NCBI GenBank assembly: GCA_034530875.2
Contig: JAVRCJ020000018.1
Span: forward strand, 1 to 64,000
Direction of reading: 5' to 3'
Origin: Nostoc sp. DedSLP01
GTDB taxonomy: Bacteria > Cyanobacteriota > Cyanobacteriia > Cyanobacteriales > Nostocaceae
Length of the DNA: 64,000 nt
Shown: piece by piece, positions 1-64,000 of the stretch
Layout of the letters: each line of letters begins with the position of its first letter
How positions within the stretch are numbered: position 1 is the stretch's first letter
Notes under the pieces: model-generated
What the model saw: the letters and a program-made list of their open reading frames with translations, nothing else
What the model was told of the DNA's origin: nothing
Database searches by the model: none
Program-made: the position numbers and the translations under genes

Positions 1-2
1 TA

Positions 3-2915
3 GATAATGTAGAGACTATTTTGCAAACAGGTGCTTATGCTGGATGTTATCGACAAGGCTATGAGGATTACGGTTTATTAATCAAACGATTGGGGCAAGT
101 CATGCATCAAAGTTCCTTGCTGCTGACTTCACGCGAAAAACCCAAAGACGTGGCAGCAGACGAAGGACAAGCACTACCTATTCGTTCGTTACAACTAAGG
201 GGTTTGAAAGAGGAAGAAGGAAAAAAAATTTTTCGCCTCAAAAAGCTATCTGGCCCAGAGTCTCAAGAAAAAGCACTGATTGAGCTTTATTCTGGTAATC
301 CATTGGCTTTGAAGATAGTTGCAACGACTATTCAAGATGTCTTCAATGGTGATATTAGTGAATTTTTGAGCCAAAAAACAGCTATTTTTGGCGATCTCTG
401 CACTGTTTTAGAGCAGCAGTTTGAGCGTTTATCTGATTTAGAGCGTGTGGTGATGTACTGGCTGGCAATTAATCGTGAGTCCATTCTACTGAGCAATTTG
501 CAAGAAGATTTAGCTTCATTAGCAATACCACACAAGTTATTAGAAGCTGTAGAGTCTTCGATCGGGAGAAGTCTCATTGATAAATTTCAGCCATCGCTAA
601 ATGAAAAGAGTGGTTTACTCTTCACATTACACTCTGTAGTGATGGAATATGTGACTAGCAAATTAATTCAGCAAACTTATCAAGAAATTGTAACTCAGAA
701 TATTGTCTTTCTTAAGTATTATGCTTTGAGTAAAGCTCAATCCAAGGATTTCATTAGAGAAACTCAAGTCCGCTTAATTATTAAACCAGTTATAGATCGA
801 CTTTTGACTATTTTTAAAACCTCAAGAAAAGTAGAAAATCATTTAAATGAAATTTTAGTTAAGTTGCAAAGAGACTTTCCACTTGAACCTGGGTATGCAA
901 GCGGGAATATTCTCAACTTACTTCGTCAATTAAAGGCAGATTTCAGAGGTTATGATTTTTCTAACCTCAGCGTTTGGCAAGTAGATATGCGGGGTGTAAA
1001 TTTACCAGAAGTCAATTTCAAAAACGCTAATTTATCTAAATCGGTTTTTACTAAAAATTTCAGTAAAATTTCTGCGGTTGCATTTAGCCCCAACGGTGAA
1101 ATTTTAGCAGCGAGTGATGCAAATGGCAAAATTTGCTTGTGGCGAGACTTTGCTGAGGGCGAACCACTTTTGACTTGTCTAGGACACATTGATTGGGTTC
1201 GAGCGATCGCCTTCAGTCCAAATGGTAGCACTCTTTGCAGTGGAGGTATTGACCAGAATGTGAAATTGTGGGATGTCAACACAGGTGAATGTTTGAAAAC
1301 TTTAACAGGACATCCCGATCGGGTACGAAGTATTGCCTTTAGTCCTCAAGGTGAAATTCTAGCTTCTGGCAGCGACGATTGGGCAGTACGTTTATGGAAT
1401 ATTTCAGACAATAAATGTTACAAAATATTGCAAGAGCATACTGATATAATATTGTCTGTAGTTTTTAGTCCTAAAGGTAATATTCTCGCCAGTGGTAGTA
1501 GCGATAAAACCGTAAAGCTATGGAATTTCCGCACAGGAGAATGCGTTAAAACATTACACGGACATACCAGCTCGGTTTTCTCAGTTGCTTTCAATCCTAA
1601 AGGTAAGACCTTGGTTAGTGGTAGTGATGACCAAACTGTGAAACTCTGGAGTATCTCCGATGGAAAGTGCCTGAGAACTTTCCAAGGACATAGTGACACA
1701 GTTAGGTCAGTCGCCTTTGCTTCTAATGGTAATATTATGGCTAGCGGCAGTGATGACCAAACTGTGAAGCTATGGAATTGCCGCACAGGAGAATGCGTTA
1801 AAACATTGCACGGACACACAAGTTCTATCTGGTCTGTTGTTTTCAGTCCAGATGGTCAAACTTTAGTCAGTGGTAGTGATGACCAAACTGTGAGGTTTTG
1901 GGATGTTAGCACTGGTCAAGCCTTAAGAAACTTGCAGGGATACAATAATGGGGTATGGTCTGTTGCCTTTGCTCCTAGCGGTCAGACCGTAATTAGCAGC
2001 AGCAATGACCAAACTGTAAAACTTTGGGATGTCGCGGATGGGAGATGCTACGAAACTTTGCAAGGACATCCTAATCGAGTCAGAACTGTTGCTTTTAGTC
2101 CTCAAGGTAATATCTTGGCAAGTGGCAGTTACGATCGACTTGTAAGGCTGTGGGATAGCACCACTTGTCAATGCTACAACATCTTACGGGGACATACTGG
2201 TTGGGTAAAGTCAGTTGCCTTTGCTCCTGGAGGTAAAATTCTCGCCAGTGGCAGTGATGACAAAACTGTAAGACTTTGGGATGTCAACACTGGTCAAGTT
2301 TTGAAGATTTTGGAACACAGTCATGGGGTTTGGTCGGTTGCTTTCAGTCCTCAAGGTAATATCCTGGCTAGTGGTAGTGACGATCGCACAGTCAAGCTCT
2401 GGAATATTAACACGAGTGAATGTCTCAAAATTCTGACGGGACATATAAGTTGGGTATTGTCTGTCACTTTCAGTCCTGAAGGTGAGACATTAGCCAGTAG
2501 CAGTAAAGATAAAACAGTGAAGCTTTGGGATGTTAGCACAGGCCAGTGTCTCAAAATCTTGTTGGGGCACACAAGCTGGGTATTGTCCGTTGCTTTTAGT
2601 CATGATGGTAAACTTCTGGCTAGCGGTAGTGTAGATCGAACGATAAGGTTGTGGGATGTCCAATCTGGTCAATGTATCAAAACTTTGCATGGTCATACCC
2701 ACTGGGTAAGATCGGTTGCTTTTAGTCCCGATAGTCGAACTCTGGTAAGTGGCAGCGAAGATGAAACTGTTAAATTATGGGATGTTTTGACGGGTGAATG
2801 CCTAAAAACTTTAAGAAACGCAAGACCTTATGAGGGAATGAATATTACTGGTGTTACAGGTTTAACCCAAGCAACTATTACTTCTTTAAAAGTTTTAGGA
2901 GCAATTGAGAATTAA
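3..2915 (+). CDS. NB-ARC/STAND NTPase-pentapeptide-WD40 repeat protein, 5'-truncated by window edge
   Basis: Frame is open from base 3 (DNVETIL = Walker B region). Contains LLLTSRE and GNPLAL (GxP) motifs, pentapeptide-like [13 protein letters not shown], and ~14 WD40 repeats (GH...V.SVAFSP.G..LASGS.D.TVKLWD). Confidence 0.93.
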
Positions 2916-3689
2916 TTTTCTCTTTGCCTTGACTTCGCTTCACTTTGTGCTAAGTGTGGAGCTAAGGGACGGCTTTTGAATTTATTCATTGCATATATAA
3001 AATTACCGAGGTTTGAAAACCCATAAGCTGTTGCGTATTTAACTTACTTGCATAAATTGGAGATTTGCTGTCTGTTTTAGATACTTGGGGACTTTGTTCT
3101 CAAAAATTAAATGTATGAGAGCTGATTGGTAAAGAAAATCTTAAGGATCCCAAATCATTGCTAGGTCTAAGGTTCAGCAAATAATTGCTTTTTTAACTTC
3201 AATTCTTGAACCCTTACTTGATAAATATTTTACTTCAGTTGACAAATTAGCTTTGACAGGTTTCTACTTCAGTACGGGTTTCCTAAGTTACCAACAAGTG
3301 ACCGTTGAAATATTTTTAAGCGATGCAATTAGTAGTATTTTTGTAGCCATTGTAATTGACTTTTAAAAAATTTTAAATTATTATTCAGTAGGGAATGGAA
3401 AATTACCAAGTAATAAAAATAGACTAAAAATTCAAATCAGCCAAATTAAATTTGGTTATATATAATCAAGTATTCTTAATTCTATATAATCAATATTTAT
3501 ATATAAACAAAGTATGAATTGTATGTATTAATTTTCAATTAGCTATTAGTCTGCTACGAATAGATTTTTCACTGAAGAATCTCAACTAATTCAAGCTCTT
3601 GTTATCTTTTGGTTTTAATTATCTAAAATTATATTTATGAAATAGTTGCTGGAATTGGGTTTTAGAAATACAATTCTTTCTCAGAAATT

Positions 3690-6600
3690 ATGAAACCGGA
3701 GAAACCCAAACGCAATCGCGGGCTGATACTGACTCGTGAAGGCTGGCAAAAGCTTCAGAATGCGAAACTTGAGTGGGAATTTAGGGAAAATAATGGCTCC
3801 AAATCCACTTTAGAAGAATTAAGCGAACAAGCCGGGATCACTCCTGTCACCTTAAGAAAGATACTCACTCGTGAAACTGGGGTTGACAAACGGACGCTTG
3901 TTCGTTTGTTTATGATGTTTAATTTAGAATTAGCTCAAAGTGATTATACAAGCCCAGACTCTGATTTAAAGGATCGAAAAGCCTCGAAAGTCTCCAAACG
4001 TGTTGATTGGAGAGACATGGTGGATGTATCTGTTTTTTATGGACGCACAGATGAACTGGCTATTTTGGAGCAATGGCTGTACCAGGAACGCTGTCGAGTA
4101 GTGGCGCTGCTGGGAATGGGAGGAATTGGTAAAACAACTCTTGCTGCCAAATTAGCACAAAACGTTCAAGCTAGGTTTGAATATGGGATTTGGCGATCGC
4201 TCTACAATGCTCCCCCACTTTTTGACCTGTTAGTAAATTTAATTAAGTTTTTCTCTGACGACCGGGTTTTAGAATCTGACTTAGCAAAAACTGTAGATGG
4301 CAGAATCTCACAACTGATTGAATATTTACAACAACAGCAGTGTCTAATCGTATTAGATAATGTAGAGACTATTTTGCAAACAGGTGCTTATGCTGGATGT
4401 TATCGACAAGGCTATGAGGATTACGGTTTACTAATTAAACGATTGGGGCAAGTCATGCATCAAAGCTCCTTGGTGCTGACTTCACGCGAAAAACCCAAAG
4501 ACATAGCCTTACTCGAAGGAGAAACACTGGCTGTTCGCTCGTTGCAACTCAATGGTTTAGAGGTAGTTGCAGGGCAAAAAATCTTTGAAGCCAAAGGTTT
4601 TTCTGGCTCAGAGTCAGAATTACCAGCAGTAGTTGAGCGTTACGCTGGTAATGCCCTAGCATTGAAGATAATTGCGACAACTATACGAGATGTTTTTGAT
4701 GGTAATATTGCGGAATTTCTGCAACATTACACCGCTGTTTTTGGTAATATTCGCGATCTGCTAGACCAGCAGTTTTCGCGCTTGGCAAATTTAGAGAAAG
4801 ATATAATGTACTGGCTAGCAATCAATCGCGAGCCAGTTTCGCTATCAGAAATACGAGAGGATATTGTATCACCAATTCCACCACAAAATTTACTCGAAGC
4901 TCTGGAGTCTTTGGTAAGGCGATCTCTAATCGAGAAGGCTTCGCCTACGCTAGTTGAGAAAAACACACCACTCTTTACGCTGCAACCTGTAGTCATGGAG
5001 TATGTGACTCAGCGATTAATAGAGATAGTTTGTCAGGAAATTGAAACTCAGAATCTCGATCTGTTTAGGTGTCATGCCCTCATAAAGGCGACAGCAAAAG
5101 ACTATGTAAAAGAGATTCAAATTCGCCTCATCCTCAAACCAATTATAGATGGGTTGCTCGCTGTCTTAAGAAGCAAAAGAAACCTGGAAAATCAACTGAC
5201 TCAAATTATCGCAAGGCTACAAGAAACATCACCTCTAGAACAAAGTTATACAGCTGGGAATATTCTTAATTTGCTTTGTCATCTAGAGACCGATCTTAGT
5301 GGCTATGATTTTTCTCATCTCAGTATTTGGCAAGCAGACCTGCGGAATGTGAAATTGCACAATGTAAATTTTAAAAACGCCAATTTTGATAAGTCTGTTT
5401 TTACTGAAACCTTTGGTGGCGTTATGTCGGTAGCCTTTAGCCCTGATGGGAAACTTTTGGCTTTGGGTGATACCAATAGTGAGATTCGCTTGTACCAAGT
5501 TGCAGATTGGAAACAAATTTTTACTTGTAAGGGACATAGCAACTGGGTTGTGTCACTTGCTTTTAGTCCTGATGGCAAAACTCTTGCCAGCGGTAGTGCT
5601 GACTCTACTGTGAAACTGTGGAATATCATTACAGGTGAATGCATCCAAACCTTTAGAGAACATAATAATACTGAAGTTTGGTCGGTAGCTTTTAGTCCGG
5701 ATGGTAACACCCTAGTAAGTGGCAGTAATGACTATCTGGTGAGGCTATGGAATGTTAGCACTGGTGAATGCCTGAGAATTTTTCGGGGGCATACAAGTTG
5801 GGTAATCTGTGTGGCCTTTCATCCGGATAGTCAAACGCTGTTAAGCGGCAGTGATGATGATACGATTAGATTGTGGGATGTTAGGACTGGTGAATGCCTG
5901 AAAGTTTTCCAGGGTCATCGCGATGGAATACGGTCAATCGGTATTCATCCTGATGGTCGCACAATAGCCAGTAGCAGTGATGACCAAACAGTGAAGTTAT
6001 GGTGCTTGAACGCTGGTGAATGTATCAAAACTCTACAGGGGCATTATGCCACGATCTGGTCAGTTGCCTTTAGTTCTCAAGGTAATCTCATCGCTACCGG
6101 CAGTCACGACCAAACAGTAAAGGTATGGAATGTTAATACTGGTGAATGTATTAAAACTCTTCAGGGTCATTCTGGTTGGGTGTTTTCCGTTGTTTTTAGC
6201 AAGCAAGGGGATTTTCTTGCCAGTGGCGGTGATGACCAAACAGTGAAGATATGGAACGTTAACACTGGCGAATGTCTAAAAACTCTCAGCGGATATACTA
6301 GTCAGGTTTGGTCAGTTGCTTATAATTTGGATGGTTGGATTTTGGCAAGTGGCAGTCACGACTGCATAGTAAGGTTGTGGAATGTCAATACTGGTCAAAC
6401 CTTGCAAACTCTGCAAAGCCATCGTGCCCCAGTTCGAGCGGTTGCGTTTAGTCCAAATGGTCAAAGACTGGCAAGTGGTAGCGACGATCGAACGGTAAAA
6501 TTGTGGAATGTTAATACAGGTCAAGCCTTACAAACTTTCCAGGGACATCGCGCTCTAGTCTGGTCAGTTGCGTTTAGTCCAGATGGTCAAATACTGGCAA

Positions 6601-7274
6601 GCGGCAGTGGAGATCAAACAGTAAGGTTGTGGGATGTTAATACGGGGCAAGCCTTGCAAACTTTCGAGGGACATCGTGCTGTAGTCCAATCAGTTGCTTT
6701 CAGTCCTCAAGGAAAAACCCTAGCGAGTGGCGCTTGGGATCAGACAGTCAAGCTGTGGGATATTAGTACTGGTGAGTGTAAAGGAACATTACAGGGGCAT
6801 AAGAATTGGGTTTGGTCAATTGCCTTTAGTCCAGATGGTCAATTGCTAGCAAGTGCCAGCTACGATGGAAAAATCAGGTTATGGAATATTAGTACTGGTA
6901 GCTGTCTTAAAACTTTTGAGGTTTGTGCGAATGGTATCGTTAAAGCAGTCATCTTTAGTCAGGACGGTCAGACTCTAGCCAGTAGTAGTCCCGATTACAC
7001 AGTAAAATTATGGGATGTGAATACAGGCGAATGCAAAAAAACATTGCGCGGACATTCAGCTTGGATTTGGTCAGTTGTCTTTAGCCCTGATAATCGAACT
7101 TTAGCTAGCAGTGGTGCTGATGAAACAATTCGACTTTGGGATCTGACTACAGGTGAGTGCTTAAGAACCTTAAAAGCTGAAAAATTCTATGAAGGAATGA
7201 ATATCACGGAGATTACAGGCTTAACCACAGGAATCATTGCGACACTGAAAGTATTAGGGGCTTGTGAAAAATAA
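3690..7274 (+). CDS. HTH-NB-ARC-pentapeptide-WD40 STAND protein (1194 aa)
   Basis: N-terminal XRE-like HTH (TLEELSEQAGITPVTLRKIL), Walker A GMGGIGKT, Walker B LIVLDNVE, GNALAL, pentapeptide segment, ~14 WD40 repeats. Confidence 0.95.
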   Translation: MKPEKPKRNRGLILTREGWQKLQNAKLEWEFRENNGSKSTLEELSEQAGITPVTLRKILTRETGVDKRTLVRLFMMFNLELAQSDYTSPDSDLKDRKASKVSKRVDWRDMVDVSVFYGRTDELAILEQWLYQERCRVVALLGMGGIGKTTLAAKLAQNVQARFEYGIWRSLYNAPPLFDLLVNLIKFFSDDRVLESDLAKTVDGRISQLIEYLQQQQCLIVLDNVETILQTGAYAGCYRQGYEDYGLLIKRLGQVMHQSSLVLTSREKPKDIALLEGETLAVRSLQLNGLEVVAGQKIFEAKGFSGSESELPAVVERYAGNALALKIIATTIRDVFDGNIAEFLQHYTAVFGNIRDLLDQQFSRLANLEKDIMYWLAINREPVSLSEIREDIVSPIPPQNLLEALESLVRRSLIEKASPTLVEKNTPLFTLQPVVMEYVTQRLIEIVCQEIETQNLDLFRCHALIKATAKDYVKEIQIRLILKPIIDGLLAVLRSKRNLENQLTQIIARLQETSPLEQSYTAGNILNLLCHLETDLSGYDFSHLSIWQADLRNVKLHNVNFKNANFDKSVFTETFGGVMSVAFSPDGKLLALGDTNSEIRLYQVADWKQIFTCKGHSNWVVSLAFSPDGKTLASGSADSTVKLWNIITGECIQTFREHNNTEVWSVAFSPDGNTLVSGSNDYLVRLWNVSTGECLRIFRGHTSWVICVAFHPDSQTLLSGSDDDTIRLWDVRTGECLKVFQGHRDGIRSIGIHPDGRTIASSSDDQTVKLWCLNAGECIKTLQGHYATIWSVAFSSQGNLIATGSHDQTVKVWNVNTGECIKTLQGHSGWVFSVVFSKQGDFLASGGDDQTVKIWNVNTGECLKTLSGYTSQVWSVAYNLDGWILASGSHDCIVRLWNVNTGQTLQTLQSHRAPVRAVAFSPNGQRLASGSDDRTVKLWNVNTGQALQTFQGHRALVWSVAFSPDGQILASGSGDQTVRLWDVNTGQALQTFEGHRAVVQSVAFSPQGKTLASGAWDQTVKLWDISTGECKGTLQGHKNWVWSIAFSPDGQLLASASYDGKIRLWNISTGSCLKTFEVCANGIVKAVIFSQDGQTLASSSPDYTVKLWDVNTGECKKTLRGHSAWIWSVVFSPDNRTLASSGADETIRLWDLTTGECLRTLKAEKFYEGMNITEITGLTTGIIATLKVLGACEK

Positions 7275-7288
7275 CTCAAATCGAATAG

Positions 7289-7373
7289 ACATCTCCAAAA
7301 AAAATGTGGAGACGTAGCAATGCTACGTCTCTACAGTGTTTTCGGGTAACGCAGAATTAATTTTTGGAGATGT
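7289..7373. repeat. Miniature inverted-repeat element with internal REP-like palindrome; probable bidirectional terminator
   Basis: Ends ACATCTCCAAAAA...TTTTTGGAGATGT enclose the palindrome GAGACGTAGCA-A-TGCTACGTCTC, and it lies between convergent genes. Confidence 0.7.
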
Positions 7374-7381
7374 GTAATCTA

Positions 7382-7561
7382 TTAAAAATCAGCAATGTCG
7401 AGGTCGCTGGGTAATCCTTGTGGAAATTCCTTGATTATAATGTTTTCCAACTCAATCTCCGTATCATTTAACACTTCTAAGCTGCTTTCAATGACGCTGC
7501 TAGGAAAATAGTTAAGGTTTAAAGATTGCTCGTCAATAGGTGTAGTTGCGATGGTATTCAT
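7382..7561 (-). CDS. Unannotated 59-aa acidic peptide (MNTIATTPIDEQSLNLNYFPSSVIESSLEVLNDTEIELENIIIKEFPQGLPSDLDIADF)
   Basis: Hand-translated. AAGGAG RBS 6 nt before the ATG, TAA at 7382-7384, ~100 nt downstream of the HO-like gene on the same strand. Just below the ORF-track size cut-off. Confidence 0.7.
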   Translation of the reverse strand: MNTIATTPIDEQSLNLNYFPSSVIESSLEVLNDTEIELENIIIKEFPQGLPSDLDIADF

Positions 7562-7662
7562 GGTTTTCTCCTTGTAATTGTTCGGAATTGTACTGTTGAA
7601 GTTGTATTGGATGATGTCTCGTTGGTTGTTGGGTTACTGTACGAACAGTTAATAACCAACTC

Positions 7663-8496
7663 TTAGTTGTAGTTTTGTATAGGCTCTAGTAGTTGCAACG
7701 GTTTCAATACATTTTGAATTTCCTCATCTGATATGTAGTCTTCTTTCGGTGGGCTAAAGCGCAACAATGCGGCTTTGTGACAAGCTTTTGCCACACGGAT
7801 CTGCTCCTTGGGAGTAAGTTCTGCAATCATCTCAACCGCCTCCTGTACGTGCTCTACGTCAGTACCAACAGCACTGTGTACGCGCAAGCAACGAGTGGCA
7901 TTTTTTCCCACCAATAACTCTATCCTCTGGATGTATTCCAATCCTCTGCATATCGCTAGGCGTTCGGCCGTATAGGAATAACCTACGCAATCAATTGGAT
8001 CTGAGTCTTGTACAGTTCGGGTAAAGTGATCTACTAAAGCTTTTGCAACTGGAGGAACAAGCACTTCCACAACTGCTTGAGCTTTATATCCCATCGACTG
8101 AATATCCAGCAGAGCAAGTCGATCGTGACCTGCTTCCTCTCTGGCTTTTTTTACAGCCCACTGCGCCAAACTCTCGCGGTCTGCTAAAGCAAAGCCTTGG
8201 GCAGCTTCTTCCATCAGCTCTGGGGTGGAGTGACACAGATGGTAAAGACCTGCGAGCCGCCATACCCATCGTATGGGGGTTAAGGCTGGTGGCGTGCGGT
8301 CTATTTTTACTGTATGCCAAGCAGATACGATCGCCCGATCTAAAAGTTTCTGAGTTTGAGCTATCTTCTGGGCATGGCTGATGCCACCTTTTGCAGAAAT
8401 GGATTGATGCCTTTGAGTGCAGTTAGCAGCCTCGATCGCTGTTTCATCAGGTAAAAAAGACGCTGGGTTGGTTTTAATCAACAAGTCATTACGCAT
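7663..8496 (-). CDS. Heme-oxygenase-like diiron oxidase (iron-containing redox enzyme, CADD/PqqC/TenA fold)
   Basis: Metal-ligand pattern REEAGHD ... YSYTAER ... RVHSAVGTDVEH, matching the E/H/E/H/D/H set of HO-like diiron enzymes. Confidence 0.75.
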   Translation of the reverse strand: MRNDLLIKTNPASFLPDETAIEAANCTQRHQSISAKGGISHAQKIAQTQKLLDRAIVSAWHTVKIDRTPPALTPIRWVWRLAGLYHLCHSTPELMEEAAQGFALADRESLAQWAVKKAREEAGHDRLALLDIQSMGYKAQAVVEVLVPPVAKALVDHFTRTVQDSDPIDCVGYSYTAERLAICRGLEYIQRIELLVGKNATRCLRVHSAVGTDVEHVQEAVEMIAELTPKEQIRVAKACHKAALLRFSPPKEDYISDEEIQNVLKPLQLLEPIQNYN

Positions 8497-8699
8497 AGTT
8501 CGTTTCCTAACTTACGTTTGCTACAGAATTGGGCAAGTCACTCGTGTCAATAATAGAGTTGTTGCTAAATAACTCATGAAATCCAACTACAGTAAGGATT
8601 TCGCCAACGATCAAAATGTAGACATTACACTCTTTGAGCTATTTGACGCTTTATTAAGCGACAATTCCAAAAATTGCCAGTCAAGAATGCTATGAGAAT

Positions 8700-8732
8700 G
8701 CGATCGCCTACGGCGGGCGGTTACGCCATCGC
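8700..8732. repeat. Small dispersed repeat at a HIP1 site
   Basis: GCGATCGC-CTACGGCGGGCGGTTACGCC-ATCGC: a GC-rich mini-element attached to HIP1, like Nostoc small dispersed repeats. Confidence 0.55.
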
Positions 8733-9687
8733 ACTTACCGAAATACTAAATACATATTGCATTTCTATATCTTTCAGAACCTTGACCACCGCCTTGGCGA
8801 TCGAGACATGGCTAATTTGCTGACTTCCTTTGAGAAACACAATATCCAACTGTGAGTTTCACTGGACGTTTACAAGCAAACAGGTAATTAAAGATGACTT
8901 AGATAGCGATAAGATCCCATACCCTTAGGACTTATGTATTGACAGAAACCTAATTGACAAACGGCTTCATTCGTGTATAAGGTTTATGGAAACTAACAGG
9001 AAGCTTTTATTGTATAACTAACAAATCAATTGTTCAGAGGATGTGTTTCATAACCATCCTGCACATTTAATTAGAAGCAACGCTCATTTCGCTCGAAATA
9101 GTGTCAAACAAAGTCCAAACTGCCCTTTAGTTGCAGTGCTGGTGAAAGAAGCAAAGCATGGGCGCTGTCATCTGTCTTCCCTATTGCAAACCCGCGTCAT
9201 CAGGGAACTTTACTTGGACTGGGAGAATTAGAAGTAAATACTCCTGCATTTCTTATCCTGTCAAAGTGCCTTGCTGGTACTCAAAACCGTTCGGTAGGAG
9301 ATTCAATCTGCAACCCAAGGAGGTTATCCAGAGGTAATGGAGACGAATCTAAAGTTTCGCAGCATTACTGGTTGCTCATCTTACGCACCCTCATCTACGT
9401 GGTTGATTGACTGATGCCTCTTGCAGTTAAGTTTGCTAAGTTTACAAAACTTTTGCAACTCAAGATAAGAAACTTAAGATAAAGATAAGTTCTTTTTTTG
9501 CTGTGGCATTCTCCGCTTCAAGTTTAAAGTTGCACAAACAGATATGCTATTTAGTCTAAAAAGCTTGCTAGGTAAGCAATAGCGCGATTTCAGGTTTGAA
9601 GAAACTAGATCTGTAAAAACAAGTTTGGCAAAGCATAACATCTTAGTGCAGCTTTGCATAAGTGCTTAGGAAATTAAATTTGTTAAG

Positions 9688-9848
9688 AGGATGTTTGAAA
9701 AGTCCTATTGTTGGTAGCCAAACACTCTAGATCTCCCTAAATCCCTCTTAAAAAGAGGGACTTTGATTCTGGTTCCCCCCTTAAAAAGGGGGGTTAGGGG
9801 GGATCTAGAAACGCGTAAAATTACAGCCAACCACTTTTCAAACAACCT
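9688..9848. mobile_element. MITE-like element
   Basis: 16-bp terminal inverted repeats AGGATGTTTGAAAAGT / ACTTTTCAAACAACCT (1 mismatch) with internal CCCC-TTAAAAA-GGGG hairpins. A related right end occurs at ~53663-53679. Confidence 0.75.
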
Positions 9849-10886
9849 GTAAGACTATGCCCTATCTTGGGCTTATTTTGCATCCTCACCCTACCTTACC
9901 TACGAGATACCAGGGCGAACAGAAAGCAAGCTCAACGTCTTGTTTGCAACTTCTCTGTAAGTTTAAATTTACACGACTCAGATCTGATTTGTAAAGAAAA
10001 TCTTAAGGAAATCCAATTTATTGCTGGGCATAACTTTCAGAGAATAAACTCTTGAGAAGGCTGCTTTAAATAACGGGTTGCTTGAGGATAGTACAAGATG
10101 CAAATTTTAGCAAAGTTAGCAAAATCTATTATTTACATTTACGATCGCCTAAAAACCGCTTCAGTTGGTATTTTGCCTACAATCTAACTGAAAAACATAA
10201 ACTTTTCGGCTTAAGTTTTCTATCTTAACTGGTTAAAACCAATCTTGAGATAGATAATTTTACGCAAAGCCCTTGAGAGAAGTACCCACTCTCAAGATCT
10301 GCGATCGCTAACTTACTCGGTTATATCCCCCAATTCATGCACCGGGGGCTTTTCCCTTTAATTTCCGTGGCTGCTATATGTAAACATTCTGGACAACAAC
10401 CTTTTTGCTTTTGGATTCCTTTTTAGTAAAGAGCATACCCTTAGCAAAATCTTAATTTTTTTTACAGTATATTAAGTCTCAGAATAAATATCATAATAGT
10501 GCTTCCAGGAAAACAAATTAAAACTTTGTAAAAAGTTTTTTTATCGGTATTGATGTTTTGATAGCCAGCCCTTTCAATCTGGTGAAATTCATCCTGATTT
10601 TTTCAGTTTCAAGCCTTATTACACATCGATTTAGTGTTAACGCCATCTAAAAAATCAGATGCCGCACAGTCAAGATAAAAAAGTTATTAGCTTTATAACT
10701 CTTTGGCATCTTGCCCAGTTGTCAGCTTGACAACTAGCTTTATGAAAGCTCCCCCACGTTAATACTAATTCAAGATAAGGTTGCACACAAAAACTGGTTA
10801 GCCAAACTCCTCTAAAAAAGGATTATAGGCATTCGCGATCGAGTGCATAGACAGAAAAAATGGGTTGAAGATTGTAGAGGGTTGAA

Positions 10887-11453
10887 ATGATGAAGCGAAC
10901 TAACTACTACAACGATCTGTTAGCAGATTACTCTAAGCCAGAGCTAGTTTCTCATGAGCTAGGTGTAAAACTACTCACAGATGCAGAAACATATATTTCT
11001 CTACGTGAGAATACTTTACCTGAAATAACTCTAGAATACAGTTTACAGCAAGTAGAGCAGGAAAATAAACATTGGTGGCCAACCCACTGCGAAGCACTAC
11101 GACAAGGGCGGGGGGACATTTTAGCAGGCGAATATGTCAACCAACTTGTATATTTATGTGCTGACGGGCCTTTTTATGGCAGAACCGCAGCAACAAATAG
11201 AGAAGTAAATCGATGGGCAATTCTTGCTCAACCAAGTGTAACGATAGCTTGGCCAATTATTATGTTCAATGGTGAAGTTATCTACTCTGAATGGAATTGT
11301 TTTGATGACGAAACAAACGAACTCATTGCCAAGGGAAACGAAACTTTGCTTCGACGAGGACATCGAGGTGCGTGTTACTTAAAATGCGAACAATTTAGTT
11401 TTTACCGTGACGTTTATGCCTCTGATGAATTGCTGCATTGGATCCGGCTTTAA
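10887..11453 (+). CDS. Hypothetical protein, probable NTF2/SnoaL-like fold
   Basis: 188-aa ORF with RBS. The pattern EALRQG...EY...YLCADGPFYGR...EVIYSEW resembles SnoaL-like domains (inference). Confidence 0.6.
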   Translation: MMKRTNYYNDLLADYSKPELVSHELGVKLLTDAETYISLRENTLPEITLEYSLQQVEQENKHWWPTHCEALRQGRGDILAGEYVNQLVYLCADGPFYGRTAATNREVNRWAILAQPSVTIAWPIIMFNGEVIYSEWNCFDDETNELIAKGNETLLRRGHRGACYLKCEQFSFYRDVYASDELLHWIRL

Positions 11454-11638
11454 CTAAATTAGCGATCGCTGAATATTTATAAATAAATGAAGGAGGAATA
11501 TAGCATTAAGCCAAATAATTAATTTTCGGAATTTTACTGAAACTTGGCATCAAAGGAGAAATATTTAGACTCAACTCTAGTTTAGATAGTCTGAGATGGA
11601 ACCAAGTGTGTTTAATACAATGTAATGAGGCTAAAGTG

Positions 11639-12310
11639 ATGGAATCTAATTACTTATTAAATGGCATTGACTCTTATAACGTTAACATCGCTATTAATAC
11701 AGCGATACTGACAAGTTTTGAAAAGTTCCTGCTTCAGTCCCAACCTTTGTTAAGTCATGTTTTTCGATTTATTGAGACAAATTATCATAATTCAATTAGT
11801 CTTAGAGAGGTGGCTGAGGCGGTTAGTCGGTCTCCTGCCTACCTCACCGACCTTGTACGGCGAGAGACTGGAAAAACCGTACTTTGTTGGATTGTTGAGC
11901 GTCGGATGGTAGAAGCACGCCGTCTACTTATCGAAACAGACCAGTCAGTAGAGCAGATAGCTGAAGCTGTCGGCTATCTGGATAGACGCCATTTCGGTCG
12001 CCAATTTCTCCGGCTCCACAATACAACCCCGCAAACATGGCGAAAGTCCCATCGCAGTAAGAACATCCCATGTTGGCAAAGAGTGCCACAAAAGACAAGC
12101 TCAAACGAATTAATCGCCCAGGAAACCACAACTGTGAGTTTTGCAGAAGCTCAACGGTTACAAGCATGTATCCAAGAGATTGCTGCAATTTTTAGCAAAA
12201 GTACTATTGCTAATGAAGTACTTATGTTAAAAAGCGAAAATGGTTCTGTTGCAAAAATAGACAATGGTTTGATACAGATAACTTTAGTTTCAAATCCCGA
12301 ACCGTGTTGA
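11639..12310 (+). CDS. AraC-family transcriptional regulator (paralogue 1)
   Basis: ISLREVAEAVSRSPAYLTDLVRRETG...SVEQIAEAVGYLDRRHFGRQF...TPQTWR double HTH. ATG 11639 chosen by alignment with the paralogue. Confidence 0.9.
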   Translation: MESNYLLNGIDSYNVNIAINTAILTSFEKFLLQSQPLLSHVFRFIETNYHNSISLREVAEAVSRSPAYLTDLVRRETGKTVLCWIVERRMVEARRLLIETDQSVEQIAEAVGYLDRRHFGRQFLRLHNTTPQTWRKSHRSKNIPCWQRVPQKTSSNELIAQETTTVSFAEAQRLQACIQEIAAIFSKSTIANEVLMLKSENGSVAKIDNGLIQITLVSNPEPC

Positions 12311-12595
12311 GTTCAAATCAAGGCATGGAACATTTTTGTACTGATTGCCGAACTAACCCTGTTTTATCACTCCAGTAAAACAATAATCTCAGCAAGGTTC
12401 TGAAAATTTTATTGAGTCAAGCTTTGAGCTTTTATTTTCTAATAGCTAAATAGAATTGATAGCTCAAACTAGGAAATTAAAGCTCTGAGAACTTTTCAGC
12501 AATTGGCTTTTTCAAAAGTAAAGTGAGAAAACAGGGCTAATCAAAGCTTGGGGGCAATCAGTAGCCAAAAATCAACTATCAACGTAGCAGATCGT

Positions 12596-12817
12596 ATGAA
12601 AAATTGTCCTTGCTGCTCGCACCGGCTTCTACAACACATTAGTAATAACCAAGTCTACTGGTTCTGCCGAAGTTGCTGGCTAGAAATGCCTCTATTAAAA
12701 TTAGAAAATTCTGCTCAAGAAAAATCTGAAAGCTTAATTAACTTTATCAAATTGGAGAATAAAGAAGTATTAACAAGCACGGTTAGAGAGATTCTACCAT
12801 TGCTCTGGCATCAATAA
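12596..12817 (+). CDS. Small zinc-ribbon protein
   Basis: MKNCPCC...YWFCRSCW..MP: CxxC pairs of a common small cyanobacterial protein. Confidence 0.7.
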   Translation: MKNCPCCSHRLLQHISNNQVYWFCRSCWLEMPLLKLENSAQEKSESLINFIKLENKEVLTSTVREILPLLWHQ

Positions 12818-12864
12818 CAGGCATGACTAAAACAATATAAATTGAAGTTTTTAATCTTAGAACT

Positions 12865-13335
12865 ATGAGTACTAATTTAATTACTGCCATAATTAATAAC
12901 AATCTTAAAGAGGCTAAAAAATTAATTGAAACTGGCGTAAACGTTAACCAAACAGACAGCAGTGGAAATAGCCTCTTGATTGTCAGTTCTGCTAACGGTC
13001 AATCAGAAATGGTGAAGTTACTACTTGATGCTGGTGCTGATATTCACGCGGTTGACTCAAATATGAAAGCTACTGCACTCCATGCCTCTGCCTATTTGAG
13101 ACATCCAAAGGTCATGAAAATTCTGATTGAATACGGGATTAATATAAACGCTCAAGGGCCTTATAACGGATATACTGCCCTACACGATGCAGTTTGGCAG
13201 AATAATATTGAAGGAGTCAGGCTGCTGATCGACGCGGGTGCTCGCTTAGACATCAAAGCTAACAACGGAGACACTCCTTTAGATATTGCCAAAAAAAGTG
13301 GGCGTAAAGAAATTGTTGCTATGCTTTCTAATTAG
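12865..13335 (+). CDS. Ankyrin repeat protein
   Basis: Repeats GNSLLIVS, ATALHASA, GYTALHDAV, GDTPLDIA. Confidence 0.92.
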   Translation: MSTNLITAIINNNLKEAKKLIETGVNVNQTDSSGNSLLIVSSANGQSEMVKLLLDAGADIHAVDSNMKATALHASAYLRHPKVMKILIEYGININAQGPYNGYTALHDAVWQNNIEGVRLLIDAGARLDIKANNGDTPLDIAKKSGRKEIVAMLSN

Positions 13336-13493
13336 GAAACTGAAGTGTCCTTCAATTTCAAACTTATTTCTACTTGCGTCACCTAAATATTAGATCTGTC
13401 TTGAAAATAAGCCAGGTCTATTAATTAAACAGTTAGGATCTGAAAATAGCTTTTGAGCGATCGCTATAGAAAACAAAATCATAATACTAAAAT

Positions 13494-15086
13494 CTAAAAC
13501 TCCATCGCTTGATTGACATATATTTCAATATCTTTACCTGCGTGCAAAAACCAGATATTAGTACGTTGCATCCTGATTTTAGAGATAGCCTGTTGATTTC
13601 GCTGAAAAATTGTAGGAAGTACAGTTTTTATCCCGCCTTCTACCAAACCTGCTAATGTGTTGCCTCTTGGGTTGTCGCTGGTGTATTGTGTGCCGTTAGT
13701 AGTTATGGTGGTTTGGGAATCAGTACGATTAGATAACTCTGCGGCTTTACTAGCACCACCTAAAAAAAATAGTCCTACATCAATCCCAGCAATCGACGAT
13801 CCTCGTTCGGGAAATTGGTCGGCTATTAAAGGTTTTCCTTGGGGAGCGCGAATAACCATAGCATTTTGCGCTAAGCTTTTTTGTGTGAGAGTGCGATTAT
13901 TTTCTAGAATGACTTTGACTACATCCAGCTTTAGTAAACCCTGTTGAGAAATAGAACGAATTTTAATTAAAAACTCAGTGTTAGCAGGTAAAGCGATCGC
14001 ACCATCCACAGATTTTAATGGTTGTTTCAATCGCCCAACAAATACGTTATTGTTATCGTCTTGATTATTGTTAGTTTTTGCTTTAGTAGTTTCCCCAAAC
14101 ACAGCTGTTGCTAATACAGCTTTAACGCTGGTTCCCGCTGGTACCAATTTTGGCTTTGATGATTGTACTTGGCTCACTATCGAAGTTGTCAGCGATTGGA
14201 TTTGGTTAGGATTAGAATTTGGTATTTGTCGTACCACCTGGATATTTTTAATAGGTGGATTGGTAGCAATTCTACTATTAGGTTTATCAGTGATATTTAC
14301 CTGACCATAACTACCTAACTTTGCTAATCTTTTCCATTCCTGGATTGGGTTTGGTGTGGGTGATGGAGTAAAATCAACGACTGATTGATTATCTGGTTTG
14401 ATAGCTGGTAACTGTGAAGGTTGAGGTACTTGTTTAACTGTGACTATCTCAGGCTGAAAAACTGTTTGTATAGGTGTTCTTTGCAGTGTGATTGGCTGTT
14501 TACTTCTAGAATCACCTGACGATTTTACATCTGAAGTGGCTGTAAGCTGAGGAAGCTTTAATTTTTCACTTTTAAGGTTTTTTTGTGTGGCTTCGATTGA
14601 TTCTGCTTGTTGAGTCAGGGCTAATTTTGTTTTCAAAATTTCTATTTCTTCTTCTAGCTCTTGAGAAGTGGATGCAGTAGTTAATTGCGATCGCCCTTGT
14701 AAGACAACAATATTATTTTTTAGCTTTTGACTGCTAGCATTCATCAGCTGGAATAAAAACCCAGCTGTTAACAAAACTATAGCTAAGGTAGCAGTCCCTA
14801 CTAAACCTAACTTAGCAAATCGATTAGACAAGAAGAATTCTTGAGCCTCAAGTTCTTGCGATTGGGAAACTGACTTTTCTAAAGTAATAGTGTCTTCTAA
14901 AGCTGGAACTTCAATAGCATGGCATTCTTCTGCCAAGCCAACCAACCTTGCGATTTGTGATTCCCAATCTAAAGATTCTACTTCTAGTGGAGGTTCATCC
15001 GAGTTTAAAGATGATAAATTTTGTGCAGAAATTTTTGAACTAATTGAATCTTTAACTATTGTATAAATTGAGGTTTGATTTTTCAT
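13494..15086 (-). CDS. TrbI/VirB10-like membrane protein
   Basis: One TM helix, coiled coil, Pro/Gln-rich linker, and C-terminal VPAGTSVKAVLAT...LKQPL...ALPANT...AGKDIEIYVN beta domain typical of cyanobacterial TrbI/VirB10. Confidence 0.7.
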   Translation of the reverse strand: MKNQTSIYTIVKDSISSKISAQNLSSLNSDEPPLEVESLDWESQIARLVGLAEECHAIEVPALEDTITLEKSVSQSQELEAQEFFLSNRFAKLGLVGTATLAIVLLTAGFLFQLMNASSQKLKNNIVVLQGRSQLTTASTSQELEEEIEILKTKLALTQQAESIEATQKNLKSEKLKLPQLTATSDVKSSGDSRSKQPITLQRTPIQTVFQPEIVTVKQVPQPSQLPAIKPDNQSVVDFTPSPTPNPIQEWKRLAKLGSYGQVNITDKPNSRIATNPPIKNIQVVRQIPNSNPNQIQSLTTSIVSQVQSSKPKLVPAGTSVKAVLATAVFGETTKAKTNNNQDDNNNVFVGRLKQPLKSVDGAIALPANTEFLIKIRSISQQGLLKLDVVKVILENNRTLTQKSLAQNAMVIRAPQGKPLIADQFPERGSSIAGIDVGLFFLGGASKAAELSNRTDSQTTITTNGTQYTSDNPRGNTLAGLVEGGIKTVLPTIFQRNQQAISKIRMQRTNIWFLHAGKDIEIYVNQAMEF

Positions 15087-15451
15087 ACAAATTATTATTC
15101 CTATTTTTAAACTTAGTTGAAAACTTGGTATTTAATTAACGAAGGCAGAAGGCCGTTTTTGTAACGAGGATTTATACCCGGTTCTAAAAACTTTGGACGA
15201 AGTATAGTTTTAGACCGGATTGTTTCGATAAAACTTATGTTTTTATCTCAAATACATTATTAATCAAATTTTTTAAATATTATTTATGTTGAAAAACCTG
15301 CTGATTGCAGGCTTTGTTGCATATATCTAAACTGAAGAATACTGCTTTTTAAAATTTGATATCAAGCCCGTTGATTGCTTATTATCAAAACTTTCGGTAT
15401 TAGCCTTAATTATAAGTGTCCTTCGGACTTGATATCCTTCTAAAGAAACTA

Positions 15452-16201
15452 TCACCAAGGCAAAGAAAATGGACCGCCAAACTTTCTCATTTCTGCAAAA
15501 AAGCCACCTTGAGAACCGCCATCTGGCAGTGTAGCCAAATAAACAGCTGTTTGTGCGCCTTCTTCTGCGGTCAAGGGTGCATCTGCTCCTCCAATATCAG
15601 TTTTCATCCATCCAGGAGAATAGTTATTGACTAAAACATTAGTGCCTTTTAGCTCTTTAGCTAACAGACAAGCCACTCCATTTAAAGCAATTTTTGACAG
15701 CCTATATGAGGGAGCAATAGAATAAAAATCGTTACTTATAAGGCTTAAGGATGCCATTTCAGTAGATACATTGACAATGCGGCCATAATTACGCTCTTTC
15801 ATGAGAGGAATTAGTGCTTGACACATCCGCAATGCGCCTATTGTATTGACTGCAAATGACGAGATAACTGTATCTAATTTCGCAGTCATTATACTGCTTT
15901 CTTCAGGCTCTTTTGTAGAATTGATGCCTGCATTATTGACTAATATATCTACCCTCTCATACTGTTTATGTAACTCACTGAGAAAATTTTCAACACTTTT
16001 GTCATCAGTTACATCAAGAGGTAAATAGTCAACTTTAAGGCCTTGTTGTACCAATTTACCACAAGCTTCCAATCCCTGTGTTTCGTCTCGACTGGACATG
16101 ATAACTTGAATATTTTCTAGCTTCGCTAATTGCCGGGCAATCTCAAAACCAAGACCTTTGGAACTGCCTGTAATAACTGCGACTCTTTTTTCTGTTTTCA
16201 T
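15452..16201 (-). CDS. Short-chain dehydrogenase/reductase (carbonyl-reductase-like)
   Basis: TGSSKGLG, NNAG, YRLSK (YxxxK), PGWMKTD. Confidence 0.92.
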   Translation of the reverse strand: MKTEKRVAVITGSSKGLGFEIARQLAKLENIQVIMSSRDETQGLEACGKLVQQGLKVDYLPLDVTDDKSVENFLSELHKQYERVDILVNNAGINSTKEPEESSIMTAKLDTVISSFAVNTIGALRMCQALIPLMKERNYGRIVNVSTEMASLSLISNDFYSIAPSYRLSKIALNGVACLLAKELKGTNVLVNNYSPGWMKTDIGGADAPLTAEEGAQTAVYLATLPDGGSQGGFFAEMRKFGGPFSLPW

Positions 16202-16347
16202 GATTAGTTTACGACACAAAGTACTATCCGACGTTCATCAATAACCTCAGCAGTAATTTAGCAGTGATACTCTATATGGTTATTAGTATTTGTATGGCTT
16301 TGTTAACTAAATGACTTAGTTAAGTTTTGTTTTGCAGATGCGATCGC

Positions 16348-17958
16348 CTAACCGTTAATATCTTCTGCGATGATTTTGTCCATACAACGTTCTGCTAAAG
16401 CTGCAATGGTAAAAGAAGGATTCGTACAACCTGTAGAGCCTGGAATCAGCGCACCATCAACAACATAAAGTCTAGGGTAACCATATACCCGCCCAAATGG
16501 GTCGCAAGCTTTTCCCATCACGCAACCACCCAAAGGATGACCAGTAATGGCAGCATCATTATTTTCAGATACAACAGTATTATTTCGGGATTTTGATATC
16601 ATCCCCTCTTCGGTTTTATGGTGAGGTTGTTTTCCAAAAGTATTAAGGTTGCGATCGAGGGTTGCGAAAAGACTCTCTGTCTTTTTGACAATGCGATCGT
16701 CGGCAGATCCCGGCCACTCCAAATCAACACTATCTGTAGAGAAATTGTATGTAAACTTACCCCTTGGACGAGGAATACCTAAACCAAGACAAGATTGGAT
16801 ACCGTCAGGATTATTCCCCAGTTCAAGACTCTCTACAACTATAGGAGTCGGCCCATCAAGTCGCTCAATAGCAGCACCTGCGGTTCCTCCATTACCTGTT
16901 ACAGGGCCTAAACCCGATCTAATTGTAATGTTATCTCCATTAGTTCCCCAATTTTTACCAACGAAGTTATTTAACAGAGGTAATGAATTTTTTGCTTTAG
17001 CTTTAACTAAAAGTTTAGAAGTTGCGACAGAACCAGCTGCGATAAATAAATAGCGGCAGGTAAAGGTTTTTTTCCCGATAAGTTCTCCTGACTCATTAAT
17101 TTCATTACAGAAAACACGGTAATTTTCTTGTCCAGGTATTTTAGTAATATCTGTAACTAAATGTAGAGTCAACACATTTACTTTCCCCGTATTTTCCGCT
17201 TGAGGAAGATAGTTGCGATCTAAACTATTTTTTGCTCCACTATTAACACCCCACCAACATTGACCATTGATAACAGAAGGTCTTTTTGAGCCATTAATTT
17301 CTTGACGAATTACATCCCAATCTACAGCTAGATCTAGTAAAAAGCTTGGCAAGCCTGCCTTATTTGCATTCTCTATGAAAAATCGTGTTTTACCATAGTA
17401 ACTAGTAGCTAAAACATCCTGTGGAATTGGTGATGCTTTTAGCATTTTTTGAACTCGAGGATAGTAAATCGAATCTAGCTCGTCATAATCAACAACAGAA
17501 TAATCAAAAACCTTATAAAACATTTCTCGCTTAGGTTTATAAGTGATAGCGTTATAAACTAACGAACCACCCCCGAAACCAGCACCATTAACAACAATAA
17601 TTCCTTTTTCCTGTAGTGTTTCAAAAACTCCTGTATACACATCTACAGAATCGTTAAACACAGATTTTGTACTCAGCCAAGCGGCTCTACCGTCAGGTTT
17701 ATCGAAAGTTGCAAAAGTATTTTGATTGGGTGTAATAGGCCAACGCTTACCTCGTTCTAAAATCAAGGTGTTAATACCAGCTTGCCCCAATCGTAAAGCT
17801 GCAATAGCTCCACCAAAACCGCTACCAATTACTACTGCGTCTATATAATCATCGCTAGCACGAGTCCGATTTGGAAATGCCAATGAACCGGCTAAACCAG
17901 CAGAAAATAGTGCAGTACTCTGAAGAAAATAGCGACGCTTAAAAGGCTTATGAATCAT
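16348..17958 (-). CDS. Tat-exported GMC oxidoreductase, cholesterol-oxidase-like (copy 1)
   Basis: KRRYFLQ twin-Arg signal, GSGFGG FAD motif, GHPLGG, LYVVDGALIPG, TNPSFTIAALAER. ATG 17958 follows GGAG. Confidence 0.9.
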   Translation of the reverse strand: MIHKPFKRRYFLQSTALFSAGLAGSLAFPNRTRASDDYIDAVVIGSGFGGAIAALRLGQAGINTLILERGKRWPITPNQNTFATFDKPDGRAAWLSTKSVFNDSVDVYTGVFETLQEKGIIVVNGAGFGGGSLVYNAITYKPKREMFYKVFDYSVVDYDELDSIYYPRVQKMLKASPIPQDVLATSYYGKTRFFIENANKAGLPSFLLDLAVDWDVIRQEINGSKRPSVINGQCWWGVNSGAKNSLDRNYLPQAENTGKVNVLTLHLVTDITKIPGQENYRVFCNEINESGELIGKKTFTCRYLFIAAGSVATSKLLVKAKAKNSLPLLNNFVGKNWGTNGDNITIRSGLGPVTGNGGTAGAAIERLDGPTPIVVESLELGNNPDGIQSCLGLGIPRPRGKFTYNFSTDSVDLEWPGSADDRIVKKTESLFATLDRNLNTFGKQPHHKTEEGMISKSRNNTVVSENNDAAITGHPLGGCVMGKACDPFGRVYGYPRLYVVDGALIPGSTGCTNPSFTIAALAERCMDKIIAEDING

Positions 17959-18324
17959 ATAGTTCTCCAAATTTTAGTAATATCCAGTTTTCTAGAAAAT
18001 CAACTTATACTAACTAATTAGTATTTTAAAGTTTCAATTTTTGAACTAGTATTACAGTTATTTTCTGTAGACAATGAATATCTATTTAAAATATAAATAC
18101 TTTAAGTCCTGGTAAATAAAATGGCGATTGTATTTTAATAACTCAATATTTTGAGAAAAAACAATCGCCTAAACGTAGGTTTTGTTCTTTGAAAAAGCAG
18201 GCTAGTTACTCATGGGAAAAATCCCAAAGCTCTGATAGTGGGAAGCCTCCGATCGGACTTATCTTTGCAAAGCTTTGGCTCTTTTATTTTTCAGTTCAAG
18301 CGTTTTTGTTAAGTCTTTAATTAC

Positions 18325-19047
18325 TTATCCAACTACTCCTGTTACTGTATTCTTGGCTGGTTGGCGGAAACGCAATGAAGTATACCACCACCACAAACCA
18401 TGTGATGCTTTCCACCATTCACCAACGGTGACAGTATCATCAAGTTTCTCAAGTTCCGGATTCTTGGGAAGAATAAAGTAGATAAGATTCGATGTTTCTT
18501 CTAATGACTGAATCTTTAAGTCAGCAGGAAATGGTATTCCCATTTCTCCTTCAAATATGGATCTTGGATCGTTAAGGAGTTTTTGACGGAAGGCTTCATT
18601 AGTCCAAGAACGAACTATCCATAACGCTTGTAAACTTTCTCTGTAAGCTCTAGCTTTAGTAGCGCCAGCGAGTCGATAGTAAAAATACCAAAAAGTATCA
18701 ATGATTGGCCACCAACTAGCAAATTGTTCGTATCTGTACCAATGCTCTTCAACTGGTGGAGTTGCAGGAAGTACAAAGTAGAAGGTTTTCTCAGGTTCTT
18801 CTAAAACCTTAACCTCTACATTTGCAGGAAATGTAATTCCTGTTTCTCTTTCAAACACAACTTTTGGATTGGTAAGTATTTCTTGCTTGAGGGATTCATC
18901 ATTCCAAATGCGGTCAATCAGTCGTGCTTGTAAAGCCTCATAATAAGGCCCAAAATTCGTGATATCTACACCAGACCAAAGCTTTCTAACTTGAGGGAAG
19001 TCAGCAGAGGTAGAGATATTTGTCAAGGAAGGATTCGTGGTAACCAT
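18325..19047 (-). CDS. Protein with two tandem nitrile-hydratase-like leader (NHLP) domains, each followed by a Trp/Tyr-rich segment
   Basis: RIWNDESLKQEILTNPK...FPANVEVKVLEE...YFVLP and RSWTNEAFRQKLLNDPR...FPADLKIQSLEET..YFILP. Confidence 0.8.
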   Translation of the reverse strand: MVTTNPSLTNISTSADFPQVRKLWSGVDITNFGPYYEALQARLIDRIWNDESLKQEILTNPKVVFERETGITFPANVEVKVLEEPEKTFYFVLPATPPVEEHWYRYEQFASWWPIIDTFWYFYYRLAGATKARAYRESLQALWIVRSWTNEAFRQKLLNDPRSIFEGEMGIPFPADLKIQSLEETSNLIYFILPKNPELEKLDDTVTVGEWWKASHGLWWWYTSLRFRQPAKNTVTGVVG

Positions 19048-19124
19048 TGTTAACTAGTTCAGTAAAAAAGTGGGTTTGATTGCAATAGTAAAGAGAAATT
19101 AAGTCCTATTAGGCGGATTTGGTA

Positions 19125-19841
19125 TTACACTGGCTCAGCAGCAGGAACTACCAAAAGCCTGGGAATAAGGACGTTACCTGGCTGTTCTAAGATGAAACGA
19201 ACACAACGAGCAATGTCTGTTGGTTGCAGTACACCTCCTGAATAGATGAAATCTTTTTGCTGGTCTCCCCATTTATCGTATAAGCCTGTATCTACCGTGC
19301 CTGGAGCAATGCTTGATACGCGAATGTCAGTTCCTGCAAGTTCTACGCGGAGGGAATCTGTAAAAGCCTCGATCGCAAATTTAGTACCGCAGTAAGCACC
19401 TAGTTGGGGAACTGTTTTTAACCCAGCAATACTTGAAGTATTGATTAAAAATCCACTACCAGATTCTTTGAAGTGTCGGAGTGCTGTGTAGCCAATCCTG
19501 TAAGCAGACTCTACATTGACTCGAACCATTTGGCAGATTGCTTCGATATCGACACCTTCAATCGGCCCTACAGTCATCACGCCTGCATTGTTAAAAACAA
19601 TGTCAAGTTGGCCAAAACTTTGGATAGCAAAATCTACCAATTTTTGTGGCAATTCAGGGTTTGTGATTTCACCAGCAACGAATTTGGCATGTTTCAAATT
19701 CGACGCAAGGCGTTCGAGTTTGTCTTGCGATCGCGCTGTGAGTACTAAATTTACTCCTGCTGCGTCCAACTCCTTAGCAACTGCTTCGCCAATGCCACCA
19801 CTAGCACCAGTGATAATAGCAACTTTATTTTCTAAACTCAT
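19125..19841 (-). CDS. Short-chain dehydrogenase/reductase
   Basis: TGASGGIG, NNAG, YCGTK; AGGAG RBS. Confidence 0.93.
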   Translation of the reverse strand: MSLENKVAIITGASGGIGEAVAKELDAAGVNLVLTARSQDKLERLASNLKHAKFVAGEITNPELPQKLVDFAIQSFGQLDIVFNNAGVMTVGPIEGVDIEAICQMVRVNVESAYRIGYTALRHFKESGSGFLINTSSIAGLKTVPQLGAYCGTKFAIEAFTDSLRVELAGTDIRVSSIAPGTVDTGLYDKWGDQQKDFIYSGGVLQPTDIARCVRFILEQPGNVLIPRLLVVPAAEPV

Positions 19842-20063
19842 CTACTTCTCCTTTAAGTCTGTCGATGAATATGTTAATTTGGAATTTGGTATTTCTAATG
19901 CTTTCTCCCTAATAACTGAATTAATAGCAACACATTAATTTCTTGTTAATTAGGTGGGCGATTCATGTCTAAATAAAAGTGAGTGCGACCTCAATTACTT
20001 AGTGATTTTTGTTGTCTGGCAACCCTGATTTTCCTTTACTTTATAAATAATTAAAAATAATTA

Positions 20064-20090
20064 AAAGGGTCAAATTTTGGAAATAAGTTT
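20064..20090 (-). promoter_or_regulatory. Shared 27-bp operator/promoter motif (copy upstream of SDR-NHLP-GMC unit)
   Basis: Minus strand: AAAAAATAC-AAACTTATTTCCAAAATTTGACCCTTT, then TTTTAA-N17-TAAAGT. Confidence 0.6.
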
Positions 20091-20514
20091 GTATTTTTTC
20101 GGTTTTTCATTTTTAAGTTTTATTTTTAGTTTTGAGTTGATTAAATCAAAACTTAGAATTTTTAAAATCTTAAAACATTTCCAAAAAGTTGTTAATTATA
20201 GATTGTTCATTTCAAAGATTAACTGTATAAAGAGAAAAATTTAAAGTTGCTAATTACAAACTTAAAAATATTAGCAAACTGCTGGATATTGAAATTGCAT
20301 AATTAGGGCAGCAAAATGACCACTCCAGAAAATTTTTATATGTCACCCATCGTGTTTATTTTCTTGTTGTTTGGGGCTTGATGGGAATGCAGCAATACCG
20401 TTGGTTAACGATTTTTTTGTTGAGGCAGGCTGTTCTTGAGCAGGGGGAGAATTATTCCTCCCCTGCTTCCCTCAAATGTCTTGGGAGTGCAAGCGCCTTT
20501 ACTAAAATTTATCT

Positions 20515-21543
20515 TTATTGTGGCGATCGCTTGTTCTCTTTAGGACGGATATCCAACCCTGGCACGCCTATATCTAAACGAAATATCCCTCCATAACCGT
20601 CTTCTGCTTTTATCCCACCTGTCACAAATATCTGGTCGAGCTTCGGGCCTGCAAAAGCACAGTTGCTAGTGGTGAGATTGCCAGTTGCATATCGACGGAT
20701 CAGCTTGCCCTCAGGATTGAGAACTTCTAGTTGACCCATACCATAGTGAGCCACGTAGAGGTTCCCTGTTGCATCTTGACATATCCCGTCAGGCTTATTG
20801 TCTATTTGCTCTCCCTGTTTGATAGGAAGTTCAGCAAAAACTTTATGGGAACTCACTTTTCCCGGTGAAACTACGTTGTAGACTAAAATTTGATTCTTAT
20901 TGCTTTCGCTAACAAAGAGCCGCTTGCCATCTGGAGTCAGGTGAATGCCATTGGCAAAAGCTATTCCAGTAGCGACTGAGTTAATTTTCCCTCTAAAATC
21001 CACATAGTAAACTGCGCCATTGGGGGTTTCGGAGTTGGAATTGCCGGAGTCAGTGAAGTAAAAACTTCCTGCTTGGGAATCAATAGTAATATCATTGGGA
21101 TACTGCAAAGGCTTGCCATTAAATTCCTTGGCGATCGCTTTTAGGAGATTACCATTGCTATCTAGCTGCAACACCGAATTTTGAGCAGCGACAATATGAG
21201 TACCGTCAGATAAAATCTTATGACCATTTGCACCAGGGACTTTTGCCCAGATTTTAGTCAACCCTTCAGGAGTTAAAACTGTGATTGTCCCGGCTTTAGT
21301 TTGGGAGAAATAGAGGTTACCCGCACTATCTAAGACAATTCCCTCGGAATATTTGTCGCTTTGTATAACCTTCGTTGGTGAGATAATATACGCTGGCGGC
21401 AGTGTAACTTCAGGGCTAGCAGCTACAGCTACATCCAAGAAGCGCGCGGTCTGTGTCAGGCTAGAGTCTTTAGTACTATCTCGGCAAGACACTAGCAGCA
21501 AAATTTGTACGCAGCTCAAAATAATCAAAGAAAATTTACGCAT
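20515..21543 (-). CDS. SMP-30/gluconolactonase/LRE family lipoprotein
   Basis: Lipobox-like LLVSC; SEG, PND, ANG and PDG motifs of the 6-bladed SMP-30 propeller. Confidence 0.88.
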   Translation of the reverse strand: MRKFSLIILSCVQILLLVSCRDSTKDSSLTQTARFLDVAVAASPEVTLPPAYIISPTKVIQSDKYSEGIVLDSAGNLYFSQTKAGTITVLTPEGLTKIWAKVPGANGHKILSDGTHIVAAQNSVLQLDSNGNLLKAIAKEFNGKPLQYPNDITIDSQAGSFYFTDSGNSNSETPNGAVYYVDFRGKINSVATGIAFANGIHLTPDGKRLFVSESNKNQILVYNVVSPGKVSSHKVFAELPIKQGEQIDNKPDGICQDATGNLYVAHYGMGQLEVLNPEGKLIRRYATGNLTTSNCAFAGPKLDQIFVTGGIKAEDGYGGIFRLDIGVPGLDIRPKENKRSPQ

Positions 21544-21756
21544 ATAGCAAAAAAACCTCTTTTTGTAAGTAAGTAGGTGTGAATATTTATTGCTGGGATA
21601 AAGTAAGAGGCAAAAGTGAAGAGTGCTTTAGTCTAGTTCATTTCTATTCACATAGTTCGGTTTTTTCCAATCGTTTTACTTAGTTCTTTTACTAGTTGTT
21701 TTAAATTTCAAATAGTTTTTGATAGTTGAAATGGAAACTTTAGTTTGCCGGATATT

Positions 21757-23526
21757 TTAAAAGAAGAAGCTTGTTCGCAAACCACCTGTAAAAATCGTAC
21801 CGTTGCTTTCTTGATTGGCAGGATTAGTGATTATTTGTACTGAAGGCGTAATCCGAATGTTGTCACCAATTGGTAGATTGTAAAATGCCTCAATGTTGGT
21901 CTGTGTGGCGTTGCCGACTGCACTCTCAATAAATGGCTGGGCTGCGGCAATGCCAGCCAAAGAGCCTGGTACAAAAAGGTCTCGACAGGCAAGCCCAGCC
22001 ATCCAGTAAGTGGGCTTAATGTCGCCAAAATCTGTGTCACTGTAACTGCCATAGCCATAACGACCAAAGATAGCTAGTTGTTGCGAAAGTGCTAATTCAA
22101 CATTTGCCCCAAAGACATCAAATCGACCATCGAATAGATTACCCCCACTGTATTGCAGGCGTATCGCTAACGCACTAGAGGGTGAATACTCCAGTTCAAC
22201 GGTGGTTTGATTGGGATCTTTGAATAGGCCGCTTTTGCTATCCCCATCGGAATACAATAAATTAGCTAGAGGCGATACACTAGCACGAGAACTTTGACTA
22301 TTGGGACTAGGGTTGGCAGCGTCCCCAGCTACATAGACTGCTCGCATTGTGAATGGCCCTGCACCTGGGTTCCACTCCATGACTGCCCCGCCTCCCAAGT
22401 TTAAAACAGGCAGAAGAATATAATTATTGGTTAATGCCAGAGTCGAAAAGTCAAAATAGTCCAGGTTAGCGTAGGTGTTTTTGTCAACGTAGTCTGAGGC
22501 AGTAATTGTCGGGCCCAGGGTTACTTTGAAGTCTCGAAACAAGGTAAAACTGTAATTGAGACGAGCGATCGTAACTTCGTCGTTGATACCTGAGCGATAC
22601 GAAAAATCTAGGGCACTACCAAAATTAGGCTCCAAAAATCCAGCCGGATTATCGTTCCCTAGACCGCTACCTGAGTCTAAACGAATGAGGAGCAGATCGC
22701 TTCCGTTAAAGCTGGTGTTCAGATTTAGAGAAGCACGATAAACAAAGGTGGCATTTGGGTTCTCATTGGCAATTTCTTTACCTTTGGGATCGATAATGCG
22801 ATCGCCGCTAAAGCTGCCTCCAGTAATAGCAGTTACAACTAACCCTGTAAGCTTGGTGGTAGTAGAAAACTGATTGGATTCTAGATTTGCTGTTTTAGCT
22901 TCTAGATTGTCTACACGACCTTGCAAAGTTCCCAGTTCCATCGCAAACTCTTCTTGCAGTTGTTGCAATGTTAATAAGTCTTCACGGGTTACTTGCGTTT
23001 CTATTCCAGATGCAATTAACTCTTGTACTCGCTCAAGTGCTGCTTTGATTCCAGCAGCAAACTCATAACGGGTCATAGTTGAATTGCCTCGGTAAGTGCG
23101 ATCGGGATAGCCTGCAATAATTCCATAACGCTCAATCAAAGATTGAAGCGCCTGGAAAGCCCAGTCACTAGGTTGCACATCTGCAAGTTGGCTCACCGAG
23201 GTAACTTGAGCCTTAGAAGAAAGTGTCTGAGCCATCAAGCTAAATATCTGCGAAGTAGGTTCCAATGCTTCAATAACTCTGGTTTGTACTTCAACAGTAG
23301 GATTTACAACTGGCTCAGAACTATGAGTAAGTTGTGATATTTCAGCGAGCACAGAAGCACTTTGTAAAGTTAGACAAAGGATGCTTACACCTTGAGCAAG
23401 GGATAAATAACTATTTCTCATTGCTTGTAGATTTAGATGTGCTAGCTTGTAAAAAATCAAAATTGTTGCTTTTTTGCCTAAAGGACAAAAATCCTTTACC
23501 AATTGAAGTTTTGAAAACACAGTCAT
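21757..23526 (-). CDS. SLH-domain outer-membrane porin (OprB/iron-uptake porin type); likely start 23421
   Basis: VTSVSQLADVQPSDWAFQALQSLIERYG SLH domain, FSTTTKL, C-terminal LRTSFFF. Confidence 0.92.
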   Translation of the reverse strand: MTVFSKLQLVKDFCPLGKKATILIFYKLAHLNLQAMRNSYLSLAQGVSILCLTLQSASVLAEISQLTHSSEPVVNPTVEVQTRVIEALEPTSQIFSLMAQTLSSKAQVTSVSQLADVQPSDWAFQALQSLIERYGIIAGYPDRTYRGNSTMTRYEFAAGIKAALERVQELIASGIETQVTREDLLTLQQLQEEFAMELGTLQGRVDNLEAKTANLESNQFSTTTKLTGLVVTAITGGSFSGDRIIDPKGKEIANENPNATFVYRASLNLNTSFNGSDLLLIRLDSGSGLGNDNPAGFLEPNFGSALDFSYRSGINDEVTIARLNYSFTLFRDFKVTLGPTITASDYVDKNTYANLDYFDFSTLALTNNYILLPVLNLGGGAVMEWNPGAGPFTMRAVYVAGDAANPSPNSQSSRASVSPLANLLYSDGDSKSGLFKDPNQTTVELEYSPSSALAIRLQYSGGNLFDGRFDVFGANVELALSQQLAIFGRYGYGSYSDTDFGDIKPTYWMAGLACRDLFVPGSLAGIAAAQPFIESAVGNATQTNIEAFYNLPIGDNIRITPSVQIITNPANQESNGTIFTGGLRTSFFF

Positions 23527-23545
23527 CTCTACAATTTGGATTACC

Positions 23546-25165
23546 CTAATCCCTAGCTGCTACAAACTGAGAATGACTGTTTGTTTGAAAAGAATATCTT
23601 CGTTTGTGAATATCTTCCGCAATTATTTCGTCCATACAGCGTTCTGCGATCGCTGCAATAGTGAAGGAAGGATTGGTACATGCAGTAGGGCCAGGAATCA
23701 GCGCACCATCAACAACATACAAACCTTGATAATTGAATACCCGACCGTATTGGTCGCACACTTTACCCATGACAGCGCCTCCTAAAGGATGGGCACAGAT
23801 AGAGGCATTAATGTCTGTTGTCGGTTTTATAGTAGGGGTAGTAATGGAACCATCAAGACTTGTGTAAGTAACCTTTGCAGCTAATAAACCATCTCTATTT
23901 TCTTGTTCGGGCCAGTGTAACTTGACATTATCTGTAGAGCGATCGTAGGTGAAAAATCCTTTTGGTTTTGTCATAGCCAAAGTCAAACACCTTTGCGTTC
24001 CCGGGCCGCCAGACCAATCCTCCAGATTCATCAGACTAATCGGATTTTGAGTATTATTTATATTTTCCACAACGGCACCTGATGGGCCCCCTTTACCAAT
24101 TACAGGCTTTGGTAAATTTGAACGTTCGGCAACCATGTCTCCATTATTATTCCAATTTTGTCCGACACTAGCTTTTAACCTAGATAATGTGCCTTTTTCT
24201 TTAGCCTTGAGCAAAAGTTTAGAAGTTCCTATTGAACCAGCTGCTAAAAACAAATAGCGACAGGTAAAAGATTTTGACTGAATCAATTCTCCACGTTCAT
24301 CAATTTCATGACATTTAACTCGATAGCCACGTCTCGGTAATTCAGAAATTTCTGTAACTATATGTAAAGGCAAAACTTTTACTAATCCAGTTTGTTCGGC
24401 TTGAAGTAAGTAATTGCGATCGAGGCTATTTTTTGCTCCACTATTAATACCAAACCAATGTTCGCCATTAATAGCAGAAGCAATTTTTTCTCCTCTAATT
24501 TCTTGACGAACTATATTCCAATCAACAGCTAAATCTAACAACCGAGTAGGAAAACCTGCTTTCTTTCCGTTTTCCAGTAAAAATCGAGTTGTTTCATAAT
24601 AATCAGTCTTTAAAATGTCATCTGGCATTGGTGCTGCCTTTAACATTGAACGAACTCGAGGATAGTAAATTTCATCCATTTCCTTGTAGCTAATTGAACG
24701 AGGAAAAGTTCGATAAAATAACTCCTTATTGGGTTGGTAAATAATCGCATTGTAAACTAAAGAACCGCCACCAACGCCAGCACCAGCTAAAACAGTAATG
24801 CCATCTTCATTTAAAGTCTCTAAAACTCCTGTATACACGTCTACAGACTGACCAAATAAATTTGTTGAACTTAGCCAAGCACTTCGACCATCAGGATTGC
24901 GGAAATTAGCAAAAGTGTTTCCATCAGAACGAATATTCCAACGACGACCTCGCTCTAATACTAATGTTTGAATACCAGCTTGAGCTAAACGTAGAGATGC
25001 AATAGAACCACCAAAGCCACTACCTATAATTAGCGCTTCTGTATCTTCATAATTACTAGTAGCGCTAGTTCGATAAATAGGAGTTCCTACTGAAACTGCT
25101 AAACCGGTACCGAAAAGGGCGGCACTTTGAAGAAAACGACGACGGCGATACAAATTATTAAGCAT
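23546..25165 (-). CDS. Tat-exported GMC oxidoreductase, cholesterol-oxidase-like (copy 2)
   Basis: RRRRFLQ, GSGFGG, AHPLGG, TNPSFTIAAIAER. Confidence 0.9.
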   Translation of the reverse strand: MLNNLYRRRRFLQSAALFGTGLAVSVGTPIYRTSATSNYEDTEALIIGSGFGGSIASLRLAQAGIQTLVLERGRRWNIRSDGNTFANFRNPDGRSAWLSSTNLFGQSVDVYTGVLETLNEDGITVLAGAGVGGGSLVYNAIIYQPNKELFYRTFPRSISYKEMDEIYYPRVRSMLKAAPMPDDILKTDYYETTRFLLENGKKAGFPTRLLDLAVDWNIVRQEIRGEKIASAINGEHWFGINSGAKNSLDRNYLLQAEQTGLVKVLPLHIVTEISELPRRGYRVKCHEIDERGELIQSKSFTCRYLFLAAGSIGTSKLLLKAKEKGTLSRLKASVGQNWNNNGDMVAERSNLPKPVIGKGGPSGAVVENINNTQNPISLMNLEDWSGGPGTQRCLTLAMTKPKGFFTYDRSTDNVKLHWPEQENRDGLLAAKVTYTSLDGSITTPTIKPTTDINASICAHPLGGAVMGKVCDQYGRVFNYQGLYVVDGALIPGPTACTNPSFTIAAIAERCMDEIIAEDIHKRRYSFQTNSHSQFVAARD

Positions 25166-25306
25166 ATACCTCTAAATTTTGAACTATTTGATTGGACTAA
25201 ATGACTATATTTATGAAGCAAAAAATTATATTTAATACCAATTATTAAATCTTCGATTTTCAGGTATTAAATATCATTGAATATATTCAGGTAATAAACG
25301 AAGTAT

Positions 25307-26890
25307 TTACCAGCCTCTGTGTTTTATTTTTGGGATAATTTCGTCCATAGCGCGCTCTGCTAAACCTGCAATAGTTAAGAAAGGATTTGCACCTCCGGCA
25401 GAACCAGGAAGAAGCGCACCATCTACGACATAAAGCCCTTTATAACCGAATACCCGCCCATATCCATCGCACGCTTTGCCAATAGGAACTCCACCTGAAG
25501 GATGAGCAACATTCTGGTAAACAAACTCTGTTGAAGGTTGTTTGCCATCTTTAAAATTGGCATCATCAAGGATTTTATACGTCAGCTTTGTAGCATCTAT
25601 ATGTTGTTTATTGTTGTCAAGGTATGAAGGCCAGTATAAGTTCACTGAATCTGTTCTTGTATCGTATTTAAATACTCCATTAGCTTTTGGTATACCCATA
25701 CCAAGACACTCTTGCGATCCTATAGGATTATTCCATTGTGGATAATTCATCAGGATAGTTGGACTTATGGGATTATCATAGTGTTCAAGAATAGCACCTG
25801 CAAATCCTCCTAAATCTTTGATAGGTGGTAAATTTGAGCGATGGCCAACAGTATCGCCATTAGTTCCCCAATTTTTACCAACATACTCGTTTAACTTAGG
25901 CAACTTACCTGTCGCTTTAGCCTTAACTAAAAGTTTGGAAGTGCCTATAGAGCCAGCAGCTAAAAACAAATAACGGCAGGTAATAGTTTTAGTTTCAAGA
26001 ATTTGTCCTGATGTATTTATCCGATTGTATGAAACTCGATAAAGTTTCTCGTGAGGTAATTGAGAGATTGCCGTTACTACACACAAAGGCATAATTTCAA
26101 CATATTTAGTCTGCTCTGCTAGACGTATGTAGTTGCGGTCTAGGCTTTTCTTAGCTCCACTATTGCAGCCGAACCAAATTTCTCCATCAATTGTAGAAGC
26201 TACTCTAGTTCCAGCTATTTCATCGCGAACTATATTCCAATCAACAGCCAAATCTATTAAATAATTTTTAAATCCCGCCCTAGTTGCATGTTCTTGAAAT
26301 AATCGAGTTGATTCATAGTATTTAGTAGCTAAAATGTCGGCTGGAATAGGGCTTGGTTCCAACATTTTCCGAACGCGATTAAAGTAAACATCAAGCAATT
26401 CGTCATAGTCAATTGACCGAGGAAAGACTTGATAAAATACATAACTACTTTTGGGTACTACAACACCAGCATTATTAACTAGCGACCCACCTCCAACTCC
26501 AGCACCACACAATGGATTTGCACCGTATTCTCTTAAAGTTTCTAAAACTCCTGTATATTTATCTACAGAATCTCCGAATAAAGTTGTCGAACTCAGCCAA
26601 GCAGCTCGACCATCAGGCTTACGATAAGTTGCAAAAACGTCTTGATTATTTTGAGATGGGATTTCCCAACGGCGGCCGCGTTCTAGTACTACTGTTTGAA
26701 TACCAGCTTGTCCCAAACGTAGAGCAGCAACAGCTCCACCATAGCCACTACCAACAACAACAGCTTCTACATATTCATCAGTAATACTCGCTCCGGTACG
26801 ATTAGAAGTAAGTACTGAAGTCGCTAGACTAGCACTGAATAGAGTGGCACTTTGAATAAAATGACGACGGCTAAAAGATTTACGATACAT
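25307..26890 (-). CDS. Tat-exported GMC oxidoreductase, cholesterol-oxidase-like (copy 3)
   Basis: SRRHFIQ, GSGYGG, AHPSGG, ANPFLTIAGLAER; GAGG RBS. Confidence 0.9.
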   Translation of the reverse strand: MYRKSFSRRHFIQSATLFSASLATSVLTSNRTGASITDEYVEAVVVGSGYGGAVAALRLGQAGIQTVVLERGRRWEIPSQNNQDVFATYRKPDGRAAWLSSTTLFGDSVDKYTGVLETLREYGANPLCGAGVGGGSLVNNAGVVVPKSSYVFYQVFPRSIDYDELLDVYFNRVRKMLEPSPIPADILATKYYESTRLFQEHATRAGFKNYLIDLAVDWNIVRDEIAGTRVASTIDGEIWFGCNSGAKKSLDRNYIRLAEQTKYVEIMPLCVVTAISQLPHEKLYRVSYNRINTSGQILETKTITCRYLFLAAGSIGTSKLLVKAKATGKLPKLNEYVGKNWGTNGDTVGHRSNLPPIKDLGGFAGAILEHYDNPISPTILMNYPQWNNPIGSQECLGMGIPKANGVFKYDTRTDSVNLYWPSYLDNNKQHIDATKLTYKILDDANFKDGKQPSTEFVYQNVAHPSGGVPIGKACDGYGRVFGYKGLYVVDGALLPGSAGGANPFLTIAGLAERAMDEIIPKIKHRGW

Positions 26891-27151
26891 AAATTCCTCA
26901 CTTCACGATTAGACGTTTTATAAAATATTTATAGAGACTAGCTTTGGAGATTAGTGCTAAAATTTTATTTTTTCGAGAGTTACTATCAAGACTGGATAAA
27001 TTTAGAAGGAATTTCAAGTTATGAAATATTTGATTTTAGGATATAAATTTTCATAAAAAATAAAAAACTTGTTAAAATTCAATTTAGTTGGTCTTCATAT
27101 ATTAACTATTAGCTAACCATGAAAGAATTTAAAAAATATGGAACATAATTG

Positions 27152-27178
27152 CAATGGTTAAATTTTTGGTTAAAGGTT
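27152..27178 (-). promoter_or_regulatory. Shared 27-bp motif (copy upstream of GMC3-GMC2-porin unit)
   Basis: Minus strand: AAAAAATGC-AACCTTTAACCAAAAATTTAACCATTG, with TTGCAA-N17-TAAATT. Confidence 0.65.
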
Positions 27179-27361
27179 GCATTTTTTGGAATTTACTTAT
27201 TTTGGCTCTTCACGCCATCATTTATCTCTAAATTAAGAATAAGTTATGATATATTGCAATCTTATTTTGATAATGATATAGCGATAAAGTTTAAAAAAAT
27301 TAGTACAGAAGTAGTTAAATTTAAGAAATATTTAATTTCTATAATTAGAGCAAAAAAATAC

Positions 27362-27388
27362 AAACTCTCTCCGAAAAACTAACCTTTG
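27362..27388 (+). promoter_or_regulatory. Shared 27-bp motif (copy upstream of a decayed ORF)
   Basis: AAAAAAATAC-AAACTCTCTCCGAAAAACTAACCTTTG, with TTGCAT-N17-TAATCT. Confidence 0.6.
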
Positions 27389-27435
27389 CATCTATGTTTT
27401 ATGCGTCTTAATCTTAGATATAAGAGTAAAAATTT

Positions 27436-27667
27436 ATGCCTCTTCAACTTCTGGGTAAAACCCGGCTTGCATCGTTTCTGAAGAACATACTATTTAGCGG
27501 GGCTTTATCCATTAACTCAAACGCCACAATAAATTTTAACTTAGTTTCCTGGTAAAACTGTAGGTAGCTGGGGCTGGCAATATAAGTCTACAGCTTTAAC
27601 GCCAGAGGTTGGCGATCGCCTCAGAGCAATGACTGAAACTTATGGACGGGCGACTCACCATCAATAA
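27436..27667 (+). pseudogene. Possible decayed gene fragment
   Basis: ATG at 27436, then after a 1-nt shift FNFWVKPGLHRF*RTYYLAGLYPLTQTPQ*ILT*FPGKTVGSWGWQYKSTALTPEVGDRLRAMTETYGRATHHQ*. More GC-rich than its flanks and just downstream of a motif copy. Confidence 0.35.
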
Positions 27668-28100
27668 AATTAGAACAAACTAGCCGCAAGACTTAATTGA
27701 TACGACATCAAGGAGCTTGTGGCTGGCTCAATTTTAGTCAATTTGTAATGGTAAGGGGCGATCGCGTCCTTCAACCTTGATACTCGGCCACTTTGGATCG
27801 AAAGTTAGGTTTTCTAGCTATTATTAATAATCGGAAAAAAGCTTTGATTACAAAATAATGCCATAGTTCAGCAATCAGTAAGTGAAAGTTATAACCTATA
27901 GCGATTCCCAAGCAAATGAGGTATATAAATTTTTAAGGAAGCAAAGCATTGTGCCTTTACCTTATACTTCACTATAACGAGATATGCTATATAAAAACAT
28001 ATTATTTTTAAACTTTTTTCACTCGAAAGTATTAGTTAAACTAGAAAGTTTATTCTCAGTAATATTTGAGTTTTTAGCGCTAGAATTACCAAATAAATAC

Positions 28101-28233
28101 AACCTTATAACGAAAAATTACCCATTGCAATTTTGTTTTATTTTTTGAAAATCATATAAGGTTTAATACATAAAAAAAGTAAACTTTCTACAAAATATTC
28201 ACCCTTGTATTTATAGTTTCATCTCTCTAAACT
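28101..28233 (+). promoter_or_regulatory. Two copies of the shared motif (28101-28127, 28181-28207) and promoter of the DJ-1 operon
   Basis: AACCTTATAACGAAAAATTACCCATTG and AAACTTTCTACAAAATATTCACCCTTG, 80 bp apart. The second gives TTGTAT-N17-TAAACT. Confidence 0.65.
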
Positions 28234-28309
28234 TATCGCTAAAGACTTCATAATAAGTCACATACATTGCAAATTAAGAATCTAGTAACCCCAAGAATAT
28301 TGAACCAAT

Positions 28310-28993
28310 ATGATACCTAGATCCCTTGGTGGGAAAAAAATTGCTGTTCTTCTCGAAAGTGAGTTCATTCCTGAAGAAATCGAAGCTTATCAAAAGCGCT
28401 TCTCAGAACTCAAAGCAACAGTACATCTGATGTCTAGACTCTGGGATCAGCCAAGCGTTCGTTTTTTCAGTGATGAAGATACGGGCAATACACCTCGAAC
28501 AATAGATGTAGACATTGATTTTCAAAACGTAGATGTTAACGACTACGCGGCTGTAATTATGTCGGCTAACTATACCAGCGTGCGTCTGCGTTACTTTGAG
28601 CCACCAACAGGTCAGCCAATTAGTGGCGAACAAGTTCGCACTTCACCGGCTGTACAGTTTTATGCCAAGGCAATGGCAAATCCCAAGATTATTAAAGGCG
28701 CACTTTGCCACGGCCTTTGGATAGTAACACCAATACCTGAATTACTCAAAGGCCGAAAAGTTATCTGCCATGAGGTTGTCCTTGCAGACATTATCAATGC
28801 TGGCGCAGTTTATACAACATCACCTACAGGTGTCGTGGTGGATGGCGACCTTGTTACTGGTCGCTCAAAACACGAGGTTGAACCATTCATTGATGCGATT
28901 ACCGAACAAATTCAACAGTTAGCTGTTGCCACTAATCGTTTCTCAAATAGAAGGCCTAATCCCTCTGTTTCAAGACTAAGAGTTGCAAGCTAA
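28310..28993 (+). CDS. DJ-1/PfpI family protein
   Basis: KKIAVLLESEF..EE, nucleophile elbow ALCHG, VVVDGDLVTGR. Confidence 0.9.
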   Translation: MIPRSLGGKKIAVLLESEFIPEEIEAYQKRFSELKATVHLMSRLWDQPSVRFFSDEDTGNTPRTIDVDIDFQNVDVNDYAAVIMSANYTSVRLRYFEPPTGQPISGEQVRTSPAVQFYAKAMANPKIIKGALCHGLWIVTPIPELLKGRKVICHEVVLADIINAGAVYTTSPTGVVVDGDLVTGRSKHEVEPFIDAITEQIQQLAVATNRFSNRRPNPSVSRLRVAS

Positions 28994-29030
28994 CTATTTG
29001 AGAACATATTTATCACTAGGAGAAAATTTT

Positions 29031-29858
29031 GTGAAAAAGATTCTGACAATCTTATCGGAATATGGTTATTGGGGTGAAGAACTGGTAGGCCCCTTAGAAA
29101 CTTTTGATGCTGCGGGGTATCAAGTTGACTTTGCAACTCCAACAGGAAAAAGGCCAGTAGCACTTCCTCCCAGTATGGACGCTACTTATATCGACCCGCC
29201 TCTAGGTCGGACAGTTGTCTCTCAAGAGATGGCGGAAAAAGTCAAGCAGTTGGAAGATCCTAAGAACACACGATTAGACAATCCAATCATTCTCTCAGAA
29301 TGGTTACCCGATCGCCCTTACTGGAGTGCTGAAAAATTCCTGCGGGAAATGGAAGCATATAACAATGCAGTCGATGCAATACAGCAGGATTTGGAACAAT
29401 ACGATGCTTTACTGATAGTCGGCGGTAGCGGCCCCATCGTTGATTTAGTAAATAACCATCGGGTTCACGAGTTAATTCTGAGTTTTTACAGAAAGAACAA
29501 ACCCATCGCCGCAGAATGCTACGGTGTAACTTGTCTAGCCTTTGCTCGTGACTTAGCAGACCGCAAGAGCATTATTTGGGGTAAGCACGTCACAGGCCAT
29601 TGCAAAGAATATGATTACAAAGATGGTACCGGATTTGTCGGCGCTGACATTAACATGGGCCCACCTCCCTATCCTCTGGAATATATTCTCCGAGATGCCA
29701 CAGGGCCAGATGGAGCGTACCACGGTAATTTTGGCAAAGAAATCTCCGTGATTGTCGATTATCCCTTTGTTACAGGTCGGTCTACCGCAGATTCTTATAC
29801 CACTGGTCACAAGTTAGTAGAAGTTCTTGATAAAGGACTGAGGCGGTACGGATGGTAA
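29031..29858 (+). CDS. DJ-1/PfpI (class I glutamine amidotransferase-like) protein
   Basis: GTG start after AGGAG; GYWGEEL, FATPTG, VGGSGP, AAECYG, FVTGRS. Confidence 0.9.
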   Translation: MKKILTILSEYGYWGEELVGPLETFDAAGYQVDFATPTGKRPVALPPSMDATYIDPPLGRTVVSQEMAEKVKQLEDPKNTRLDNPIILSEWLPDRPYWSAEKFLREMEAYNNAVDAIQQDLEQYDALLIVGGSGPIVDLVNNHRVHELILSFYRKNKPIAAECYGVTCLAFARDLADRKSIIWGKHVTGHCKEYDYKDGTGFVGADINMGPPPYPLEYILRDATGPDGAYHGNFGKEISVIVDYPFVTGRSTADSYTTGHKLVEVLDKGLRRYGW

Positions 29859-31600
29859 GCTTGACCAAAAAGAGCAACGAAAAGCCTTTAATGGCTCAAA
29901 GAAATGGTCGCTTTGCAATCATCGAACAACTTCTGGCAGATGGTATAAACTACATGTTTGGCAACCCTGGCACTGTTGAGCAGGGGTTTCTAGACGCGTT
30001 AAAGGACTATTATCCAGAATTTAAATATATCTTTGCATTGCAAGAAACAATAGCAGTAGGTGCAGGCGATGGCTATGCCCGCGCCACCAAAAAACCTACT
30101 ATCGTGCAACTCCATAGCGGAGTCGGTTTAGGCAATGGCATAGGCATGATTTATCAGGCCATGCGCGGTCATGCACCGTTAGTAGTATTAGCTGGCGAAG
30201 CTGGCATCTGCTACGATGCGATGGATGCTCAAATGGCAGCAGATTTGGTCAGTATGGCTAAGCCTGTAACAAAATGGTCAACTAGGGTAGTCGATCCTTC
30301 TTCTTTGTTACGCGTGCTACGTCGAGCCATCAAAATAGCTGCTACGCCCCCTATGGGGCCGGTGTTCGTCTCCCTACCGATGGATATCCTTGATGCTGCT
30401 AATTATGAAGAGGTTGTTCCGACTTCTTTCCCAGTAACACGGGTTGCCCCCGAACCCGACCAACTAGCAACAGCAGCAACTTTACTGGCTGCTGCTAAAC
30501 ATCCCCTGATTATCATGGGCGATGGCGTAGCTTTTTCCGATGCCCAGGCTGAATTGACAGATGTAGCCGAACTTCTCGGCGCCCAAGTCTGGGGAGCAGA
30601 CTCATCGGAAGCGAATATGAGTGCTACACATCCTCTGTTCGGCGGGCTGCTGGGTCACATGTTTGGCGATGATAGCCGTCGCGTAACATCACAAGCAGAC
30701 GTAATATTGATTACTGGAACTTACGTTTTTCCAGAGGTATTTCCGGCGCTGTCTGGAGTTTTTGCCCCGTCAGCGAAAGTTATTCACATTGACTTGAATA
30801 CATACGAAATAGCGAAGAACTTTCCAGTGGATCTGGGACTGCTTGGCGATCCAAAAACTACGCTGAGCAAGTTAAGCACTGTTCTGAAGTCAACCATGAC
30901 ACCCGAACAGAAGCAAGAGGCTTCTAAAAGGGCTAGTCAAATAGCTGAGAGCAAGAACCGGGAATCAGCTGCTCGACTTGAGGCTGACAAAGCAGTTCGA
31001 GATGCAGTACCTCTGCACATGACTCGTTTTGCAGAAGAATTGGCTGCCCATTTGCCAGCAGATGCAATTATTTTCGATGAAGCCATTACCAATTCTCCAG
31101 AACTTTGTCGGTACATCCCACCGATAAAACTAGGGCAATATTTCCAAACACGAGGCGGTTCGCTTGGTGTTGGTATTCCGGGAGCGATCGGTATTAAGCT
31201 GGCTAATCCAGATAAAACTGTGTTCGGGTTCACAGGTGATGGCGGGAGTATGTATACTATTCAAGCCCTCTGGACTGCTGCCCATCACAACATAGATGCC
31301 AAATTTGTCATCTGCAATAATCACAGCTATCAAATCTTGAAGCTCAACATTTTGCACTATTGGCACGAACAGGAAATACCAGAACACGACTACCCATCCT
31401 CTTTTAACCTGTGCAATCCAAATATCAATTTCGCTGAATTAGCAAACTCTTTGGGAGTTGAGGCTGTTCGGGTAGAGACGCCAGATGCGATTGCTCCAGC
31501 TATCCAAAAAGCATTGAATCACAATGGCCCATTTTTGATTGATTTAGTACTGACAAACGAAATTGTCGGTACAAAGATTGGCGTTAAGTGCGGTCAATAG
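29852..31600 (+). CDS. Thiamine-diphosphate-dependent enzyme (benzoylformate-decarboxylase/acetolactate-synthase-like)
   Basis: FGNPGTVE, LQE...GDGYARAT, ThDP motif GDGGSMY...CNN. Confidence 0.92.
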   Translation: MVSLTKKSNEKPLMAQRNGRFAIIEQLLADGINYMFGNPGTVEQGFLDALKDYYPEFKYIFALQETIAVGAGDGYARATKKPTIVQLHSGVGLGNGIGMIYQAMRGHAPLVVLAGEAGICYDAMDAQMAADLVSMAKPVTKWSTRVVDPSSLLRVLRRAIKIAATPPMGPVFVSLPMDILDAANYEEVVPTSFPVTRVAPEPDQLATAATLLAAAKHPLIIMGDGVAFSDAQAELTDVAELLGAQVWGADSSEANMSATHPLFGGLLGHMFGDDSRRVTSQADVILITGTYVFPEVFPALSGVFAPSAKVIHIDLNTYEIAKNFPVDLGLLGDPKTTLSKLSTVLKSTMTPEQKQEASKRASQIAESKNRESAARLEADKAVRDAVPLHMTRFAEELAAHLPADAIIFDEAITNSPELCRYIPPIKLGQYFQTRGGSLGVGIPGAIGIKLANPDKTVFGFTGDGGSMYTIQALWTAAHHNIDAKFVICNNHSYQILKLNILHYWHEQEIPEHDYPSSFNLCNPNINFAELANSLGVEAVRVETPDAIAPAIQKALNHNGPFLIDLVLTNEIVGTKIGVKCGQ

Positions 31601-31639
31601 TAGACCAGAATTTTTACTCAATTAAAAGGGAGAAAAGCA

Positions 31640-32089
31640 ATGACAGTAGCTAAAATAGCACCTCTAACAGAATCAGAAATCAAACAACTGGCAGCAGATT
31701 GGTATTTAAAATTAGATGTTCACGCTCCGCTAGAAGATTATATTCCTTTTCTAGCTGAAGATGGTTTAGAAATGCGCTTTCCTGAAGCTACAGTTTATGG
31801 TTTTGATGGATTTAAAGGTTGGTACGATCGCGTTATCAGGATTTTCTTTGATGAAGTCCATACCTTAAAGCAAGTCAACGTTCAGCCTTCGGGAGATGAG
31901 GCGACTGTTCAAGTCATCGTCAAATGGGAAGCTAGCGTCTGGAACCCACCAGCAGCCAAAAGTCAACGCATTATTTTGGATGCTTATCAAACTTGGATCG
32001 TGAAGCGATCGCTTCAAACAGGTAAGCCAGTGATTGCAACCTACATTGTTGATTCACTTAGTTACTATGAAGGGTCTGCTCGCCTTTAA
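31640..32089 (+). CDS. NTF2/SnoaL-like protein
   Basis: 149 aa, WYLKLDVH...LEMRFPE...G.DGFKGWY...FFDEVH; GGGAG RBS. Confidence 0.8.
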   Translation: MTVAKIAPLTESEIKQLAADWYLKLDVHAPLEDYIPFLAEDGLEMRFPEATVYGFDGFKGWYDRVIRIFFDEVHTLKQVNVQPSGDEATVQVIVKWEASVWNPPAAKSQRIILDAYQTWIVKRSLQTGKPVIATYIVDSLSYYEGSARL

Positions 32090-32215
32090 ATAAGTTTGCA
32101 GACATCCGCAAAAAAATGAAGTTTTGGGGCGCATATAACCACCGGAAAAATAATTATGTCTAATTATTGGCGCTCCATACTCATCAGTTCTATAACAATT
32201 ACAGGAGATATAAAA

Positions 32216-32590
32216 GTGACAGTTTCAACAATTTCACCCGGACGGCAATTCTTTGACAAACATCTAGAAACTATTGCTGCCGGAAAAATCGATGAAATGG
32301 TGGATAGAGATTATGCAGAAGATGCTGTATTAATCACCTTTTTCAATGGCTTTGAAAATACACCTGCACCAATCACAATTACAGGGCGTGAAAATATCAA
32401 GACATTCTTTCACGATTACCTGAGAACGATTGAATACATTGATATTAAATCTCTGGACTTTACAGAAGCAGAAAACGCTATTTTTTTCCAAGCAAAATTT
32501 AACTGTAAACTTGGTCTAGTATCAGTTGGAGATGCCTGGACTATTCGTAACGGACAGATTGCTTATCACTTTGGTTTTTGGGCTTCTTAA
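32216..32590 (+). CDS. NTF2/SnoaL-like protein
   Basis: GTG after AGGAG; DYAEDAVL...GRENIKTFF...DAWTIRNGQIAYHF. Confidence 0.8.
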   Translation: MTVSTISPGRQFFDKHLETIAAGKIDEMVDRDYAEDAVLITFFNGFENTPAPITITGRENIKTFFHDYLRTIEYIDIKSLDFTEAENAIFFQAKFNCKLGLVSVGDAWTIRNGQIAYHFGFWAS

Positions 32591-32798
32591 AATAGTATAA
32601 ATTTTAGGCGATGGCGGTTGTTTTTAGTTAAAAACTAGTGCCGACTAAAAATGAACTTCATTCCTATCCTTGCCCTAACCTCTTTCAGTCTTATACCAAT
32701 TCTCTAAAATTCGGCAACAGATTCAAACTTTGAAACCTAGATACAATCTGAATTTCTTAATTGCGAATTGGTATTAATCCCCTACATATAGGACTACC

Positions 32799-33620
32799 AT
32801 GAGTACACCAATAGAAAAATTGCTTGTTTCTCCCATCAGCCAGCTCTATAAAGAACATATCGGTTTTATCAAAGCTAAAAATGTTGATGGTTTGTTAAAT
32901 CAGTATGCTGATGATGCTCTGCTCATTAGCACTTTAACTGAAGATCGCCAACCGCTTTACGTACAAGGCCGTCAAGCACTAAAAGAGTTTTTTGAAGGCC
33001 GGATTTTTGGTTTAGAAGATTTTGAAATCAGGCTTAATCAATGGGCTGAAACCGAAAACACGCTGATGATGGTCGAGGAGTTAACAACTACAAGTAAGAC
33101 CGGTGAAGCCGGTAGTGTTGAGTTTTACGATAACTGGTTTTTGCAAGATGGAAAAATTGCTATCCACTTTGCTGGTGTAATTCAGTATCCAGATAAAACT
33201 TATGTAAATGCAGGGACAATTACAACAGAAGTACCTGCATCACCATTGGGCAAGTTGTATAAAGAGCATATCGGTTTTATTAAAGCGAAGAATGTTGATG
33301 GTTTACTCAACCAATATGCTGAAGATGTCTTGCTTATTAGCACCTTAACTGAAAATCGCAAACCGATTTACGTGCGCGGTCGCCAAGCACTCAAACAGTT
33401 CTTTGAAAGCCGTATCTTCAGTTTAGAAGATTTTGAGGTCAAGCTTCACCAGTGGGCTGAAACTGAGAACGCGCTGATGATAGTTGAAAACTTGAAAACC
33501 AGAAGTGTCAATGGCGATGTTGGCGAGGTGAGTTTCTATGATAACTGGGTGTTGCGCGATCGCAAAATAGCCGTTCACTTTGCTGGTGTAGTTCAGTACC
33601 CTGATGGAACCTACGCATAA
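32799..33620 (+). CDS. Tandem two-domain NTF2/SnoaL-like protein
   Basis: Two near-identical halves LYKEHIGFIKAKNVDGLLNQYA.D.LLISTLTE...FYDNW.L.D.KIA.HFAGV.QYPD. Confidence 0.85.
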   Translation: MSTPIEKLLVSPISQLYKEHIGFIKAKNVDGLLNQYADDALLISTLTEDRQPLYVQGRQALKEFFEGRIFGLEDFEIRLNQWAETENTLMMVEELTTTSKTGEAGSVEFYDNWFLQDGKIAIHFAGVIQYPDKTYVNAGTITTEVPASPLGKLYKEHIGFIKAKNVDGLLNQYAEDVLLISTLTENRKPIYVRGRQALKQFFESRIFSLEDFEVKLHQWAETENALMIVENLKTRSVNGDVGEVSFYDNWVLRDRKIAVHFAGVVQYPDGTYA

Positions 33621-33657
33621 TTAAGTTTACTTTGTTATATCAGTAAGGACTGAAGTA

Positions 33658-34095
33658 ATGGCTTTGCTAAAAGTTTCCCAAATGGCAATTAGTTGCAAAG
33701 ATCCGATCGCAACTGAAAAGTTCTACACAAAATATTTCGGCTTTAAGCGAGCAAGGGTTGCACCAGTTGGCAATAACGAGCAGATTGTCTTTCTGAAATT
33801 GGGTGATATGTACCTTGAACTCTTCCAGGCAAAAGGAGAAACCCCCGTCCCTTTAGCCACTCAAGACGGACCTACCTATCCAGCTTGGCGGCATTTTGGT
33901 TTTCAGGTTGATGATGTTGATGCTAAGCTGGCTGAAATCGGCAAAGATGCAAAAGTGACCCTTGGGCCGCTCAACTTTGATAGTTTTATTCCTGGGTGGC
34001 GCACGGTTTGGGTATCCGATCCAGATGGCAATATCGTTGAAATTAGCCAGGGATACGTCGATCAGGAGAATCCACCACAATTGTCAGCAAATTGA
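33658..34095 (+). CDS. VOC/glyoxalase family protein
   Basis: FYTKYFGF, YLELF, HFGFQVDDVD, SDPDGNIVEI. Confidence 0.92.
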   Translation: MALLKVSQMAISCKDPIATEKFYTKYFGFKRARVAPVGNNEQIVFLKLGDMYLELFQAKGETPVPLATQDGPTYPAWRHFGFQVDDVDAKLAEIGKDAKVTLGPLNFDSFIPGWRTVWVSDPDGNIVEISQGYVDQENPPQLSAN

Positions 34096-34237
34096 GGGTA
34101 ATTGCAACTGAGCTATATACAGCATTCCTCAATCGCAGATGAACAAGTTCAAAATTGCGATCGATTAACTAAATTTTGTTCAAAACTTAAATGAATTGCT
34201 GTATATAGCTTAATTATTGATTGGCACACAGAAACTC

Positions 34238-35080
34238 ATGAATACTTTCACAAATTGGAAAACCCTTAATTGGCCTGAATATGGTGCAGAATTGCTGGGA
34301 ACTGCTTTCAATATCTTGGTTGGATTCAGTATAATTACCTTCAATTTTGGTAAAGGCTTGCCTATGGAGCATCTCATCCCAGCAGTGAGTCCTCGTTTAT
34401 TAATTAATGGTCTCATTTTCGCTGGAAGTGGTGCATTATTTAGCATTTCACCTTTAGGAAAACTGAGTGGTTCGCACCTTAACCCTTGTTTATCATTGGC
34501 ATTCTTTTTGCAAGGTAAAATGCATAAACAGGACTTGATTGGATATATTTTCAGTCAATTTATTGGCGCAATTATTGGCACATCTTTAGCATTAGCTTTG
34601 TGGGGTAAATACTTGATAAGTGTCAATTATTGCATCACTTTACCTGGGATAGGCTATCCGTTATGGTATGTATTTCTAGCTGAAGTTTTCATGACATTTC
34701 TGTTAGTGCTGTCCATTTTTATCTTCTTGAGTCATCATCAGCTATTGCGGTGGACACCCCTAATGGTATGGGTTCTGGTGGCAACTATGGTTTGGTTAGG
34801 AGCGCCAATTTCTGGTACTAGTTTGAATACAGCACGCAGTATGGGCCCTGCTTTCGTAGCATGGTCTTGGCAAAACCAATGGCTTTATTGTATTGCATCT
34901 CCACTTGGTGCATTAACTGCTGTAGGAGTTTTTCAACTGATAGCTATGGGCGAACGCGAAGTTTTAACAGGGAAACTTTTTCATGTTCCCAATTATCGTT
35001 GCATTTTTAAAAATGTTAAAGTGCCACATTTACCAAAGCATCAGCAAAATTCAAGAATAATTCACAGTTCTGACTCCTGA
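34238..35080 (+). CDS. MIP/aquaporin family channel with non-canonical NPA boxes
   Basis: AELLGT, SGSHLNPC, AEVFMT, SGTSLNTARS; six hydrophobic helices. Confidence 0.9.
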   Translation: MNTFTNWKTLNWPEYGAELLGTAFNILVGFSIITFNFGKGLPMEHLIPAVSPRLLINGLIFAGSGALFSISPLGKLSGSHLNPCLSLAFFLQGKMHKQDLIGYIFSQFIGAIIGTSLALALWGKYLISVNYCITLPGIGYPLWYVFLAEVFMTFLLVLSIFIFLSHHQLLRWTPLMVWVLVATMVWLGAPISGTSLNTARSMGPAFVAWSWQNQWLYCIASPLGALTAVGVFQLIAMGEREVLTGKLFHVPNYRCIFKNVKVPHLPKHQQNSRIIHSSDS

Positions 35081-35343
35081 ATGGTGAATAAAAATGAACA
35101 GGTAATCTACCCTTACACCCCATCAGTAAAGACGCGATTAATCGCGTCTCTACTTTCTTTTTCCAGCTAGACTCACCAGTATATTGAAAGCCACTACATC
35201 TGCTCGTATTCGACACGATTTAGTGTGATGTTTCACCGGATATTAGACCTTTTGCATAAATATTTCTTGTATCGCGCAGAGGCGCAGAGACGCAGAAAAG
35301 AGAAGACCTGAAAACATTAAAATTCTCTATAAGGAGAAAACCA

Positions 35344-36117
35344 ATGAAGAAACTAGAAGGTAAGGTAGCTTTAGTAACTGGTAGTAGTGGAGGAATTGGC
35401 CAAGCTATTGCCGTACATCTTGCCGAACAAGGTGCAGATGTTGTGATTGATTACCGCTCTCATCCTGAAGGCGCCGAAGAAACTCTGTCGAAAGTAGAAG
35501 CTGCTGGCAGTAAAGGTTTAACTGTTAAAGCTGATTTGAGTTTAATTAGCGACATCCGTAAACTTATAGACGAAGGTATTCAATACTTTGGCAAGTTAGA
35601 CATTCTAGTGAACAACGCTGGAATCGACGGTCGGAATGCTGATTTCTGGAACATTACCGAAGCCGACTATGATGCAGTGATTAATCTCAACCTCAAAGGG
35701 ACATTTTTCGCAACTCAAGCAATAGTGCAGCATTTCATCGAAACCAAGCGAACTGGCAAAATCATCAATATTAGCTCTACCCATGAGGAAATAGCATTCC
35801 CACATTTCACTGCCTATTGTGCCAGCAAGGGCGGTGTAAAAATGATGATGCGTAATTTAGCAGTTGAGCTTGGGCCTTTGGGAATTACAATTAACAACGT
35901 GGCTCCTGGAGCAATCGAAACACCAATTAATACTAAGCTGTTAAACGATCCAGAAAAATTAGCAGCCTTGTTAAAAAATATTCCCTTGGGTCGTTTAGGC
36001 AAGCCAGAGGATATCGCACCTATAGTTGCTTTCTTAGCTTCAGCTGATGCTGACTACATCACAGGCGCAACCTTCTATGTAGATGGAGGATTGAGCCGAA
36101 ACTATCACGAGCAATAG
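35344..36117 (+). CDS. Glucose-1-dehydrogenase-like SDR
   Basis: TGSSGGIG, IDYRS, SSTHE, YCASKGG, APGAIETPIN, IPLGRLG. Confidence 0.88.
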   Translation: MKKLEGKVALVTGSSGGIGQAIAVHLAEQGADVVIDYRSHPEGAEETLSKVEAAGSKGLTVKADLSLISDIRKLIDEGIQYFGKLDILVNNAGIDGRNADFWNITEADYDAVINLNLKGTFFATQAIVQHFIETKRTGKIINISSTHEEIAFPHFTAYCASKGGVKMMMRNLAVELGPLGITINNVAPGAIETPINTKLLNDPEKLAALLKNIPLGRLGKPEDIAPIVAFLASADADYITGATFYVDGGLSRNYHEQ

Positions 36118-36368
36118 GTACTATCACTAGAGAAGCGGCTTACCATTCGCGTAGCGTCTCATCAAGAAGAGAACGCTACCACCAAGACGGCTTTCCTTCA
36201 GACACGCGAACGCGAAACGTCTCGTTCGCGTCTTTGAAGGAGAAGAACGCCAACGATTCCTAGAGCGTGTAAGTTTTGCATTAATCTAAAATCGGCATAG
36301 ATAGTGTTCTTTGAGCCACTTAAATCAGCCTTGTGCTAAAGACTTTTAATCCAAAATCCTAAATTGCT

Positions 36369-39029
36369 ATGACCCAAGAAGAAGCAAGATTGGCAGCAGA
36401 CCGCGATCGCACAGCCTACTGGAAACGATGGGGTTCCTATCTGAGCGAACGGCAGTGGGGAACGGTGCGGGAAGACTATAGCCCTAATGGTACCGCCTGG
36501 GAATTCTTTCCCCACGACCATGCCCGCTCCCGTGCTTATCGCTGGGGAGAAGATGGGATTGCAGGAATTTCTGATAATCATCAGCGACTATGTTTTGCGA
36601 TCGCTCTCTGGAATGGTGAAGATGCAATCCTCAAAGAGAGACTTTTCGGCCTCACAGGGAATGAGGGGAATCACGGTGAAGATGTTAAAGAATACTACTT
36701 CTACCTGGATAACACCCCGACTCATTCCTACATGAAATATCTTTATAAATATCCCCAAGCTGCTTTCCCATACAGCCAGCTGGTAGAGGAAAATCACCGC
36801 AGAGGTCGCCAAAGTCCAGAGTTTGAATTAATCGACACAGGTATATTTGACCGAGACCGCTATTTTGATGTCTTCGTTGAGTATGCTAAGGCTTCACCCG
36901 ACGACATTTTAATTGAAATCAGTGCCATCAACCGAGGCCCCGAAGCAAAAACGCTGCATTTGCTACCAACGCTTTGGTTTCGCAACACCTGGTCTTGGAC
37001 TGGCGATCGAGAAGAAAAACCCTGGTTAAAAATTAGCCAATCCAACTCTGACCTCAGCACCATCGAAGCTTATCACCCTTCTTTAGAAACCCGATGGTTG
37101 TATTGTAATGAAACTCCAGAACTACTATTTACAGAAAATGAGACTAATAATCAAAGATTGTTTGGGGTCAGCAATGCTTCGCCATACGTTAAAGATGGAA
37201 TCAATAATTATGTAGTCAATGGGCAAAAAACGGCTGTCAATCCCAATCGCATTGGTACTAAGTTTGCAGCTAATTACAAATTGCACATCGGTGCAGGCGA
37301 AACTAAGACAATACGATTGCGGTTAAGTGACGTACAAAATTTAATTGCACCATTCGGGGCTGAATTTGACACAGTTTGGCAAGAACGCCAGCGCGAGGCA
37401 GATGAATTTTATCAGCGAATTTGTCCGTTTTCGTTGTTAGAGGATAGGCGTAATGTGCAGCGGCAAGCATTTGCTGGGATGTTATGGAGCAAACAATTTT
37501 ACTACTACGTAGCTGAACAATGGCTAAAAGGCGATCCGACTGGCCCGCAGCCGCCAACATCTCGGCTCAATGGCAGAAACCATGAATGGTTTCATTTATT
37601 TAACGACGATGTGCTTTCTATGCCCGATAAATGGGAATATCCTTGGTTTGCGGCTTGGGATTTAGCTTTTCATGTAATTCCTTTGGCCATGATTGACCCG
37701 GATTTTGCCAAGCTGCAACTGAGCCGCTTGACACGGGAATGGTATATGCATCCTAACGGTCAACTACCAGCTTATGAATGGGCTTTTGGTGATGTAAATC
37801 CGCCGGTTCATGCTTGGGCAGCATGGCAAGTTTATCAGATTGAGCAAAAAATCTATGGTCGTGCGGATAAAAAATTTCTGGAGAGTGTTTTTCAGAAATT
37901 ACTGGTGAACTTTACTTGGTGGGTTAACCGGAAAGATTTTGAGGGCAAAAATATCTTTCAGGGTGGCTTTCTGGGTATGGATAATATTGGTGTCTTCGAT
38001 CGCAGCGTTCAATTACCAACTGGCGGGTATTTGCAACAAGCAGATGGCACAAGTTGGATGGCGATGTATTCTCTGAATATGCTAACTATCGCCCTAGAGT
38101 TAGCGAAAGAAAATTCTACCTACGAAGATATCGCCAGCAAGTTTTTCGAGCATTTTTTATACATTGCTGATGCCATGAACGGCGTTGGCGATGCCGAAAT
38201 AGCGTTATGGGATGAAATTGATGGCTTTTACTACGATGCTCTACATTTACCTGATAATCATCAATTCCCGATGAAAGTGCGATCGCTTGTGGGGCTAATT
38301 CCATTATGTGCAGTCAGCATTTTAGAATCACAAACCTTAGAACAACTCCCAGGCTTTAAGCAACGCACGCAATGGTTTCTCAAAAATCGCCCTGACTTAA
38401 CCCGAAATATTGCTTGTATGCAGAAACAAGGAATTGGCGAGCGTCGGCTGTTAGCCATCGCTTATCCAGATAAACTCCGTCGCATCCTAGAAAAAATGTT
38501 AGATGCAACAGAATTTTTCGGCCCTTATGGTATTCGCTCTGTTTCTAAAGTTCATGCCGACCATCCTTACGTTTTGACCGTAGATGGTCGGCAGTATCGA
38601 GTAGATTACGAACCTGCTGAGTCTAGCACAGGAATGTTTGGTGGTAATTCCAACTGGCGGGGCCCGATTTGGTTTCCCATTAATTATTTACTACTAGAAT
38701 CGCTACAAAAGTTCTATCGCTACTTCGGCGACGATTTCAAAGTTGAGTGTCCCACTGGTTCAGGTCAAATGATGACACTTAAGGAAGTATCAATTGAATT
38801 AGCTCAAAGGCTGATCCAAATTTTCCTAACAGATGAGTCTGGTAGACGACCTTTTTATGGTGGAACAGAGAAATTCCAAACTGACCCGAATTGGCGCGAC
38901 CTAATTCTATTCAATGAATACTTTCATGGAGATAATGGTGCTGGTATTGGTGCTAGCCATCAAACTGGTTGGACAGGTTTAATCGCCAAATTAATCCAGC
39001 AATGTGCAGAACAAGTGTTATCAGATTAA
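36369..39029 (+). CDS. GH63/MGH1-like glycoside hydrolase (glucosidase)
   Basis: [66 protein letters not shown]. Confidence 0.9.
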
Positions 39030-39068
39030 TTTCCCAATTTTGATAAATTACTAATTTTCATGAACACT

Positions 39069-39096
39069 GGATGCGTTAGCTCAGGCTAACGCATCC
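39069..39096 (+). terminator. Stem-loop after GH63 gene
   Basis: GGATGCGTTAGC-TCAG-GCTAACGCATCC, a perfect 12-bp stem. Confidence 0.6.
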
Positions 39097-39280
39097 TAAA
39101 GTTTGTATATCTCAAGGTGAGTTCGCTTAATTACTTATAAATCCAGAAACATCCCACCTGCCTTACCAAAGGGAAGGTTGGAGAGGGGTAAGCGAGGACT
39201 TTAATTATAACTAATCATCCAAACTTGATATTATATAATTCTTGCCAATATTCTTATATACTTCTTATCAAAAAAAATAC

Positions 39281-39307
39281 AAACTTTCCCCAAAACTTAA
39301 ACCCTTG
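39281..39307 (+). promoter_or_regulatory. Shared 27-bp motif (copy upstream of glgX-AGE unit)
   Basis: AAAAAAATAC-AAACTTTCCCCAAAACTTAAACCCTTG, with TTGCAA-N18-TAAAAT. Confidence 0.65.
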
Positions 39308-39590
39308 CAACTATAGTTAAATAACTACTAAAATTATTTTATCTAAACTACTTAACAGGCAATTAAATTACCTAAATAAGTAGAATTTACTTTATTTACA
39401 AAGCTTTGACTCAATAATTACTGAATAGATGTATGAGTAGGTTTTACCAAGAGTAAGCCTTATCCAGGGCAAGATTGTAGTCAAAAATTAAGGGGTAATT
39501 TAACACGAATTTAGTTATTAATAACTTTTTGATAGCTAGAAATGTGCAAAATAACCTGCTAATTAAATGCCATAAGGACAGAGAGAAAGA

Positions 39591-41756
39591 ATGACTTTAA
39601 CTAGAGATATATATCAGGTTGAACTAAAAACACCTGATTACCAATTAGAACCGGGATGTTCGCATCCTTTCGGTGCAGTGCCAGACAAAGATGGAGTAAA
39701 CTTTTCTATCTTTTCAGAACATGCGACTTCTGTCGAACTCTTGTTGTTCGATCGCGATGATGCTCCCCAGCCAACACAAATTATTCAATTAAACCCAAAG
39801 TTCAATAAAACTTTCCACTTTTGGCATGTCTACGTCAAAGGTTTAAAACCGGGGGCTCACTATGCTTATCGAGTTAACGGTAATCCCGATCTCCACGGAG
39901 GAGGACACCGCTTTAATAAAAATAAGGTACTGCTTGACCCTTATGCTAGAGGAAACACCAACGCTCTTTGGCAACGCAATGATGCTTTAGGGTCAAAAGA
40001 TAACGTGGCTACATCTATGCGTAGTGTAGTTATTGATATATCTGATTATGACTGGGAAGGCGATCGCCCGCTTAACCGTTCGATGAGTGACACCGTTATC
40101 TATGAGGTACACGTTGGCGGATTCACCAGGTCGCCTTCTTCAGGTTGCAAATACCCCGGCACTTTTTCTGGAATTATCGAGAAAATTCCTTACCTGAAAG
40201 AGTTAGGAATCACAGCAGTTGAACTGCTGCCGATATTTGACTTTGACGAAAGGAACATTCTCCGAGAAGTCAACGGTAAGGAACTAAAAGACTACTGGGG
40301 ATACAACCCCCACAGTTACTTTGCTCCAGAAGCTTCATATTGTGCTTTTCCTGATGTTGGAAATCATATTAGAGAATTTCGAGATCTGGTCAAGGCCTTA
40401 CACAAAGAAGGAATTGAAGTCATTCTGGATGTTGTCTTTAACCATACCGACGAAGGCAACCATGAAGGGCCAACCATCAGCTTCAAAGGGCTTTTTAACG
40501 ATATCTTTTATCACCTAGTACATTGGGATAAGCAGTACTACATGGACTACTCCGGGTGTGGTAATACCGTTAACTGCAACCACCCGATAGTAGAAAAATT
40601 AATTGTAGATTGCCTAGAATTTTGGGTCAAAGAGATGCATGTCGATGGTTTCCGTTTTGATGAAGCCTCGATTTTATCTCGCAGCCAAGATGGAGTACCA
40701 ATGAGCCATCCACCGGTAATTTGGCACATTGAAACATCCGAAACGCTAGCTGACACCAAAATCATTGCTGAGGCTTGGGATGCCGGCGGGCTTTATCAAA
40801 TTGGCGATTTCCCTGGATATCGTTGGGCAGAATGGAACGGACGTTTTCGAGACGATATCCGACGCTTTGTCAAAGGAGATCCAGGAATGGTGGGGGCAGT
40901 CGCTTGGCGTATTGCTGGAAGTTCTGACCTTTACCAATCGAGCAGACACTTACCGATTAACAGCATCAACTTCATTACCTGTCATGATGGATTTACCCTC
41001 AATGATTTAGTTTCGTACAACCACAAGCACAATGAAGCTAATGGTGAAAATAATCGTGATGGCATCAATGATAATTTGAGCTGGAATTGTGGTTTTGAAG
41101 GAGAGACTGATAACCCAGAAGTTGATGGATTGCGCCAACGACAGATTAAGAATTTTGCGGCAATTCTCATGCTGTCTCAAGGTGTACCCATGCTTGTGGC
41201 TGGGGATGAAGTCAGACGTACCCAAAAGGGTAACAACAACGCCTACTGCCAAGATAACGAAATTAGTTGGTTCGATTGGAATCTGGCTCAGAAGAATGCT
41301 GATATTTTCAGGTTCTTCAAACAAATGATTAATTTCCGCAAGTGCTACTGCCATTCTGCGTTACGCCGGAGTAACTTTTTCACTGGTGAAGTTAACGAGC
41401 GTGGTTTTGCAGATATTGCTTGGCATGGCTGCAAGTTATTCAAACCAGGTTGGCACGATTCTCATGCCAGAGTTCTTGCATATACTCTCGGAGGGTTTGA
41501 AGGAGAAGCAGATATTCATGTCATGCTCAACATGTACTGGGAAGATCTCGACTTTGAAATTCCTCCTATTAAAGGTAGAAAATGGTTCAGAGTCATAGAT
41601 ACTGCTCTTGCTTCTCCAATGGATATTGTGGAACCAGGTGAAGAAACTGTAGTTTCAGGTAATGTCTATTCTGTCAAAGAGCGTAGCGTTGTTGTTTTAG
41701 CTTCCAAATGGTTTCCAGTTAATGAATTTCCAACTAGGAGTAAATTCGATGAGTAA
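39591..41756 (+). CDS. glgX: Glycogen debranching enzyme/isoamylase (GH13)
   Basis: GVNFSIFS, YWGYN, DVVFNHT, DGFRFD, AEAWD, NFITCHDGFTL, GNNNAYCQDNE. Confidence 0.93.
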   Translation: MTLTRDIYQVELKTPDYQLEPGCSHPFGAVPDKDGVNFSIFSEHATSVELLLFDRDDAPQPTQIIQLNPKFNKTFHFWHVYVKGLKPGAHYAYRVNGNPDLHGGGHRFNKNKVLLDPYARGNTNALWQRNDALGSKDNVATSMRSVVIDISDYDWEGDRPLNRSMSDTVIYEVHVGGFTRSPSSGCKYPGTFSGIIEKIPYLKELGITAVELLPIFDFDERNILREVNGKELKDYWGYNPHSYFAPEASYCAFPDVGNHIREFRDLVKALHKEGIEVILDVVFNHTDEGNHEGPTISFKGLFNDIFYHLVHWDKQYYMDYSGCGNTVNCNHPIVEKLIVDCLEFWVKEMHVDGFRFDEASILSRSQDGVPMSHPPVIWHIETSETLADTKIIAEAWDAGGLYQIGDFPGYRWAEWNGRFRDDIRRFVKGDPGMVGAVAWRIAGSSDLYQSSRHLPINSINFITCHDGFTLNDLVSYNHKHNEANGENNRDGINDNLSWNCGFEGETDNPEVDGLRQRQIKNFAAILMLSQGVPMLVAGDEVRRTQKGNNNAYCQDNEISWFDWNLAQKNADIFRFFKQMINFRKCYCHSALRRSNFFTGEVNERGFADIAWHGCKLFKPGWHDSHARVLAYTLGGFEGEADIHVMLNMYWEDLDFEIPPIKGRKWFRVIDTALASPMDIVEPGEETVVSGNVYSVKERSVVVLASKWFPVNEFPTRSKFDE

Positions 41757-43920
41757 TATAGACTTTTCATTTGCAGATTTAATTGCTGGGTATGTTACTG
41801 CTTTTGACTCCAGTAAGGGAGATTCAGGTACTTTCGATCTCAAAACGTCAGATGGCAGAAAATTTGAAGTAGCATTGACCTCAATGACTTATGCTGAGCT
41901 AGTACGCAATTTAGATGAGCCTTTCTTTGATTGCACTAGCCAAATAAATTCAATGCTCGTTCCAAATTGCTATCTTTTCGCTTATGGCATTTTTTATCCT
42001 GAAGCAGGCGAACAGAAATTTGAAGCTAAACACATAGTTTTTCTCGGTAGAACAGAAAACGAGTATCTTTTTGAAAGACCAGATTGGTGGGTCAAGCAGA
42101 TACGAAGCCTTGGTAATTTTTACCTCAAAGCCCAGTTTGAAGATGGCGAAATTGATTATCGAAAATATCGCACTGGTATCGGTTTAGTTGGTTCTAAAGA
42201 AGATAGCACTCGTCAGGAAACGGACACGATTTCTCGTCTAGTTTACGGTTTTGCCACAGCCTACATGATGACTGGGGACGATCGCTATCTTGAAGCTGCC
42301 GAAAAAGGCACTGAATATCTCCGCCAACACATGCGCTTTCTAGATGAAGGCGAAGGGATTTGCTATTGGTATCATGCTGTTGATGTCAAACCAGATGGCA
42401 GCGAACAGAAAATATTCTCCTCAGAATTTGGGGATGATTATGACGCTATTCCAGCTTACGAGCAAATTTATGCCCTGGCAGGCCCCACCCAAACCTATCG
42501 GATAACAGGCGATCCACGCATCATCAAAGATATCGAGTTGACGATTAATCTGTTTGACAAGTATTTCTTGGATAAGACAGAGAAAGGAGGATTTTTCTCT
42601 CACATCGATCCGATTACTCTCAGCCCCCACTCCCAGACTCTAGGCCACAATCGCGCCAAGAAGAATTGGAACTCCGTAGGTGACCATGCCCCGGCTTATT
42701 TGATCAATCTTTGGCTAGCTACCGGCAAAGAAGAATACGCCAATTTCCTGGAGTACACCTTCGACACCATTGAAAAGCGGTTCCCAGATTATGACCGTAG
42801 CCCATTCGTTCAAGAACGTTTTTATGAGGACTGGACTCACGATACAACTTGGGGATGGCAGCAGAATCGAGCAGTTGTAGGCCATAACCTAAAAATTGCT
42901 TGGAACTTAATGCGGATGAACCACCTGAAACCAAAAGAAAACTATGTGACTCTGGCAGAAAAGATTGCAGAAATCATGCCAGCAGTCGGTAGCGACCAAC
43001 AGCGTGGGGGGTGGTACGATGTCGTGGAACGCACTTTAAAACCAGGGCAAGAGGTACACCGTTTTGTCTGGCATAACCGCAAAGCTTGGTGGCAGCAGGA
43101 ACAAGCTATCTTAGCCTACCTGATCCTCAACGGTTCCCTCGATCGACCTGAGTATCAACGCCAAGCCCGCCAAGCAGCAGCTTTCTATAATGCTTGGTTC
43201 CTTGATTACCTTGCTGGGGGTATCTACTTTAATGTTCTGGCAAATGGGATTCCTTACTTATTAGGAACGGAACGAGGCAAGGGCAGCCACTCTATGAGCG
43301 GTTACCACTCGTTTGAATTGGCGTACTTAGCTTGCGTTTATACGAATCTGCTGATTACTAAACAGCCAATGGATTTGTACTTTAAACCAAAGCCAGGCGG
43401 CTTTAAAGACAACATCCTCCGAGTTGCACCAGATATCTTACCACCGGGCAGCGTGCGGATTGGGGATGTCTGGATCGATGGCCAAAAGTATGCAGATTTT
43501 GATGCTGTAAACTTAACAGTCAAACTGCCAGTTACTCAAGACGATCTCAAAGTGAGAGTCAGACTGCTTCCGACTCAAGTATCTTTCGATGCCACCGTGT
43601 TAGAAGTCAGTAATGGTATTGCCAAAATCTCCTTAACTGGGTTATTGGATGCTAATGGTGTAGTACATTTTCAAGAAGCGATCGCTAAAGCTACAGCACA
43701 GCCAATCAATCGTTTAGTCTTACTACTACAAGACCTAGAATGTATTACTACTGCTGGCCTCCGGTCTCTGATTTTTGCTAAACAAAAACTGGGTTCTGAT
43801 GTTGAACTCTACATAGTTGGCGCACCGGAGAACGTAAAACAATTCCTGATGACGAGTGCATTTTGCAACAGTGTCACCGTTTTAGATGAGTACGAAACTG
43901 TTGAGCTAGCAAGTGTCTAA
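41749..43920 (+). CDS. AGE (N-acylglucosamine 2-epimerase)-superfamily protein fused to a C-terminal STAS domain
   Basis: ATG after AGGAG overlapping the glgX stop (ATGAGTAA). SRLVYGFA, GHNLKIAW, WWQQEQA, YHSFE; C-terminal LTGLLDA...LECITTAGLRSL STAS. Confidence 0.85.
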   Translation: MSNIDFSFADLIAGYVTAFDSSKGDSGTFDLKTSDGRKFEVALTSMTYAELVRNLDEPFFDCTSQINSMLVPNCYLFAYGIFYPEAGEQKFEAKHIVFLGRTENEYLFERPDWWVKQIRSLGNFYLKAQFEDGEIDYRKYRTGIGLVGSKEDSTRQETDTISRLVYGFATAYMMTGDDRYLEAAEKGTEYLRQHMRFLDEGEGICYWYHAVDVKPDGSEQKIFSSEFGDDYDAIPAYEQIYALAGPTQTYRITGDPRIIKDIELTINLFDKYFLDKTEKGGFFSHIDPITLSPHSQTLGHNRAKKNWNSVGDHAPAYLINLWLATGKEEYANFLEYTFDTIEKRFPDYDRSPFVQERFYEDWTHDTTWGWQQNRAVVGHNLKIAWNLMRMNHLKPKENYVTLAEKIAEIMPAVGSDQQRGGWYDVVERTLKPGQEVHRFVWHNRKAWWQQEQAILAYLILNGSLDRPEYQRQARQAAAFYNAWFLDYLAGGIYFNVLANGIPYLLGTERGKGSHSMSGYHSFELAYLACVYTNLLITKQPMDLYFKPKPGGFKDNILRVAPDILPPGSVRIGDVWIDGQKYADFDAVNLTVKLPVTQDDLKVRVRLLPTQVSFDATVLEVSNGIAKISLTGLLDANGVVHFQEAIAKATAQPINRLVLLLQDLECITTAGLRSLIFAKQKLGSDVELYIVGAPENVKQFLMTSAFCNSVTVLDEYETVELASV

Positions 43921-44248
43921 GTTCCGCTAAAAGACATTTGAGTAGTCCTAATTAGATAAGAGATAAATAGTTCCAACAAAGGAACTGCGGTTTATCCAAA
44001 TCTATTAGGACTATGCTTAATACACTTGAGTTAATAATCATATACCTTTACCAAAATAAAAGCCTAAAAAAATTTGGGCAAAACTGGCAAAATATCCCAT
44101 ATATGAGCATTATTAATCCTAAAATTATTTTGTTAAGTTATTTAACAGTTTAAATAATTCATGTTGCTAGCGATGAAAAGAAACTAGAGACTCACAAGTT
44201 ACTTCAATTAATAGTGAGTCTTTGTTGACAATAAACGAGACTGAAATA

Positions 44249-44908
44249 ATGGATTCTAATCACTTATTAAATGGCACTGACTCTCATAAAGTTAACATCG
44301 CTATTAATACGGGAATACTAACAAATTTTGAACATTTCTTGCTTCAGTCCCAACCATTGCTAAACCATGTTTTTCGATTTATTGAGACAAATTATCATAA
44401 TTCAATTAGTCTTAGAGAGGTGGCTGAGGCGGTCAATCGGTCTCCTGCCTATCTCACCGACCTTGTACGGAGAGAGACTGGAAAAACGGTGCTCTGTTGG
44501 ATTGTTGAGCGTCGGATGCTAGAAGCACGCCGTCTACTTCTAGAAACAGACCAGTCAGTCGAGCAGATTGCCGAAGCAGTAGGATATTTAGACAGACGCC
44601 ATTTCGGTCGCCAGTTTCTCCGGCTTCACAATACAACCCCGCAAACATGGCGAAGGTCGCATCTGAGTAAGAGCATCCCATGTTGGCAAAGAGTCTCACA
44701 AAAAGCAAGCTTAAGCGAATTAATCAATGAGGAATCCACAACTGTGACTTTTGCAGAAGCTCAACGTTTGCAAGTCTGTATCCAAGAGATTGCTGCAATT
44801 TTTAATAAGAGTACTACTCCCGATCAAGTACTTGTATTAAAAAGCGAAAATGGTTCTCTTGCAAAAATAGACAATGGTTCGATACAAATAACCTTAGTAT
44901 CAACTTGA
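44249..44908 (+). CDS. AraC-family transcriptional regulator (paralogue 2)
   Basis: Nearly identical HTH region to 11639-12310. Confidence 0.9.
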   Translation: MDSNHLLNGTDSHKVNIAINTGILTNFEHFLLQSQPLLNHVFRFIETNYHNSISLREVAEAVNRSPAYLTDLVRRETGKTVLCWIVERRMLEARRLLLETDQSVEQIAEAVGYLDRRHFGRQFLRLHNTTPQTWRRSHLSKSIPCWQRVSQKASLSELINEESTTVTFAEAQRLQVCIQEIAAIFNKSTTPDQVLVLKSENGSLAKIDNGSIQITLVST

Positions 44909-45198
44909 GAGTAGTCTTTTATATACTAGGCTTCCTCCATAAATGCTTAAATTGTCATCTTGAGCGGAGTGAAACATCTGGTGAAATTCCTCTCTCCCCT
45001 ACGTTCCGCTCAAAATGACATTTCTGATTTTTTGACTTTTGCAAGAGACTCTACGAGTTGGGTTCACAAGGAACAATGAAAACGATCTTGGAACTATTTT
45101 GCGTGCTTTCAGCCTCTATTTTTAAGGCAGGTCTACTGAGAAAAACTCAATATGACTAGCTAAATAATTACAAACATTATTCCTAGAAAGGAGCTATT

Positions 45199-46860
45199 TT
45201 GGTTAATCCCGTACTACTTACTGTTGATGATGACCCCGGAGTTCTACGAGTAATAGAGCGAGATCTCCGACAAGAGTATGGCGATCGCTTTCGGGTATTA
45301 CGAGCCGATTCAGGTGCGAATGCTTTGAGAGTATTGCAACAAGTAAAATTACGTAACGAGACAGTTGCGCTCTGTGTGGTAGACCAGCGGATGCCACAAA
45401 TGTCGGGCGTGCAGTTCCTCGAACAGGCGATGCAAATTTTCCCGTCTGCAAAACGAGTTTTACTAACAGCTTATGCAGACACTGATGCTGCTATTTCTGC
45501 GATCAATACAGCAAAGATTGATTATTATCTTCTCAAACCTTGGGAGCCGCCACAAGATCTTCTGTATCCAGTTCTGAGCGATTTATTAGACGATTGGGTT
45601 TCTTCATACCGCCCACCCTTTGAAGGTATCCGCGTTATTGGCTCCCGTTGGTCGCCTAAGAGTCATCATATTAAGGACTTCTTAGCGCGTAACTATATGC
45701 CTTATCAGTGGTTGGACATTGAGATAGAAGAAGAAGCCCGTCAGTGGGTTAGTTATGCTCAGTGTAATACCGCACATTTGCCACTACTAGTTTGCCCTGA
45801 CGGTTCCTATCTCAAACAGCCAACCCACGCCGAAATTGCTGAGAAAATCGGGTTGAAGACGCAGCCTCAAATGCCCTTTTACGATTTGGTAATCGTCGGG
45901 GGCGGGCCAGCTGGTTTGGCAGCAGCAGTTTATGGAGCTTCTGAAGGTCTACGTACAGTATTGATTGAAAAAGAAGCTCCAGGGGGGCAAGCCGGAACGA
46001 GTTCCCGGATCGAGAACTATTTAGGCTTTCCCCAAGGAATTGCTGGATCGGAATTAGCTCGCCGCGCCGTTACTCAAGCTAAACGATTTGGGGTAGAGAT
46101 TCTCTCGCCTCAAGAGGTAATTGGCATTCGCTTGCAAGATTCTTATCGCATTATCAAGCTCAAAGATGGGACAGAATTAAGCTGTTACGCATTGTTGATT
46201 GCCACAGGTGTCTCATATCGCAAACTCGATCTACCTGGCATTGAGAATTTGACTGGAGCCGGTATATATTACGGTGCAGCAATGACCGAAGCCCTCTCCT
46301 GCCAAAACGAAGATGTTTATGTAGTTGGCGGAGCTAACTCAGCTGGGCAAGCTGCGGTGTACATTTCTAAGTATGCTCGCCATGTGACTATGTTGGTACG
46401 CGGTGACTCACTGGCTACAAGTATGTCAAAGTACTTGATAGACCGAATCTTAGCAACAGACAATATTAGCGTTAGGTTTCATTCTCACATTGTCGAGGTT
46501 CGCGGCCAGACTAACCTAGAGGCAATTACGATCGCTAACACTAAAACCCAACAACAGGAAACCATTCCCACAAAGCTGCTGTTCATTTTAATTGGTGCAA
46601 AGCCACATACTGATTGGCTGGGTGGGATTGTGGAGAGAGACGAACAAGGATTTATCTTAACCGGGCCAAGCTTGATACCCAATAAACAATGTTCAAAAGC
46701 ATGGAAACTCGATCGCCAACCCTTCCTGCTGGAATCGAGCGTACCAGGCATATTTGTGGCTGGAGATGTACGTAACGGCTCAGTGAAGCGAGTTGCTTCC
46801 GGCGTTGGTGAGGGTGCGATCGCTATTCAGTTCATCCATCAATATCTAAGTAAGGTGTAA
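45199..46860 (+). CDS. Response-regulator receiver fused to thioredoxin-reductase-like FAD oxidoreductase
   Basis: VDDD...DQRMP...LTAY...KPW receiver; GGGPAG, GGANSAG, AGDVR. TTG start after AGGAG. Confidence 0.9.
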   Translation: MVNPVLLTVDDDPGVLRVIERDLRQEYGDRFRVLRADSGANALRVLQQVKLRNETVALCVVDQRMPQMSGVQFLEQAMQIFPSAKRVLLTAYADTDAAISAINTAKIDYYLLKPWEPPQDLLYPVLSDLLDDWVSSYRPPFEGIRVIGSRWSPKSHHIKDFLARNYMPYQWLDIEIEEEARQWVSYAQCNTAHLPLLVCPDGSYLKQPTHAEIAEKIGLKTQPQMPFYDLVIVGGGPAGLAAAVYGASEGLRTVLIEKEAPGGQAGTSSRIENYLGFPQGIAGSELARRAVTQAKRFGVEILSPQEVIGIRLQDSYRIIKLKDGTELSCYALLIATGVSYRKLDLPGIENLTGAGIYYGAAMTEALSCQNEDVYVVGGANSAGQAAVYISKYARHVTMLVRGDSLATSMSKYLIDRILATDNISVRFHSHIVEVRGQTNLEAITIANTKTQQQETIPTKLLFILIGAKPHTDWLGGIVERDEQGFILTGPSLIPNKQCSKAWKLDRQPFLLESSVPGIFVAGDVRNGSVKRVASGVGEGAIAIQFIHQYLSKV

Positions 46861-46862
46861 TT

Positions 46863-48323
46863 ATGTTAGATGCTTTGCGCCAAGTGTCACTTTTTGCACA
46901 ATTGACAAATGAGCAATTCCAATGGTTGTCTGACCACGGGCATGAACTATGGCTGGTTCCAGGAGAATATATAGCCCTTGAGGGAGAACCAATAGAGAAT
47001 TTCTACGTGCTGATAGAAGGCGAGATTGAGTTTAGAAAACAGGTCGGCAATGTAGAAAGACACATAATGAGTTTTGGCCCTGGAACATATACAGGTCACG
47101 AGCTGATTCTATTAGATGTTCCTCACTATCTTGTGAACGTGCGGGCTGTGAAACCAACTTATATGTTGAAATGGGACACAGATACTTTCTGGAAAATGCT
47201 GACAACCTGTCCGTCGATTACACGCGATCTGTTAATCATCACGGCGCAACGGGTGCAAATTTTGGAATCTATGTCACAGCACCACCAAAAGCTAATTGCA
47301 CTCGGTACTTTAGCAGCTGGTTTAGCCCATGAGTTAAACAACCCAGCAACAGCTGCGATCCGAGCTGCAAAGCACTTGCACAAAATCTTTCAACAATTGC
47401 CATATCTGGGACTCAAACTCAATTACAGGCAGATGACAAAAGAACAACTGCTGTTTCTTGACAATTTGCTGCACAGAGTAATTGCACGTGCCGAAACACC
47501 CTGCGACTTAGAAGATTTACTAGCGCAGAGCGATCGCGAGCAAGAGGTGACAGACTGGCTGGATTTACACAACGTGCCTGACGGCTGGAAAATTGTTTCT
47601 TCCTTAGTCCGGGGAGGACTGGATACTCAATCCCTGGATACCATTGCCGAACATTTATCTCCAGAATCACTTGCTGAAGTTCTAGCTTGGATCGAGGCGA
47701 CACTCACAGGAATTGAGCTACTCGACGAAATTGACCAAAGTTCGGGGCGCATTTCGGAACTGGTCAAAGCTATTAAAGAGTACTCGTATATGGATCGAGC
47801 TCCCATACAGGAGGTGGATATACACCAGGGACTTGAAAGTACGCTGACTATTCTCGGTCATAAGCTCAAGGGTGGCATTACTCTAATACGCAATTACGAC
47901 CAAAACCTACCACTAATCTCGGTCTATGGTAGCGAACTCAACCAGGTATGGACGAACCTGATTGACAATGCGATCGATGCAATGAACGGACAAGGACAGA
48001 TCGCGATCCGCACAGCACGAGAAAATAACTGCGTGCTAGTAGAAATTGCCAACAATGGCCCAGCCATTCCGCCAGAAATCCAAGAGCGAATATTCGAGCC
48101 GTTCTTTACTACTAAAGGTGTGGGTCAGGGAACAGGTTTAGGTTTAGTCATTAGTTACCGAATTGTTGAAAAGCATAAAGGCGAGATCCGCGTGTTTTCC
48201 GAACCAGGAAACACCCATTTTCAGGTCATTTTGCCCATATCTTTGGCCGAAGTAACATCTGAATGCCATCAATACCAATTTATACCGCCCGATCGTACAA
48301 CTATGCAATTTGTACACAGTTGA
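46863..48323 (+). CDS. Cyclic-nucleotide-binding-domain sensor histidine kinase
   Basis: N-terminal cNMP fold (EGEP..NFYVLIEGE), H-box AHELNNP, NLIDNAIDA, FEPFFTTK, GTGLGL. Confidence 0.92.
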   Translation: MLDALRQVSLFAQLTNEQFQWLSDHGHELWLVPGEYIALEGEPIENFYVLIEGEIEFRKQVGNVERHIMSFGPGTYTGHELILLDVPHYLVNVRAVKPTYMLKWDTDTFWKMLTTCPSITRDLLIITAQRVQILESMSQHHQKLIALGTLAAGLAHELNNPATAAIRAAKHLHKIFQQLPYLGLKLNYRQMTKEQLLFLDNLLHRVIARAETPCDLEDLLAQSDREQEVTDWLDLHNVPDGWKIVSSLVRGGLDTQSLDTIAEHLSPESLAEVLAWIEATLTGIELLDEIDQSSGRISELVKAIKEYSYMDRAPIQEVDIHQGLESTLTILGHKLKGGITLIRNYDQNLPLISVYGSELNQVWTNLIDNAIDAMNGQGQIAIRTARENNCVLVEIANNGPAIPPEIQERIFEPFFTTKGVGQGTGLGLVISYRIVEKHKGEIRVFSEPGNTHFQVILPISLAEVTSECHQYQFIPPDRTTMQFVHS

Positions 48324-48339
48324 TTAAGGAGTGTGTGGG

Positions 48340-49515
48340 ATGAAGAAATGGTTAAAATCTCCTGAGTTACGTATTACCGAAGGTAAGGAAGAAGAACGGC
48401 ACGCAACGTGGTTAGAACTCTTTTTCGATCTATTTTTCGTAGTTGCAATTTCGGAGCTTGCTCACAATCTTAATCGGGATGTCTCACTATCAGGCTTCCT
48501 TAGCTTTCTACTGCTCTTTGTGTCGGTTTGGTGGTCTTGGATTGGCGTTACATACTACGCCAATCTCTTTGATACTGATGATTTGGTACACCGACTCTTA
48601 ACCGCTTTACAAATGCTTGCAGTGGCGGCGCTAGCAGTAAACGTACACGACGGGATGGATAAAAGTTCAGTTGGTTTCGCGCTTTCCTATGCTGTTGTTC
48701 GGGTGTTGCTTGTCCTGGAGTTTTTACGGGCTGGAAAGCATGTAGTTGCAGCACGTCCATTAACGACCCGAATCGCGAGTGGTACTGGACTTGGGGCATT
48801 GGTTTGGCTGGTGTCGGCATTTCTACCAATGCCACTGCGATTTGGGTTTTGGATCTTAGCCCTGACAGTAGAATTTGCAATAGTATTGACAGCAGGAAAG
48901 TCTGTGCATGTGGAATTAGCTCCCCACGCTTCACACTTGCCCGAACGTTTTGGCTTATTTACCTTAATTGTGCTAGGCGAGACAGTCTTAGCAGTAGTTA
49001 ATGCTATTGCACAACAGGAGTGGAATTTCTCATCAGCATATACTGCAATGTTCGGTTTAAGTATTGCTTTTAGTTTGTGGTGGCTGTATTTTGATAACCT
49101 TGGTGGCTCAGCAATCCAAGCGGCTCGTGCGTGCCGCCACATAGGAGCTTATCAGACTTGGGTTTACATGCACTTACCCTTGGTAATTGGTATTACTGCT
49201 GCCGGAGTTGGGGTGGAACACGCCCTAGCAAGTGATACAGGTCTGGTGCTGGCATCTTCTGAGCGCTGGCTTATTTGCGCTAGCTTGGCGCTGTGCTTCT
49301 TTACTCTGGGAATCATTTATCTTACTGGTGTAACCACTGACACCAGACTACGCTGCAAAGTCCGAGCCGCATATCGGTTTGTGGCGGTAGCTGTGATTAT
49401 AATTCTCGGTGTAGCTGGCACAGGTTTGTCAGCTATGGAATTGATTGGGCTTATAGCAGTGGTTGGTGCTGTTCAAATTATCCTCGATCTGCGTCAGGTT
49501 AATAGTTTTTTATGA
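48340..49515 (+). CDS. ltrA: Low temperature requirement protein A family membrane protein
   Basis: ATWLELFFDLFFVVA, HLPERFGLFTLIVLGE, WWLYF, YMHLPL. Confidence 0.88.
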   Translation: MKKWLKSPELRITEGKEEERHATWLELFFDLFFVVAISELAHNLNRDVSLSGFLSFLLLFVSVWWSWIGVTYYANLFDTDDLVHRLLTALQMLAVAALAVNVHDGMDKSSVGFALSYAVVRVLLVLEFLRAGKHVVAARPLTTRIASGTGLGALVWLVSAFLPMPLRFGFWILALTVEFAIVLTAGKSVHVELAPHASHLPERFGLFTLIVLGETVLAVVNAIAQQEWNFSSAYTAMFGLSIAFSLWWLYFDNLGGSAIQAARACRHIGAYQTWVYMHLPLVIGITAAGVGVEHALASDTGLVLASSERWLICASLALCFFTLGIIYLTGVTTDTRLRCKVRAAYRFVAVAVIIILGVAGTGLSAMELIGLIAVVGAVQIILDLRQVNSFL

Positions 49516-49640
49516 ACCTATCCCACTAAATTCCAGGTTTGTGCCACCGTTGATTAGATACGATCGCAGCTCCAAATGTAGCAATACCCGCCCCTGTTAC
49601 CGCAAAAACAATTGTCAGAGCCATCTTTGATGCATAGATT

Positions 49641-49751
49641 GGCAAAAAGATTAAGGGACGCTAACAGCATATACTCGCAGACACTTTGGGTTTACTGGTA
49701 GTTGTGGTGATTACTGCTGCTGATACCAGCGAACAAGCAGGAGGCAATCAG
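49641..49751 (+). mobile_element. IS5-family (IS1031-like) transposase remnant
   Basis: Translates GKKIKGR*QHILADTLGLLVVVVITAADTSE, matching the IS5 DDE motif GKKxKGRKRHxxVDTxGL, with an in-frame stop. Confidence 0.8.
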
Positions 49752-50107
49752 TATGTCCGTTCGTTCTACAAAGTCCCAGGAGCGATATACTCAATTGCAA
49801 CAGAGGCTACAAGCAGCGTTACAATGATTGTGCTCCCAGGCTTGACAAGAGAGCAACTATACCTAAACGAGAAAAAGCGATCGCCACACCTATTACTTAA
49901 ATAATATATATAAGTTTTTTGATATTTTTTGTTATTTGAATTTCAGATAATCACCTCAATGATTACTAAATGTTAATCCAATATTTACAGCTTTTTAACC
50001 TCTTTTTATACAACCACAGCTAAATTGCGATCGTTAAAAGTTTTGCTGAATTTCTGGAACTTTAACAGAAACAATTGCAGGTTGTTCAAACAAATAAATA
50101 GTAACAA

Positions 50108-50956
50108 ATGAAGAAGTCTCATTTTTTCAGGGCTATTCTATCTATTGCTGTGCCAGCGGCAATATCTTTCACTCTGCTTAATTATCTACAAAAGCCACTA
50201 ACAGCCCAAACCTCAAACGTTCATTTAACGATGGGTAATCCCAGTAATGCTGGGAGTAGTTACAGTAATCTTTTATTAAGCAAATCTCAATATGCGGTTT
50301 CCTATAACTGCTACAGAGGAACGCCAAATTGGGTAAGTTGGCAGTTAAACCCATCATGGTTAGGAAGTGCGCCTCGCCAAGATGATTTTCGCGCAGATAC
50401 TACATTACCTTCAGGCTGCTATCGAGTAAGTGGTACTGATTATAGTGGTAGTGGCTTTGACCGCGGTCACATGACTCCCTCCGCAGATAGAACAAATACC
50501 ATCGCCAATAACTCAGCCACATTTTTAATGACAAATATGATCCCCCAAGCACCCGATAATAATCAGGGACTATGGGCAAATTTGGAAAATTATTGTAGAG
50601 ATTTGGTGGTCAATCAAGGGAAAGAACTCTACATTATTTCTGGTTCTTATGGCACTGGTGGAACAGGGTCAAATGGAACCAAAAATACCATCGCTAATGG
50701 TAATGTTACAGTCCCAGACAGAATTTGGAAGGTGATTTTAGTCTTAAATAGACCAAATAATGGAGCTAGTAGTGTAACTGATAGCACAAGAGTAATTGCT
50801 ATAGATACACCTAACGATCAAGGTGTTAGATATGCTGATTGGAGAAATTACAGAGTTAGTGTTGACAACATCGAAGGGCAAACAGGTTACAATTTGCTCT
50901 CTAATGTCTCTTCAACTGTTCAAAGTAAAATTGAGGCCAAAGTTGATAGTTTGTAA
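50108..50956 (+). CDS. nucA: Sugar-non-specific secreted nuclease
   Basis: Signal peptide, DRGH active site, TFLMTNMIPQ, NN..LW; paired with convergent nuiA. Confidence 0.92.
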   Translation: MKKSHFFRAILSIAVPAAISFTLLNYLQKPLTAQTSNVHLTMGNPSNAGSSYSNLLLSKSQYAVSYNCYRGTPNWVSWQLNPSWLGSAPRQDDFRADTTLPSGCYRVSGTDYSGSGFDRGHMTPSADRTNTIANNSATFLMTNMIPQAPDNNQGLWANLENYCRDLVVNQGKELYIISGSYGTGGTGSNGTKNTIANGNVTVPDRIWKVILVLNRPNNGASSVTDSTRVIAIDTPNDQGVRYADWRNYRVSVDNIEGQTGYNLLSNVSSTVQSKIEAKVDSL

Positions 50957-50976
50957 AATTTATTAGTTGAAACTAA

Positions 50977-51002
50977 AGCCTGTCTATATCTGTAGACAGG
51001 CT
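50977..51002. terminator. Bidirectional terminator between nucA and nuiA
   Basis: AGCCTGTCTA-TATCTG-TAGACAGGCT stem-loop between convergent stops. Confidence 0.7.
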
Positions 51003-51015
51003 AGTGATTTTTTTA

Positions 51016-51417
51016 TTATGTTTCGACAACTTTTGTTGAAATTCCAGCTAAATCACCAGATATAGTTTTACCGACAATATAGACATCAATACTGACTGTA
51101 CCCAATCGATAAACTTTAATATCAATCAGATTATCTTTTAATATTTGTATAAGCGATCGAAACTTTTGAACATTTTGTTTCTGGGTTTCATCGTGCCAAT
51201 CTTTTTCTTCAGCATAATTCCGAAAGAAATAATCTAAGTCTACTGTTTCAATTGGCGTATCTTGAGAATGACTTGTTAACTGGAGGAGTTTTTGATTTGC
51301 CAAAGATTCTTCACCTTGACCAGACCAGAAAAAAACTTGAAAGGGAGAATCTGACTCACTCACCATTAGCAAATCATCAGAAGCTTGCTTGAGATTTTCA
51401 GTAATCTTGCTACTCAT
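51016..51417 (-). CDS. nuiA: Nuclease A inhibitor
   Basis: LLMVSESDSPF...VYRLG...DVYIVG...AGISTKVVET; convergent with nucA as in Anabaena. Confidence 0.92.
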   Translation of the reverse strand: MSSKITENLKQASDDLLMVSESDSPFQVFFWSGQGEESLANQKLLQLTSHSQDTPIETVDLDYFFRNYAEEKDWHDETQKQNVQKFRSLIQILKDNLIDIKVYRLGTVSIDVYIVGKTISGDLAGISTKVVET

Positions 51418-51621
51418 AAACTGTTCTTAGAGGAGATATTTTTTATCGCGTTGACAGTTAATTATTAACTGTCAACTGTCAACAATCCTATTATAATGAA
51501 GATGTATTTTAGCTTGGAAACACTGGGTTTTGAGCTTACGGATCGCGGAATTAAGATTGAGTTGGGTAGGCCAGCCTTGAGGAAGATTGCTTGAATTATA
51601 TCCCCTATCTCTCAACTTTTG

Positions 51622-53097
51622 TCAACAACGCCGCAACTGAGCTAACAAAACAACAATTTCATCAATTGCTTGGCGCACAACTGTTGCAGGTTGTTCGGAT
51701 TGATTGACAATAATACTAAAAACCAAAGGTTTATACTGGGGTGCATTCACATATCCAGAGAGAGAAACTACACCCGTTAACGTACCTGTTTTCGCTTGCA
51801 CAATACCCTCGGCTGGTGTGTTTTGCAAACGCTCTTTTAAAGTTCCACTTTTACCAGCGACAGCTAAAGATGCGCGATATATAGATCCTGTTGGCGTTTT
51901 TGCCATTCCCCGTAAAGTTTGTACAAAAGCTTGTGGTGTCACTAAGTCACGACGCGATAAACCCGAACCATCTATTAAAATATAATCTGCTGGATCGACT
52001 CCCAATTGAGTTAAGCTTGCTTTCACTATTTCCAAACCTATATTAGCGCTGGTCTGATTTTTAAGTTTGGGTTTATCTCCAGCTAATGCTCTCAATAGTG
52101 CCTCAGCATAAAGATTATTACTATTACCATTTGTCTCTGCTAATAATTCAGATAAAGGCGGTGATTCTACAAATGCTATTTCTTGTTGATTAATACCACC
52201 CGCTAGTACTACTGCTTTTCCTAAAGAGATTTGCTCTGTTGCTAACGCGCTACGGAAGCGGCGTAAGAAATAATAACTAGGATCGACTACAGGTAAATCT
52301 AATAAATACGGCTCAGAATTGGCTGTTAATTGTCCTTTAACTCGTAATGTTGTTCCTGATAATTCACGACTAACATCAATATAAATTGGTTGATTTTCGG
52401 TAACAGTTGCTGACTGATTAATTGTCCGCCATTGTCTGGCTTCATTAGCGTCATTCCAGACAATTTGTAAAGATTGACCTACAGCTTGCGGGACAAATTT
52501 TAAGCTAAAAATATTCTGATTAGTAATAAAACTGCTAACTGGCGCGCCATAATCTGATTGTACATCTTCCCATTGCCAGGTGGGGTTAACAATATCTCCT
52601 TGAATATAACTATCATCGGCAATTAATTCTGGAATTTCAGTTATACCTTTGTTTTTCAATTGTTGTGCTAACGCTTGCAGTTGAATATCACTTAAACTAG
52701 GATCTCCTCTACCCACAACACGTAAAACACCATTACTATTTTGATAAATAGAAGTACGAATCCGAAAATTAGCGCCTAACTGTTGCAATGCTGCTGCTGT
52801 TGTTAGCAACTTGATGTTAGACGCGGGAATAAAGTATTTGTTTGCGTCTCGATTGTAAAGAGCTAACCCTACTGACAAAGGTTCCACTAAAATCCCCCAA
52901 CGCATTCGACTAAATAGGGGACGATTGATAACAGCATCTACAGCTGTTCCCAATTGATTGGAGCAAATTAATTTTGTAGGAGTTGTAGGTGCAACTGGGG
53001 TTTGTGCTTTAACAATTCTAGAAGTAAATGCTATCTGGGCAGTTAAAAATATTAACAAAATACCCAGCGGTTGATTAAAAATCTTAAGTTTCACCAA
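51622..53097 (-). CDS. dacB: D-Ala-D-Ala carboxypeptidase/endopeptidase (PBP4, peptidase S13)
   Basis: PASNIK (SxxK), SNN, DGSGLSR, KTGT. Confidence 0.92.
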   Translation of the reverse strand: MVKLKIFNQPLGILLIFLTAQIAFTSRIVKAQTPVAPTTPTKLICSNQLGTAVDAVINRPLFSRMRWGILVEPLSVGLALYNRDANKYFIPASNIKLLTTAAALQQLGANFRIRTSIYQNSNGVLRVVGRGDPSLSDIQLQALAQQLKNKGITEIPELIADDSYIQGDIVNPTWQWEDVQSDYGAPVSSFITNQNIFSLKFVPQAVGQSLQIVWNDANEARQWRTINQSATVTENQPIYIDVSRELSGTTLRVKGQLTANSEPYLLDLPVVDPSYYFLRRFRSALATEQISLGKAVVLAGGINQQEIAFVESPPLSELLAETNGNSNNLYAEALLRALAGDKPKLKNQTSANIGLEIVKASLTQLGVDPADYILIDGSGLSRRDLVTPQAFVQTLRGMAKTPTGSIYRASLAVAGKSGTLKERLQNTPAEGIVQAKTGTLTGVVSLSGYVNAPQYKPLVFSIIVNQSEQPATVVRQAIDEIVVLLAQLRRC

Positions 53098-53245
53098 TAC
53101 TCCTTATACCAATGATAAATAATTTTACCTTGGCAGAAGTTTATTTACTGACGTAAAAAAATTGACAAGGTAAAGTTGCTTAACTAGTATAAATAAGATG
53201 TTCGCATTTTTACAGATGTTTTAATATATTTGAATCACAGTCTTC

Positions 53246-53680
53246 TGTAGAGACGGCGATTTATCACGTCTCTCTAACGTGTCGTATCTAGACGCGATAA
53301 ATCGCGTCTCTAGATGAGGGCTTTCTCGCTTATGCGAAGGGTATTGCGTTTGCCCTGGATCTGATACCATTTGACGAAAAATCTGAAACAGATGTAAACG
53401 CTGAAAGCTTTGCTAAATCTAAGTTTTTTAATTGCGAATTGCGTTAGCGCAGCGTTAGCGACGTTCGCGTAGCGTCTCGCAGAGAAGGAGCGTCATTGCG
53501 AATTGTGAATTGGTATGACTTGTGTATACAAGCGAAAAAAGAGCGAAACCGGAATTAAAGTCTCTCTTAAAAAGGGTAGCCACTCCGATATTGGGGATAA
53601 CCCCCAATATCGGAGTGGCGTAGATAATTGTGGCTCTAGAACGTTTTGCTACCGAAAAAAGGACTTTTCAAACATCCTCT
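53246..53680. repeat. Cluster of nested small repeats
   Basis: REP-like GAGACGCGAT..ATCGCGTCTC palindromes; an ATACCA...AATTGGTAT element (related copy ~32692-32774) carrying the 27-nt CGTTCGCGTAGCGTCTCGCAGAGAAGG (identical at 61022-61048); an 18-bp perfect hairpin 53579-53619; a MITE right end. Confidence 0.7.
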
Positions 53681-53699
53681 AAAGGCATTATCTAAAGTT

Positions 53700-53903
53700 T
53701 TAGAAATATTGACTAATATAATAGTCAAGAAATTGACTACGAGTTAACCACTTACCTTGCGGAAATACTAACTTTTTAGTTATATGGATAACCTCGTTAA
53801 CAAAAGCGATAAAATCATCACCTTTTAAAATTAACTGATCGCCTGTTATATGGTCAGTCAAGACTACAGACTGATTTACTTTCATATATGTGTATCTTTG
53901 CAT
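53700..53903 (-). CDS. Small hypothetical protein (67 aa)
   Basis: ATG-initiated ORF with protein-like composition; no recognisable motif. Confidence 0.4.
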   Translation of the reverse strand: MQRYTYMKVNQSVVLTDHITGDQLILKGDDFIAFVNEVIHITKKLVFPQGKWLTRSQFLDYYISQYF

Positions 53904-54341
53904 AAGCTATTGCATTGTGGTTAGTCAATATAATTAGCCGTCTTCTATCTGTTATTTCGACATAAAAACACTAACCATTCCGCAGCTAAACTAACAATTT
54001 TTGAGTAAAATTTGATTCTTGTAAGTCTACAAATACTTATTTATATAAGGTAAAGACAGCTTTTTAACAAAAGCGATCGCCATATATTATGAATGTGAAT
54101 AATCTCAGATAAATATTGCGATCGCTAATCAATATAAAACACAATTTTATTTGAAGCGCAAAAGAAAGTAGACTACTCTATCAGACGAAATGTTCCCACT
54201 TTTGATACCAAAGTTTTTTGTTAAAAATGATACTTACATTACTAGTATGGGAATAATAACATCATGCTTGAGAAATATTTGAAATTAATCTCAGCATACT
54301 AGGTATGTTTTCTCATTGGCGGTTACAGGAGCAAATTGTTC

Positions 54342-55133
54342 ATGAAAGTAAGTTCATCAGGGGCTAAATTGGGTAGTGCAATTATTAGCAGTAGTTGTTT
54401 AGCAGCAGCAATTATTGGTTTCAGCGATTCGAGCGTTTTTGCTGCTCAATTCATCACCATTAATACTACTGGTACATTATCAGGAACTATCGAACTTCCC
54501 AGAAATAATCCCAATTTCAATCGCAGTATTACTCGTATTGATACCGATGAAACTGGAACTTATTACCGGAACTTAGGTACTACTAACAATCCTAATTATG
54601 TTCCTGCGTACACATCAGACTATGTAAAAGTAGAAACACGCGCTGATGGAAGTCTGCATTACTTCGTCGATTTTAAAGGTATTCCTTTTGTGTCCTTCGA
54701 TGGTGTCCTGACATCGCCAATTCTCTCTAGCGGCCATTTGACTCCCTTTGTTTACCAAGGACAATTGCCGGGAACTACATTTCAAGGAGTAGTGCAAGAT
54801 GAATTTAATTTCATTAAAGCTTTCTACACCGGCACTGTCACCGACCCAGGTACAGGCAAGCAATATCAGGGTACTTTTGAAGTCAACGGATATGGAGAAC
54901 GATATAGCGATCGCAATGGTGGTTTAACTCCCACAGTTTTTGATTTCCAATCCGATATCCCCGGTTCGCCAACCATAACATCTTTGGCTTTGACTAATAT
55001 TCCCCTAGCGCATTTGAGTATTAAAGTACCTATACCTGTTGAAACTTCCATTCCAGAACCCGCTAGCCTCTTTGGAACCCTGATGGCTGCTGCTTTTGGT
55101 ATCCTTTTCAAAAGGAAAAAAGTTCACTGTTGA
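54342..55133 (+). CDS. PEP-CTERM sorting-domain exoprotein
   Basis: N-terminal signal, C-terminal IPEP + hydrophobic helix + KRKK. Confidence 0.9.
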   Translation: MKVSSSGAKLGSAIISSSCLAAAIIGFSDSSVFAAQFITINTTGTLSGTIELPRNNPNFNRSITRIDTDETGTYYRNLGTTNNPNYVPAYTSDYVKVETRADGSLHYFVDFKGIPFVSFDGVLTSPILSSGHLTPFVYQGQLPGTTFQGVVQDEFNFIKAFYTGTVTDPGTGKQYQGTFEVNGYGERYSDRNGGLTPTVFDFQSDIPGSPTITSLALTNIPLAHLSIKVPIPVETSIPEPASLFGTLMAAAFGILFKRKKVHC

Positions 55134-55293
55134 GCAAAGTTAGAGTGTAGGGGGAAAGGGAAAAGGTTTGTTCTTATCCCTTTTCCCCAGTTCTGCAAGA
55201 AGCCTATTAACCATCAACATCAAAGATTTAAAAAGGCGTCTTTCATCCCATCCTTGAAAGGAATAGTTTTTTGACGCCTTTTGACAAAATTTT

Positions 55294-56397
55294 TTAGCCA
55301 TTAAAAACGCGACTGCGCCATTTATTTAAACGTGCTTCTCCGACTGCGGCCAGACGTCGAGCATCAGCAATTTGTTCTTGTAAAGCAGCAATTTGTTGTG
55401 CGTTAGCGTCGGCTTGCTGTTGCAAAGATGTATATTGCTGTGTTGTCGGCTGATAACTAGAAGACTGGAAACTACTAGTGAATTGCGTTGTACCAATGCT
55501 GGCAAAGGGTCGTAAGTCTGCTAGTTGTTGTTGTAAAGCTGCAATTTGGCTTTCTTGTTCTTGAATTTTTTGCTTTAAACTTTCTTCGCCTGCTTTACTA
55601 GCTGCAACAAATGTATTAACTTCAGCAGTAGATTCTGGCTTGGGTTTGAACACTTCAGCTAACAATGCGCTCACGTCTGTTGGTACGAGCTTACCGTAAG
55701 GAGCATTTCTAATTAGCGATCGCACTAACTGAGGTTTATTATTTGATGCTGGGTTCTTGTCGCTGCTGGAATTGCTGCGTACTAGTTGCAGCATATTGGT
55801 GAATTCCAATATTTTTTGGCCGTTTTGGGTTTTGTAACCCCGATAGTATGGCACTATGCTCTCGCCAAAGACGCTTACATACTCGTCGCTATCAAGATAA
55901 GAATCAATATCTGCCTCAAAACCCCCTTCGTCTAAAATGTTACTGTGATGTATCATTTCAGAGTAGTCATCAGGAGCGCGGCCTAAGAGGTGCTTGAAGT
56001 TTAATTCAATAGCACGGTAGCGGTAAACGTTATCAAAAAATCTGGAACGATATAATTCTGATTTGGCAATCTGACGCACAAACTCACGAACGTTAATTAT
56101 GCCTTGTTTGAGCTGTGATTCCGGTACAATCAAGCGCTCGCTTTCCATCACGTAAGCATTGCCCAAAACTTGCCGATAAACTGCCCGAATTATAATTTCG
56201 ATCTCATCAATTGAAGCACCAGGCCACAGTTCAATAATTTCCGTTTGGGAAAATGCTTGATATTGGCGTTGTCTAACTTCGTCATCTGAAAGGGTTGGCA
56301 TAGTTGAATTAGTGCAAATAAATTTGGCGAAGAATTTATTGATATCCGCTGTCATATTTGATGTAGCGCTTAAAGGTGATGCCGATTGCGTTTTCAC
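55294..56397 (-). CDS. Phycobilisome (PE-type) linker polypeptide with coiled-coil C-terminus; start may be 56355 or 56301
   Basis: IRAVYRQVLGNAYVMESER...ELNFKHLLGRAP...FGESIVPY linker domain; Q/A-rich duplicated C-terminal helices. Confidence 0.85.
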   Translation of the reverse strand: MKTQSASPLSATSNMTADINKFFAKFICTNSTMPTLSDDEVRQRQYQAFSQTEIIELWPGASIDEIEIIIRAVYRQVLGNAYVMESERLIVPESQLKQGIINVREFVRQIAKSELYRSRFFDNVYRYRAIELNFKHLLGRAPDDYSEMIHHSNILDEGGFEADIDSYLDSDEYVSVFGESIVPYYRGYKTQNGQKILEFTNMLQLVRSNSSSDKNPASNNKPQLVRSLIRNAPYGKLVPTDVSALLAEVFKPKPESTAEVNTFVAASKAGEESLKQKIQEQESQIAALQQQLADLRPFASIGTTQFTSSFQSSSYQPTTQQYTSLQQQADANAQQIAALQEQIADARRLAAVGEARLNKWRSRVFNG

Positions 56398-56818
56398 CCA
56401 GTAAGTCCAATCTACAAAAAATCGCGAAGGTATTGTAATTAGGAATTTCCAAGAAATAAATTATCTAATCTTGTGGGGTGAGCGTCTTGGCCGACCGCAA
56501 TCAAGGGCGGGCAGGATGCCCACCCCACAAGCAATAGTTAGATATTTTTATTTAGAATTCCCTTTGGATATAAGCTATCAAGTTTTGAGAGATTTTTTAG
56601 TTACATTTTCTAACAAACTAAAAGGAACTTTCTTAACCCAAGCGTATTGCTTTAATGAAATAGCATCACAGCTAGTTTTTCCTAATAACTAGCTGTGAGA
56701 CATTAACAGTTAACCGTCAACCCTCTAGAGGAGGAATTTAAAATTCAAGGCTAATTTAGTTGTCGAACTTTTAATTAAATCGTACTTCTAACTCCAAGCA
56801 AGCTAGCAAGAGCATTTC

Positions 56819-57124
56819 TTAACAACGGACATCAAATCTAGTGTAAAAACCACCATATTTTATCCAGTATTGTTTCAAGTTGTGATGAGGTGTATGTAAG
56901 CTTGCTTTTGCCTGATATAGAATAACTTGCCGATGATCGCCCATCCAAATTTTATTCACGGGGTCAACGGATATTACCGTTCCTCCTAAAGAAGCAACAC
57001 ATTCAGAGAACCTTTCAATCGTTGTATATTCTAATGTTTCAAAGATAAAAAAGTTACCCGAACAAATCAAGTGACGACTGCGAATCCAGCAGCGCATTTT
57101 CTTTTCAGCTAGTGGAGGTAACAT
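56819..57124 (-). CDS. cpeR: Phycoerythrin operon regulator CpeR
   Basis: MLPP.A.KKM.CWIRSRHLICSG...WMGDHRQVILY...LKQYW; last gene of the cpe operon. Confidence 0.9.
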   Translation of the reverse strand: MLPPLAEKKMRCWIRSRHLICSGNFFIFETLEYTTIERFSECVASLGGTVISVDPVNKIWMGDHRQVILYQAKASLHTPHHNLKQYWIKYGGFYTRFDVRC

Positions 57125-57150
57125 TTTAGGTTTAATGCATTCGAGCTGAA

Positions 57151-57780
57151 TTAACATAATCCACTCAGCGTATGTAATTCATGAGCAAAACTTTCTCGTT
57201 TTTCAAAACGTAAAGGGCCAGCAGTAGATCCCCATATTTGCTCGTCGGTTTCAATATCCATACCTTTATCCAAACTGATCCAAGTATGCTCGGTTATTTC
57301 CACTTCACTAACAAGATATGTTTGGCGGCCGTTGCGGGTAATTAGACATTGATTGCCTTCTTCGACGCTACCGCGAAACATTTCACCTTCTCTAACAAAA
57401 ACCATCGAACAGTGATAGCGACGTTCGATACTTTCTGGGGTAATGGTTTTGAGGATATCTAATTCACGACCAGCACCAGCATAAAGTATAGGGTCTTTCA
57501 AGCTGTAATTTTCGATATAAATGCGATCGCCCCAATCTACTAATCTATGTACTCCCTGGCGATAGGGCGTCCATAAATCGTGGTCATAGACTTGTTCGGA
57601 ATAAAAACCAATGCCAGAAAAAAACTCAAATGGTAAAGGACGAAAAAAAATGTGAATGTGGGCGTAAAGCTGAGGATTGGCAAAAGATTGCTTTTGGTTG
57701 CTAAAATCTCCTGCCATCCAACAAGCTAAAGCAAACAAATCGCTAGACTTGGTACTAGAGTCATTAGCGGCTATTGTCAT
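57151..57780 (-). CDS. cpeT: CpcT/CpeT chromophore lyase
   Basis: LACWMAGDFSN..Q, FYSEQ.Y, PYRQ, WISLDKG.D...QIWGS. Confidence 0.88.
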   Translation of the reverse strand: MTIAANDSSTKSSDLFALACWMAGDFSNQKQSFANPQLYAHIHIFFRPLPFEFFSGIGFYSEQVYDHDLWTPYRQGVHRLVDWGDRIYIENYSLKDPILYAGAGRELDILKTITPESIERRYHCSMVFVREGEMFRGSVEEGNQCLITRNGRQTYLVSEVEITEHTWISLDKGMDIETDEQIWGSTAGPLRFEKRESFAHELHTLSGLC

Positions 57781-57894
57781 ATTCAACCTCAGGAGTGATA
57801 AAACAAAATTCAATCAGGCAATGTGGGCTAAAAAACACTCTTTATGGTCGTTAGCTGTTGACGGTTAACAGTTATCAGCGATCGGCCAAGATTG

Positions 57895-58431
57895 CTAACT
57901 CGTTGAACTTGACAAAGATCGAATCTCTGAAGAAAAGGAAGCCGTTGTCACGCCTTTACCATCGCTGGTTTTGATCGTGGATACGCGAAAACGTAAATTT
58001 GGGTTGGCAAACCAAATTCGTTCTTCAGCAGCAGCCAGTTCGTACTTTGTTACCAAGGTAAAAATACCATCATTACTAATATGGTATTCACCTACTGCTG
58101 GGATTGTTTCAGCATATCCCTGCTCCCGCAGGAGTTTGCCTATAGAAGGATTTTCGAGATCGGGAATTGGTACTAGCACGGTACTGCCAGATATCGGTTT
58201 ATCGTCCCAGTCTGATTCGCCTTCCCAAGTCATGCGAAAGGGGTGACTGATGGTGCTGGGGTCAGTGTCATATAATTTACATATTGCCAGCACTGCCGCA
58301 TCGTCTATAGATAAAGACTCAATGTCAATGGTAGATAGCACTTCTTCAAAATGCGCGAATGCTAAGTGATGGCCGCTACGTTGCGATCGCCATCTTCCAA
58401 TTGAAAGTTCAAAAAATTCGTTAATTTTCAT
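57895..58431 (-). CDS. cpeS: CpcS/CpeS chromophore lyase
   Basis: FFELSIGRWRSQRSGHHL, REQGYAE, EERIWF, SFSSEIR. Confidence 0.9.
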   Translation of the reverse strand: MKINEFFELSIGRWRSQRSGHHLAFAHFEEVLSTIDIESLSIDDAAVLAICKLYDTDPSTISHPFRMTWEGESDWDDKPISGSTVLVPIPDLENPSIGKLLREQGYAETIPAVGEYHISNDGIFTLVTKYELAAAEERIWFANPNLRFRVSTIKTSDGKGVTTASFSSEIRSLSSSTS

Positions 58432-58702
58432 TACAAAAGCAATTTCAAAAACAGCTGGCAATCAAATAAATACTTTAGCTAATTAGTTAACTATCTATTC
58501 AGTGTTGTCTAGGCATTTACTTATGACTAAGTACGTTTCTAATGGCTTTTATTAAGTTTATTTTACTTTTAATCAAACCACAGGATTGGGCACGAGGTAC
58601 AGAGTAGTGAGTACTAAAGTAAGCAATGCCCAATGACGGCAGTTGCTACAAGCCGGGAAACCCGTCCAACGTACTGCCTCCCCAATGCCCAATCCCTATT
58701 GT

Positions 58703-59461
58703 TTAAACAATCTCTGTGATGCTCACAATCTTCCCATTAGTGCGATTGATCCGCTGAATTTGCGGTGTCATCTTGCTAGCAGGAACAATGTATTCGGTTG
58801 TAGCGCGGCGGCGGGGGTTATCAAATTTTCCGCTTCCACCCTGAACGAGAATCTTAAATCTCTTTTCAGTACTACCGATCCCAGAAGGTTGCTTAATTTT
58901 GGCAGGACTATTGGTTGCTACGGAGTACACCAACTGAGAAGATTTGACAGCACTTGATGTTTCAGCTACACCACGAACAAGACTAAAAATCCTGTTAAAG
59001 CCGACTTGCTTCTGTCCTACTTGGCTACTGTTTCCCCGATAGTAGGGTACAGTATTCTCGCCAAAGTTCAGTTGATACTCAAGGCTACCAATGTAGGAGT
59101 CGATTTCGGCATCGTAACCGCTTTCAACTGTACGACAGATATGCTCGGAAACCTCTGTTTGGTCTAAGGGGGCGCGACCTAACAGATGTTTAAAGTTGAG
59201 TTCAATGAACCGATAAGGAGCAGTGCTTTCAAAGAACCGAGTCCGGTAAAGCTCGGACTTAGCAACGATTCGCACAAATTCACGAACGGTGATTTTGCGA
59301 TCGCGCAGTTGCGATTCACCTGTTACCAGCCGTTGGCTTTCTAACAAGTGAGCGTTACCTAAAACCTGCTTATAAACGGCTCGAATCACAGCTTCGACTT
59401 CTTCACTAGAGCTATTTGGCCACAGCTCCACCTTTGGCGAATTTATAACTATGCTTCCCAT
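58703..59461 (-). CDS. cpeD: Phycoerythrin-associated rod linker CpeD
   Basis: Linker domain plus C-terminus TEKRFKILVQG...EYIVPASKMTPQIQRINRT.GKIVSITEIV, as I recall for Fremyella CpeD. Confidence 0.8.
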   Translation of the reverse strand: MGSIVINSPKVELWPNSSSEEVEAVIRAVYKQVLGNAHLLESQRLVTGESQLRDRKITVREFVRIVAKSELYRTRFFESTAPYRFIELNFKHLLGRAPLDQTEVSEHICRTVESGYDAEIDSYIGSLEYQLNFGENTVPYYRGNSSQVGQKQVGFNRIFSLVRGVAETSSAVKSSQLVYSVATNSPAKIKQPSGIGSTEKRFKILVQGGSGKFDNPRRRATTEYIVPASKMTPQIQRINRTNGKIVSITEIV

Positions 59462-59504
59462 GTATTTTTTCCCAAGCTTAGTTTGTGAATAGATTGTCTA
59501 TTTC

Positions 59505-60368
59505 TCAATTGACAGGAGTGATACTGGCAATTACACCGCCCTGCTTGTGAATTCGTTGATACTCTTGTGAGAGTTGGTTGTAGGGTACAAAATAGACCTG
59601 GTTACTGCGGCGGAACTTGGAAATGTTATTTACCACGTTTGACTTGTAGCCAGTAACTTCAATCCGGTAAATCTTACCATCATCACCTGCTCCCACGCCT
59701 TGGCGGGTGCGGGCTGTAGATGTTGGGTTGCGGAATGTAGCACCCTTACTACCCGGTGAAACCACAGGAGTAGCGGTGTTTTGAATCACTAGACTGTTCA
59801 ATCTTGGTTGTTTGCCAGCTAAGTCGCCTTTGAGACTGCTGCTAGAAGAACCCCGTACCAGCTGGAATAAGTGGGTAAACTGAACTAAGCCTTGGATAGC
59901 TTCAGTTTTGTAACCCCGAATATAAGGTATCGTGTCTTCCCCGAAAGTCTCTTGGTACTCGTCGCTGTCTAAATAAGAATCAATCTCAGCTTCAAAACCC
60001 TTTGTATCGAGAATAGTGCTATGCGAACGGGTTTCTTCAAGATCCAATGGCGCGCGACCAAGAAGATGTCTGAAATTTAATTCAATCGACCGATAGCGAG
60101 GAACGCTATCAAAAAAGCGCGAACGATAAAGTTCCGACTTGGCAACTTGACGCACAAATTCGCGAACGCTAATTTCGCCGCGTTTGAGTTGGGATTCAGC
60201 AACGATTAACCGTTCGCTCTCCAAAACATACGCATTGCCCAAAACTTGCTTGTAGACAGCTCTAATTACGGTTTCAATTTCCTCATTAGAGAGACCTGGC
60301 CACACATTAATGGGATCGGTGTCTTCAAATAAAGCGACCCCTAATCGTGATGCTGGTCCGAAAGCCAT
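59505..60368 (-). CDS. cpeC: Phycoerythrin-associated rod linker CpeC
   Basis: M.FGPASRLGV.LF N-terminus, linker domain, CpcD-like tail YQRIHKQGGVIASITPV. Confidence 0.9.
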   Translation of the reverse strand: MAFGPASRLGVALFEDTDPINVWPGLSNEEIETVIRAVYKQVLGNAYVLESERLIVAESQLKRGEISVREFVRQVAKSELYRSRFFDSVPRYRSIELNFRHLLGRAPLDLEETRSHSTILDTKGFEAEIDSYLDSDEYQETFGEDTIPYIRGYKTEAIQGLVQFTHLFQLVRGSSSSSLKGDLAGKQPRLNSLVIQNTATPVVSPGSKGATFRNPTSTARTRQGVGAGDDGKIYRIEVTGYKSNVVNNISKFRRSNQVYFVPYNQLSQEYQRIHKQGGVIASITPVN

Positions 60369-61090
60369 TCAAACTATCTCCCAGTGAAAAACTAAATTTT
60401 ATGAGAAGGATACTCAGCAGATGTTAAAAAACTTTACATTACTTGAAACAAAAGGGAGTACTAGAAGCTTTAAAAGTCTTTTGAACGCCCATAATTCAAA
60501 TTTTTTGAGTTTTTTGCATCTTTATGCCTTTACACATTTTGATACGAGGCTGAATCCTTATTTATTAAAATTTGTTAACTTAAATGATACCTGAGAAAAA
60601 TTCCAGCTTTTTTTTAGTATGTAATTCGGAATTATGCGAAAAATTGTGGTATGTGGGTATACAAAAGTACTGAATGTAGAGCAATAACAATAAGGTATGG
60701 CGATCGCAAAGATAACTAGATCGGTGTAAATATCTATTATTATCATAAGCCACAAAGTAGGTATGCCAGAGGTAGAAATAAAAAGAGTTTCAGCATCTTT
60801 TATTTTTCTTTACATAGTTTTGTTTTTCTTTGCCGTTGTCCTTCAATACAAAAAGGTAATTAAAAGCAAAGTTTTGTTGCAGTCGTGCTGTTTTGTGATA
60901 GTAGGAATGTAAAAACAATTGTGCCGCGATGCGTCAGTACAAGGTACAAAAAGTCTTTGCGTAAAGCAGCATTATTTATTTATGGGGATTTTATGCCGGG
61001 AATTTTGGATTTTGAATTCAGCGTTCGCGTAGCGTCTCGCAGAGAAGGGATTGACACCCCCATTTTTTTAACTAAACCAAATATACCTTT

Positions 61091-61313
61091 TAAGTAGGCG
61101 GACATAATTAAATGTAAAATCCAAAGGAGCGAAACCTTTTACTATTGAGGGTTTTACCTTCTGCCTTCTGCCGACGCTCGCGGACTCGCTCTAAGCGTAC
61201 CCCTACGGGGAAGCAAGCTACGCGCAGCGTCTCGTAGAGAAGCCATGCCGTTGGCAAAGCCTCTCGTAGAGAAGGCTTTACGCTGCGCTATCTTGCCTCC
61301 TGCCTTCTACTTA
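61091..61313. repeat. Mini-element (TAAGTAG...CTACTTA ends) with nested insertion
   Basis: Nearly identical to 63812-63902 but with ~120-130 nt of extra GC-rich small repeats inserted in the CTGCCTT tract. Confidence 0.8.
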
Positions 61314-62079
61314 GAATTGGGTTTTAGTTTCAAATTCTATCCTCTTGCTTATTCGCTTTTGAAAAGCTCCAATTCTCAACTTGAATAAGATTGATTTTTT
61401 ATCTTGTCTATCAAGAATTACGCGAGAACGAAGTTTAGCGCGTGCCATCTTACTAAGTCCCCAATATTTGTTGGTTAAGGAAAAAAAAGAAAAGGAAAAG
61501 CAAAACTTTAGCCCAAAATCAGTAACCTTTTCCCAAAAGCAAATTCTAAATTTTAAACTGTTTGTCCATACACTTCGAGCCAGCAAGCAAAGAAGATTTG
61601 GTACAAAGTGGAGTGCAAGCGTGCGAAATGCTACAATCTTTACTACCAGCCACAAGTTGTTCTCGCCGTACCAAATACCTGAAATCTAAAGCAGCGTTAA
61701 CCATTTGTCTCTATGTTCTCACTTTCAGTTTTGTTAACTATGGCTTGGGATTCAAGCAATTCGCTACAAAAAAAGACGTATTTATACAGGGAAGCGAACT
61801 ACATGTAGATCTCGTAAAGAAGATAGCGTTTAATAAAAATTTTATGATTTTTTTTATTTTTCACAAAAAAAAATTACATTTGGATTACTTATATTATAAA
61901 ATTATCCTGAAATCAAAGTATTTATACTGTAAGTATATTAAAAGCCTAGTAAAATTATTGAAAATTACTATCTTAAAGATATAATTATTTTATATTAAAT
62001 ATTTATGTCATATTTTCAATGATTTAATACAAACTTCTAGTTAGAAATTACTGAAAATTTTAACAGGATTAAAATTTTT

Positions 62080-63660
62080 ATGGATAATAAATTATCAATT
62101 AAGTGGTTGACTTCGCCATCTTTATTGCGTTTATTAGCGATCGTACTGTTGGTAATAGGTGTAATTTTTCGATTTGTCAATCTTGACAAAAAAATATATT
62201 CAAGTGATGAAGTTTATTCATCATTACGCATATCTGGATACATGCAGTCAGAAATCGAGCAAGATTTGCGTAGTGGGAATTTGATAGGGGTAAAAGATTT
62301 CCTTCAATACCAATATCCTAATTCAGAAAAAAACATAACAGATGTTATAAAAGGCATAGTTATAGAAGATTCGCAGATTTTGCCCCTACACGTTTTGATA
62401 ACTCGGTTTTGGGTGCAATTGTTTGGTAATTCTATAGCAGTAACAAGAAGTTTTTCAGCTGTTGTTAGTCTTTTGACCTTTCCTTGTATTTATTGGTTAT
62501 GTAAAGAATTATTTGAATCTTCACTAATAGGATGGATAGCGATGGCCTTTGTAGCTATTTCACCCGTTCATCTTGTATACGCACAAGAAGCACGAGCATA
62601 CGGTTTATGGATAGTAGCTACTTTGATGTCGAGCGCAGCATTACTGGGAGCTATACGCGTTAAAACAAAGGTTAGTTGGTGTATTTATGCTGCAACATTA
62701 TTGTTAGGGTTTTATAGTCATATATTTTTCTGTTTTATTGCTGTTGGGCAAGGAATTTATGCACTGGCAATTGAACGCTTCAGATTGAGTAAAACCTTAA
62801 TTTCTTATTTCATTTCATCGCTGGCAGCGTTTTTGGCTTTCCTACCTTGGCTTTGGATTATTATTACCAATCCTCACCCCGAAGCAGTAACTTGGGCGAA
62901 TAATAAACAAACGTTGTTTGCTTCAGTCAGCAGGTGGGCTGGGATTATTGGTCGTGGGTTTATTGACTTAGGTATTAGTCCTACTGAATCGAGTAAAGTT
63001 CAGATTATCTTAATTCCTTTGTTTTTAATTAGTGTAATTATTATCTACTCAATTTATATTCTTTGTCGAAAAACCCCTAAACGAGTTTGGTTATTTGTTT
63101 TAACTCTCATTGGGTCTGTAAGCGTTCCTCTGGCGATCGCTGATTTTGTCTTCCAAAAACGATATGGTACTACTCGATATCTACTTCCTTCTATTTTGGG
63201 TGTAGAGTTAGCTTTTGCTTACCTATTTACTACTAAAATCACATCTATTTATCTTCAAGCCTGGCAAAAAAAGCTGTGGTCGCTCCTTGCGCTTATGATT
63301 GTTAGTATTGGAATTGTATCTTGTAGTGTCAATTCTCAAGCAAATATTTGGTGGAGTAAAGTACCCGAAAGATTTGGAAGTTATCCAAAAATTGCTAATA
63401 TTGTGCTTCAAGCTGAGAAACCGCTTTTAATTACTGATGCTAGTGTAATTCCCACTATCCAAATACTCGTTCACTTACTCGATGAAAAAGTTAAATTTCA
63501 AGTTCTCTCTCCAAATCAATTGCCACAAATTACTAGTGGTTTTAGTGATATATTCTTGTTCCATTCTTCCGACGAATTAAAAGCTGGAATTGAGAAGATT
63601 TATAACTCAAAGCTAGTAAAAATAGACGATTCACTCTGGAAAATTGAAAAATCCTCTTGA
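62080..63660 (+). CDS. Glycosyltransferase family 39 (PMT-like) integral membrane protein
   Basis: FRFVNLDKK.Y..DE, RSFSA, SP.HL.YAQEARAY; many TM helices. Confidence 0.88.
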   Translation: MDNKLSIKWLTSPSLLRLLAIVLLVIGVIFRFVNLDKKIYSSDEVYSSLRISGYMQSEIEQDLRSGNLIGVKDFLQYQYPNSEKNITDVIKGIVIEDSQILPLHVLITRFWVQLFGNSIAVTRSFSAVVSLLTFPCIYWLCKELFESSLIGWIAMAFVAISPVHLVYAQEARAYGLWIVATLMSSAALLGAIRVKTKVSWCIYAATLLLGFYSHIFFCFIAVGQGIYALAIERFRLSKTLISYFISSLAAFLAFLPWLWIIITNPHPEAVTWANNKQTLFASVSRWAGIIGRGFIDLGISPTESSKVQIILIPLFLISVIIIYSIYILCRKTPKRVWLFVLTLIGSVSVPLAIADFVFQKRYGTTRYLLPSILGVELAFAYLFTTKITSIYLQAWQKKLWSLLALMIVSIGIVSCSVNSQANIWWSKVPERFGSYPKIANIVLQAEKPLLITDASVIPTIQILVHLLDEKVKFQVLSPNQLPQITSGFSDIFLFHSSDELKAGIEKIYNSKLVKIDDSLWKIEKSS

Positions 63661-63811
63661 GTCTATAGCAGTCCTATTTGATTTCTAAACTACTCGTGGA
63701 GCGAGGGAGTAGGGAATGGCGAGTGGGGAGTAGATTTATTTGTAACTCATTTAGGATTGCTATAGTTGTATTGCTCGCGATGAAAGGTCAACCAATCGAA
63801 GAATTGGCTGA

Positions 63812-63902
63812 TAAGTAGGCGGACATAATGAAATGTAAAATCCAAAGGAGCGAAACCTTTTACTATTGAGGGTTTTACCTTCTGCCTCCTGCCTCCTACT
63901 TA
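63812..63902. repeat. Mini-element, uninterrupted 91-bp copy
   Basis: TAAGTAGGCGGACATAAT...GAAACCTTTTACTATTGAGGGTTTTACCTTCTGCC...CTACTTA. Confidence 0.8.
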
Positions 63903-63931
63903 TCAAGTCCGGCTAATTAGTTGTTTGCTAC

Positions 63932-64000
63932 TTACGACTTAACCGCAACAGGAAGCACTATAGTAAATTCTGTTCCTTTTCCGAGAACAGAATCTACTTT
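63932..64000 (-). CDS. C-terminal end of a sensor histidine kinase (gene continues beyond window)
   Basis: Translates KVDSVLGKGTEFTIVLPVAVKS*, the HATPase C-terminal motif. Confidence 0.8.
   Translation of the reverse strand, partial: KVDSVLGKGTEFTIVLPVAVKS

Follow-up and report, generated by a model that had tools for sequence, protein, structure and literature searches.

The window, a stretch of 64,000 nucleotides, carries on its minus strand the gene of a heme-oxygenase-like (HO-like) enzyme followed by that of a 59-residue peptide, both of which converge with a STAND gene on the plus strand. The features on which the analysis centres are:

3..2915, plus strand: second STAND paralogue of the same clade, tandem upstream, truncated by the contig start
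3690..7274, plus strand: STAND gene of the type HTH-NB-ARC-WD40; 1194 aa with an XRE-like HTH, an NB-ARC NTPase, a short pentapeptide stretch and 14 WD40 repeats
7305..7335, between the converging units: G+C-rich hairpin with T runs on both strands; stem of 14 pairs on the plus and 10 pairs on the minus strand
7382..7561, minus strand: peptide gene, 59 aa with an ATG start, from the ORF list and its translation
7573..7568, minus strand: Shine-Dalgarno sequence AAGGAG, 6 nt 5' of the peptide ATG (7561..7559)
7663..8496, minus strand: gene of the HO-like (HDO-type) enzyme, 277 aa, from Pfam, profile, alignment and AF2/Foldseek
8497..8580, minus strand: conserved block of non-coding sequence directly 5' of the enzyme start (TTATTTAGCAACAACTCTATTATTG.CACGAGTGACTTG.CCCAATTCTGTAGCAA...)

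The translation of the peptide gene, MNTIATTPIDEQSLNLNYFPSSVIESSLEVLNDTEIELENIIIKEFPQGLPSDLDIADF, consists of a variable N-terminus, the conserved block SLEVLNDTEIELENIIIKEF, a GLPSD motif and the 6-residue tail LDIADF. The original prediction had described a 59-codon ORF absent from the annotation track, with a strong AAGGAG ribosome-binding site (RBS) and at a distance of about 100 nt behind the enzyme gene; both the ORF and the RBS can be read in the sequence, the gap between the enzyme stop and the peptide ATG measures 101 nt, and the translation agrees with the C-terminal end that had been quoted. The peptide had also rightly been called very acidic, since it contains 12 Asp and Glu residues compared to one Lys and no Arg. 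A search of the own genome with the peptide returned only the peptide itself (next matches at E values of 0.5 and 2.2), and searches against Pfam and NCBIfam gave no family match. The latter result, together with the missing annotation, would suit a frame behind the enzyme gene, in its 3' untranslated region, that is open by chance. However, the probability of such an origin is close to nil, and it is refuted by the conserved homologues: the protein is conserved across Nostocales and was also found in records named as Pleurocapsales and Chroococcidiopsis (names as given by the sources), start, RBS, frame and stop are all kept, and many homologues are already annotated as genes in public records. 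Moreover, third codon positions change most in close pairs of peptide genes, with 15 changes between the window and a related locus (L005) relative to 6 and 6 in the other two positions. Judged from this sequence conservation, the 59-codon ORF is a real, conserved gene, far beyond chance. In addition, a 1978-nt contig of a relative from one metatranscriptome run, about 88% alike, spans positions 7381-8572 and with them both genes. This contig is a weak hint of RNA evidence for the pair, because it proves no single transcript and DNA may contaminate RNA libraries.

The family to which the peptide belongs comprises 198 clusters at 90% identity, or 90 representatives at 50% identity, and all of its members follow a common plan, in which an acidic helix-like block (LE.L.D.E..LE.IM..EF) leads into a G-L-P-S-D motif and a tail of 5-6 residues. 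The tail was 5 or 6 residues long in 179 of 181 peptides, and its last residue is nearly always hydrophobic or aromatic (F, L, M, I, Y, W or V in 176 of the 181); a tail of the sequence IPMADF alone occurred in 20 of them. The tail is more variable than the block: in the closest pairs, whose 30-aa blocks are 90% or more identical, the mean identity was 92% for the block and 68% for the tail, figures that come from 158 pairs which are not independent of each other. Likewise, the first two paralogues of one locus (L022) share 37 of 40 leader residues and only 1 of 5 tail residues, as counted on the alignment. A conserved leader with a more variable core is therefore present in the family, the variability of the tail being moderate and not extreme. 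In total length the peptides span 44 to 146 aa, the N-terminal half being very variable, and about 40 of the 181 peptides, with 85-90 aa, carry together with variants of 99 and 145 aa an N-terminal hydrophobic, signal-like segment, which is absent from the window peptide and from about half of the family. An in-frame insertion of a repeat element was rejected as the sole explanation for this extension in the peptides of 85-89 aa, since in L015, L017, L018 and L021 the long start has a strong RBS in front of it, and the segment is preserved at the protein level in about 40 distinct long forms. GGAG was found 5' of the start in 17 of 24 peptide genes of relatives. Two long proteins of 464 and 1005 aa that matched the peptide profile were judged to be chance matches; they are repetitive, and only 12-18 residues match.

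The original prediction had proposed to look for a conserved small ORF beside homologous enzymes, and the outcome was positive in three sets of loci. A homologous ORF lies directly 3' of the enzyme gene in all 21 loci of the collection (genome contigs), including one (L025) in which it is interrupted by a stop; of three further loci from a genome search, two have the small ORF behind the enzyme and the third is a fusion; and all 11 enzyme-bearing loci that were reached independently from the STAND gene have the peptide ORF. In the fusion (G164), enzyme and peptide form one ORF of 348 aa, whose cluster contains five member sequences on seven contigs (source name Gloeotrichia echinulata) and which is limited to one lineage (1 of 29 matches). 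An AF2 model of the fused protein had a mean pLDDT of 53, with 29-50 in the peptide part, and was too poor to show docking; the underlying alignment was shallow for the enzyme portion, with 11 rows, and in it the last 15 residues of the enzymes were misplaced by MAFFT. Several loci carry more than one peptide gene, namely two in L016, three in L022 (alongside two enzyme genes) and three identical tandem genes of 66 aa in L060. The loci have nothing in common but enzyme, peptide and STAND gene, in agreement with the earlier remark that no protease or transporter is adjacent; within 6 kb on each side, no protease, transporter, leader peptidase, exporter or RRE-type domain is conserved beside the pair, and the enzyme shows no Pfam domain beyond PF14518. 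Phage or mobile genes do not consistently flank the module across the loci. The pair is patchily distributed; among 401 genomes sampled from the phylum, 4 have the enzyme.

The designation of the enzyme as HO-like stood up to both profile and fold searches, although the match to PF14518 (Haem_oxygenas_2), with 25.1 bits and an E value of 1.8e-5, does not reach the gathering cut-off of 28.9. Some close relatives (84-76% identical) have a precomputed PF14518 match, relatives have been named 'PqqC' by JGI, and the ESM Atlas contained only a cluster of enzymes of this kind, 25-36% of whose members carry PF14518. The enzyme profile matches the HO-like DUF structure PDB 3dde (E 1.9e-13), with the elements E-E-A-G-H, A-E and H...D-x-K-H-x-E-E aligned. 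The AF2 model of the enzyme is all-helical (pLDDT 74.5, pTM 0.72), and the best Foldseek matches were 3dde, UndA, a TenA homologue, a CADD-like protein, BesC and CtCADD, with a probability of 1.00 and a TM of about 0.5. In 20 of 20 enzymes H86, E121, H124, E178, H207, H216 and E219 do not vary, and position 213 holds either D or E. Candidate metal ligands, chosen from the sequence, are E121, H124, E178, H207, D213 and H216, with H86, E97 and E219 conserved as well; they form the pattern E-x-x-H ... E ... H-x5-(D/E)-x-x-H, and the same columns align with 3dde. The model region 181-212, which includes the candidate ligand H207, has a pLDDT below 50. In its model the enzyme adopts the HO-like fold, a bundle of seven helices, and its candidate 3-His/3-carboxylate ligand set is complete. 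Two further conserved parts, the C-terminal extension FSPPKE.YISDEE.QNVLKPL and the segment PPALTP.RWVWRLAG.YH, have no counterpart known to us. Upstream of the enzyme start, the block 8497..8580 is nearly invariant in the window and four related loci (L005-L008), the first of which diverges further upstream, and is loosely kept in more distant loci; it is likely to be a promoter, an operator or a 5' leader. The hairpin at 7305..7335, which was recognized as terminator-like by consensus scan alone, may act as a bidirectional terminator. An Rfam scan of positions 6500-11500 gave no match, and a sigma-70 scan of positions 7100-9000 was uninformative, since one site was found compared to 3.9 expected.

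The reading that we prefer, and in which we place about even confidence, is that the locus represents a minimal RiPP-like or sacrificial-peptide cassette, in which the peptide is likely the substrate of the enzyme while the STAND neighbour regulates the cassette or senses its product. We infer a modification or binding of the peptide by the enzyme, and a peptide that serves as its substrate would amount to a ribosomal-peptide pathway of an undescribed kind. The fusion, the tandem peptide copies and the tail that varies faster than the block all fit the features of a precursor. The conserved block might be gripped as a leader by the enzyme with the help of its many invariant Arg and Trp residues, while the tail would be oxidised with O2 at a dimetal site. 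Since the distance from GLPSD to the free C-terminus is fixed, the most likely target would be the C-terminal residue or its carboxylate, and one possibility is an oxidative decarboxylation or desaturation similar to that of UndA, in which the substrate carboxylate is ligated to Fe1 (PMC13108848). The STAND protein would then be a transcription regulator of the cassette or a receptor of its product. Several observations count against this reading. No protease, transporter or RRE is linked to the pair, variation in the tail is moderate when compared with the hypervariable cores that many RiPPs have, a fusion was seen in a single lineage, the enzyme remains below the PF14518 cut-off, and the STAND gene often stands without the pair. 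That the tail classes follow the enzyme clades is explained equally well by shared descent.

Alternatively, the peptide might be a partner and not a substrate, such as an acidic regulatory, gating or inhibitory subunit resembling MMOB or an antitoxin, with the enzyme acting on a free small molecule, which appears rather unlikely to us. The strict adjacency and the one fusion suit a subunit as well as a substrate, the best-conserved part of the peptide is the helix-like block and not the tail, protease and exporter are absent beside the pair, and the roughly one dozen validated HDOs use free metabolites or their own residues, with the exception of VarO (PMC13108848). However, three genomes have two or three peptide genes per enzyme gene, which is easier to reconcile with a substrate that is consumed than with a 1:1 subunit. 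Moreover, the spread of peptide lengths (44 to 146 aa), the strong variation in the N-terminal half and the lack of any Pfam or NCBIfam family speak against a partner of this type, and a gating role would leave the fixed tail of 5-6 residues with its hydrophobic C-terminus unexplained.

The neighbouring gene had been predicted to encode an HTH-NB-ARC-WD40 protein, and this architecture was recovered in 3690..7274, with NB-ARC at an E value of 2.7e-11 (residues 124-227), a weak HTH_3 match (E 0.0046, residues 40-81) and 14 WD40 repeats (E 1e-171); in NCBIfam, the NTPase part weakly matches AfsR (E 3e-4). The tandem paralogue 3..2915 shows 61% identity over residues 223-570, and a second STAND copy is also present in another locus (L006). 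In 20 of 22 loci, the 6 kb that were fetched downstream include a STAND gene convergent to the peptide gene. These orthologues are 49-88% identical in their first 530 aa, and the tree of the STAND proteins broadly agrees with that of the enzymes. The predicted co-occurrence of enzyme, peptide and HTH-NB-ARC-WD40 protein thus held when viewed from the enzyme, and more loosely when viewed from the STAND protein, as its close paralogues face other cassettes. Among eight close STAND paralogues without the enzyme, seven face a KASIII-like cassette convergently, five of these with a TPP enzyme, and a close paralogue in the own genome (C29), which has neither enzyme nor peptide, has a KASIII-like cassette in the convergent position. 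Since the family, which is multi-copy and was found in 46 of 61 genomes, is much wider than the pair, often stands without it, and includes these close paralogues that face other cassettes, the STAND protein is not a strictly dedicated part of the module. Paralogues beside a different small cassette in the same position are what would be seen in signal-synthase/receptor pairs or, by analogy, with cluster-situated regulators of the AfsR type.

Multicellular cyanobacteria possess NB-ARC/WD40 proteins that are commonly interpreted as conflict systems, and the HTH is among the possible effector modules listed for them (PMC7159879). The window might accordingly hold an anti-phage or cell-death system of the STAND/NLR type, in which WD40 senses the invader and the enzyme is an effector that is checked or aimed by the peptide. 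The patchy distribution of the pair and the multi-copy, diversifying STAND genes would suit such a system, which is nevertheless highly improbable in our view. With the PADLOC defence models nothing above noise was obtained for the three proteins, neither for the enzyme (E 0.015) nor for the peptide, while the best match of the STAND protein was IetA (E 1.9e-4, a 38-residue P-loop stretch), followed by one at 7.7e-4, both in the P-loop region only. The STAND N-terminus is an HTH and no killing domain, the alternative partners of STAND paralogues are ordinary biosynthetic enzymes, consistent phage or mobile flanking genes are missing, and PqqC, TenA or heme oxygenase do not appear in the main text of PMC7159879.

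A further possibility is a circuit of signal and receptor that follows the logic of RRNPP or LuxI/LuxR, in which the enzyme would mature or tag the tail, the WD40 propellers of the STAND protein would sense it after its release, and the HTH would switch transcription. Such a circuit extends the substrate cassette and does not exclude it. KASIII-like enzymes make small signals elsewhere, and sister STAND paralogues are paired with KASIII-like cassettes; an HTH combined with an NTPase switch and a repeat sensor is a receptor-like architecture, and many peptides start, after a strong RBS, with a hydrophobic signal-like segment. The discrete classes of short tails also follow the enzyme and STAND clades. 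On the other hand, a hydrophobic N-terminus is missing in the window peptide and in about half of the family, an exporter or protease is not linked, sensing by WD40 is pure inference, the genes converge and do not show a divergent arrangement of regulator and target, and the synteny is equally explained by a cluster-situated regulator that senses something else. Taken together, we consider this circuit improbable. Decidedly improbable is its broader form, a family of NLR-like receptors in filamentous cyanobacteria, each with a ligand-making cassette, in which, along a new RiPP route, a lone HDO oxidises the peptide tail and the product, in discrete 'pherotype'-like tail classes, is read by WD40, with the KASIII/TPP sister branch working likewise. 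If true, the RiPP enzymes would gain a new class, and sensing of an endogenous signal would be established for a bacterial NLR.

The reaction is known for only about a dozen HDOs, and the accessory enzyme VarO was the only published link of HDOs to ribosomal peptides that was found (PMC13108848, PMC6511847); in addition, a full-text literature search yielded no account of a cyanobacterial HDO with a peptide of its own as the partner. With the peptide as the substrate, a unit of two genes for enzyme and substrate, a natural fusion and about 200 natural tail variants would offer an unusually tractable entry to dimetal peptide chemistry. In addition, a STAND clade that is paired with either an HDO-peptide or a KASIII-like cassette leads to a concrete hypothesis for the abundant cyanobacterial NB-ARC/WD40 proteins that are so far without a function, namely that those of multicellular cyanobacteria may regulate small biosynthetic cassettes or sense their products.

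Similar combinations of parts are found in several known systems. Regulators of the AfsR/SARP type follow the same logic as the window STAND protein, with a DNA-binding domain, an NB-ARC switch and C-terminal repeats, and likewise lie beside small biosynthetic cassettes, of which there are two kinds across the STAND clade; however, their DNA-binding domain is a winged helix in contrast to the XRE-like HTH found here. The RRNPP systems likewise have a small neighbouring peptide gene with class-specific C-terminal residues. Their receptors are not known to contain an NTPase, nor their pro-peptides to be modified by an oxidase, whereas the window protein would sense through two WD40 propellers instead of TPR, and its gene converges with that of the peptide. 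The NLR-associated amyloid signalling pairs (BASS/Bell) and the NTP-dependent conflict systems of multicellular bacteria also combine NB-ARC/WD40 proteins with a small neighbouring gene in filamentous cyanobacteria (bioRxiv 10.1101/2020.01.06.895854; PMC7159879), but the window STAND protein has an HTH at its N-terminus, the genes are convergent and not co-oriented, and the partner is an oxidase-type enzyme; a short motif of the BASS type common to the peptide and the STAND N-terminus was not seen by eye.

With respect to the peptide, the scaffolds of PQQ (PqqA), mycofactocin (MftA) and the pearlin type are likewise short peptides with a conserved recognition part and a short reactive C-terminal end. 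Mycofactocin derives from the C-terminal Val-Tyr of MftA, and PQQ from PqqA. The tail of the window peptide is not invariant, unlike the reactive residues of PqqA and MftA, and the locus has no linked radical-SAM enzyme, PqqB/D/E, peptidase or ligase. PqqC belongs to the same fold superfamily as the window enzyme but is cofactor-less, whereas the window enzyme keeps a candidate set of metal ligands. HDOs of the CADD type cut protein-derived residues, Tyr and Lys in the case of CADD (PMC13108848), and the natural fusion of enzyme and peptide would correspond to a self-contained version comparable to the self-sacrificial CADD/PabS.

Among the HDOs in general, including UndA, BesC, CADD/PabS, SznF, AetD and MboA, UndA and CADD have the ligand spacing H-x3-D-x2-H, unlike the H-x5-(D/E)-x2-H of the window enzyme. 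The helical HO-like fold is common to all of them, and the candidate ligands of the window enzyme form the invariant set E-x-x-H ... E ... H ... (D/E)-x-x-H; in sequence, it resembles all of the characterised HDOs only marginally (MboA, E 0.74). The ligand motif of HDOs consists of three His and three carboxylates on core helices, and the low-confidence segment around the last candidate ligands of the window enzyme recalls their flexible core helix alpha-3 (PMC13108848). A further difference is the obligate ribosomal-peptide neighbour, which the validated HDOs acting on free metabolites do not have. A parallel in this respect is VarO, an HO-like protein in the thiovarsolin RiPP pathway of Streptomyces varsoviensis, whose deletion abolishes a desaturation that the authors termed new RiPP biochemistry (PMC6511847). 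VarO is thus an HO-like protein of a ribosomal-peptide pathway, as is proposed here for the window enzyme. However, as far as can be compared by description only, VarO is an accessory enzyme of an actinobacterial YcaO/TfuA thioamide cluster with a repeating precursor, whereas in the window the HO-like enzyme is the sole enzyme beside the peptide, in a cyanobacterial host and with an unrelated precursor.

The 59-codon open reading frame (ORF) behind the HO-like enzyme gene is, judged by its conservation among relatives, a real gene. The original prediction had described it as acidic, with a strong ribosome binding site (RBS) and about 100 nt behind the enzyme gene; its coordinates, the AAGGAG motif, its acidic character (12 acidic residues versus one lysine) and the spacing, which is 101 nt, were all confirmed, and the C-terminal end quoted for the peptide agrees exactly with the translation.

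3690..7274, forward strand: converging STAND gene, 1194 aa
7305..7335, both strands: G+C-rich hairpin with T runs on both strands, between the ends of the small ORF and of the converging STAND gene
7382..7561, reverse strand: peptide gene, 59 codons, ATG start (ORF listing; translation MNTIATTPIDEQSLNLNYFPSSVIESSLEVLNDTEIELENIIIKEFPQGLPSDLDIADF)
7573..7568, reverse strand: AAGGAG ahead of the peptide ATG, 6-nt spacing (read in the sequence)
7663..8496, reverse strand: enzyme gene, 277 aa, preceding the peptide gene (ORF translation)

No model in Pfam or NCBIfam matched the peptide. When enzyme relatives were scanned with one genome per species (21 loci, 54-85% identity to the window enzyme), a tblastn match to the peptide lay directly downstream of the enzyme at all 21, bearing out the expected small ORF beside enzyme homologues; at locus L025 the peptide frame is interrupted by a stop. 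The peptide ORFs of the relatives keep frame and stop, with GGAG ahead of the start in 17 of 24 genes. Between the peptide genes of the window and of locus L005 the changes at the three codon positions number 6, 6 and 15, and close pairs differ mostly at third positions. A profile of 24 peptides retrieved 198 clusters at 90% identity, every one 'hypothetical' in its source and with source names from Nostocales, Pleurocapsales and Chroococcidiopsis, with source records all so named. Applied to 1.84 billion proteins, the profile gave 90 representatives at 50% identity; these measure 44-146 aa, save two repetitive proteins whose matches were judged to be chance. A chance open frame was excluded as an explanation of the small ORF.

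Upstream of the enzyme gene, about 2.3 kb (8581-10886) carry typical short cyanobacterial repeats, with no ORF of at least 100 aa and no Rfam match; a comparable gap at loci L005 and L007 is followed by a 188-aa gene shared with the window (10887-11453, no Pfam match). Three neighbour genes in 11606-15086 are not conserved with the module, and the TrbI-like gene is a hint of a mobile or integrated element in the vicinity.

11606-12310: AraC-type regulator
12865-13335: ankyrin-repeat protein
13494-15086, reverse strand: TrbI-like conjugation protein

The enzyme and peptide genes are coupled in evolution, with one fusion and with amplification of the peptide gene in some genomes. They are adjacent at every locus inspected, including the 21 of the species scan and 11 of 11 enzyme loci reached independently from STAND genes, and a separate peptide gene lies behind the enzyme at two further loci. 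In genome G164 both form one 348-aa ORF (L032:1501-2547), in which the enzyme's stop codon has disappeared, so that the frame runs on through the spacer; this fused form, one among 29 hits, belongs to a cluster of five member sequences on seven contigs (source name Gloeotrichia echinulata). The structure predicted for this fusion had too little confidence to be informative. In the alignment made for this folding (A7, columns 324-340) MAFFT paired the C-terminal tail of the enzymes (EE.QNVLKPLEL) with the leader block of the peptides (ESSLEVLNDTEIELE), which may be chance or an enzyme tail mimicking the leader. Peptide genes exceed enzyme genes in three genomes, with two against one at L016, three against two at L022, and a tandem array of three identical 66-aa peptide genes, repeating every 239 nt, behind a single enzyme gene at L060 (genome G438, 2104-2782). 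A metatranscriptome contig of 1978 nt from an 88%-alike relative spans both genes, a weak hint that the pair is expressed.

In the family peptides a variable, Thr/Ser/Gln-rich N-terminal half, in some with an internal repeat (e.g. TATVIDxQS twice), is followed by an acidic block, (S)LE.L.D.E..LE.IM..EF, then by G-L-P-S-D, of which G and D are invariant in the 24-row alignment, and finally by a short tail. Among the 181 of 204 distinct peptides fitting a loose form of this motif, the tail comprises 6 residues in 114, 5 in 65 and 4 in two, and 176 of the peptides end in F, L, M, I, Y, W or V. There are 120 distinct tails, with the classes IPMADF/W/L, TEFGxM/F/L, T/NP.PFF/W, LDxADF, IDGSDV, ISNxΦ and LDNPF. 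The tail evolves faster than the block ahead of it: mean tail identity is 68% in 158 pairs (not independent of one another) that share 90% or more of the 30-residue block, and in the clearest case, at L022, two paralogous genes have 37 of 40 leader residues in common and tails IDSPW versus VNNCL (counted on the 24-row alignment). The peptides fall into length classes of about 47 aa (source names Pleurocapsales), 57-76 aa and 85-89 aa. The long peptides (about 40 of the 181, at 85-90 aa) and variants of 99 and 145 aa carry at their N-terminus a hydrophobic segment resembling a signal or anchor (MRFRILDFGFSILVWLGLGSAYEAV...), found in peptides P0123-P0150 and others and lacking in the window peptide; the long start is preceded by a strong RBS in L015, L017, L018 and L021. 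Genes of this kind are L015:7148-7414, L017:6805-7068, L018:6798-7061, L021:4534-4794, L052:2144-2581 and L061:2619-2918, and the DNA of the segment is similar to short Nostoc repeats. Such N-termini, seen in many members of the family, are a hint that some peptides leave the cytoplasm.

As a non-substrate partner subunit of the enzyme, a role that we consider unlikely, the peptide would fit adjacency and fusion; its multi-copy genes, its variation in size and the tail rule fit that role less well. That the peptide is the substrate of the enzyme has, in our estimate, about an even chance.

The enzyme resembles an O2-activating dimetal heme-oxygenase-like oxidase/oxygenase (HDO). Pfam gave a match to PF14518 (Haem_oxygenas_2, 'iron-containing redox enzyme'; E 1.8e-5, 25.1 bits, cut-off 28.9) and NCBIfam a weak CADD-family match. 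A 20-member enzyme profile matched PDB 3dde, an HO-like fold of unknown function, with E 1.9e-13, and the HDO acetylenase MboA with E 0.74 only. The AF2 model is an all-helical bundle (pLDDT 74.5), for which the leading Foldseek matches were 3dde, UndA, a TenA homologue, a CADD-like Nostoc protein, BesC and CtCADD. Invariant in the family alignment are H86, E121, G123, H124, D125, E178, R179, H207, H216 and E219, and residue 213 is D or E throughout. Set against the spacings in UndA and CADD, E121-x2-H124 ... E178 ... H207-x5-(D/E)213-x2-H216 resembles a 3-His/3-carboxylate motif. Such a motif defines HDOs, which also have a flexible alpha-3 helix (PMC13108848); the low confidence of the H207-bearing stretch in our model is compatible with, and no proof of, such a helix. 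With two of four HDO features found in full or in part, and the Pfam cut-off missed by the window protein, the enzyme is probably a distant HDO member. A search found 578 relatives, and the enzyme's distribution is patchy (4 of 401 genomes in a sample of the phylum); STAND-reached loci and G164 place it in at least 11 of 61 genomes, chosen as one per genus except for the window's own genus. We know of no counterpart to two conserved pieces, PPALTP.RWVWRLAG.YH (residues 69-86) and the C-terminal FSPPKE.YISDEE.QNVLKPL, which are candidates for peptide binding.

With the peptide as substrate, the conserved acidic helix would act as a leader bound by an Arg/Trp-rich enzyme surface, and the tail, at a fixed distance from GLPSD, would reach the metal site. 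Since the substrate carboxylate of UndA ligates Fe1 (PMC13108848) and the tail, hydrophobic at its end in 176 of 181, has a free carboxylate, the chemistry we consider likeliest is an oxidation of the C-terminal residue or close to it; the reaction type is a guess and could be oxidative decarboxylation, desaturation, hydroxylation or a fragment excision like that of self-sacrificial CADD.

In the STAND protein, 14 WD40 repeats accompany an NB-ARC NTPase (E 2.7e-11), a short pentapeptide stretch and an XRE-type HTH, the last a weak match (HTH_3, E 0.0046, residues 40-81). Its HTH module (residues 1-95, window 3690-3970) also heads proteins of 470-510 aa, at 36-44% identity, on contigs 36, 4, 12 and 45 of the same genome (L027-L029); as the body of the L027 protein, the sole one scanned, is AAA_35 ('AAA-like domain', E 1.5e-142), the same DNA-binding head occurs on two NTPase kinds. 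A second STAND paralogue (3-2915), truncated by the contig start, forms a tandem pair with this gene; such pairs also occur in L006, G404 and G405.

The predicted co-occurrence of enzyme, peptide and HTH-NB-ARC-WD40 protein holds in one direction: 20 of 22 loci, counting the window's, have a STAND-family gene that converges on the peptide gene, but many STAND genes occur without the pair. At 17 loci the first 530 STAND residues align along their whole length with those of the window, at 49-88% identity, with partial matches at L005 (86% over residues 325-530, the locus ending within the gene) and L025 (72% over 36 residues). L014 has no convergent STAND gene, the contig ends at L016, and other DNA separates the two genes at L017, L020 and L025. 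The enzyme and STAND trees have their main clades in common, with some conflict (e.g. L018), and the STAND family is present in 46 of the 61 genomes of the family, in up to 18 copies. The DNA past the 3' end of 20 of the best-matching STAND genes of other genomes, two followed by their next tandem copy being skipped, contained enzyme and peptide in 11 cases and neither in 8, and was cut by a contig end in one. In seven of these eight (L048, L049, L055, L057, L059, L064 and L065) the convergent place is taken by a KASIII-like gene, accompanied by a short-chain dehydrogenase, GDSL hydrolase or O-methyltransferase and, in five, by a TPP enzyme within the fetched stretch; the eighth has genes for a PhyH dioxygenase and a TnpB-like protein. 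Likewise, a STAND paralogue on contig 29 of the window's own genome, which nests among module-linked STANDs in the tree and has neither enzyme nor peptide alongside, is convergent with genes for a TPP enzyme, a KASIII-like enzyme and a methyltransferase (the whole at L026: 243-4049 and 4340-7885). With 11 HO-like pairs and 7 KASIII-like cassettes facing STANDs, one STAND clade is thus repeatedly coupled to either of two small biosynthetic cassettes, and the KASIII-like one could form a second conserved 'cassette + STAND' module.

We propose tentatively, at somewhat less than an even chance, that the STAND protein regulates or senses the HO-like cassette. AfsR-type regulators sit beside gene clusters, and the protein would most simply be an AfsR-like transcription regulator of the cassette; alternatively, it could be a receptor for the cassette's product. 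If some peptides do leave the cytoplasm, as the hydrophobic N-termini hint, a signal role would fit them. A pure signal-receptor pair, quite improbable in our view, would extend rather than contradict the reading of substrate, enzyme and regulator. A conflict or defence system is very unlikely: neither PADLOC nor the effector lists in the text of PMC7159879 support it, and its partners would be ordinary biosynthetic enzymes.

In the literature searched, from which most subscription journals were outside coverage so that earlier work may exist, VarO (thiovarsolins) was the only HO-like enzyme found tied to a ribosomal peptide, and nothing was found on the present cyanobacterial family. By its genes, the enzyme-peptide cassette seems to work like a RiPP pathway, with which it shares gene adjacency, a leader/core pattern and multi-copy precursors; it has no protease, exporter or RRE. 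If both the proposed chemistry and the NLR-like sensing hold true, its novelty would go beyond that of a variant of a known pathway type.

Follow-up and report, generated by a model that had tools for sequence, protein, structure and literature searches.

A kinase-free relative of the icfG cluster in Nostoc sp. DedSLP01, its shared promoter motif, and a possible glucan-fed carbonyl pathway

Results

The island lies at positions 10887..49515 of contig JAVRCJ020000018.1 of Nostoc sp. DedSLP01, within the window (the whole 64,000-nt stretch analysed). Pfam and NCBIfam profile searches recovered in place every gene listed by an earlier, sequence-only reading: rightward, two DJ-1 proteins, a ThDP enzyme, three NTF2/SnoaL-like proteins, a VOC protein, a MIP channel, a glucose-dehydrogenase-like SDR, a GH63/MGH1-like hydrolase, GlgX, AGE-STAS, REC-TrxR, a cNMP histidine kinase and LtrA; leftward, three GMC oxidases, a porin, an SGL lactonase, two SDRs and a tandem NHLP protein. 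Three genes had been missed: an ankyrin-repeat protein identified by profile match (12865..13335, forward), a TrbI-like protein (PF03743; 13494..15086, reverse) and a 73-aa Cys-rich ORF (12596-12817). Ankyrin homologues adjoin the core genes in distant loci (L093, L119, L125, L150 and L166), while the TrbI-like gene, intact in three of nine relatives, is probably a passenger. The first gene, orf10887 (10887..11453, forward; 188 aa), returned no Pfam family, PDB match or profile match; it has 595 homologues, occurs at 27 of the 51 long AGE loci, and is homologous to the gene that opens the icfG-type row of Synechocystis salina, which corresponds by position to Slr1852.

The analysis confirms both the island and the motif shared within it. 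The 44-nt motif occurs in six copies, all within the island, with none elsewhere in the 8.57-Mb genome, bearing out the proposal that the main operons share one promoter element. Copy -20100 (20057..20100, reverse) is placed to drive SDR-NHLP-GMC3, and copy -27188 (27145..27188, reverse) to drive GMC1-GMC2-porin-SGL; on the forward strand, copies +28091 and +28171 stand in tandem ahead of the DJ-1 operon (28091..28214), followed by a TAAACT -10 box at 28228-28233, and copy +39271 (39271..39314) precedes glgX. The sixth, +27352 (27352..27395, forward), is a promoter orphaned by the loss of malQ (4-alpha-glucanotransferase). Held-out copies scored 31.7-45.2 bits, equalled or exceeded genome-wide by the other five alone, and once all six were modelled, the best other genomic site reached 18.4 bits. 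A consensus pattern gave five matches versus none in 100 shuffles, but as the pattern was drawn from the same sites this test is circular, and the weight therefore rests on the held-out test and on relatives. There, the motif is kept ahead of homologues of DJ-1a, glgX, GMC1, SDR, NHLP, porin, SGL, malQ and orf10887, and is retained in G019, where the arms are separated. A TAnnnT -10 box follows at a 17-nt spacer, outside the 44 nt modelled, in 61 of 77 distinct sites. Because it recurs ahead of the same genes with this spacing, we regard the motif as the mark of a regulon, and co-regulation of both arms is thereby supported. The motif can, however, capture unrelated genes, since one of its copies in G006 stands ahead of a gene that by sequence resembles a heavy-metal ATPase.

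The candidate binder is AraC-family regulator 1 (11606..12310, forward; HTH_18). A long site that overlaps a -35-like hexamer, with the -10 box 17 nt downstream, is the geometry of an AraC class II activator, and an AraC orthologue was found in 8 of 9 motif-positive genomes of the genus versus 0 of 27 motif-negative ones (9 of 36 carry the motif). The island's AraC-type protein likely binds the motif. The motif is present in G017 and G050, where an AraC orthologue was not detected. Regulator and motif are also inherited jointly with the island, an observation that counts against reading their co-occurrence as regulation. AraC-family regulator 2 (44222..44908, forward; 83% amino acid and 88% nucleotide identity to regulator 1) is a sporadic duplicate: of eight AraC-positive genomes among 45 searched, one relative alone (G006, of nine relatives) has two copies, and the motif lies upstream of neither AraC gene nor of orf10887 in DedSLP01. 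The description of the island as bracketed by AraC genes thus does not hold as a general feature.

The rightward, forward-strand arm opens with DJ-1a (28310..28993; PfpI-like, Glu/Cys kept), DJ-1b (28983..29858; ThiJ-like/Hsp31-type) and the ThDP enzyme (29852..31600), whose nearest solved relatives are benzoylformate decarboxylases and which scores under that family's cut-off (326 versus 493 bits). Three NTF2/SnoaL-like genes follow at 31640..33620 (31640-32089, 32156-32590 and 32799-33620; one strong Pfam match, two under the Pfam cut-off), then a VOC/glyoxalase-family protein by profile match (33658..34095) and a MIP channel (NPC/NTA), glucose-dehydrogenase-like SDR and GH63/MGH1-like hydrolase (34217..39029). 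Profile matches place REC-thioredoxin-reductase, cNMP histidine kinase and LtrA at 45199..49515. Among 120 long DJ-1a homologues, 112 are DJ-1a+DJ-1b fusions, four AGE+DJ-1a, and one each DJ-1a+DJ-1b+AGE, DJ-1a+ThDP and DJ-1a+Ank+Ank (P0368), with one further protein lacking an assigned partner; these natural fusions support placing the DJ-1 pair, ThDP enzyme and AGE in one pathway. Accessory genes differ by phylum (GMC, SnoaL, EthD/Dabb/ABM, cupin, aldo-keto reductase, ADH) and are, judged by family, of small-carbonyl redox or cyclase types.

The GlgX-like GH13 enzyme (39591..41756, forward) belongs to a cluster-specific clade with an FRFDE motif, which the tree sets apart from the genome's housekeeping GlgX (contig C7). 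It scores 720 bits against TIGR02100 (cut-off 640.9) and keeps the GH13 catalytic motifs FRFD, AEAWD and HDG. All 51 long AGE loci have a GlgX-like gene within 10 kb of the AGE-like gene, and sites equivalent to the 27352 copy precede malQ in G005, G006, G009, G022, L001 and L154; together these uphold the suggested link to glucan. The core also has glycogen synthase, GlgB, a maltotransferase-domain protein or another GH13 enzyme as a neighbour in Runella, Streptomyces and a Nostoc plasmid. That this GlgX mobilises stored glucan, as first proposed, is uncertain: in the accessible part of one study, its icfG counterpart GlgX2 (Slr1857) showed no debranching activity, leaving a coupled phosphorylase assay unchanged, and its mutant had no phenotype (bioRxiv 2022.11.21.517384). 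As island GlgX and GlgX2 are in sister clades at 47% identity, that inactivity can be neither transferred nor dismissed. The C-terminal 42 codons of malQ persist as a remnant (27545..27670, forward; 79% amino acid identity to the G022 protein), beside a remnant of an M24-peptidase-family gene (27737..27817, reverse). Deletion of malQ in DedSLP01, and breakage of glgX in G017, count against a glucan-fed pathway.

Downstream, at 41749..43920 (forward), an AGE-superfamily barrel, extended by additional beta domains at both termini, is fused to STAS. Its structure model (pLDDT 86.6) is an (alpha/alpha)6 barrel matching AGE/CE/YihS. The active-site residues R163, H313, H379 and H520, matched by alignment rather than superposition, are invariant in 37 of 37 AGE-like proteins, and Lys occupies the position of a Glu in solved enzymes (GHNxK in 99 of 99 sequences, GHDxE in none), such that the cellobiose/GlcNAc 2-epimerase Glu (GH.xE) is absent. 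Since this change is coupled with Arg-to-Glu three residues past the last His, it may be a structural charge swap and not new chemistry.

The leftward arm (reverse strand) comprises GMC1 (25307..26890), GMC2 (23546..25165) and GMC3 (16348..17970), all Tat-type and cholesterol-oxidase-like with RRxFL twin-arginine leaders; an SLH-OprB cyanobacterial porin (21757..23526), one of at least seven paralogues in the genome; an SMP-30/gluconolactonase-family (SGL) protein (20515..21543; PF08450) whose sequence has a lipobox-like leader; two SDRs, at 19125..19841 (first gene after motif copy -20100; in seven of nine relatives) and 15452..16219 (profile match; in five of nine); and the tandem NHLP-leader-like protein with Trp-rich segments (18325..19047). 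GMC1 matches Streptomyces-type cholesterol oxidase structures at 280 bits. Equivalents of His447 and Asn485 are kept in all three GMCs and that of Glu361 in GMC3 alone, with Met at this position in GMC1 and GMC2. The reading of these enzymes as sugar oxidases was rejected, and as they are class I cholesterol-oxidase homologues, the analogy once drawn with glucosone and cortalcerone routes is unsupported.

The NHLP protein, co-located with GMC3 in relatives, matches the TIGR03793 leader in two stretches (124 bits, cut-off 50.9), so the island is not free of RiPP elements. Pfam and NCBIfam nonetheless revealed no YcaO, LanM or radical SAM modifying enzyme among the island proteins, and the protein is 82-95% conserved along its whole length in genus relatives, without the variable core peptide of a RiPP precursor.

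Discussion

The island likely constitutes a regulon of four main operons with one promoter motif, whose core likely converts alpha-glucan to a small reactive carbonyl compound. The motif, promoter geometry, gene linkage and fusions were observed directly, and the pathway steps are inferred. We favor, tentatively and at slightly less than even confidence, an activator-controlled pathway that would begin with the AGE-like enzyme acting on reducing ends. The GlgX-like enzyme, with MalQ in relatives, would supply linear maltodextrins with free reducing ends, and the AGE-like histidines would take the C2 proton of the terminal glucose. Beyond epimerising it, the enzyme might isomerise this end and shed it as a deoxy-dicarbonyl hexose in an enzymatic 'peeling', a step that is fairly unlikely in exactly this form. 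The DJ-1 pair and ThDP enzyme, which other bacteria carry as fusions with one another and with AGE, would then process the deoxy-dicarbonyl intermediate; NTF2, VOC and SDR proteins may shape the product, which the MIP channel would release and which could undergo further conversion by the Tat oxidases and lactonase outside the cytoplasm. That the same series, from AGE-fold peeling through a deoxy-dicarbonyl to DJ-1, ThDP and tailoring steps, defines a cross-phylum class of biosynthetic clusters for sugar-derived metabolites, without a recognised core enzyme, is distinctly unlikely; if true, it would explain what the icfG enzyme genes and GlgX2 do.

DJ-1 and VOC families are carbonyl scavengers, and the island may instead be a stress package without a dedicated product, in which glucans and unusual sugars are reworked or recovered by GlgX, GH63, MalQ and AGE, and DJ-1, VOC, SDR and ThDP proteins clear spontaneous sugar-derived carbonyls. 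REC-TrxR, LtrA and MIP fit stress roles, the MIP-GDH-GH63 trio is found away from the core genes in two genomes (G025 and G027), and slr1852-1862 respond to salt and carbon status in the accessible portion of the literature. We consider this reading somewhat unlikely given the patchy spread (28 of 301 cyanobacterial genomes), the existence of dedicated DJ-1 orthogroups with fusions to AGE and ThDP, and a Runella row whose complement of up to about nine NTF2/ester-cyclase-like genes resembles tailoring and not scavenging.

It is quite improbable that one activator governs a mosaic, with glucan chemistry in the right-arm core and, in the left arm, a separate extracytoplasmic module whose substrates are sterols or other cyclic secondary alcohols, such as those of a partner organism. 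The GMCs' likeness to class I cholesterol oxidase and their retained His447/Asn485 are consistent with such a module, as are the variable content of the left arm, which can sit elsewhere in the genome, and a fourth, unlinked and motif-free paralogue on contig C24. Against the favored pathway, no cholesterol-oxidase-like gene was found in G005, G006 or G012, and left-arm genes occur in 2-8 of nine relatives versus 8-9 for right-arm genes, such that the two arms, presented earlier as one pathway, are not a fixed unit. Yet island-type GMCs (at least 57% identity to GMC3) track the motif (7 of 10 positive versus 1 of 35 negative genomes), cholesterol-oxidase-like genes, mostly with ankyrins, are embedded among the core genes of Mongoliimonas, Competibacter, Leptolyngbya, G050, G052 and G060, and the isomerase Glu is missing from two of the three GMCs. 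A role for the GlgX-like and AGE-like proteins mainly as sugar or glycogen sensors or scaffolds, signalling via STAS with neighbouring enzymes as outputs, is very improbable: the loci examined carry STAS as a neighbour or fusion partner, GlgX2 appears inactive in vitro, and the icfG kinase/phosphatase network governs SigC and growth in what is accessible of the published work, but the catalytic residues and GH13 motifs are retained, no RsbW-like partner was found in the genome with the Synechocystis salina query, and a Nostoc plasmid variant with AGE, DJ-1s, ThDP and GH13 has no STAS annotated.

Comparison with known systems

A glucan-fed carbonyl pathway would resemble, in concept, the anhydrofructose/microthecin pathway of fungi and red algae, in which glucan yields a small unsaturated carbonyl without nucleotide sugars. 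The GH31 alpha-1,4-glucan lyase acts from the non-reducing end, whereas the proposed AGE-like step would act at the reducing end; Pfam detected neither a GH31 glucan lyase nor an aldos-2-ulose dehydratase among the island's proteins. The AGE-like enzyme shares the barrel and Arg/His/His/His set of the AGE superfamily (Runella glucose 2-epimerase, cellobiose 2-epimerase, mannose isomerase, YihS), the first three being its top fold matches, but differs in its low identity (13-20%), extra beta domains, STAS and GHNLK in place of GH.xE. The GMCs resemble class I (Streptomyces/Brevibacterium-type) cholesterol oxidase in their full-length matches (270-280 bits), Tat leader and His447/Asn485, but fall far short of the cut-off of the NCBIfam cholesterol oxidase model (128-140 versus 850 bits), which represents a different subfamily. 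The pks1 cluster of Nostoc punctiforme likewise has an AraC gene beside a cyanobacterial biosynthetic cluster; in the accessible part of that report, AraC_PKS1 overexpression activates the adjacent cluster, which, unlike the island, has PKS and KAS III core enzymes (PMC9324945).

The closest comparison is with the icfG cluster of Synechocystis sp. PCC 6803 (slr1852-slr1862), where AGE-like, STAS, GlgX-like and DJ-1 genes likewise stand together. The island core (AGE-like plus STAS, GlgX-like, DJ-1 and orf10887) is by sequence homologous to the enzymes of this cluster, and is therefore not undescribed, as the sequence-only reading had it; it corresponds to the enzyme half of the icfG cluster. 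Identities to the Synechocystis salina row (L107) are 68% for AGE-like, 47% for GlgX, 34% for DJ-1, 41% for STAS and 57.5% for the first ORF; CMD, DJ-1 and GlgX of that row share 90% clusters with slr1853, slr1854 and GlgX BAA17652, while the names Slr1852 and Slr1855 were assigned by position. No PP2C phosphatase IcfG or RsbW-like kinase Slr1861 adjoins the core in the island, nor did Synechocystis salina queries find an RsbW-like or carboxymuconolactone-decarboxylase-like (Slr1853) match in the DedSLP01 genome (G000). The PP2C/RsbW kinase pair occurs in 0 of 25 loci with the island gene order versus 25 of 26 with the icfG order, and REC-TrxR in 17 of 25 kinase-free loci versus 0 of 26. This homology makes the island a relative, without the kinase, of the long-known icfG cluster. 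In the island STAS is fused to AGE, and glgX, of a sister clade, lies ahead of AGE; it adds DJ-1b, ThDP, three NTF2 genes, VOC, MIP-GDH-GH63, REC-TrxR/HK, the oxidase arm and a promoter motif specific to the island.

Gene content and boundaries of the island

The genes named in the sequence-only reading of the island (10887-49515) are all present and belong to the families stated there, as judged by Pfam/NCBIfam-type profile search of the window, which forms the first 64 kb of contig C18 in a genome of 8.57 Mb and 40.9% GC, and whose nearest relatives with names are Nostoc-like. Missing from that reading are three features between AraC1 (11606-12310) and the left arm, namely a gene with ankyrin repeats, one that is TrbI-like and a Cys-rich ORF of 73 aa. 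The Cys-rich ORF (12596-12817, plus strand; CPCC...CRSC) is conserved, sits between AraC1 and the ankyrin gene, and alone among the small intergenic ORFs surveyed has the look of a conserved gene. The reading frame beginning at 10887 (orf10887) returned zero matches in Pfam, PDB, Atlas and profile searches, and one of its homologues bears the UniRef label SnoaL-like. The 2.4-kb gene-free stretch 5' of it (8500-10886), in which the DNA is kept in relatives and the reading frames are mostly broken, is possibly a long leader or an RNA. Adjacent, on the minus strand (7663-8496), is a gene for a haem-oxygenase-like iron redox protein (PF14518 match below cut-off), which in 10 fetched loci is divergent from orf10887-AraC or close to the core genes (encoding the AGE-like, GlgX-like and DJ-1 proteins, and orf10887).

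A near-duplicate pair of genes for P-loop/WD40 (STAND-like) proteins occupies 21-2915 and 3690-7274 (plus strand). As a related 1190-aa protein adjoins the left-arm SDR in one fetched locus (L154), and an NB-ARC gene lies within a Gloeothece locus (L006), the left edge of the island may be further left than drawn. The right flank is ordinary, with a NucA/NuiA nuclease-inhibitor pair (50108-51417) and a phycoerythrin linker/lyase gene set (55294-60368); the window carries phycobilisome linker and CpeS/CpeT genes. A horizontal origin based on GC content was considered and dropped, as the island ranges over 35-47%, against the genome average.

A promoter element shared by two arms

Repeat finding in the window recovered a 44-nt element in six copies, four of them direct and two inverted. 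In leave-one-out scoring each copy reached 31.7-45.2 bits, and across the genome such scores were confined to the six island sites, which bears out the earlier proposal that one promoter motif serves both arms. In related loci from Nostoc, Stigonema, Scytonema and Fischerella, sites found with the motif model precede homologues of DJ-1a, glgX, GMC1, SDR19125, NHLP, porin, SGL, malQ and orf10887. The consensus of 77 distinct sites, AAAnAATncAAaCTTnnnnCnAAAnnTtaACCcTTG, contains an approximate 20-nt direct repeat with a TTGYA hexamer at its end. Of these 77 sites, 61 have a TAnnnT box at a spacing of 17 nt, compared with 0-4 for spacings of 12-16 or 18-21 nt, and 8-12 for those of 22-23 nt; because the box falls outside the stretch on which the model was trained, it constitutes independent evidence of a promoter. 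In the island, -10 boxes lie at 28228-28233 and 39329-39334, and transcription is predicted to start roughly 7 nt downstream of each. A generic sigma-70 scan was uninformative, returning fewer sites than chance (29, versus 42.9 in shuffles). In whole genomes, the strict pattern occurs in 9/36 members of the genus and in G050, and its reversed control in none. Copies also stand 5' of inserted genes of unrelated kinds (G005 and G006) and, beyond the island, 5' of an unrelated 258-aa gene in G022 (C22, about 35046-35081; L158).

AraC proteins often overlap the -35 element, and the layout of the motif fits an activator so placed. An AraC orthologue (E<=1e-60) was found in 8/9 motif-positive versus 0/27 motif-negative genus genomes; the motif occurs without a detected orthologue in G017 (400 contigs) and G050. 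Since the genomes compared are close relatives, and the island travels as a block, we regard this co-occurrence as a lead rather than proof, and AraC as a candidate motif-binding activator. The bracketing of the island by AraC1 and AraC2 (44222-44908), which had been taken to define it, is incidental, as a second copy occurs only in G006 and the window's genome, and a conserved bracket was rejected.

The earlier view of the arms as one set holds for the shared motif, but not for a fixed joint gene content. Among the fetched stretches of nine motif-positive genus genomes (68% identity, 60% coverage), right-arm genes were found in 8-9 and left-arm genes in 2-8, and at least one left-arm gene shares a contig with DJ-1a in seven. 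In G003 and G012 the left-arm genes and their motif are located close to the ends of contigs; G019 has AraC, Ank and an SDR that retains the motif inside a separate 697-kb contig. Island-type GMC oxidases occur in 7/10 motif-positive versus 1/35 motif-negative genomes, and a second GMC class, roughly 50% identical, is scattered through both. Together, the gene counts, contig linkage and GMC distribution indicate that the unit is a regulon whose right arm is stable and whose left arm varies.

The motif copy at 27352 (plus strand) is directed at no gene in the window. The same site drives malQ in relatives, and the window retains, as remnants, 42 codons of malQ and 27 codons of the following gene. 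RNA contigs from four runs, all of one sample of a relative in one study, cover both arms except GMC3-NHLP, and have ends close to the predicted starts: at 28252 (3/4 runs), at 39357-39389 (4/4) and 60-129 nt beyond 26972 (3/3); as these contigs possibly include DNA, they were kept out of the evidence.

Left-arm oxidases

GMC1-3 carry RRxFL/RRxFI leaders at their N-termini, and match class I cholesterol oxidases along their full length (280 bits for GMC1). Equivalents of His447 and Asn485 are present in all three, and of Glu361 in GMC3 alone. Given this homology, a glucosone route was dropped. Genes for small leader-like proteins repeatedly adjoin GMC oxidases (18325-19047 in the window; L176:26116-26776; and G009 near L045), of the tandem NHLP type in the window, and elsewhere as a Nif11-like pair or single gene. 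A RiPP cluster was also dropped, as no RiPP modifying enzyme was found beside these leader-like genes. The porin is one among at least seven SLH-OprB paralogues in the genome.

The AGE-like protein and its proposed chemistry

The predicted structure of the AGE-like protein (gene at 41749-43920; pLDDT 86.6, pTM 0.90, with a low-confidence loop at 490-514) comprises an N-terminal beta domain, a barrel, a C-terminal beta domain and STAS, in that order, and its top Foldseek ranks are glucose 2-epimerase, cellobiose 2-epimerase and mannose isomerase. Residues R163, N308, H313, H379, W448, E451 and H520 are invariant in 37/37 sequences. Unlike solved AGE enzymes, it has Lys382 in place of the Glu after the second His, and Glu523 in place of the Arg after the last His, an exchange which may reflect either new chemistry or a charge swap. 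The 2-epimerases and isomerases of this superfamily are reported to act on the C2 position of free reducing sugars (PMC6333288). As a GH13 partner is constant beside the AGE-like gene, maltodextrin reducing ends are the most likely substrate. In alkaline peeling, a 4-O-linked chain is eliminated from an enediol or ketose end to give 4-deoxy-hexo-2,3-diulose. We tentatively propose, as a step that is less likely than not, that the AGE-like enzyme may similarly peel reducing-end glucose, yielding a dicarbonyl of this type; fusion of carbonyl-handling enzymes to the AGE-like protein would follow from such chemistry.

Long DJ-1a homologues number 210, and the best 120 comprise 112 DJ-1a+DJ-1b and four AGE+DJ-1a fusions, with one each of DJ-1a+DJ-1b+AGE, DJ-1a+ThDP and DJ-1a+Ank+Ank, and one unassigned; the AGEs within fusions form a subtype that has diverged (36-42%). 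Organisms named as carrying the DJ-1 fusion include Syntrophobacter and Methanospirillum, which are anaerobes, suggesting that oxygen is not required by the core. Our best explanation, an activator-controlled regulon serving a glucan-fed carbonyl pathway, is offered tentatively, at a little under an even chance; the loss of malQ in the window, the dispensability of the left arm in some relatives, the motif copies 5' of unrelated genes in G005 and G006, and the negative findings on GlgX2 (below) count against it.

Distribution of the core and relation to the icfG cluster

The AGE-like protein was found in 24/61 relatives, in 28/301 genomes of the phylum and on 17 plasmids (>=80% coverage), with relatives in 580 or more GTDB genome stretches and named records spanning seven phyla; non-cyanobacterial names include Gemmobacter, Streptomyces, Runella, Deinococcus, Planctomycetota and Chloroflexota. 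We kept the best 80 of these stretches, a sample biased to cyanobacteria, of which the 51 loci of at least 20 kb contain GlgX-like (51), DJ-1a (38), orf10887 (27) and BFDC-like ThDP (6) genes, the last two never co-occurring within 10 kb. Some of these loci are the same DNA as the stretches used to compare the arms, so neither set of counts is independent of the other. ThDP + KAS III pairs, which we take to be furanolide-type, lie within 11 kb of AGE genes in three loci (L006:8919-11785, L088:7-2494 and L162:14166-17267). The window's genome has another such pair (C29, 24.3-27.2 kb), and a related ThDP gene near an AraC paralogue 52% identical (C18, about 130.5-137.2 kb).

A Synechocystis salina locus (L107) reads orf10887-like, CMD, DJ-1, AGE, STAS, GlgX, STAS, PP2C, RsbW, with identities to the island of 57.5% (orf10887), 34% (DJ-1), 68% (AGE), 47% (GlgX) and 41% (STAS). 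Clustering at 90% joins its CMD, DJ-1 and GlgX to slr1853, slr1854 and GlgX BAA17652 of Synechocystis sp. PCC 6803, where, according to two papers, slr1852-1862 includes Slr1855 (AGE), Slr1856 and Slr1859 (STAS), Slr1857 (isoamylase), IcfG and Slr1861. The island therefore cannot be called undescribed, as had been supposed: its core is the enzyme-coding half of icfG. Where glgX follows AGE, as in icfG, kinase and phosphatase are present in 25/26 loci; where it precedes AGE, as in the window, they are present in 0/25, and REC-TrxR in 17/25. A GlgX tree (quick method, midpoint root) gives the same split, and the housekeeping GlgX of contig C7 is distant from either clade. By gene order and clade, the island is best placed as a kinase-free sister of icfG, outside that cluster in the strict sense. 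Most of the kinase-free GlgX clade (window gene, 39591-41756) has Glu directly after the catalytic nucleophile (FRFDE, 50/94 sequences), whereas icfG and housekeeping GlgX have Leu.

Slr1857 (GlgX2) gave no stimulation of phosphorylase acting on glycogen, no phenotype was reported for its knockout, and it is still termed unexplained in the 2025 version of the same preprint (bioRxiv 2022.11.21.517384); the accessible part of another study describes cloning of slr1857 and gives activity for slr0237 alone (PMC4911114). No described reaction for the enzyme set was found in the literature covered, which lay mostly outside subscription journals. The island is a real regulon founded on this enzyme half; new here are its island-specific promoter motif and candidate AraC activator, the oxidase arm, the loss of malQ, and the clean division into forms with and without the kinase. 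The whole gene set is probably inducible via the activator, and its product traceable by labelled carbon; if that product is a dedicated metabolite, it marks a class of clusters likely to escape rule-based mining. Attention to icfG has so far centred on its kinase/phosphatase switch, its enzyme genes having no assigned reaction, and the motif and candidate activator of the kinase-free sister provide a handle that is absent from the icfG form.

Follow-up and report, generated by a model that had tools for sequence, protein, structure and literature searches.

Six 38-bp elements over the -35 boxes of a Nostoc gene island, predicted operators of sensor-less AraC-domain proteins

Which protein reads a motif that recurs at six promoters within a single gene island of Nostoc sp. 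DedSLP01? The window analysed here, the whole stretch of 64,000 nt, had been described in an initial annotation as carrying six copies of a 27-bp motif, and all six were recovered at the same coordinates and on the same strands. The motif is real, and its true start lies 11 bp further upstream, which brings the element to 38 bp. It can be read as two 17-bp halves separated by a 4-bp gap, with the consensus C.AAA.AATRCAAMCTT-N4-CRAAA.WTtRACCMTTG and an overlap of 3 bp with the -35 box (TTGYA). Judging from sequence comparisons, it is very probable that the six elements are operators placed over the -35 box and bound by two copies of an AraC-domain protein, and we predict that both arms of the island are activated together.

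Within the element, the upstream sub-boxes repeat at a spacing of 21 bp (profile r 0.83), and the downstream sub-boxes fit best at 19 bp (r 0.75) or 20 bp (r 0.44), with no fit at 21 bp (r 0.04). The half-sites AAACTT and ACCCTT, at first placed 20 bp apart, are this downstream pair; the repeat of the upstream sub-boxes had been missed. Taken whole, one 17-bp half correlates with the other at 0.49 (21 bp) or 0.44 (19 bp), and the information peaks along the 38 bp are spaced ~10.5 bp. An inverted-repeat layout was discarded, its best profile correlation being 0.32.

The -35/-10 pairs proposed for five of the six copies were borne out: TAnnnT stands at 17 nt in the copies at 20064, 27152, 27362 and 28181 (operators 1, 2, 3 and 5) and at 18 nt in the copy at 39281 (operator 6), the exception being 28101 (operator 4). 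On the left arm, operator 1 (20064..20101, minus strand; -35 TTTTAA at 20066-20061, -10 TAAAGT at 20043-20038) faces the distal run (13494..19841, minus), which encodes an SDR, an NHLP leader protein, a GMC oxidoreductase, another SDR and a TrbI-like protein, and operator 2 (27152..27189, minus; -35 TTGCAA, -10 TAAATT at 27131-27126) faces the proximal run (20515..26890, minus), with two GMC oxidoreductases, an OprB porin and a gluconolactonase-like protein. Two sites precede the right arm (28310..39029, plus). Operator 5 (28170..28207, plus; -35 TTGTAT, -10 TAAACT at 28228-28233) faces its DJ-1/PfpI operon and keeps a -10 in 24/24 orthologous sites; the distal operator 4 (28090..28127, plus), 80 bp before it, lacks TAnnnT at 17 and 18 nt, and its orthologous sites have one in 11/19. 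This arm encodes two DJ-1/PfpI proteins, a TPP enzyme, three SnoaL-like proteins, a glyoxalase, an aquaporin, a glucose-dehydrogenase-like SDR and a GH63 glucosidase. Operator 6 (39270..39307, plus; -35 TTGCAA, -10 TAAAAT at 18 nt) faces the genes for the isoamylase GlgX and an AGE-epimerase-STAS protein (39591..43920, plus). With enzymes that debranch and hydrolyse glucan, oxidise sugars and handle carbonyls, plus a lactonase and a porin, the set of targets suggests a putative pathway from glucan to oxidised sugars.

The claim that the copies always point at the adjacent transcription unit fails at operator 3 (27351..27388, plus; -35 TTGCAT, -10 TAATCT), which has no intact gene ahead: it is an orphan here and faces malQ in relatives. 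Only gene ends remain, the final 40 codons of malQ (4-alpha-glucanotransferase; 27545..27664, plus) and the final 27 of a gene for an M24 peptidase (27737..27817, minus), the remainder of each being deleted. A hidden RNA or small gene behind this site was considered and rejected, the stretch having no Rfam match and consisting of the fused ends of these two genes; at gathering scores Rfam gave no matches within the 64,000 nt.

As for transcripts, only contigs of relatives were matched in the RNA runs (share of words 0.06-0.07). Right-arm contigs start at 28252 (three runs of one sample) and 28254 (a second study), 12-14 nt past the predicted start at 28240, and a malQ contig starts upstream of its predicted start. 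These contigs were left out as evidence of starts because contigs cannot show them and the malQ one begins too early.

Against the background of the genome the six sites stand out, with the reversed genome as control. When only the 27-bp core was used, five held-out copies were outscored solely by the six sites (none in the reversed genome), and the copy at 20064 was weak, with 32 genome positions vs 18 in the reversed genome. Once the core was extended by 12 bp on its upstream side and 2 bp on its downstream side, each of the six held-out copies fell within the top six of 17.1 million positions. A matrix made from relatives alone (37 sites, each <62% identical to any window site) recovered all six at 31.8-47.6 bits, the next best position scoring 19.0. 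No seventh copy was found among the 17.1 million positions, and the upstream regions of 16 other window genes reached at best <=5.2 bits, adding no further member to the regulon. The same signal is present in both arms, in agreement with the single system that had been proposed.

In relatives we have found 135 distinct sites, all intergenic and none inside an ORF. They are co-oriented with the next gene in 131/131 cases, 125 of them within 600 nt, and TAnnnT follows at 17 nt in 111 of the 135 (at 16 nt in five and at 18 nt in five). The genes ahead of them vary (DJ-1, SDR, glgX, GMC, NHLP, malQ, P-type ATPase, OprB or u188); the site moves with the regulon. Present in 29 of the 45 genomes chosen through their DJ-1 gene, the pattern recurs in 10 of the 60 unselected relatives and in a single one of 300 genomes drawn across the class, the 45- and 60-genome sets overlapping and their kin genomes not being independent; reversed, it occurs in none of the three sets. 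A sensor-less AraC is present in 25 of the 29 motif-bearing genomes vs none of the 16 others among the DJ-1-picked ones, and the same AraC clade appears in 9/10 motif genomes of the unselected draw. Sites without this AraC were found in G064 (a 5.0 Mb assembly), G072, G081 (which retains only a stop-bearing u188 remnant) and G093, plus one 35-bit site in G284, and site scores in these five genomes show no decay.

The likely binder of the 38-bp sites is predicted to be AraC1 (11639..12310, plus), which combines an AraC DNA-binding domain with a C-terminal tail, lacks an N-terminal sensor domain and keeps its position in relatives. AraC2 (44249..44908, plus), between the AGE-STAS and response-regulator genes, is a recent duplicate, 83% identical and with both recognition helices the same. 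The link to flanking AraC paralogues made in the initial annotation is supported, although two flanking genes are the exception among relatives: most hold one, and two full-length copies occur in 2/45 genomes. The double helix-turn-helix domain is well recognised in both proteins (HTH_18, 77 and 80 bits, cut-off 33.6) and predicted as a seven-helix domain at residues 36-139 (pLDDT 85-94). Only ~35 residues precede it, with no N-terminal ligand-binding/dimerisation or receiver domain; relatives of the same clade retain a cupin domain. Searching for the tail among 120-384-aa proteins returned AraC orthologues only, and a local profile search gave a transposase match; a homodimer prediction for the tail (residues 155-219) scored 0.09, which is evidence neither way. 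Directly upstream of AraC1 here and in most relatives lies u188 (10887..11453, plus), a conserved 188-aa protein with no Pfam or NCBIfam family and no Atlas match. It has 70 unnamed relatives, among them one fusion with SnoaL domains and one with a peroxidase.

The arrangement resembles araI1-araI2 of PBAD in Escherichia coli, where, in the available text of PMC11983282, AraC binds imperfectly matched direct repeats 4 bp apart with the proximal half over the -35 box; the overlap there is 4 bp, vs 3 bp here, and the sequence is another one. The DNA-binding domains are homologous (2k9s, E 9e-8), but the island AraC has a C-terminal tail and no N-terminal ligand/dimerisation domain, and the island has six sites over two arms, with no evidence of looping. 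Each AraC copy would read one 17-bp half, and the promoter-proximal copy would recruit RNA polymerase in the manner of AraC at araI2. MarA, SoxS and RamA, whose domain is also homologous (7bef, 1bl0, 7w5w), likewise lack a sensor domain and are controlled through their expression by an upstream sensor, a logic that we propose for the island AraC: because it has no sensor domain, its amount, and not a ligand, might set the output. MarA binds a single box per promoter, unlike the two tandem half-sites at every island promoter, and the regulon here is local. The island proteins (219-223 aa with an 80-aa tail) are also longer than the single domain of ~110-130 aa expected of that subfamily, and with 31-41 bits against the NCBIfam MarA/SoxS/RamA models (cut-offs 174-250) they fall outside these subfamilies.

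The same architecture, with changed sub-boxes, is found beside other AraC genes, which together with the co-occurrence described above supports the proposed AraC operator as a prediction. A masked model, in which the variable sub-boxes were hidden and the upstream sub-box is conserved by construction, found matches next to 22 of a set of 30 further cyanobacterial genes for AraC-domain proteins (37 matches; two of the loci belong to the DedSLP01 genome and were already known as matches), vs 0/30 when reversed and 26/300 in random windows. A -10 box, which was not scored, is present in 21/37 of these matches vs 0/28 background ones. In a held-out set 9/20 loci were matched (reversed, 1), with just 3/11 of the non-scytonemin AraC loci and TAnnnT at 17 nt in just 1/19 matches. 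Every scyA promoter fetched (eight loci, those fetched around AraC matches) has 2-3 sites upstream of scyA, with conserved spacing to it, and the frame is also found ahead of several RiPP/PKS clusters.

The sub-boxes change in step with recognition helix 2 of the neighbouring protein: DRRHF is paired with CAAMCTT/ACCMTTG, D[PTA]GHFIRLF with ACCAATY/TCYCTTG, Q[NHY]EGHF with GTKAGT/GTGCATTG, and QDVSHF, the helix of the scytonemin regulator, with TGACAC/TT[CG]ATTG (Mantel rho 0.55, 27 loci). Where a genome has two AraC types (DedSLP01, G083, G063 and G076), each gene is adjoined by the sub-box of its own type, and the long-form AraC proteins whose helix is DRRHF (G050, with a cupin domain, and G096) have the sub-box of the DedSLP01 island. 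Sub-box type also tracks protein clade in a tree of the whole domain (36 chosen rows, helices unmasked), and the covariation is therefore not independent of descent. Presumably the first helix-turn-helix reads C.AAA.AAT, the upstream sub-box that is conserved, and the second reads the downstream sub-box that varies.

The scytonemin response regulator (Npun_F1278 type) belongs to the same AraC domain family as the island AraC, which is 55% identical to the scyABC-adjacent regulator of DedSLP01; the scytonemin regulator is also cluster-linked, and the same operator architecture is found at scyA. Unlike the island AraC, the scyA-adjacent regulators have a receiver domain, a kinase partner, another second helix and another sub-box. 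The scytonemin AraC-type regulator is required for its operon, and overexpression of a presumably related protein, AraC_PKS1 of Nostoc punctiforme, activates its cluster, according to the text available of PMC9127174 and PMC9324945, respectively, which gives no binding site for either; AraC_PKS1 is likened here by description only, as a cluster-linked positive regulator (PMC9324945, same text).

An HTH-NB-ARC-WD40 pair that travels with the island had been missed initially: WD1 (21..2915, plus; NB-ARC, pentapeptide and WD40, its N-terminus lost at the contig start) and WD2 (3690..7274, plus), which has NB-ARC (43.7 bits, cut-off 23.5), pentapeptide and WD40 regions behind a weak HTH_3 (17.4 bits, E 0.0046, below the cut-off of 23). 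STAND activators such as MalT, which combine an NB-ARC ATPase, a repeat sensor and an HTH, bind arrays of boxes, and an oligomer of WD1/WD2 could bind the 38-bp sites with one HTH per helical turn, AraC being a passenger or co-factor. The information peaks every ~10.5 bp, the weak N-terminal HTH and WD2 orthologues in 25/29 motif genomes (judged by eye, among the matches listed) would fit; this is nevertheless highly improbable, since the architecture recurs beside AraC genes of other clusters, scyABC among them, where the sub-boxes fit the AraC in question, G075 and G096 hold sites and the AraC clade with no WD2 orthologue among the matches listed, and sister islands L222 and L223 (WD paralogue, malQ, aquaporin, SDR and GH63, no such AraC nearby) have no site. 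The pair tracks instead a second conserved non-coding motif, motif B, present beside the module in 23/25 WD2 genomes vs 0/4 motif genomes without WD2 (WD2 calls among the matches listed). Its two copies here (9456..9478, plus, and 10210..10232, minus) lie upstream of the AraC gene and are candidate sites of the pair, which suggests a two-step cascade in which the pair might control u188-araC. WD2 is more likely an upstream sensor than a binder of the 38-bp sites. It is like the MalT type in its domain combination and in its candidate boxes, which point both ways in the gap between divergent genes, and unlike it in its N-terminal, weak, XRE-like HTH, its WD40 sensor and the two tandem paralogues. 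The divergent neighbour of u188-AraC1 is a haem-oxygenase-like redox protein (7663..8496, minus), replaced in four relatives by a ScyA-related TPP enzyme, a KAS III and an SDR; a remnant of the ScyA-related TPP gene persists here (8724..8912, minus).

With AraC as the binder, the sites could still repress by blocking the -35 box, or require a partner such as u188, both highly improbable in our view. The -35 TTGYA and -10 TAAACT are near the sigma-70 consensus and might fire without an activator, and an AraC devoid of the usual sensor domain adjoins u188 in most relatives; against this, the fixed upstream placement with a 3-bp overlap is an activation geometry (PMC11983282, available text), related regulators are positive (PMC9324945 and PMC9127174, available text), and loci L119 and L182 carry AraC without an adjacent u188. 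A reading with no dedicated factor, the motif being either an extension of the promoter (UP-like A-tracts recognised by RNA polymerase or by an alternative sigma factor) or a sequence spread by local duplication, is barely credible, despite the richness of the motif in A-tracts and the well-kept sites where AraC was not found (G072, G081, G093 and G284), since the motif is confined to the island, with no seventh copy, is absent from 50/60 relatives and changes its letters with the neighbouring AraC type.

Beyond AraC activation of the island, a broader reading is offered tentatively, as somewhat less than an even chance. One AraC domain family in filamentous cyanobacteria, with a receiver, PAS-like or cupin input or none, would share an operator frame (C.AAA.AAT, 21 bp, TTG on the -35) and a helix-specific sub-box code, from which one could predict where the scytonemin regulator and the activators of cryptic RiPP/PKS clusters bind. 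The island AraC may have dropped its sensor, acquired the N-terminal helix of a transposase and become the output of a cascade. In this cascade the two HTH-NB-ARC-WD40 (NLR-like) proteins would detect a small molecule produced by a neighbouring enzyme, the haem-oxygenase-like one or, in relatives, the ScyA-related TPP enzyme with KAS III, and would turn on araC by way of motif B.

No description of the motif, island or cascade was found in the literature searched, which includes few subscription journals. The regulators of scyA and of RiPP/PKS clusters are essential or activating, with no binding site described in the portions of that literature available. The regulon is now directly testable, its sites being exactly placed and transcription being predicted to start near 20031 and 27119 on the minus strand and near 27421, 28240 and 39341 on the plus strand. 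If true, the sub-box code would be the first readable one for switching on such cyanobacterial clusters, scytonemin included, and could be used to predict the activators of silent clusters and to build orthogonal inducible promoters. Should motif B prove to be what the NB-ARC-WD40 pair binds, the abundant NLR-like proteins of cyanobacteria would gain a role as transcription regulators.

The six stretches reported by the initial annotation, with cores starting at window positions 20064(-), 27152(-), 27362(+), 28101(+), 28181(+), and 39281(+), were all confirmed at their coordinates. The 27-bp core is real and, with copies held out, genome-wide unique for five of the six, but 20064 is weak (32 positions vs. 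18 in the reversed genome). Among 17.1 million positions, a matrix extended to 41 bp ranked every held-out copy sixth or better (best non-member 18.2 bits), and one built from 37 relatives' sites, <62% identical to the window sites, recovered all six at 31.8–47.6 bits, the next scoring 19.0. The consensus from 80 relatives' sites, C.AAA.AATRCAAMCTT-N4-CRAAA.WTtRACCMTTG with YA, a T-rich stretch and TAAACT after it, shows that the full element is 38 bp long, its upstream end lying 11 bp beyond the one first proposed. Within its two 17-bp halves, the conserved upstream sub-boxes repeat every 21 bp (r 0.83), while the variable downstream ones fit best at 19 (0.75) or 20 bp (0.44), with only 0.04 at 21. 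Direct-repeat operators of the AraC type are textbook knowledge and the known part of this picture; a literature search reaching few subscription journals found no prior description of the 38-bp site, the family-wide frame, the scyA sites or motif B (see below).

A -10 box had been claimed for five copies, and indeed TAnnnT lies 17 nt past the -35 hexamer at four window sites and 18 nt at one, with none at 28101. Among 135 distinct sites scoring >26 bits in the loci fetched from relatives, none falls inside an ORF, every one of the 131 that have an ORF downstream points towards it (125 at 600 nt or less), and TAnnnT follows at exactly 17 nt in 111, 16 nt in five and 18 nt in five. The gene behind the site varies from genome to genome, as is usual for an operator. 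The claim that these five copies always point at the adjacent transcription unit fails for 27362: malQ lies ahead of the orthologous site in relatives, and here it is reduced to 40 codons, next to 27 from an M24 peptidase, leaving the site orphaned. Deletions at 27545–27817 took the bulk of malQ, about 1.5 kb, and likewise the bulk of the peptidase gene; contigs C8 and C13 of this genome carry further copies of both. Site 28101 is the more distal of a pair, some 80 bp ahead of 28181; its orthologues have a -10 in 11/19 cases, those of the proximal site in 24/24.

The window covers the first 64 kb of contig C18, from a genome of 8.57 Mb, and its proteins share up to 95% identity with those of Nostoc records. 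The island spans about 13.5–49.5 kb in two divergent arms, with the GC of the genome (0.409). Its left arm comprises GMC oxidoreductases, an OprB porin, a gluconolactonase-like protein, SDRs and an NHLP leader protein, and its right arm DJ-1/PfpI, a TPP enzyme, SnoaL-like proteins, a glyoxalase, an aquaporin, a glucose-dehydrogenase-like SDR, a GH63 glucosidase, glgX and an AGE-epimerase-STAS fusion. Within 16348–26890, reading by eye shows twin-arginine-like signals at the start of all three GMC oxidoreductases and a lipoprotein-like one on the gluconolactonase, which suggests that sugars are oxidised in the periplasm. The NHLP protein (18325–19047, -) joins two leader domains, without modifying enzymes nearby, and in relatives its gene often stands immediately behind a motif copy. 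A TrbI/VirB10-like protein (13494–15086, -) is a left-arm member in many relatives, without other conjugation genes nearby. The AGE–DJ-1–TPP–SnoaL–glyoxalase core (L053–L073) also occurs, without the motif, in Planctomycetota, Myxococcales, Gammaproteobacteria, and Verrucomicrobia.

Scored by a pattern allowing up to two mismatches, the motif was present in 29/45 genomes chosen via their DJ-1 gene (45 of 58 DJ-1 loci), 10/60 unselected relatives and 1/300 class-wide genomes, the reversed pattern in none. A sensor-less AraC was found in 25 of the 29 motif genomes vs. 0/16 motif-free ones, and in eight motif genomes of the 60-genome draw, the other two there being G050, with a cupin-carrying member of that clade, and G017, with neither; the two sets overlap, and related genomes make these counts non-independent. 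Sites without it occur in G064 (a 5.0-Mb assembly), G072, G081 (with only a stop-bearing remnant of u188, the 188-aa protein upstream of AraC1), G093, and G284 (a single site). AraC1 (11639–12310) and AraC2 (44249–44908), both short, are 83% identical, and AraC2 is a recent duplicate, since only 2/45 genomes have two full-length copies.

Co-occurrence by itself is insufficient to choose between AraC and the rival binder of the 38-bp sites, the co-travelling NB-ARC/pentapeptide/WD40 pair WD1/WD2, which is found as often with the island (25/29 motif genomes, judged by eye among the matches listed) and whose WD2 has an N-terminal HTH (weak match); we presume a parallel with MalT. Against this pair, the same frame with AraC-matched sub-boxes adjoins other AraC genes, G096 has the site and no WD2 orthologue among the matches listed, and the pair tracks a motif of its own. 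In the conserved module order WD1, WD2, divergent haem-oxygenase-like gene, u188, araC, the two conserved blocks between the third gene and u188 contain one motif in opposite orientations, motif B (CMASTYAAGATAGWAAACTTAAG), at 9456–9478(+) and 10210–10232(-). Searched at three mismatches, where the reversed control yields 0–3 chance matches per genome, it accompanies the module in 23/25 WD2 genomes vs. 0/4 motif genomes without WD2 (presence among the matches listed), and it adjoins a WD paralogue in G063. Sister islands that have a WD paralogue, yet lack an AraC of this kind close by, showed neither motif. In four relatives (L112, L121, L122, and L123) an intact operon of ScyA-related TPP enzyme, KAS III and SDR, whose first two members may resemble furanolide synthesis, stands in place of the haem-oxygenase-like gene, which suggests that signal-synthesis cassettes can be exchanged here. 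A remnant of a ScyA-related TPP gene lies at 8724–8912(-), and a similar operon adjoins a WD paralogue on contig C29 of this genome (L229). The u188 protein (10887–11453) belongs to no known family and is rich in invariant W, C, and H residues; among its distant relatives are fusions to SnoaL or peroxidase domains.

The proposed AraC-operator reading is supported chiefly by the recurrence of this frame beside other AraC-domain genes. Cupin-AraC proteins, the nearest relatives of the sensor-less DNA-binding domain (70–77% identity), adjoin the frame with changed sub-boxes. A masked model, sub-boxes blanked and the two A-rich boxes and TTG retained, matched 22 of 30 other AraC-domain loci, two of them already seen beforehand (37 matches; reversed 0, random windows 26/300), the unscored -10 being present in 21/37 matches vs. 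0/28 in background. The held-out set (20 loci, 16 with an AraC gene) gave 9 (19 matches; reversed 1), including all five scyA promoters, with 2–3 sites each, and just 3/11 non-scyA AraC loci; only 1/19 matches had TAnnnT at 17 nt. Sub-box sequence tracks the neighbouring protein's second recognition helix in four classes (Mantel rho 0.55 vs. 0.27 for the first, 27 loci), which helix reads which sub-box being our assumption. Sub-box type follows the protein tree (DRRHF-helix clade 96/95), so this covariation is not independent of descent. The site–protein link rests on genomes that combine two or three types of AraC (own genome, G083, G063, and G076), each type's sub-box lying beside its own gene, and on long-form DRRHF proteins of G050 and G096, whose sites carry this island's sub-box. 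Two frame sites (L148:8243 and L148:8409, contig C3 of this genome) separate a receiver-AraC gene from a cluster looking like FAAL/ACP/PKS in translation, and receiver- or PAS-like-AraC genes at L132, L133, L152, L157, and L158 have repeated GTKAGT/GTGCATTG-type sites, ahead of NHLP precursor genes at L132.

The island AraC has lost its sensor domain, about 35 residues preceding the confidently modelled DNA-binding domain. Its tail helix (44750–44812, with its counterpart in AraC1), conserved in 76 sequences, aligns with the N-terminal end of an ISKra4-like transposase ORF (L154:11556–12173, E 3.6e-10) and is likely a domesticated transposase piece. MarA and SoxS are controlled through expression, and there is about an even chance that araC would be too, by the WD pair acting at motif B. 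One AraC copy would bind each half, two per site, and activate; in E. coli, the sites from which AraC activates are direct repeats that are separated by 4 bp and overlap the -35 (PMC11983282). Overexpression of a cyanobacteria-specific AraC induces its cluster, its homologues being mostly beside biosynthetic clusters (both from PMC9324945), and the scytonemin regulator is of the AraC type and is required for its operon (PMC9127174). In our genome the scyA site ranked seventh under the masked model with the -10 included, its neighbours being confirmed as ScyA, ScyB, and ScyC; the frame sites there are L147:8982 and L147:9110 (C18:134981 and 135109). Eight scyA loci (L147, L163, L165, L206, L211, L214, L215, and L216) have 2–3 sites at conserved distances of about 240, 370–490, and 630–850 nt upstream, and these are predicted, from sequence, to be operators of the scytonemin response regulator.
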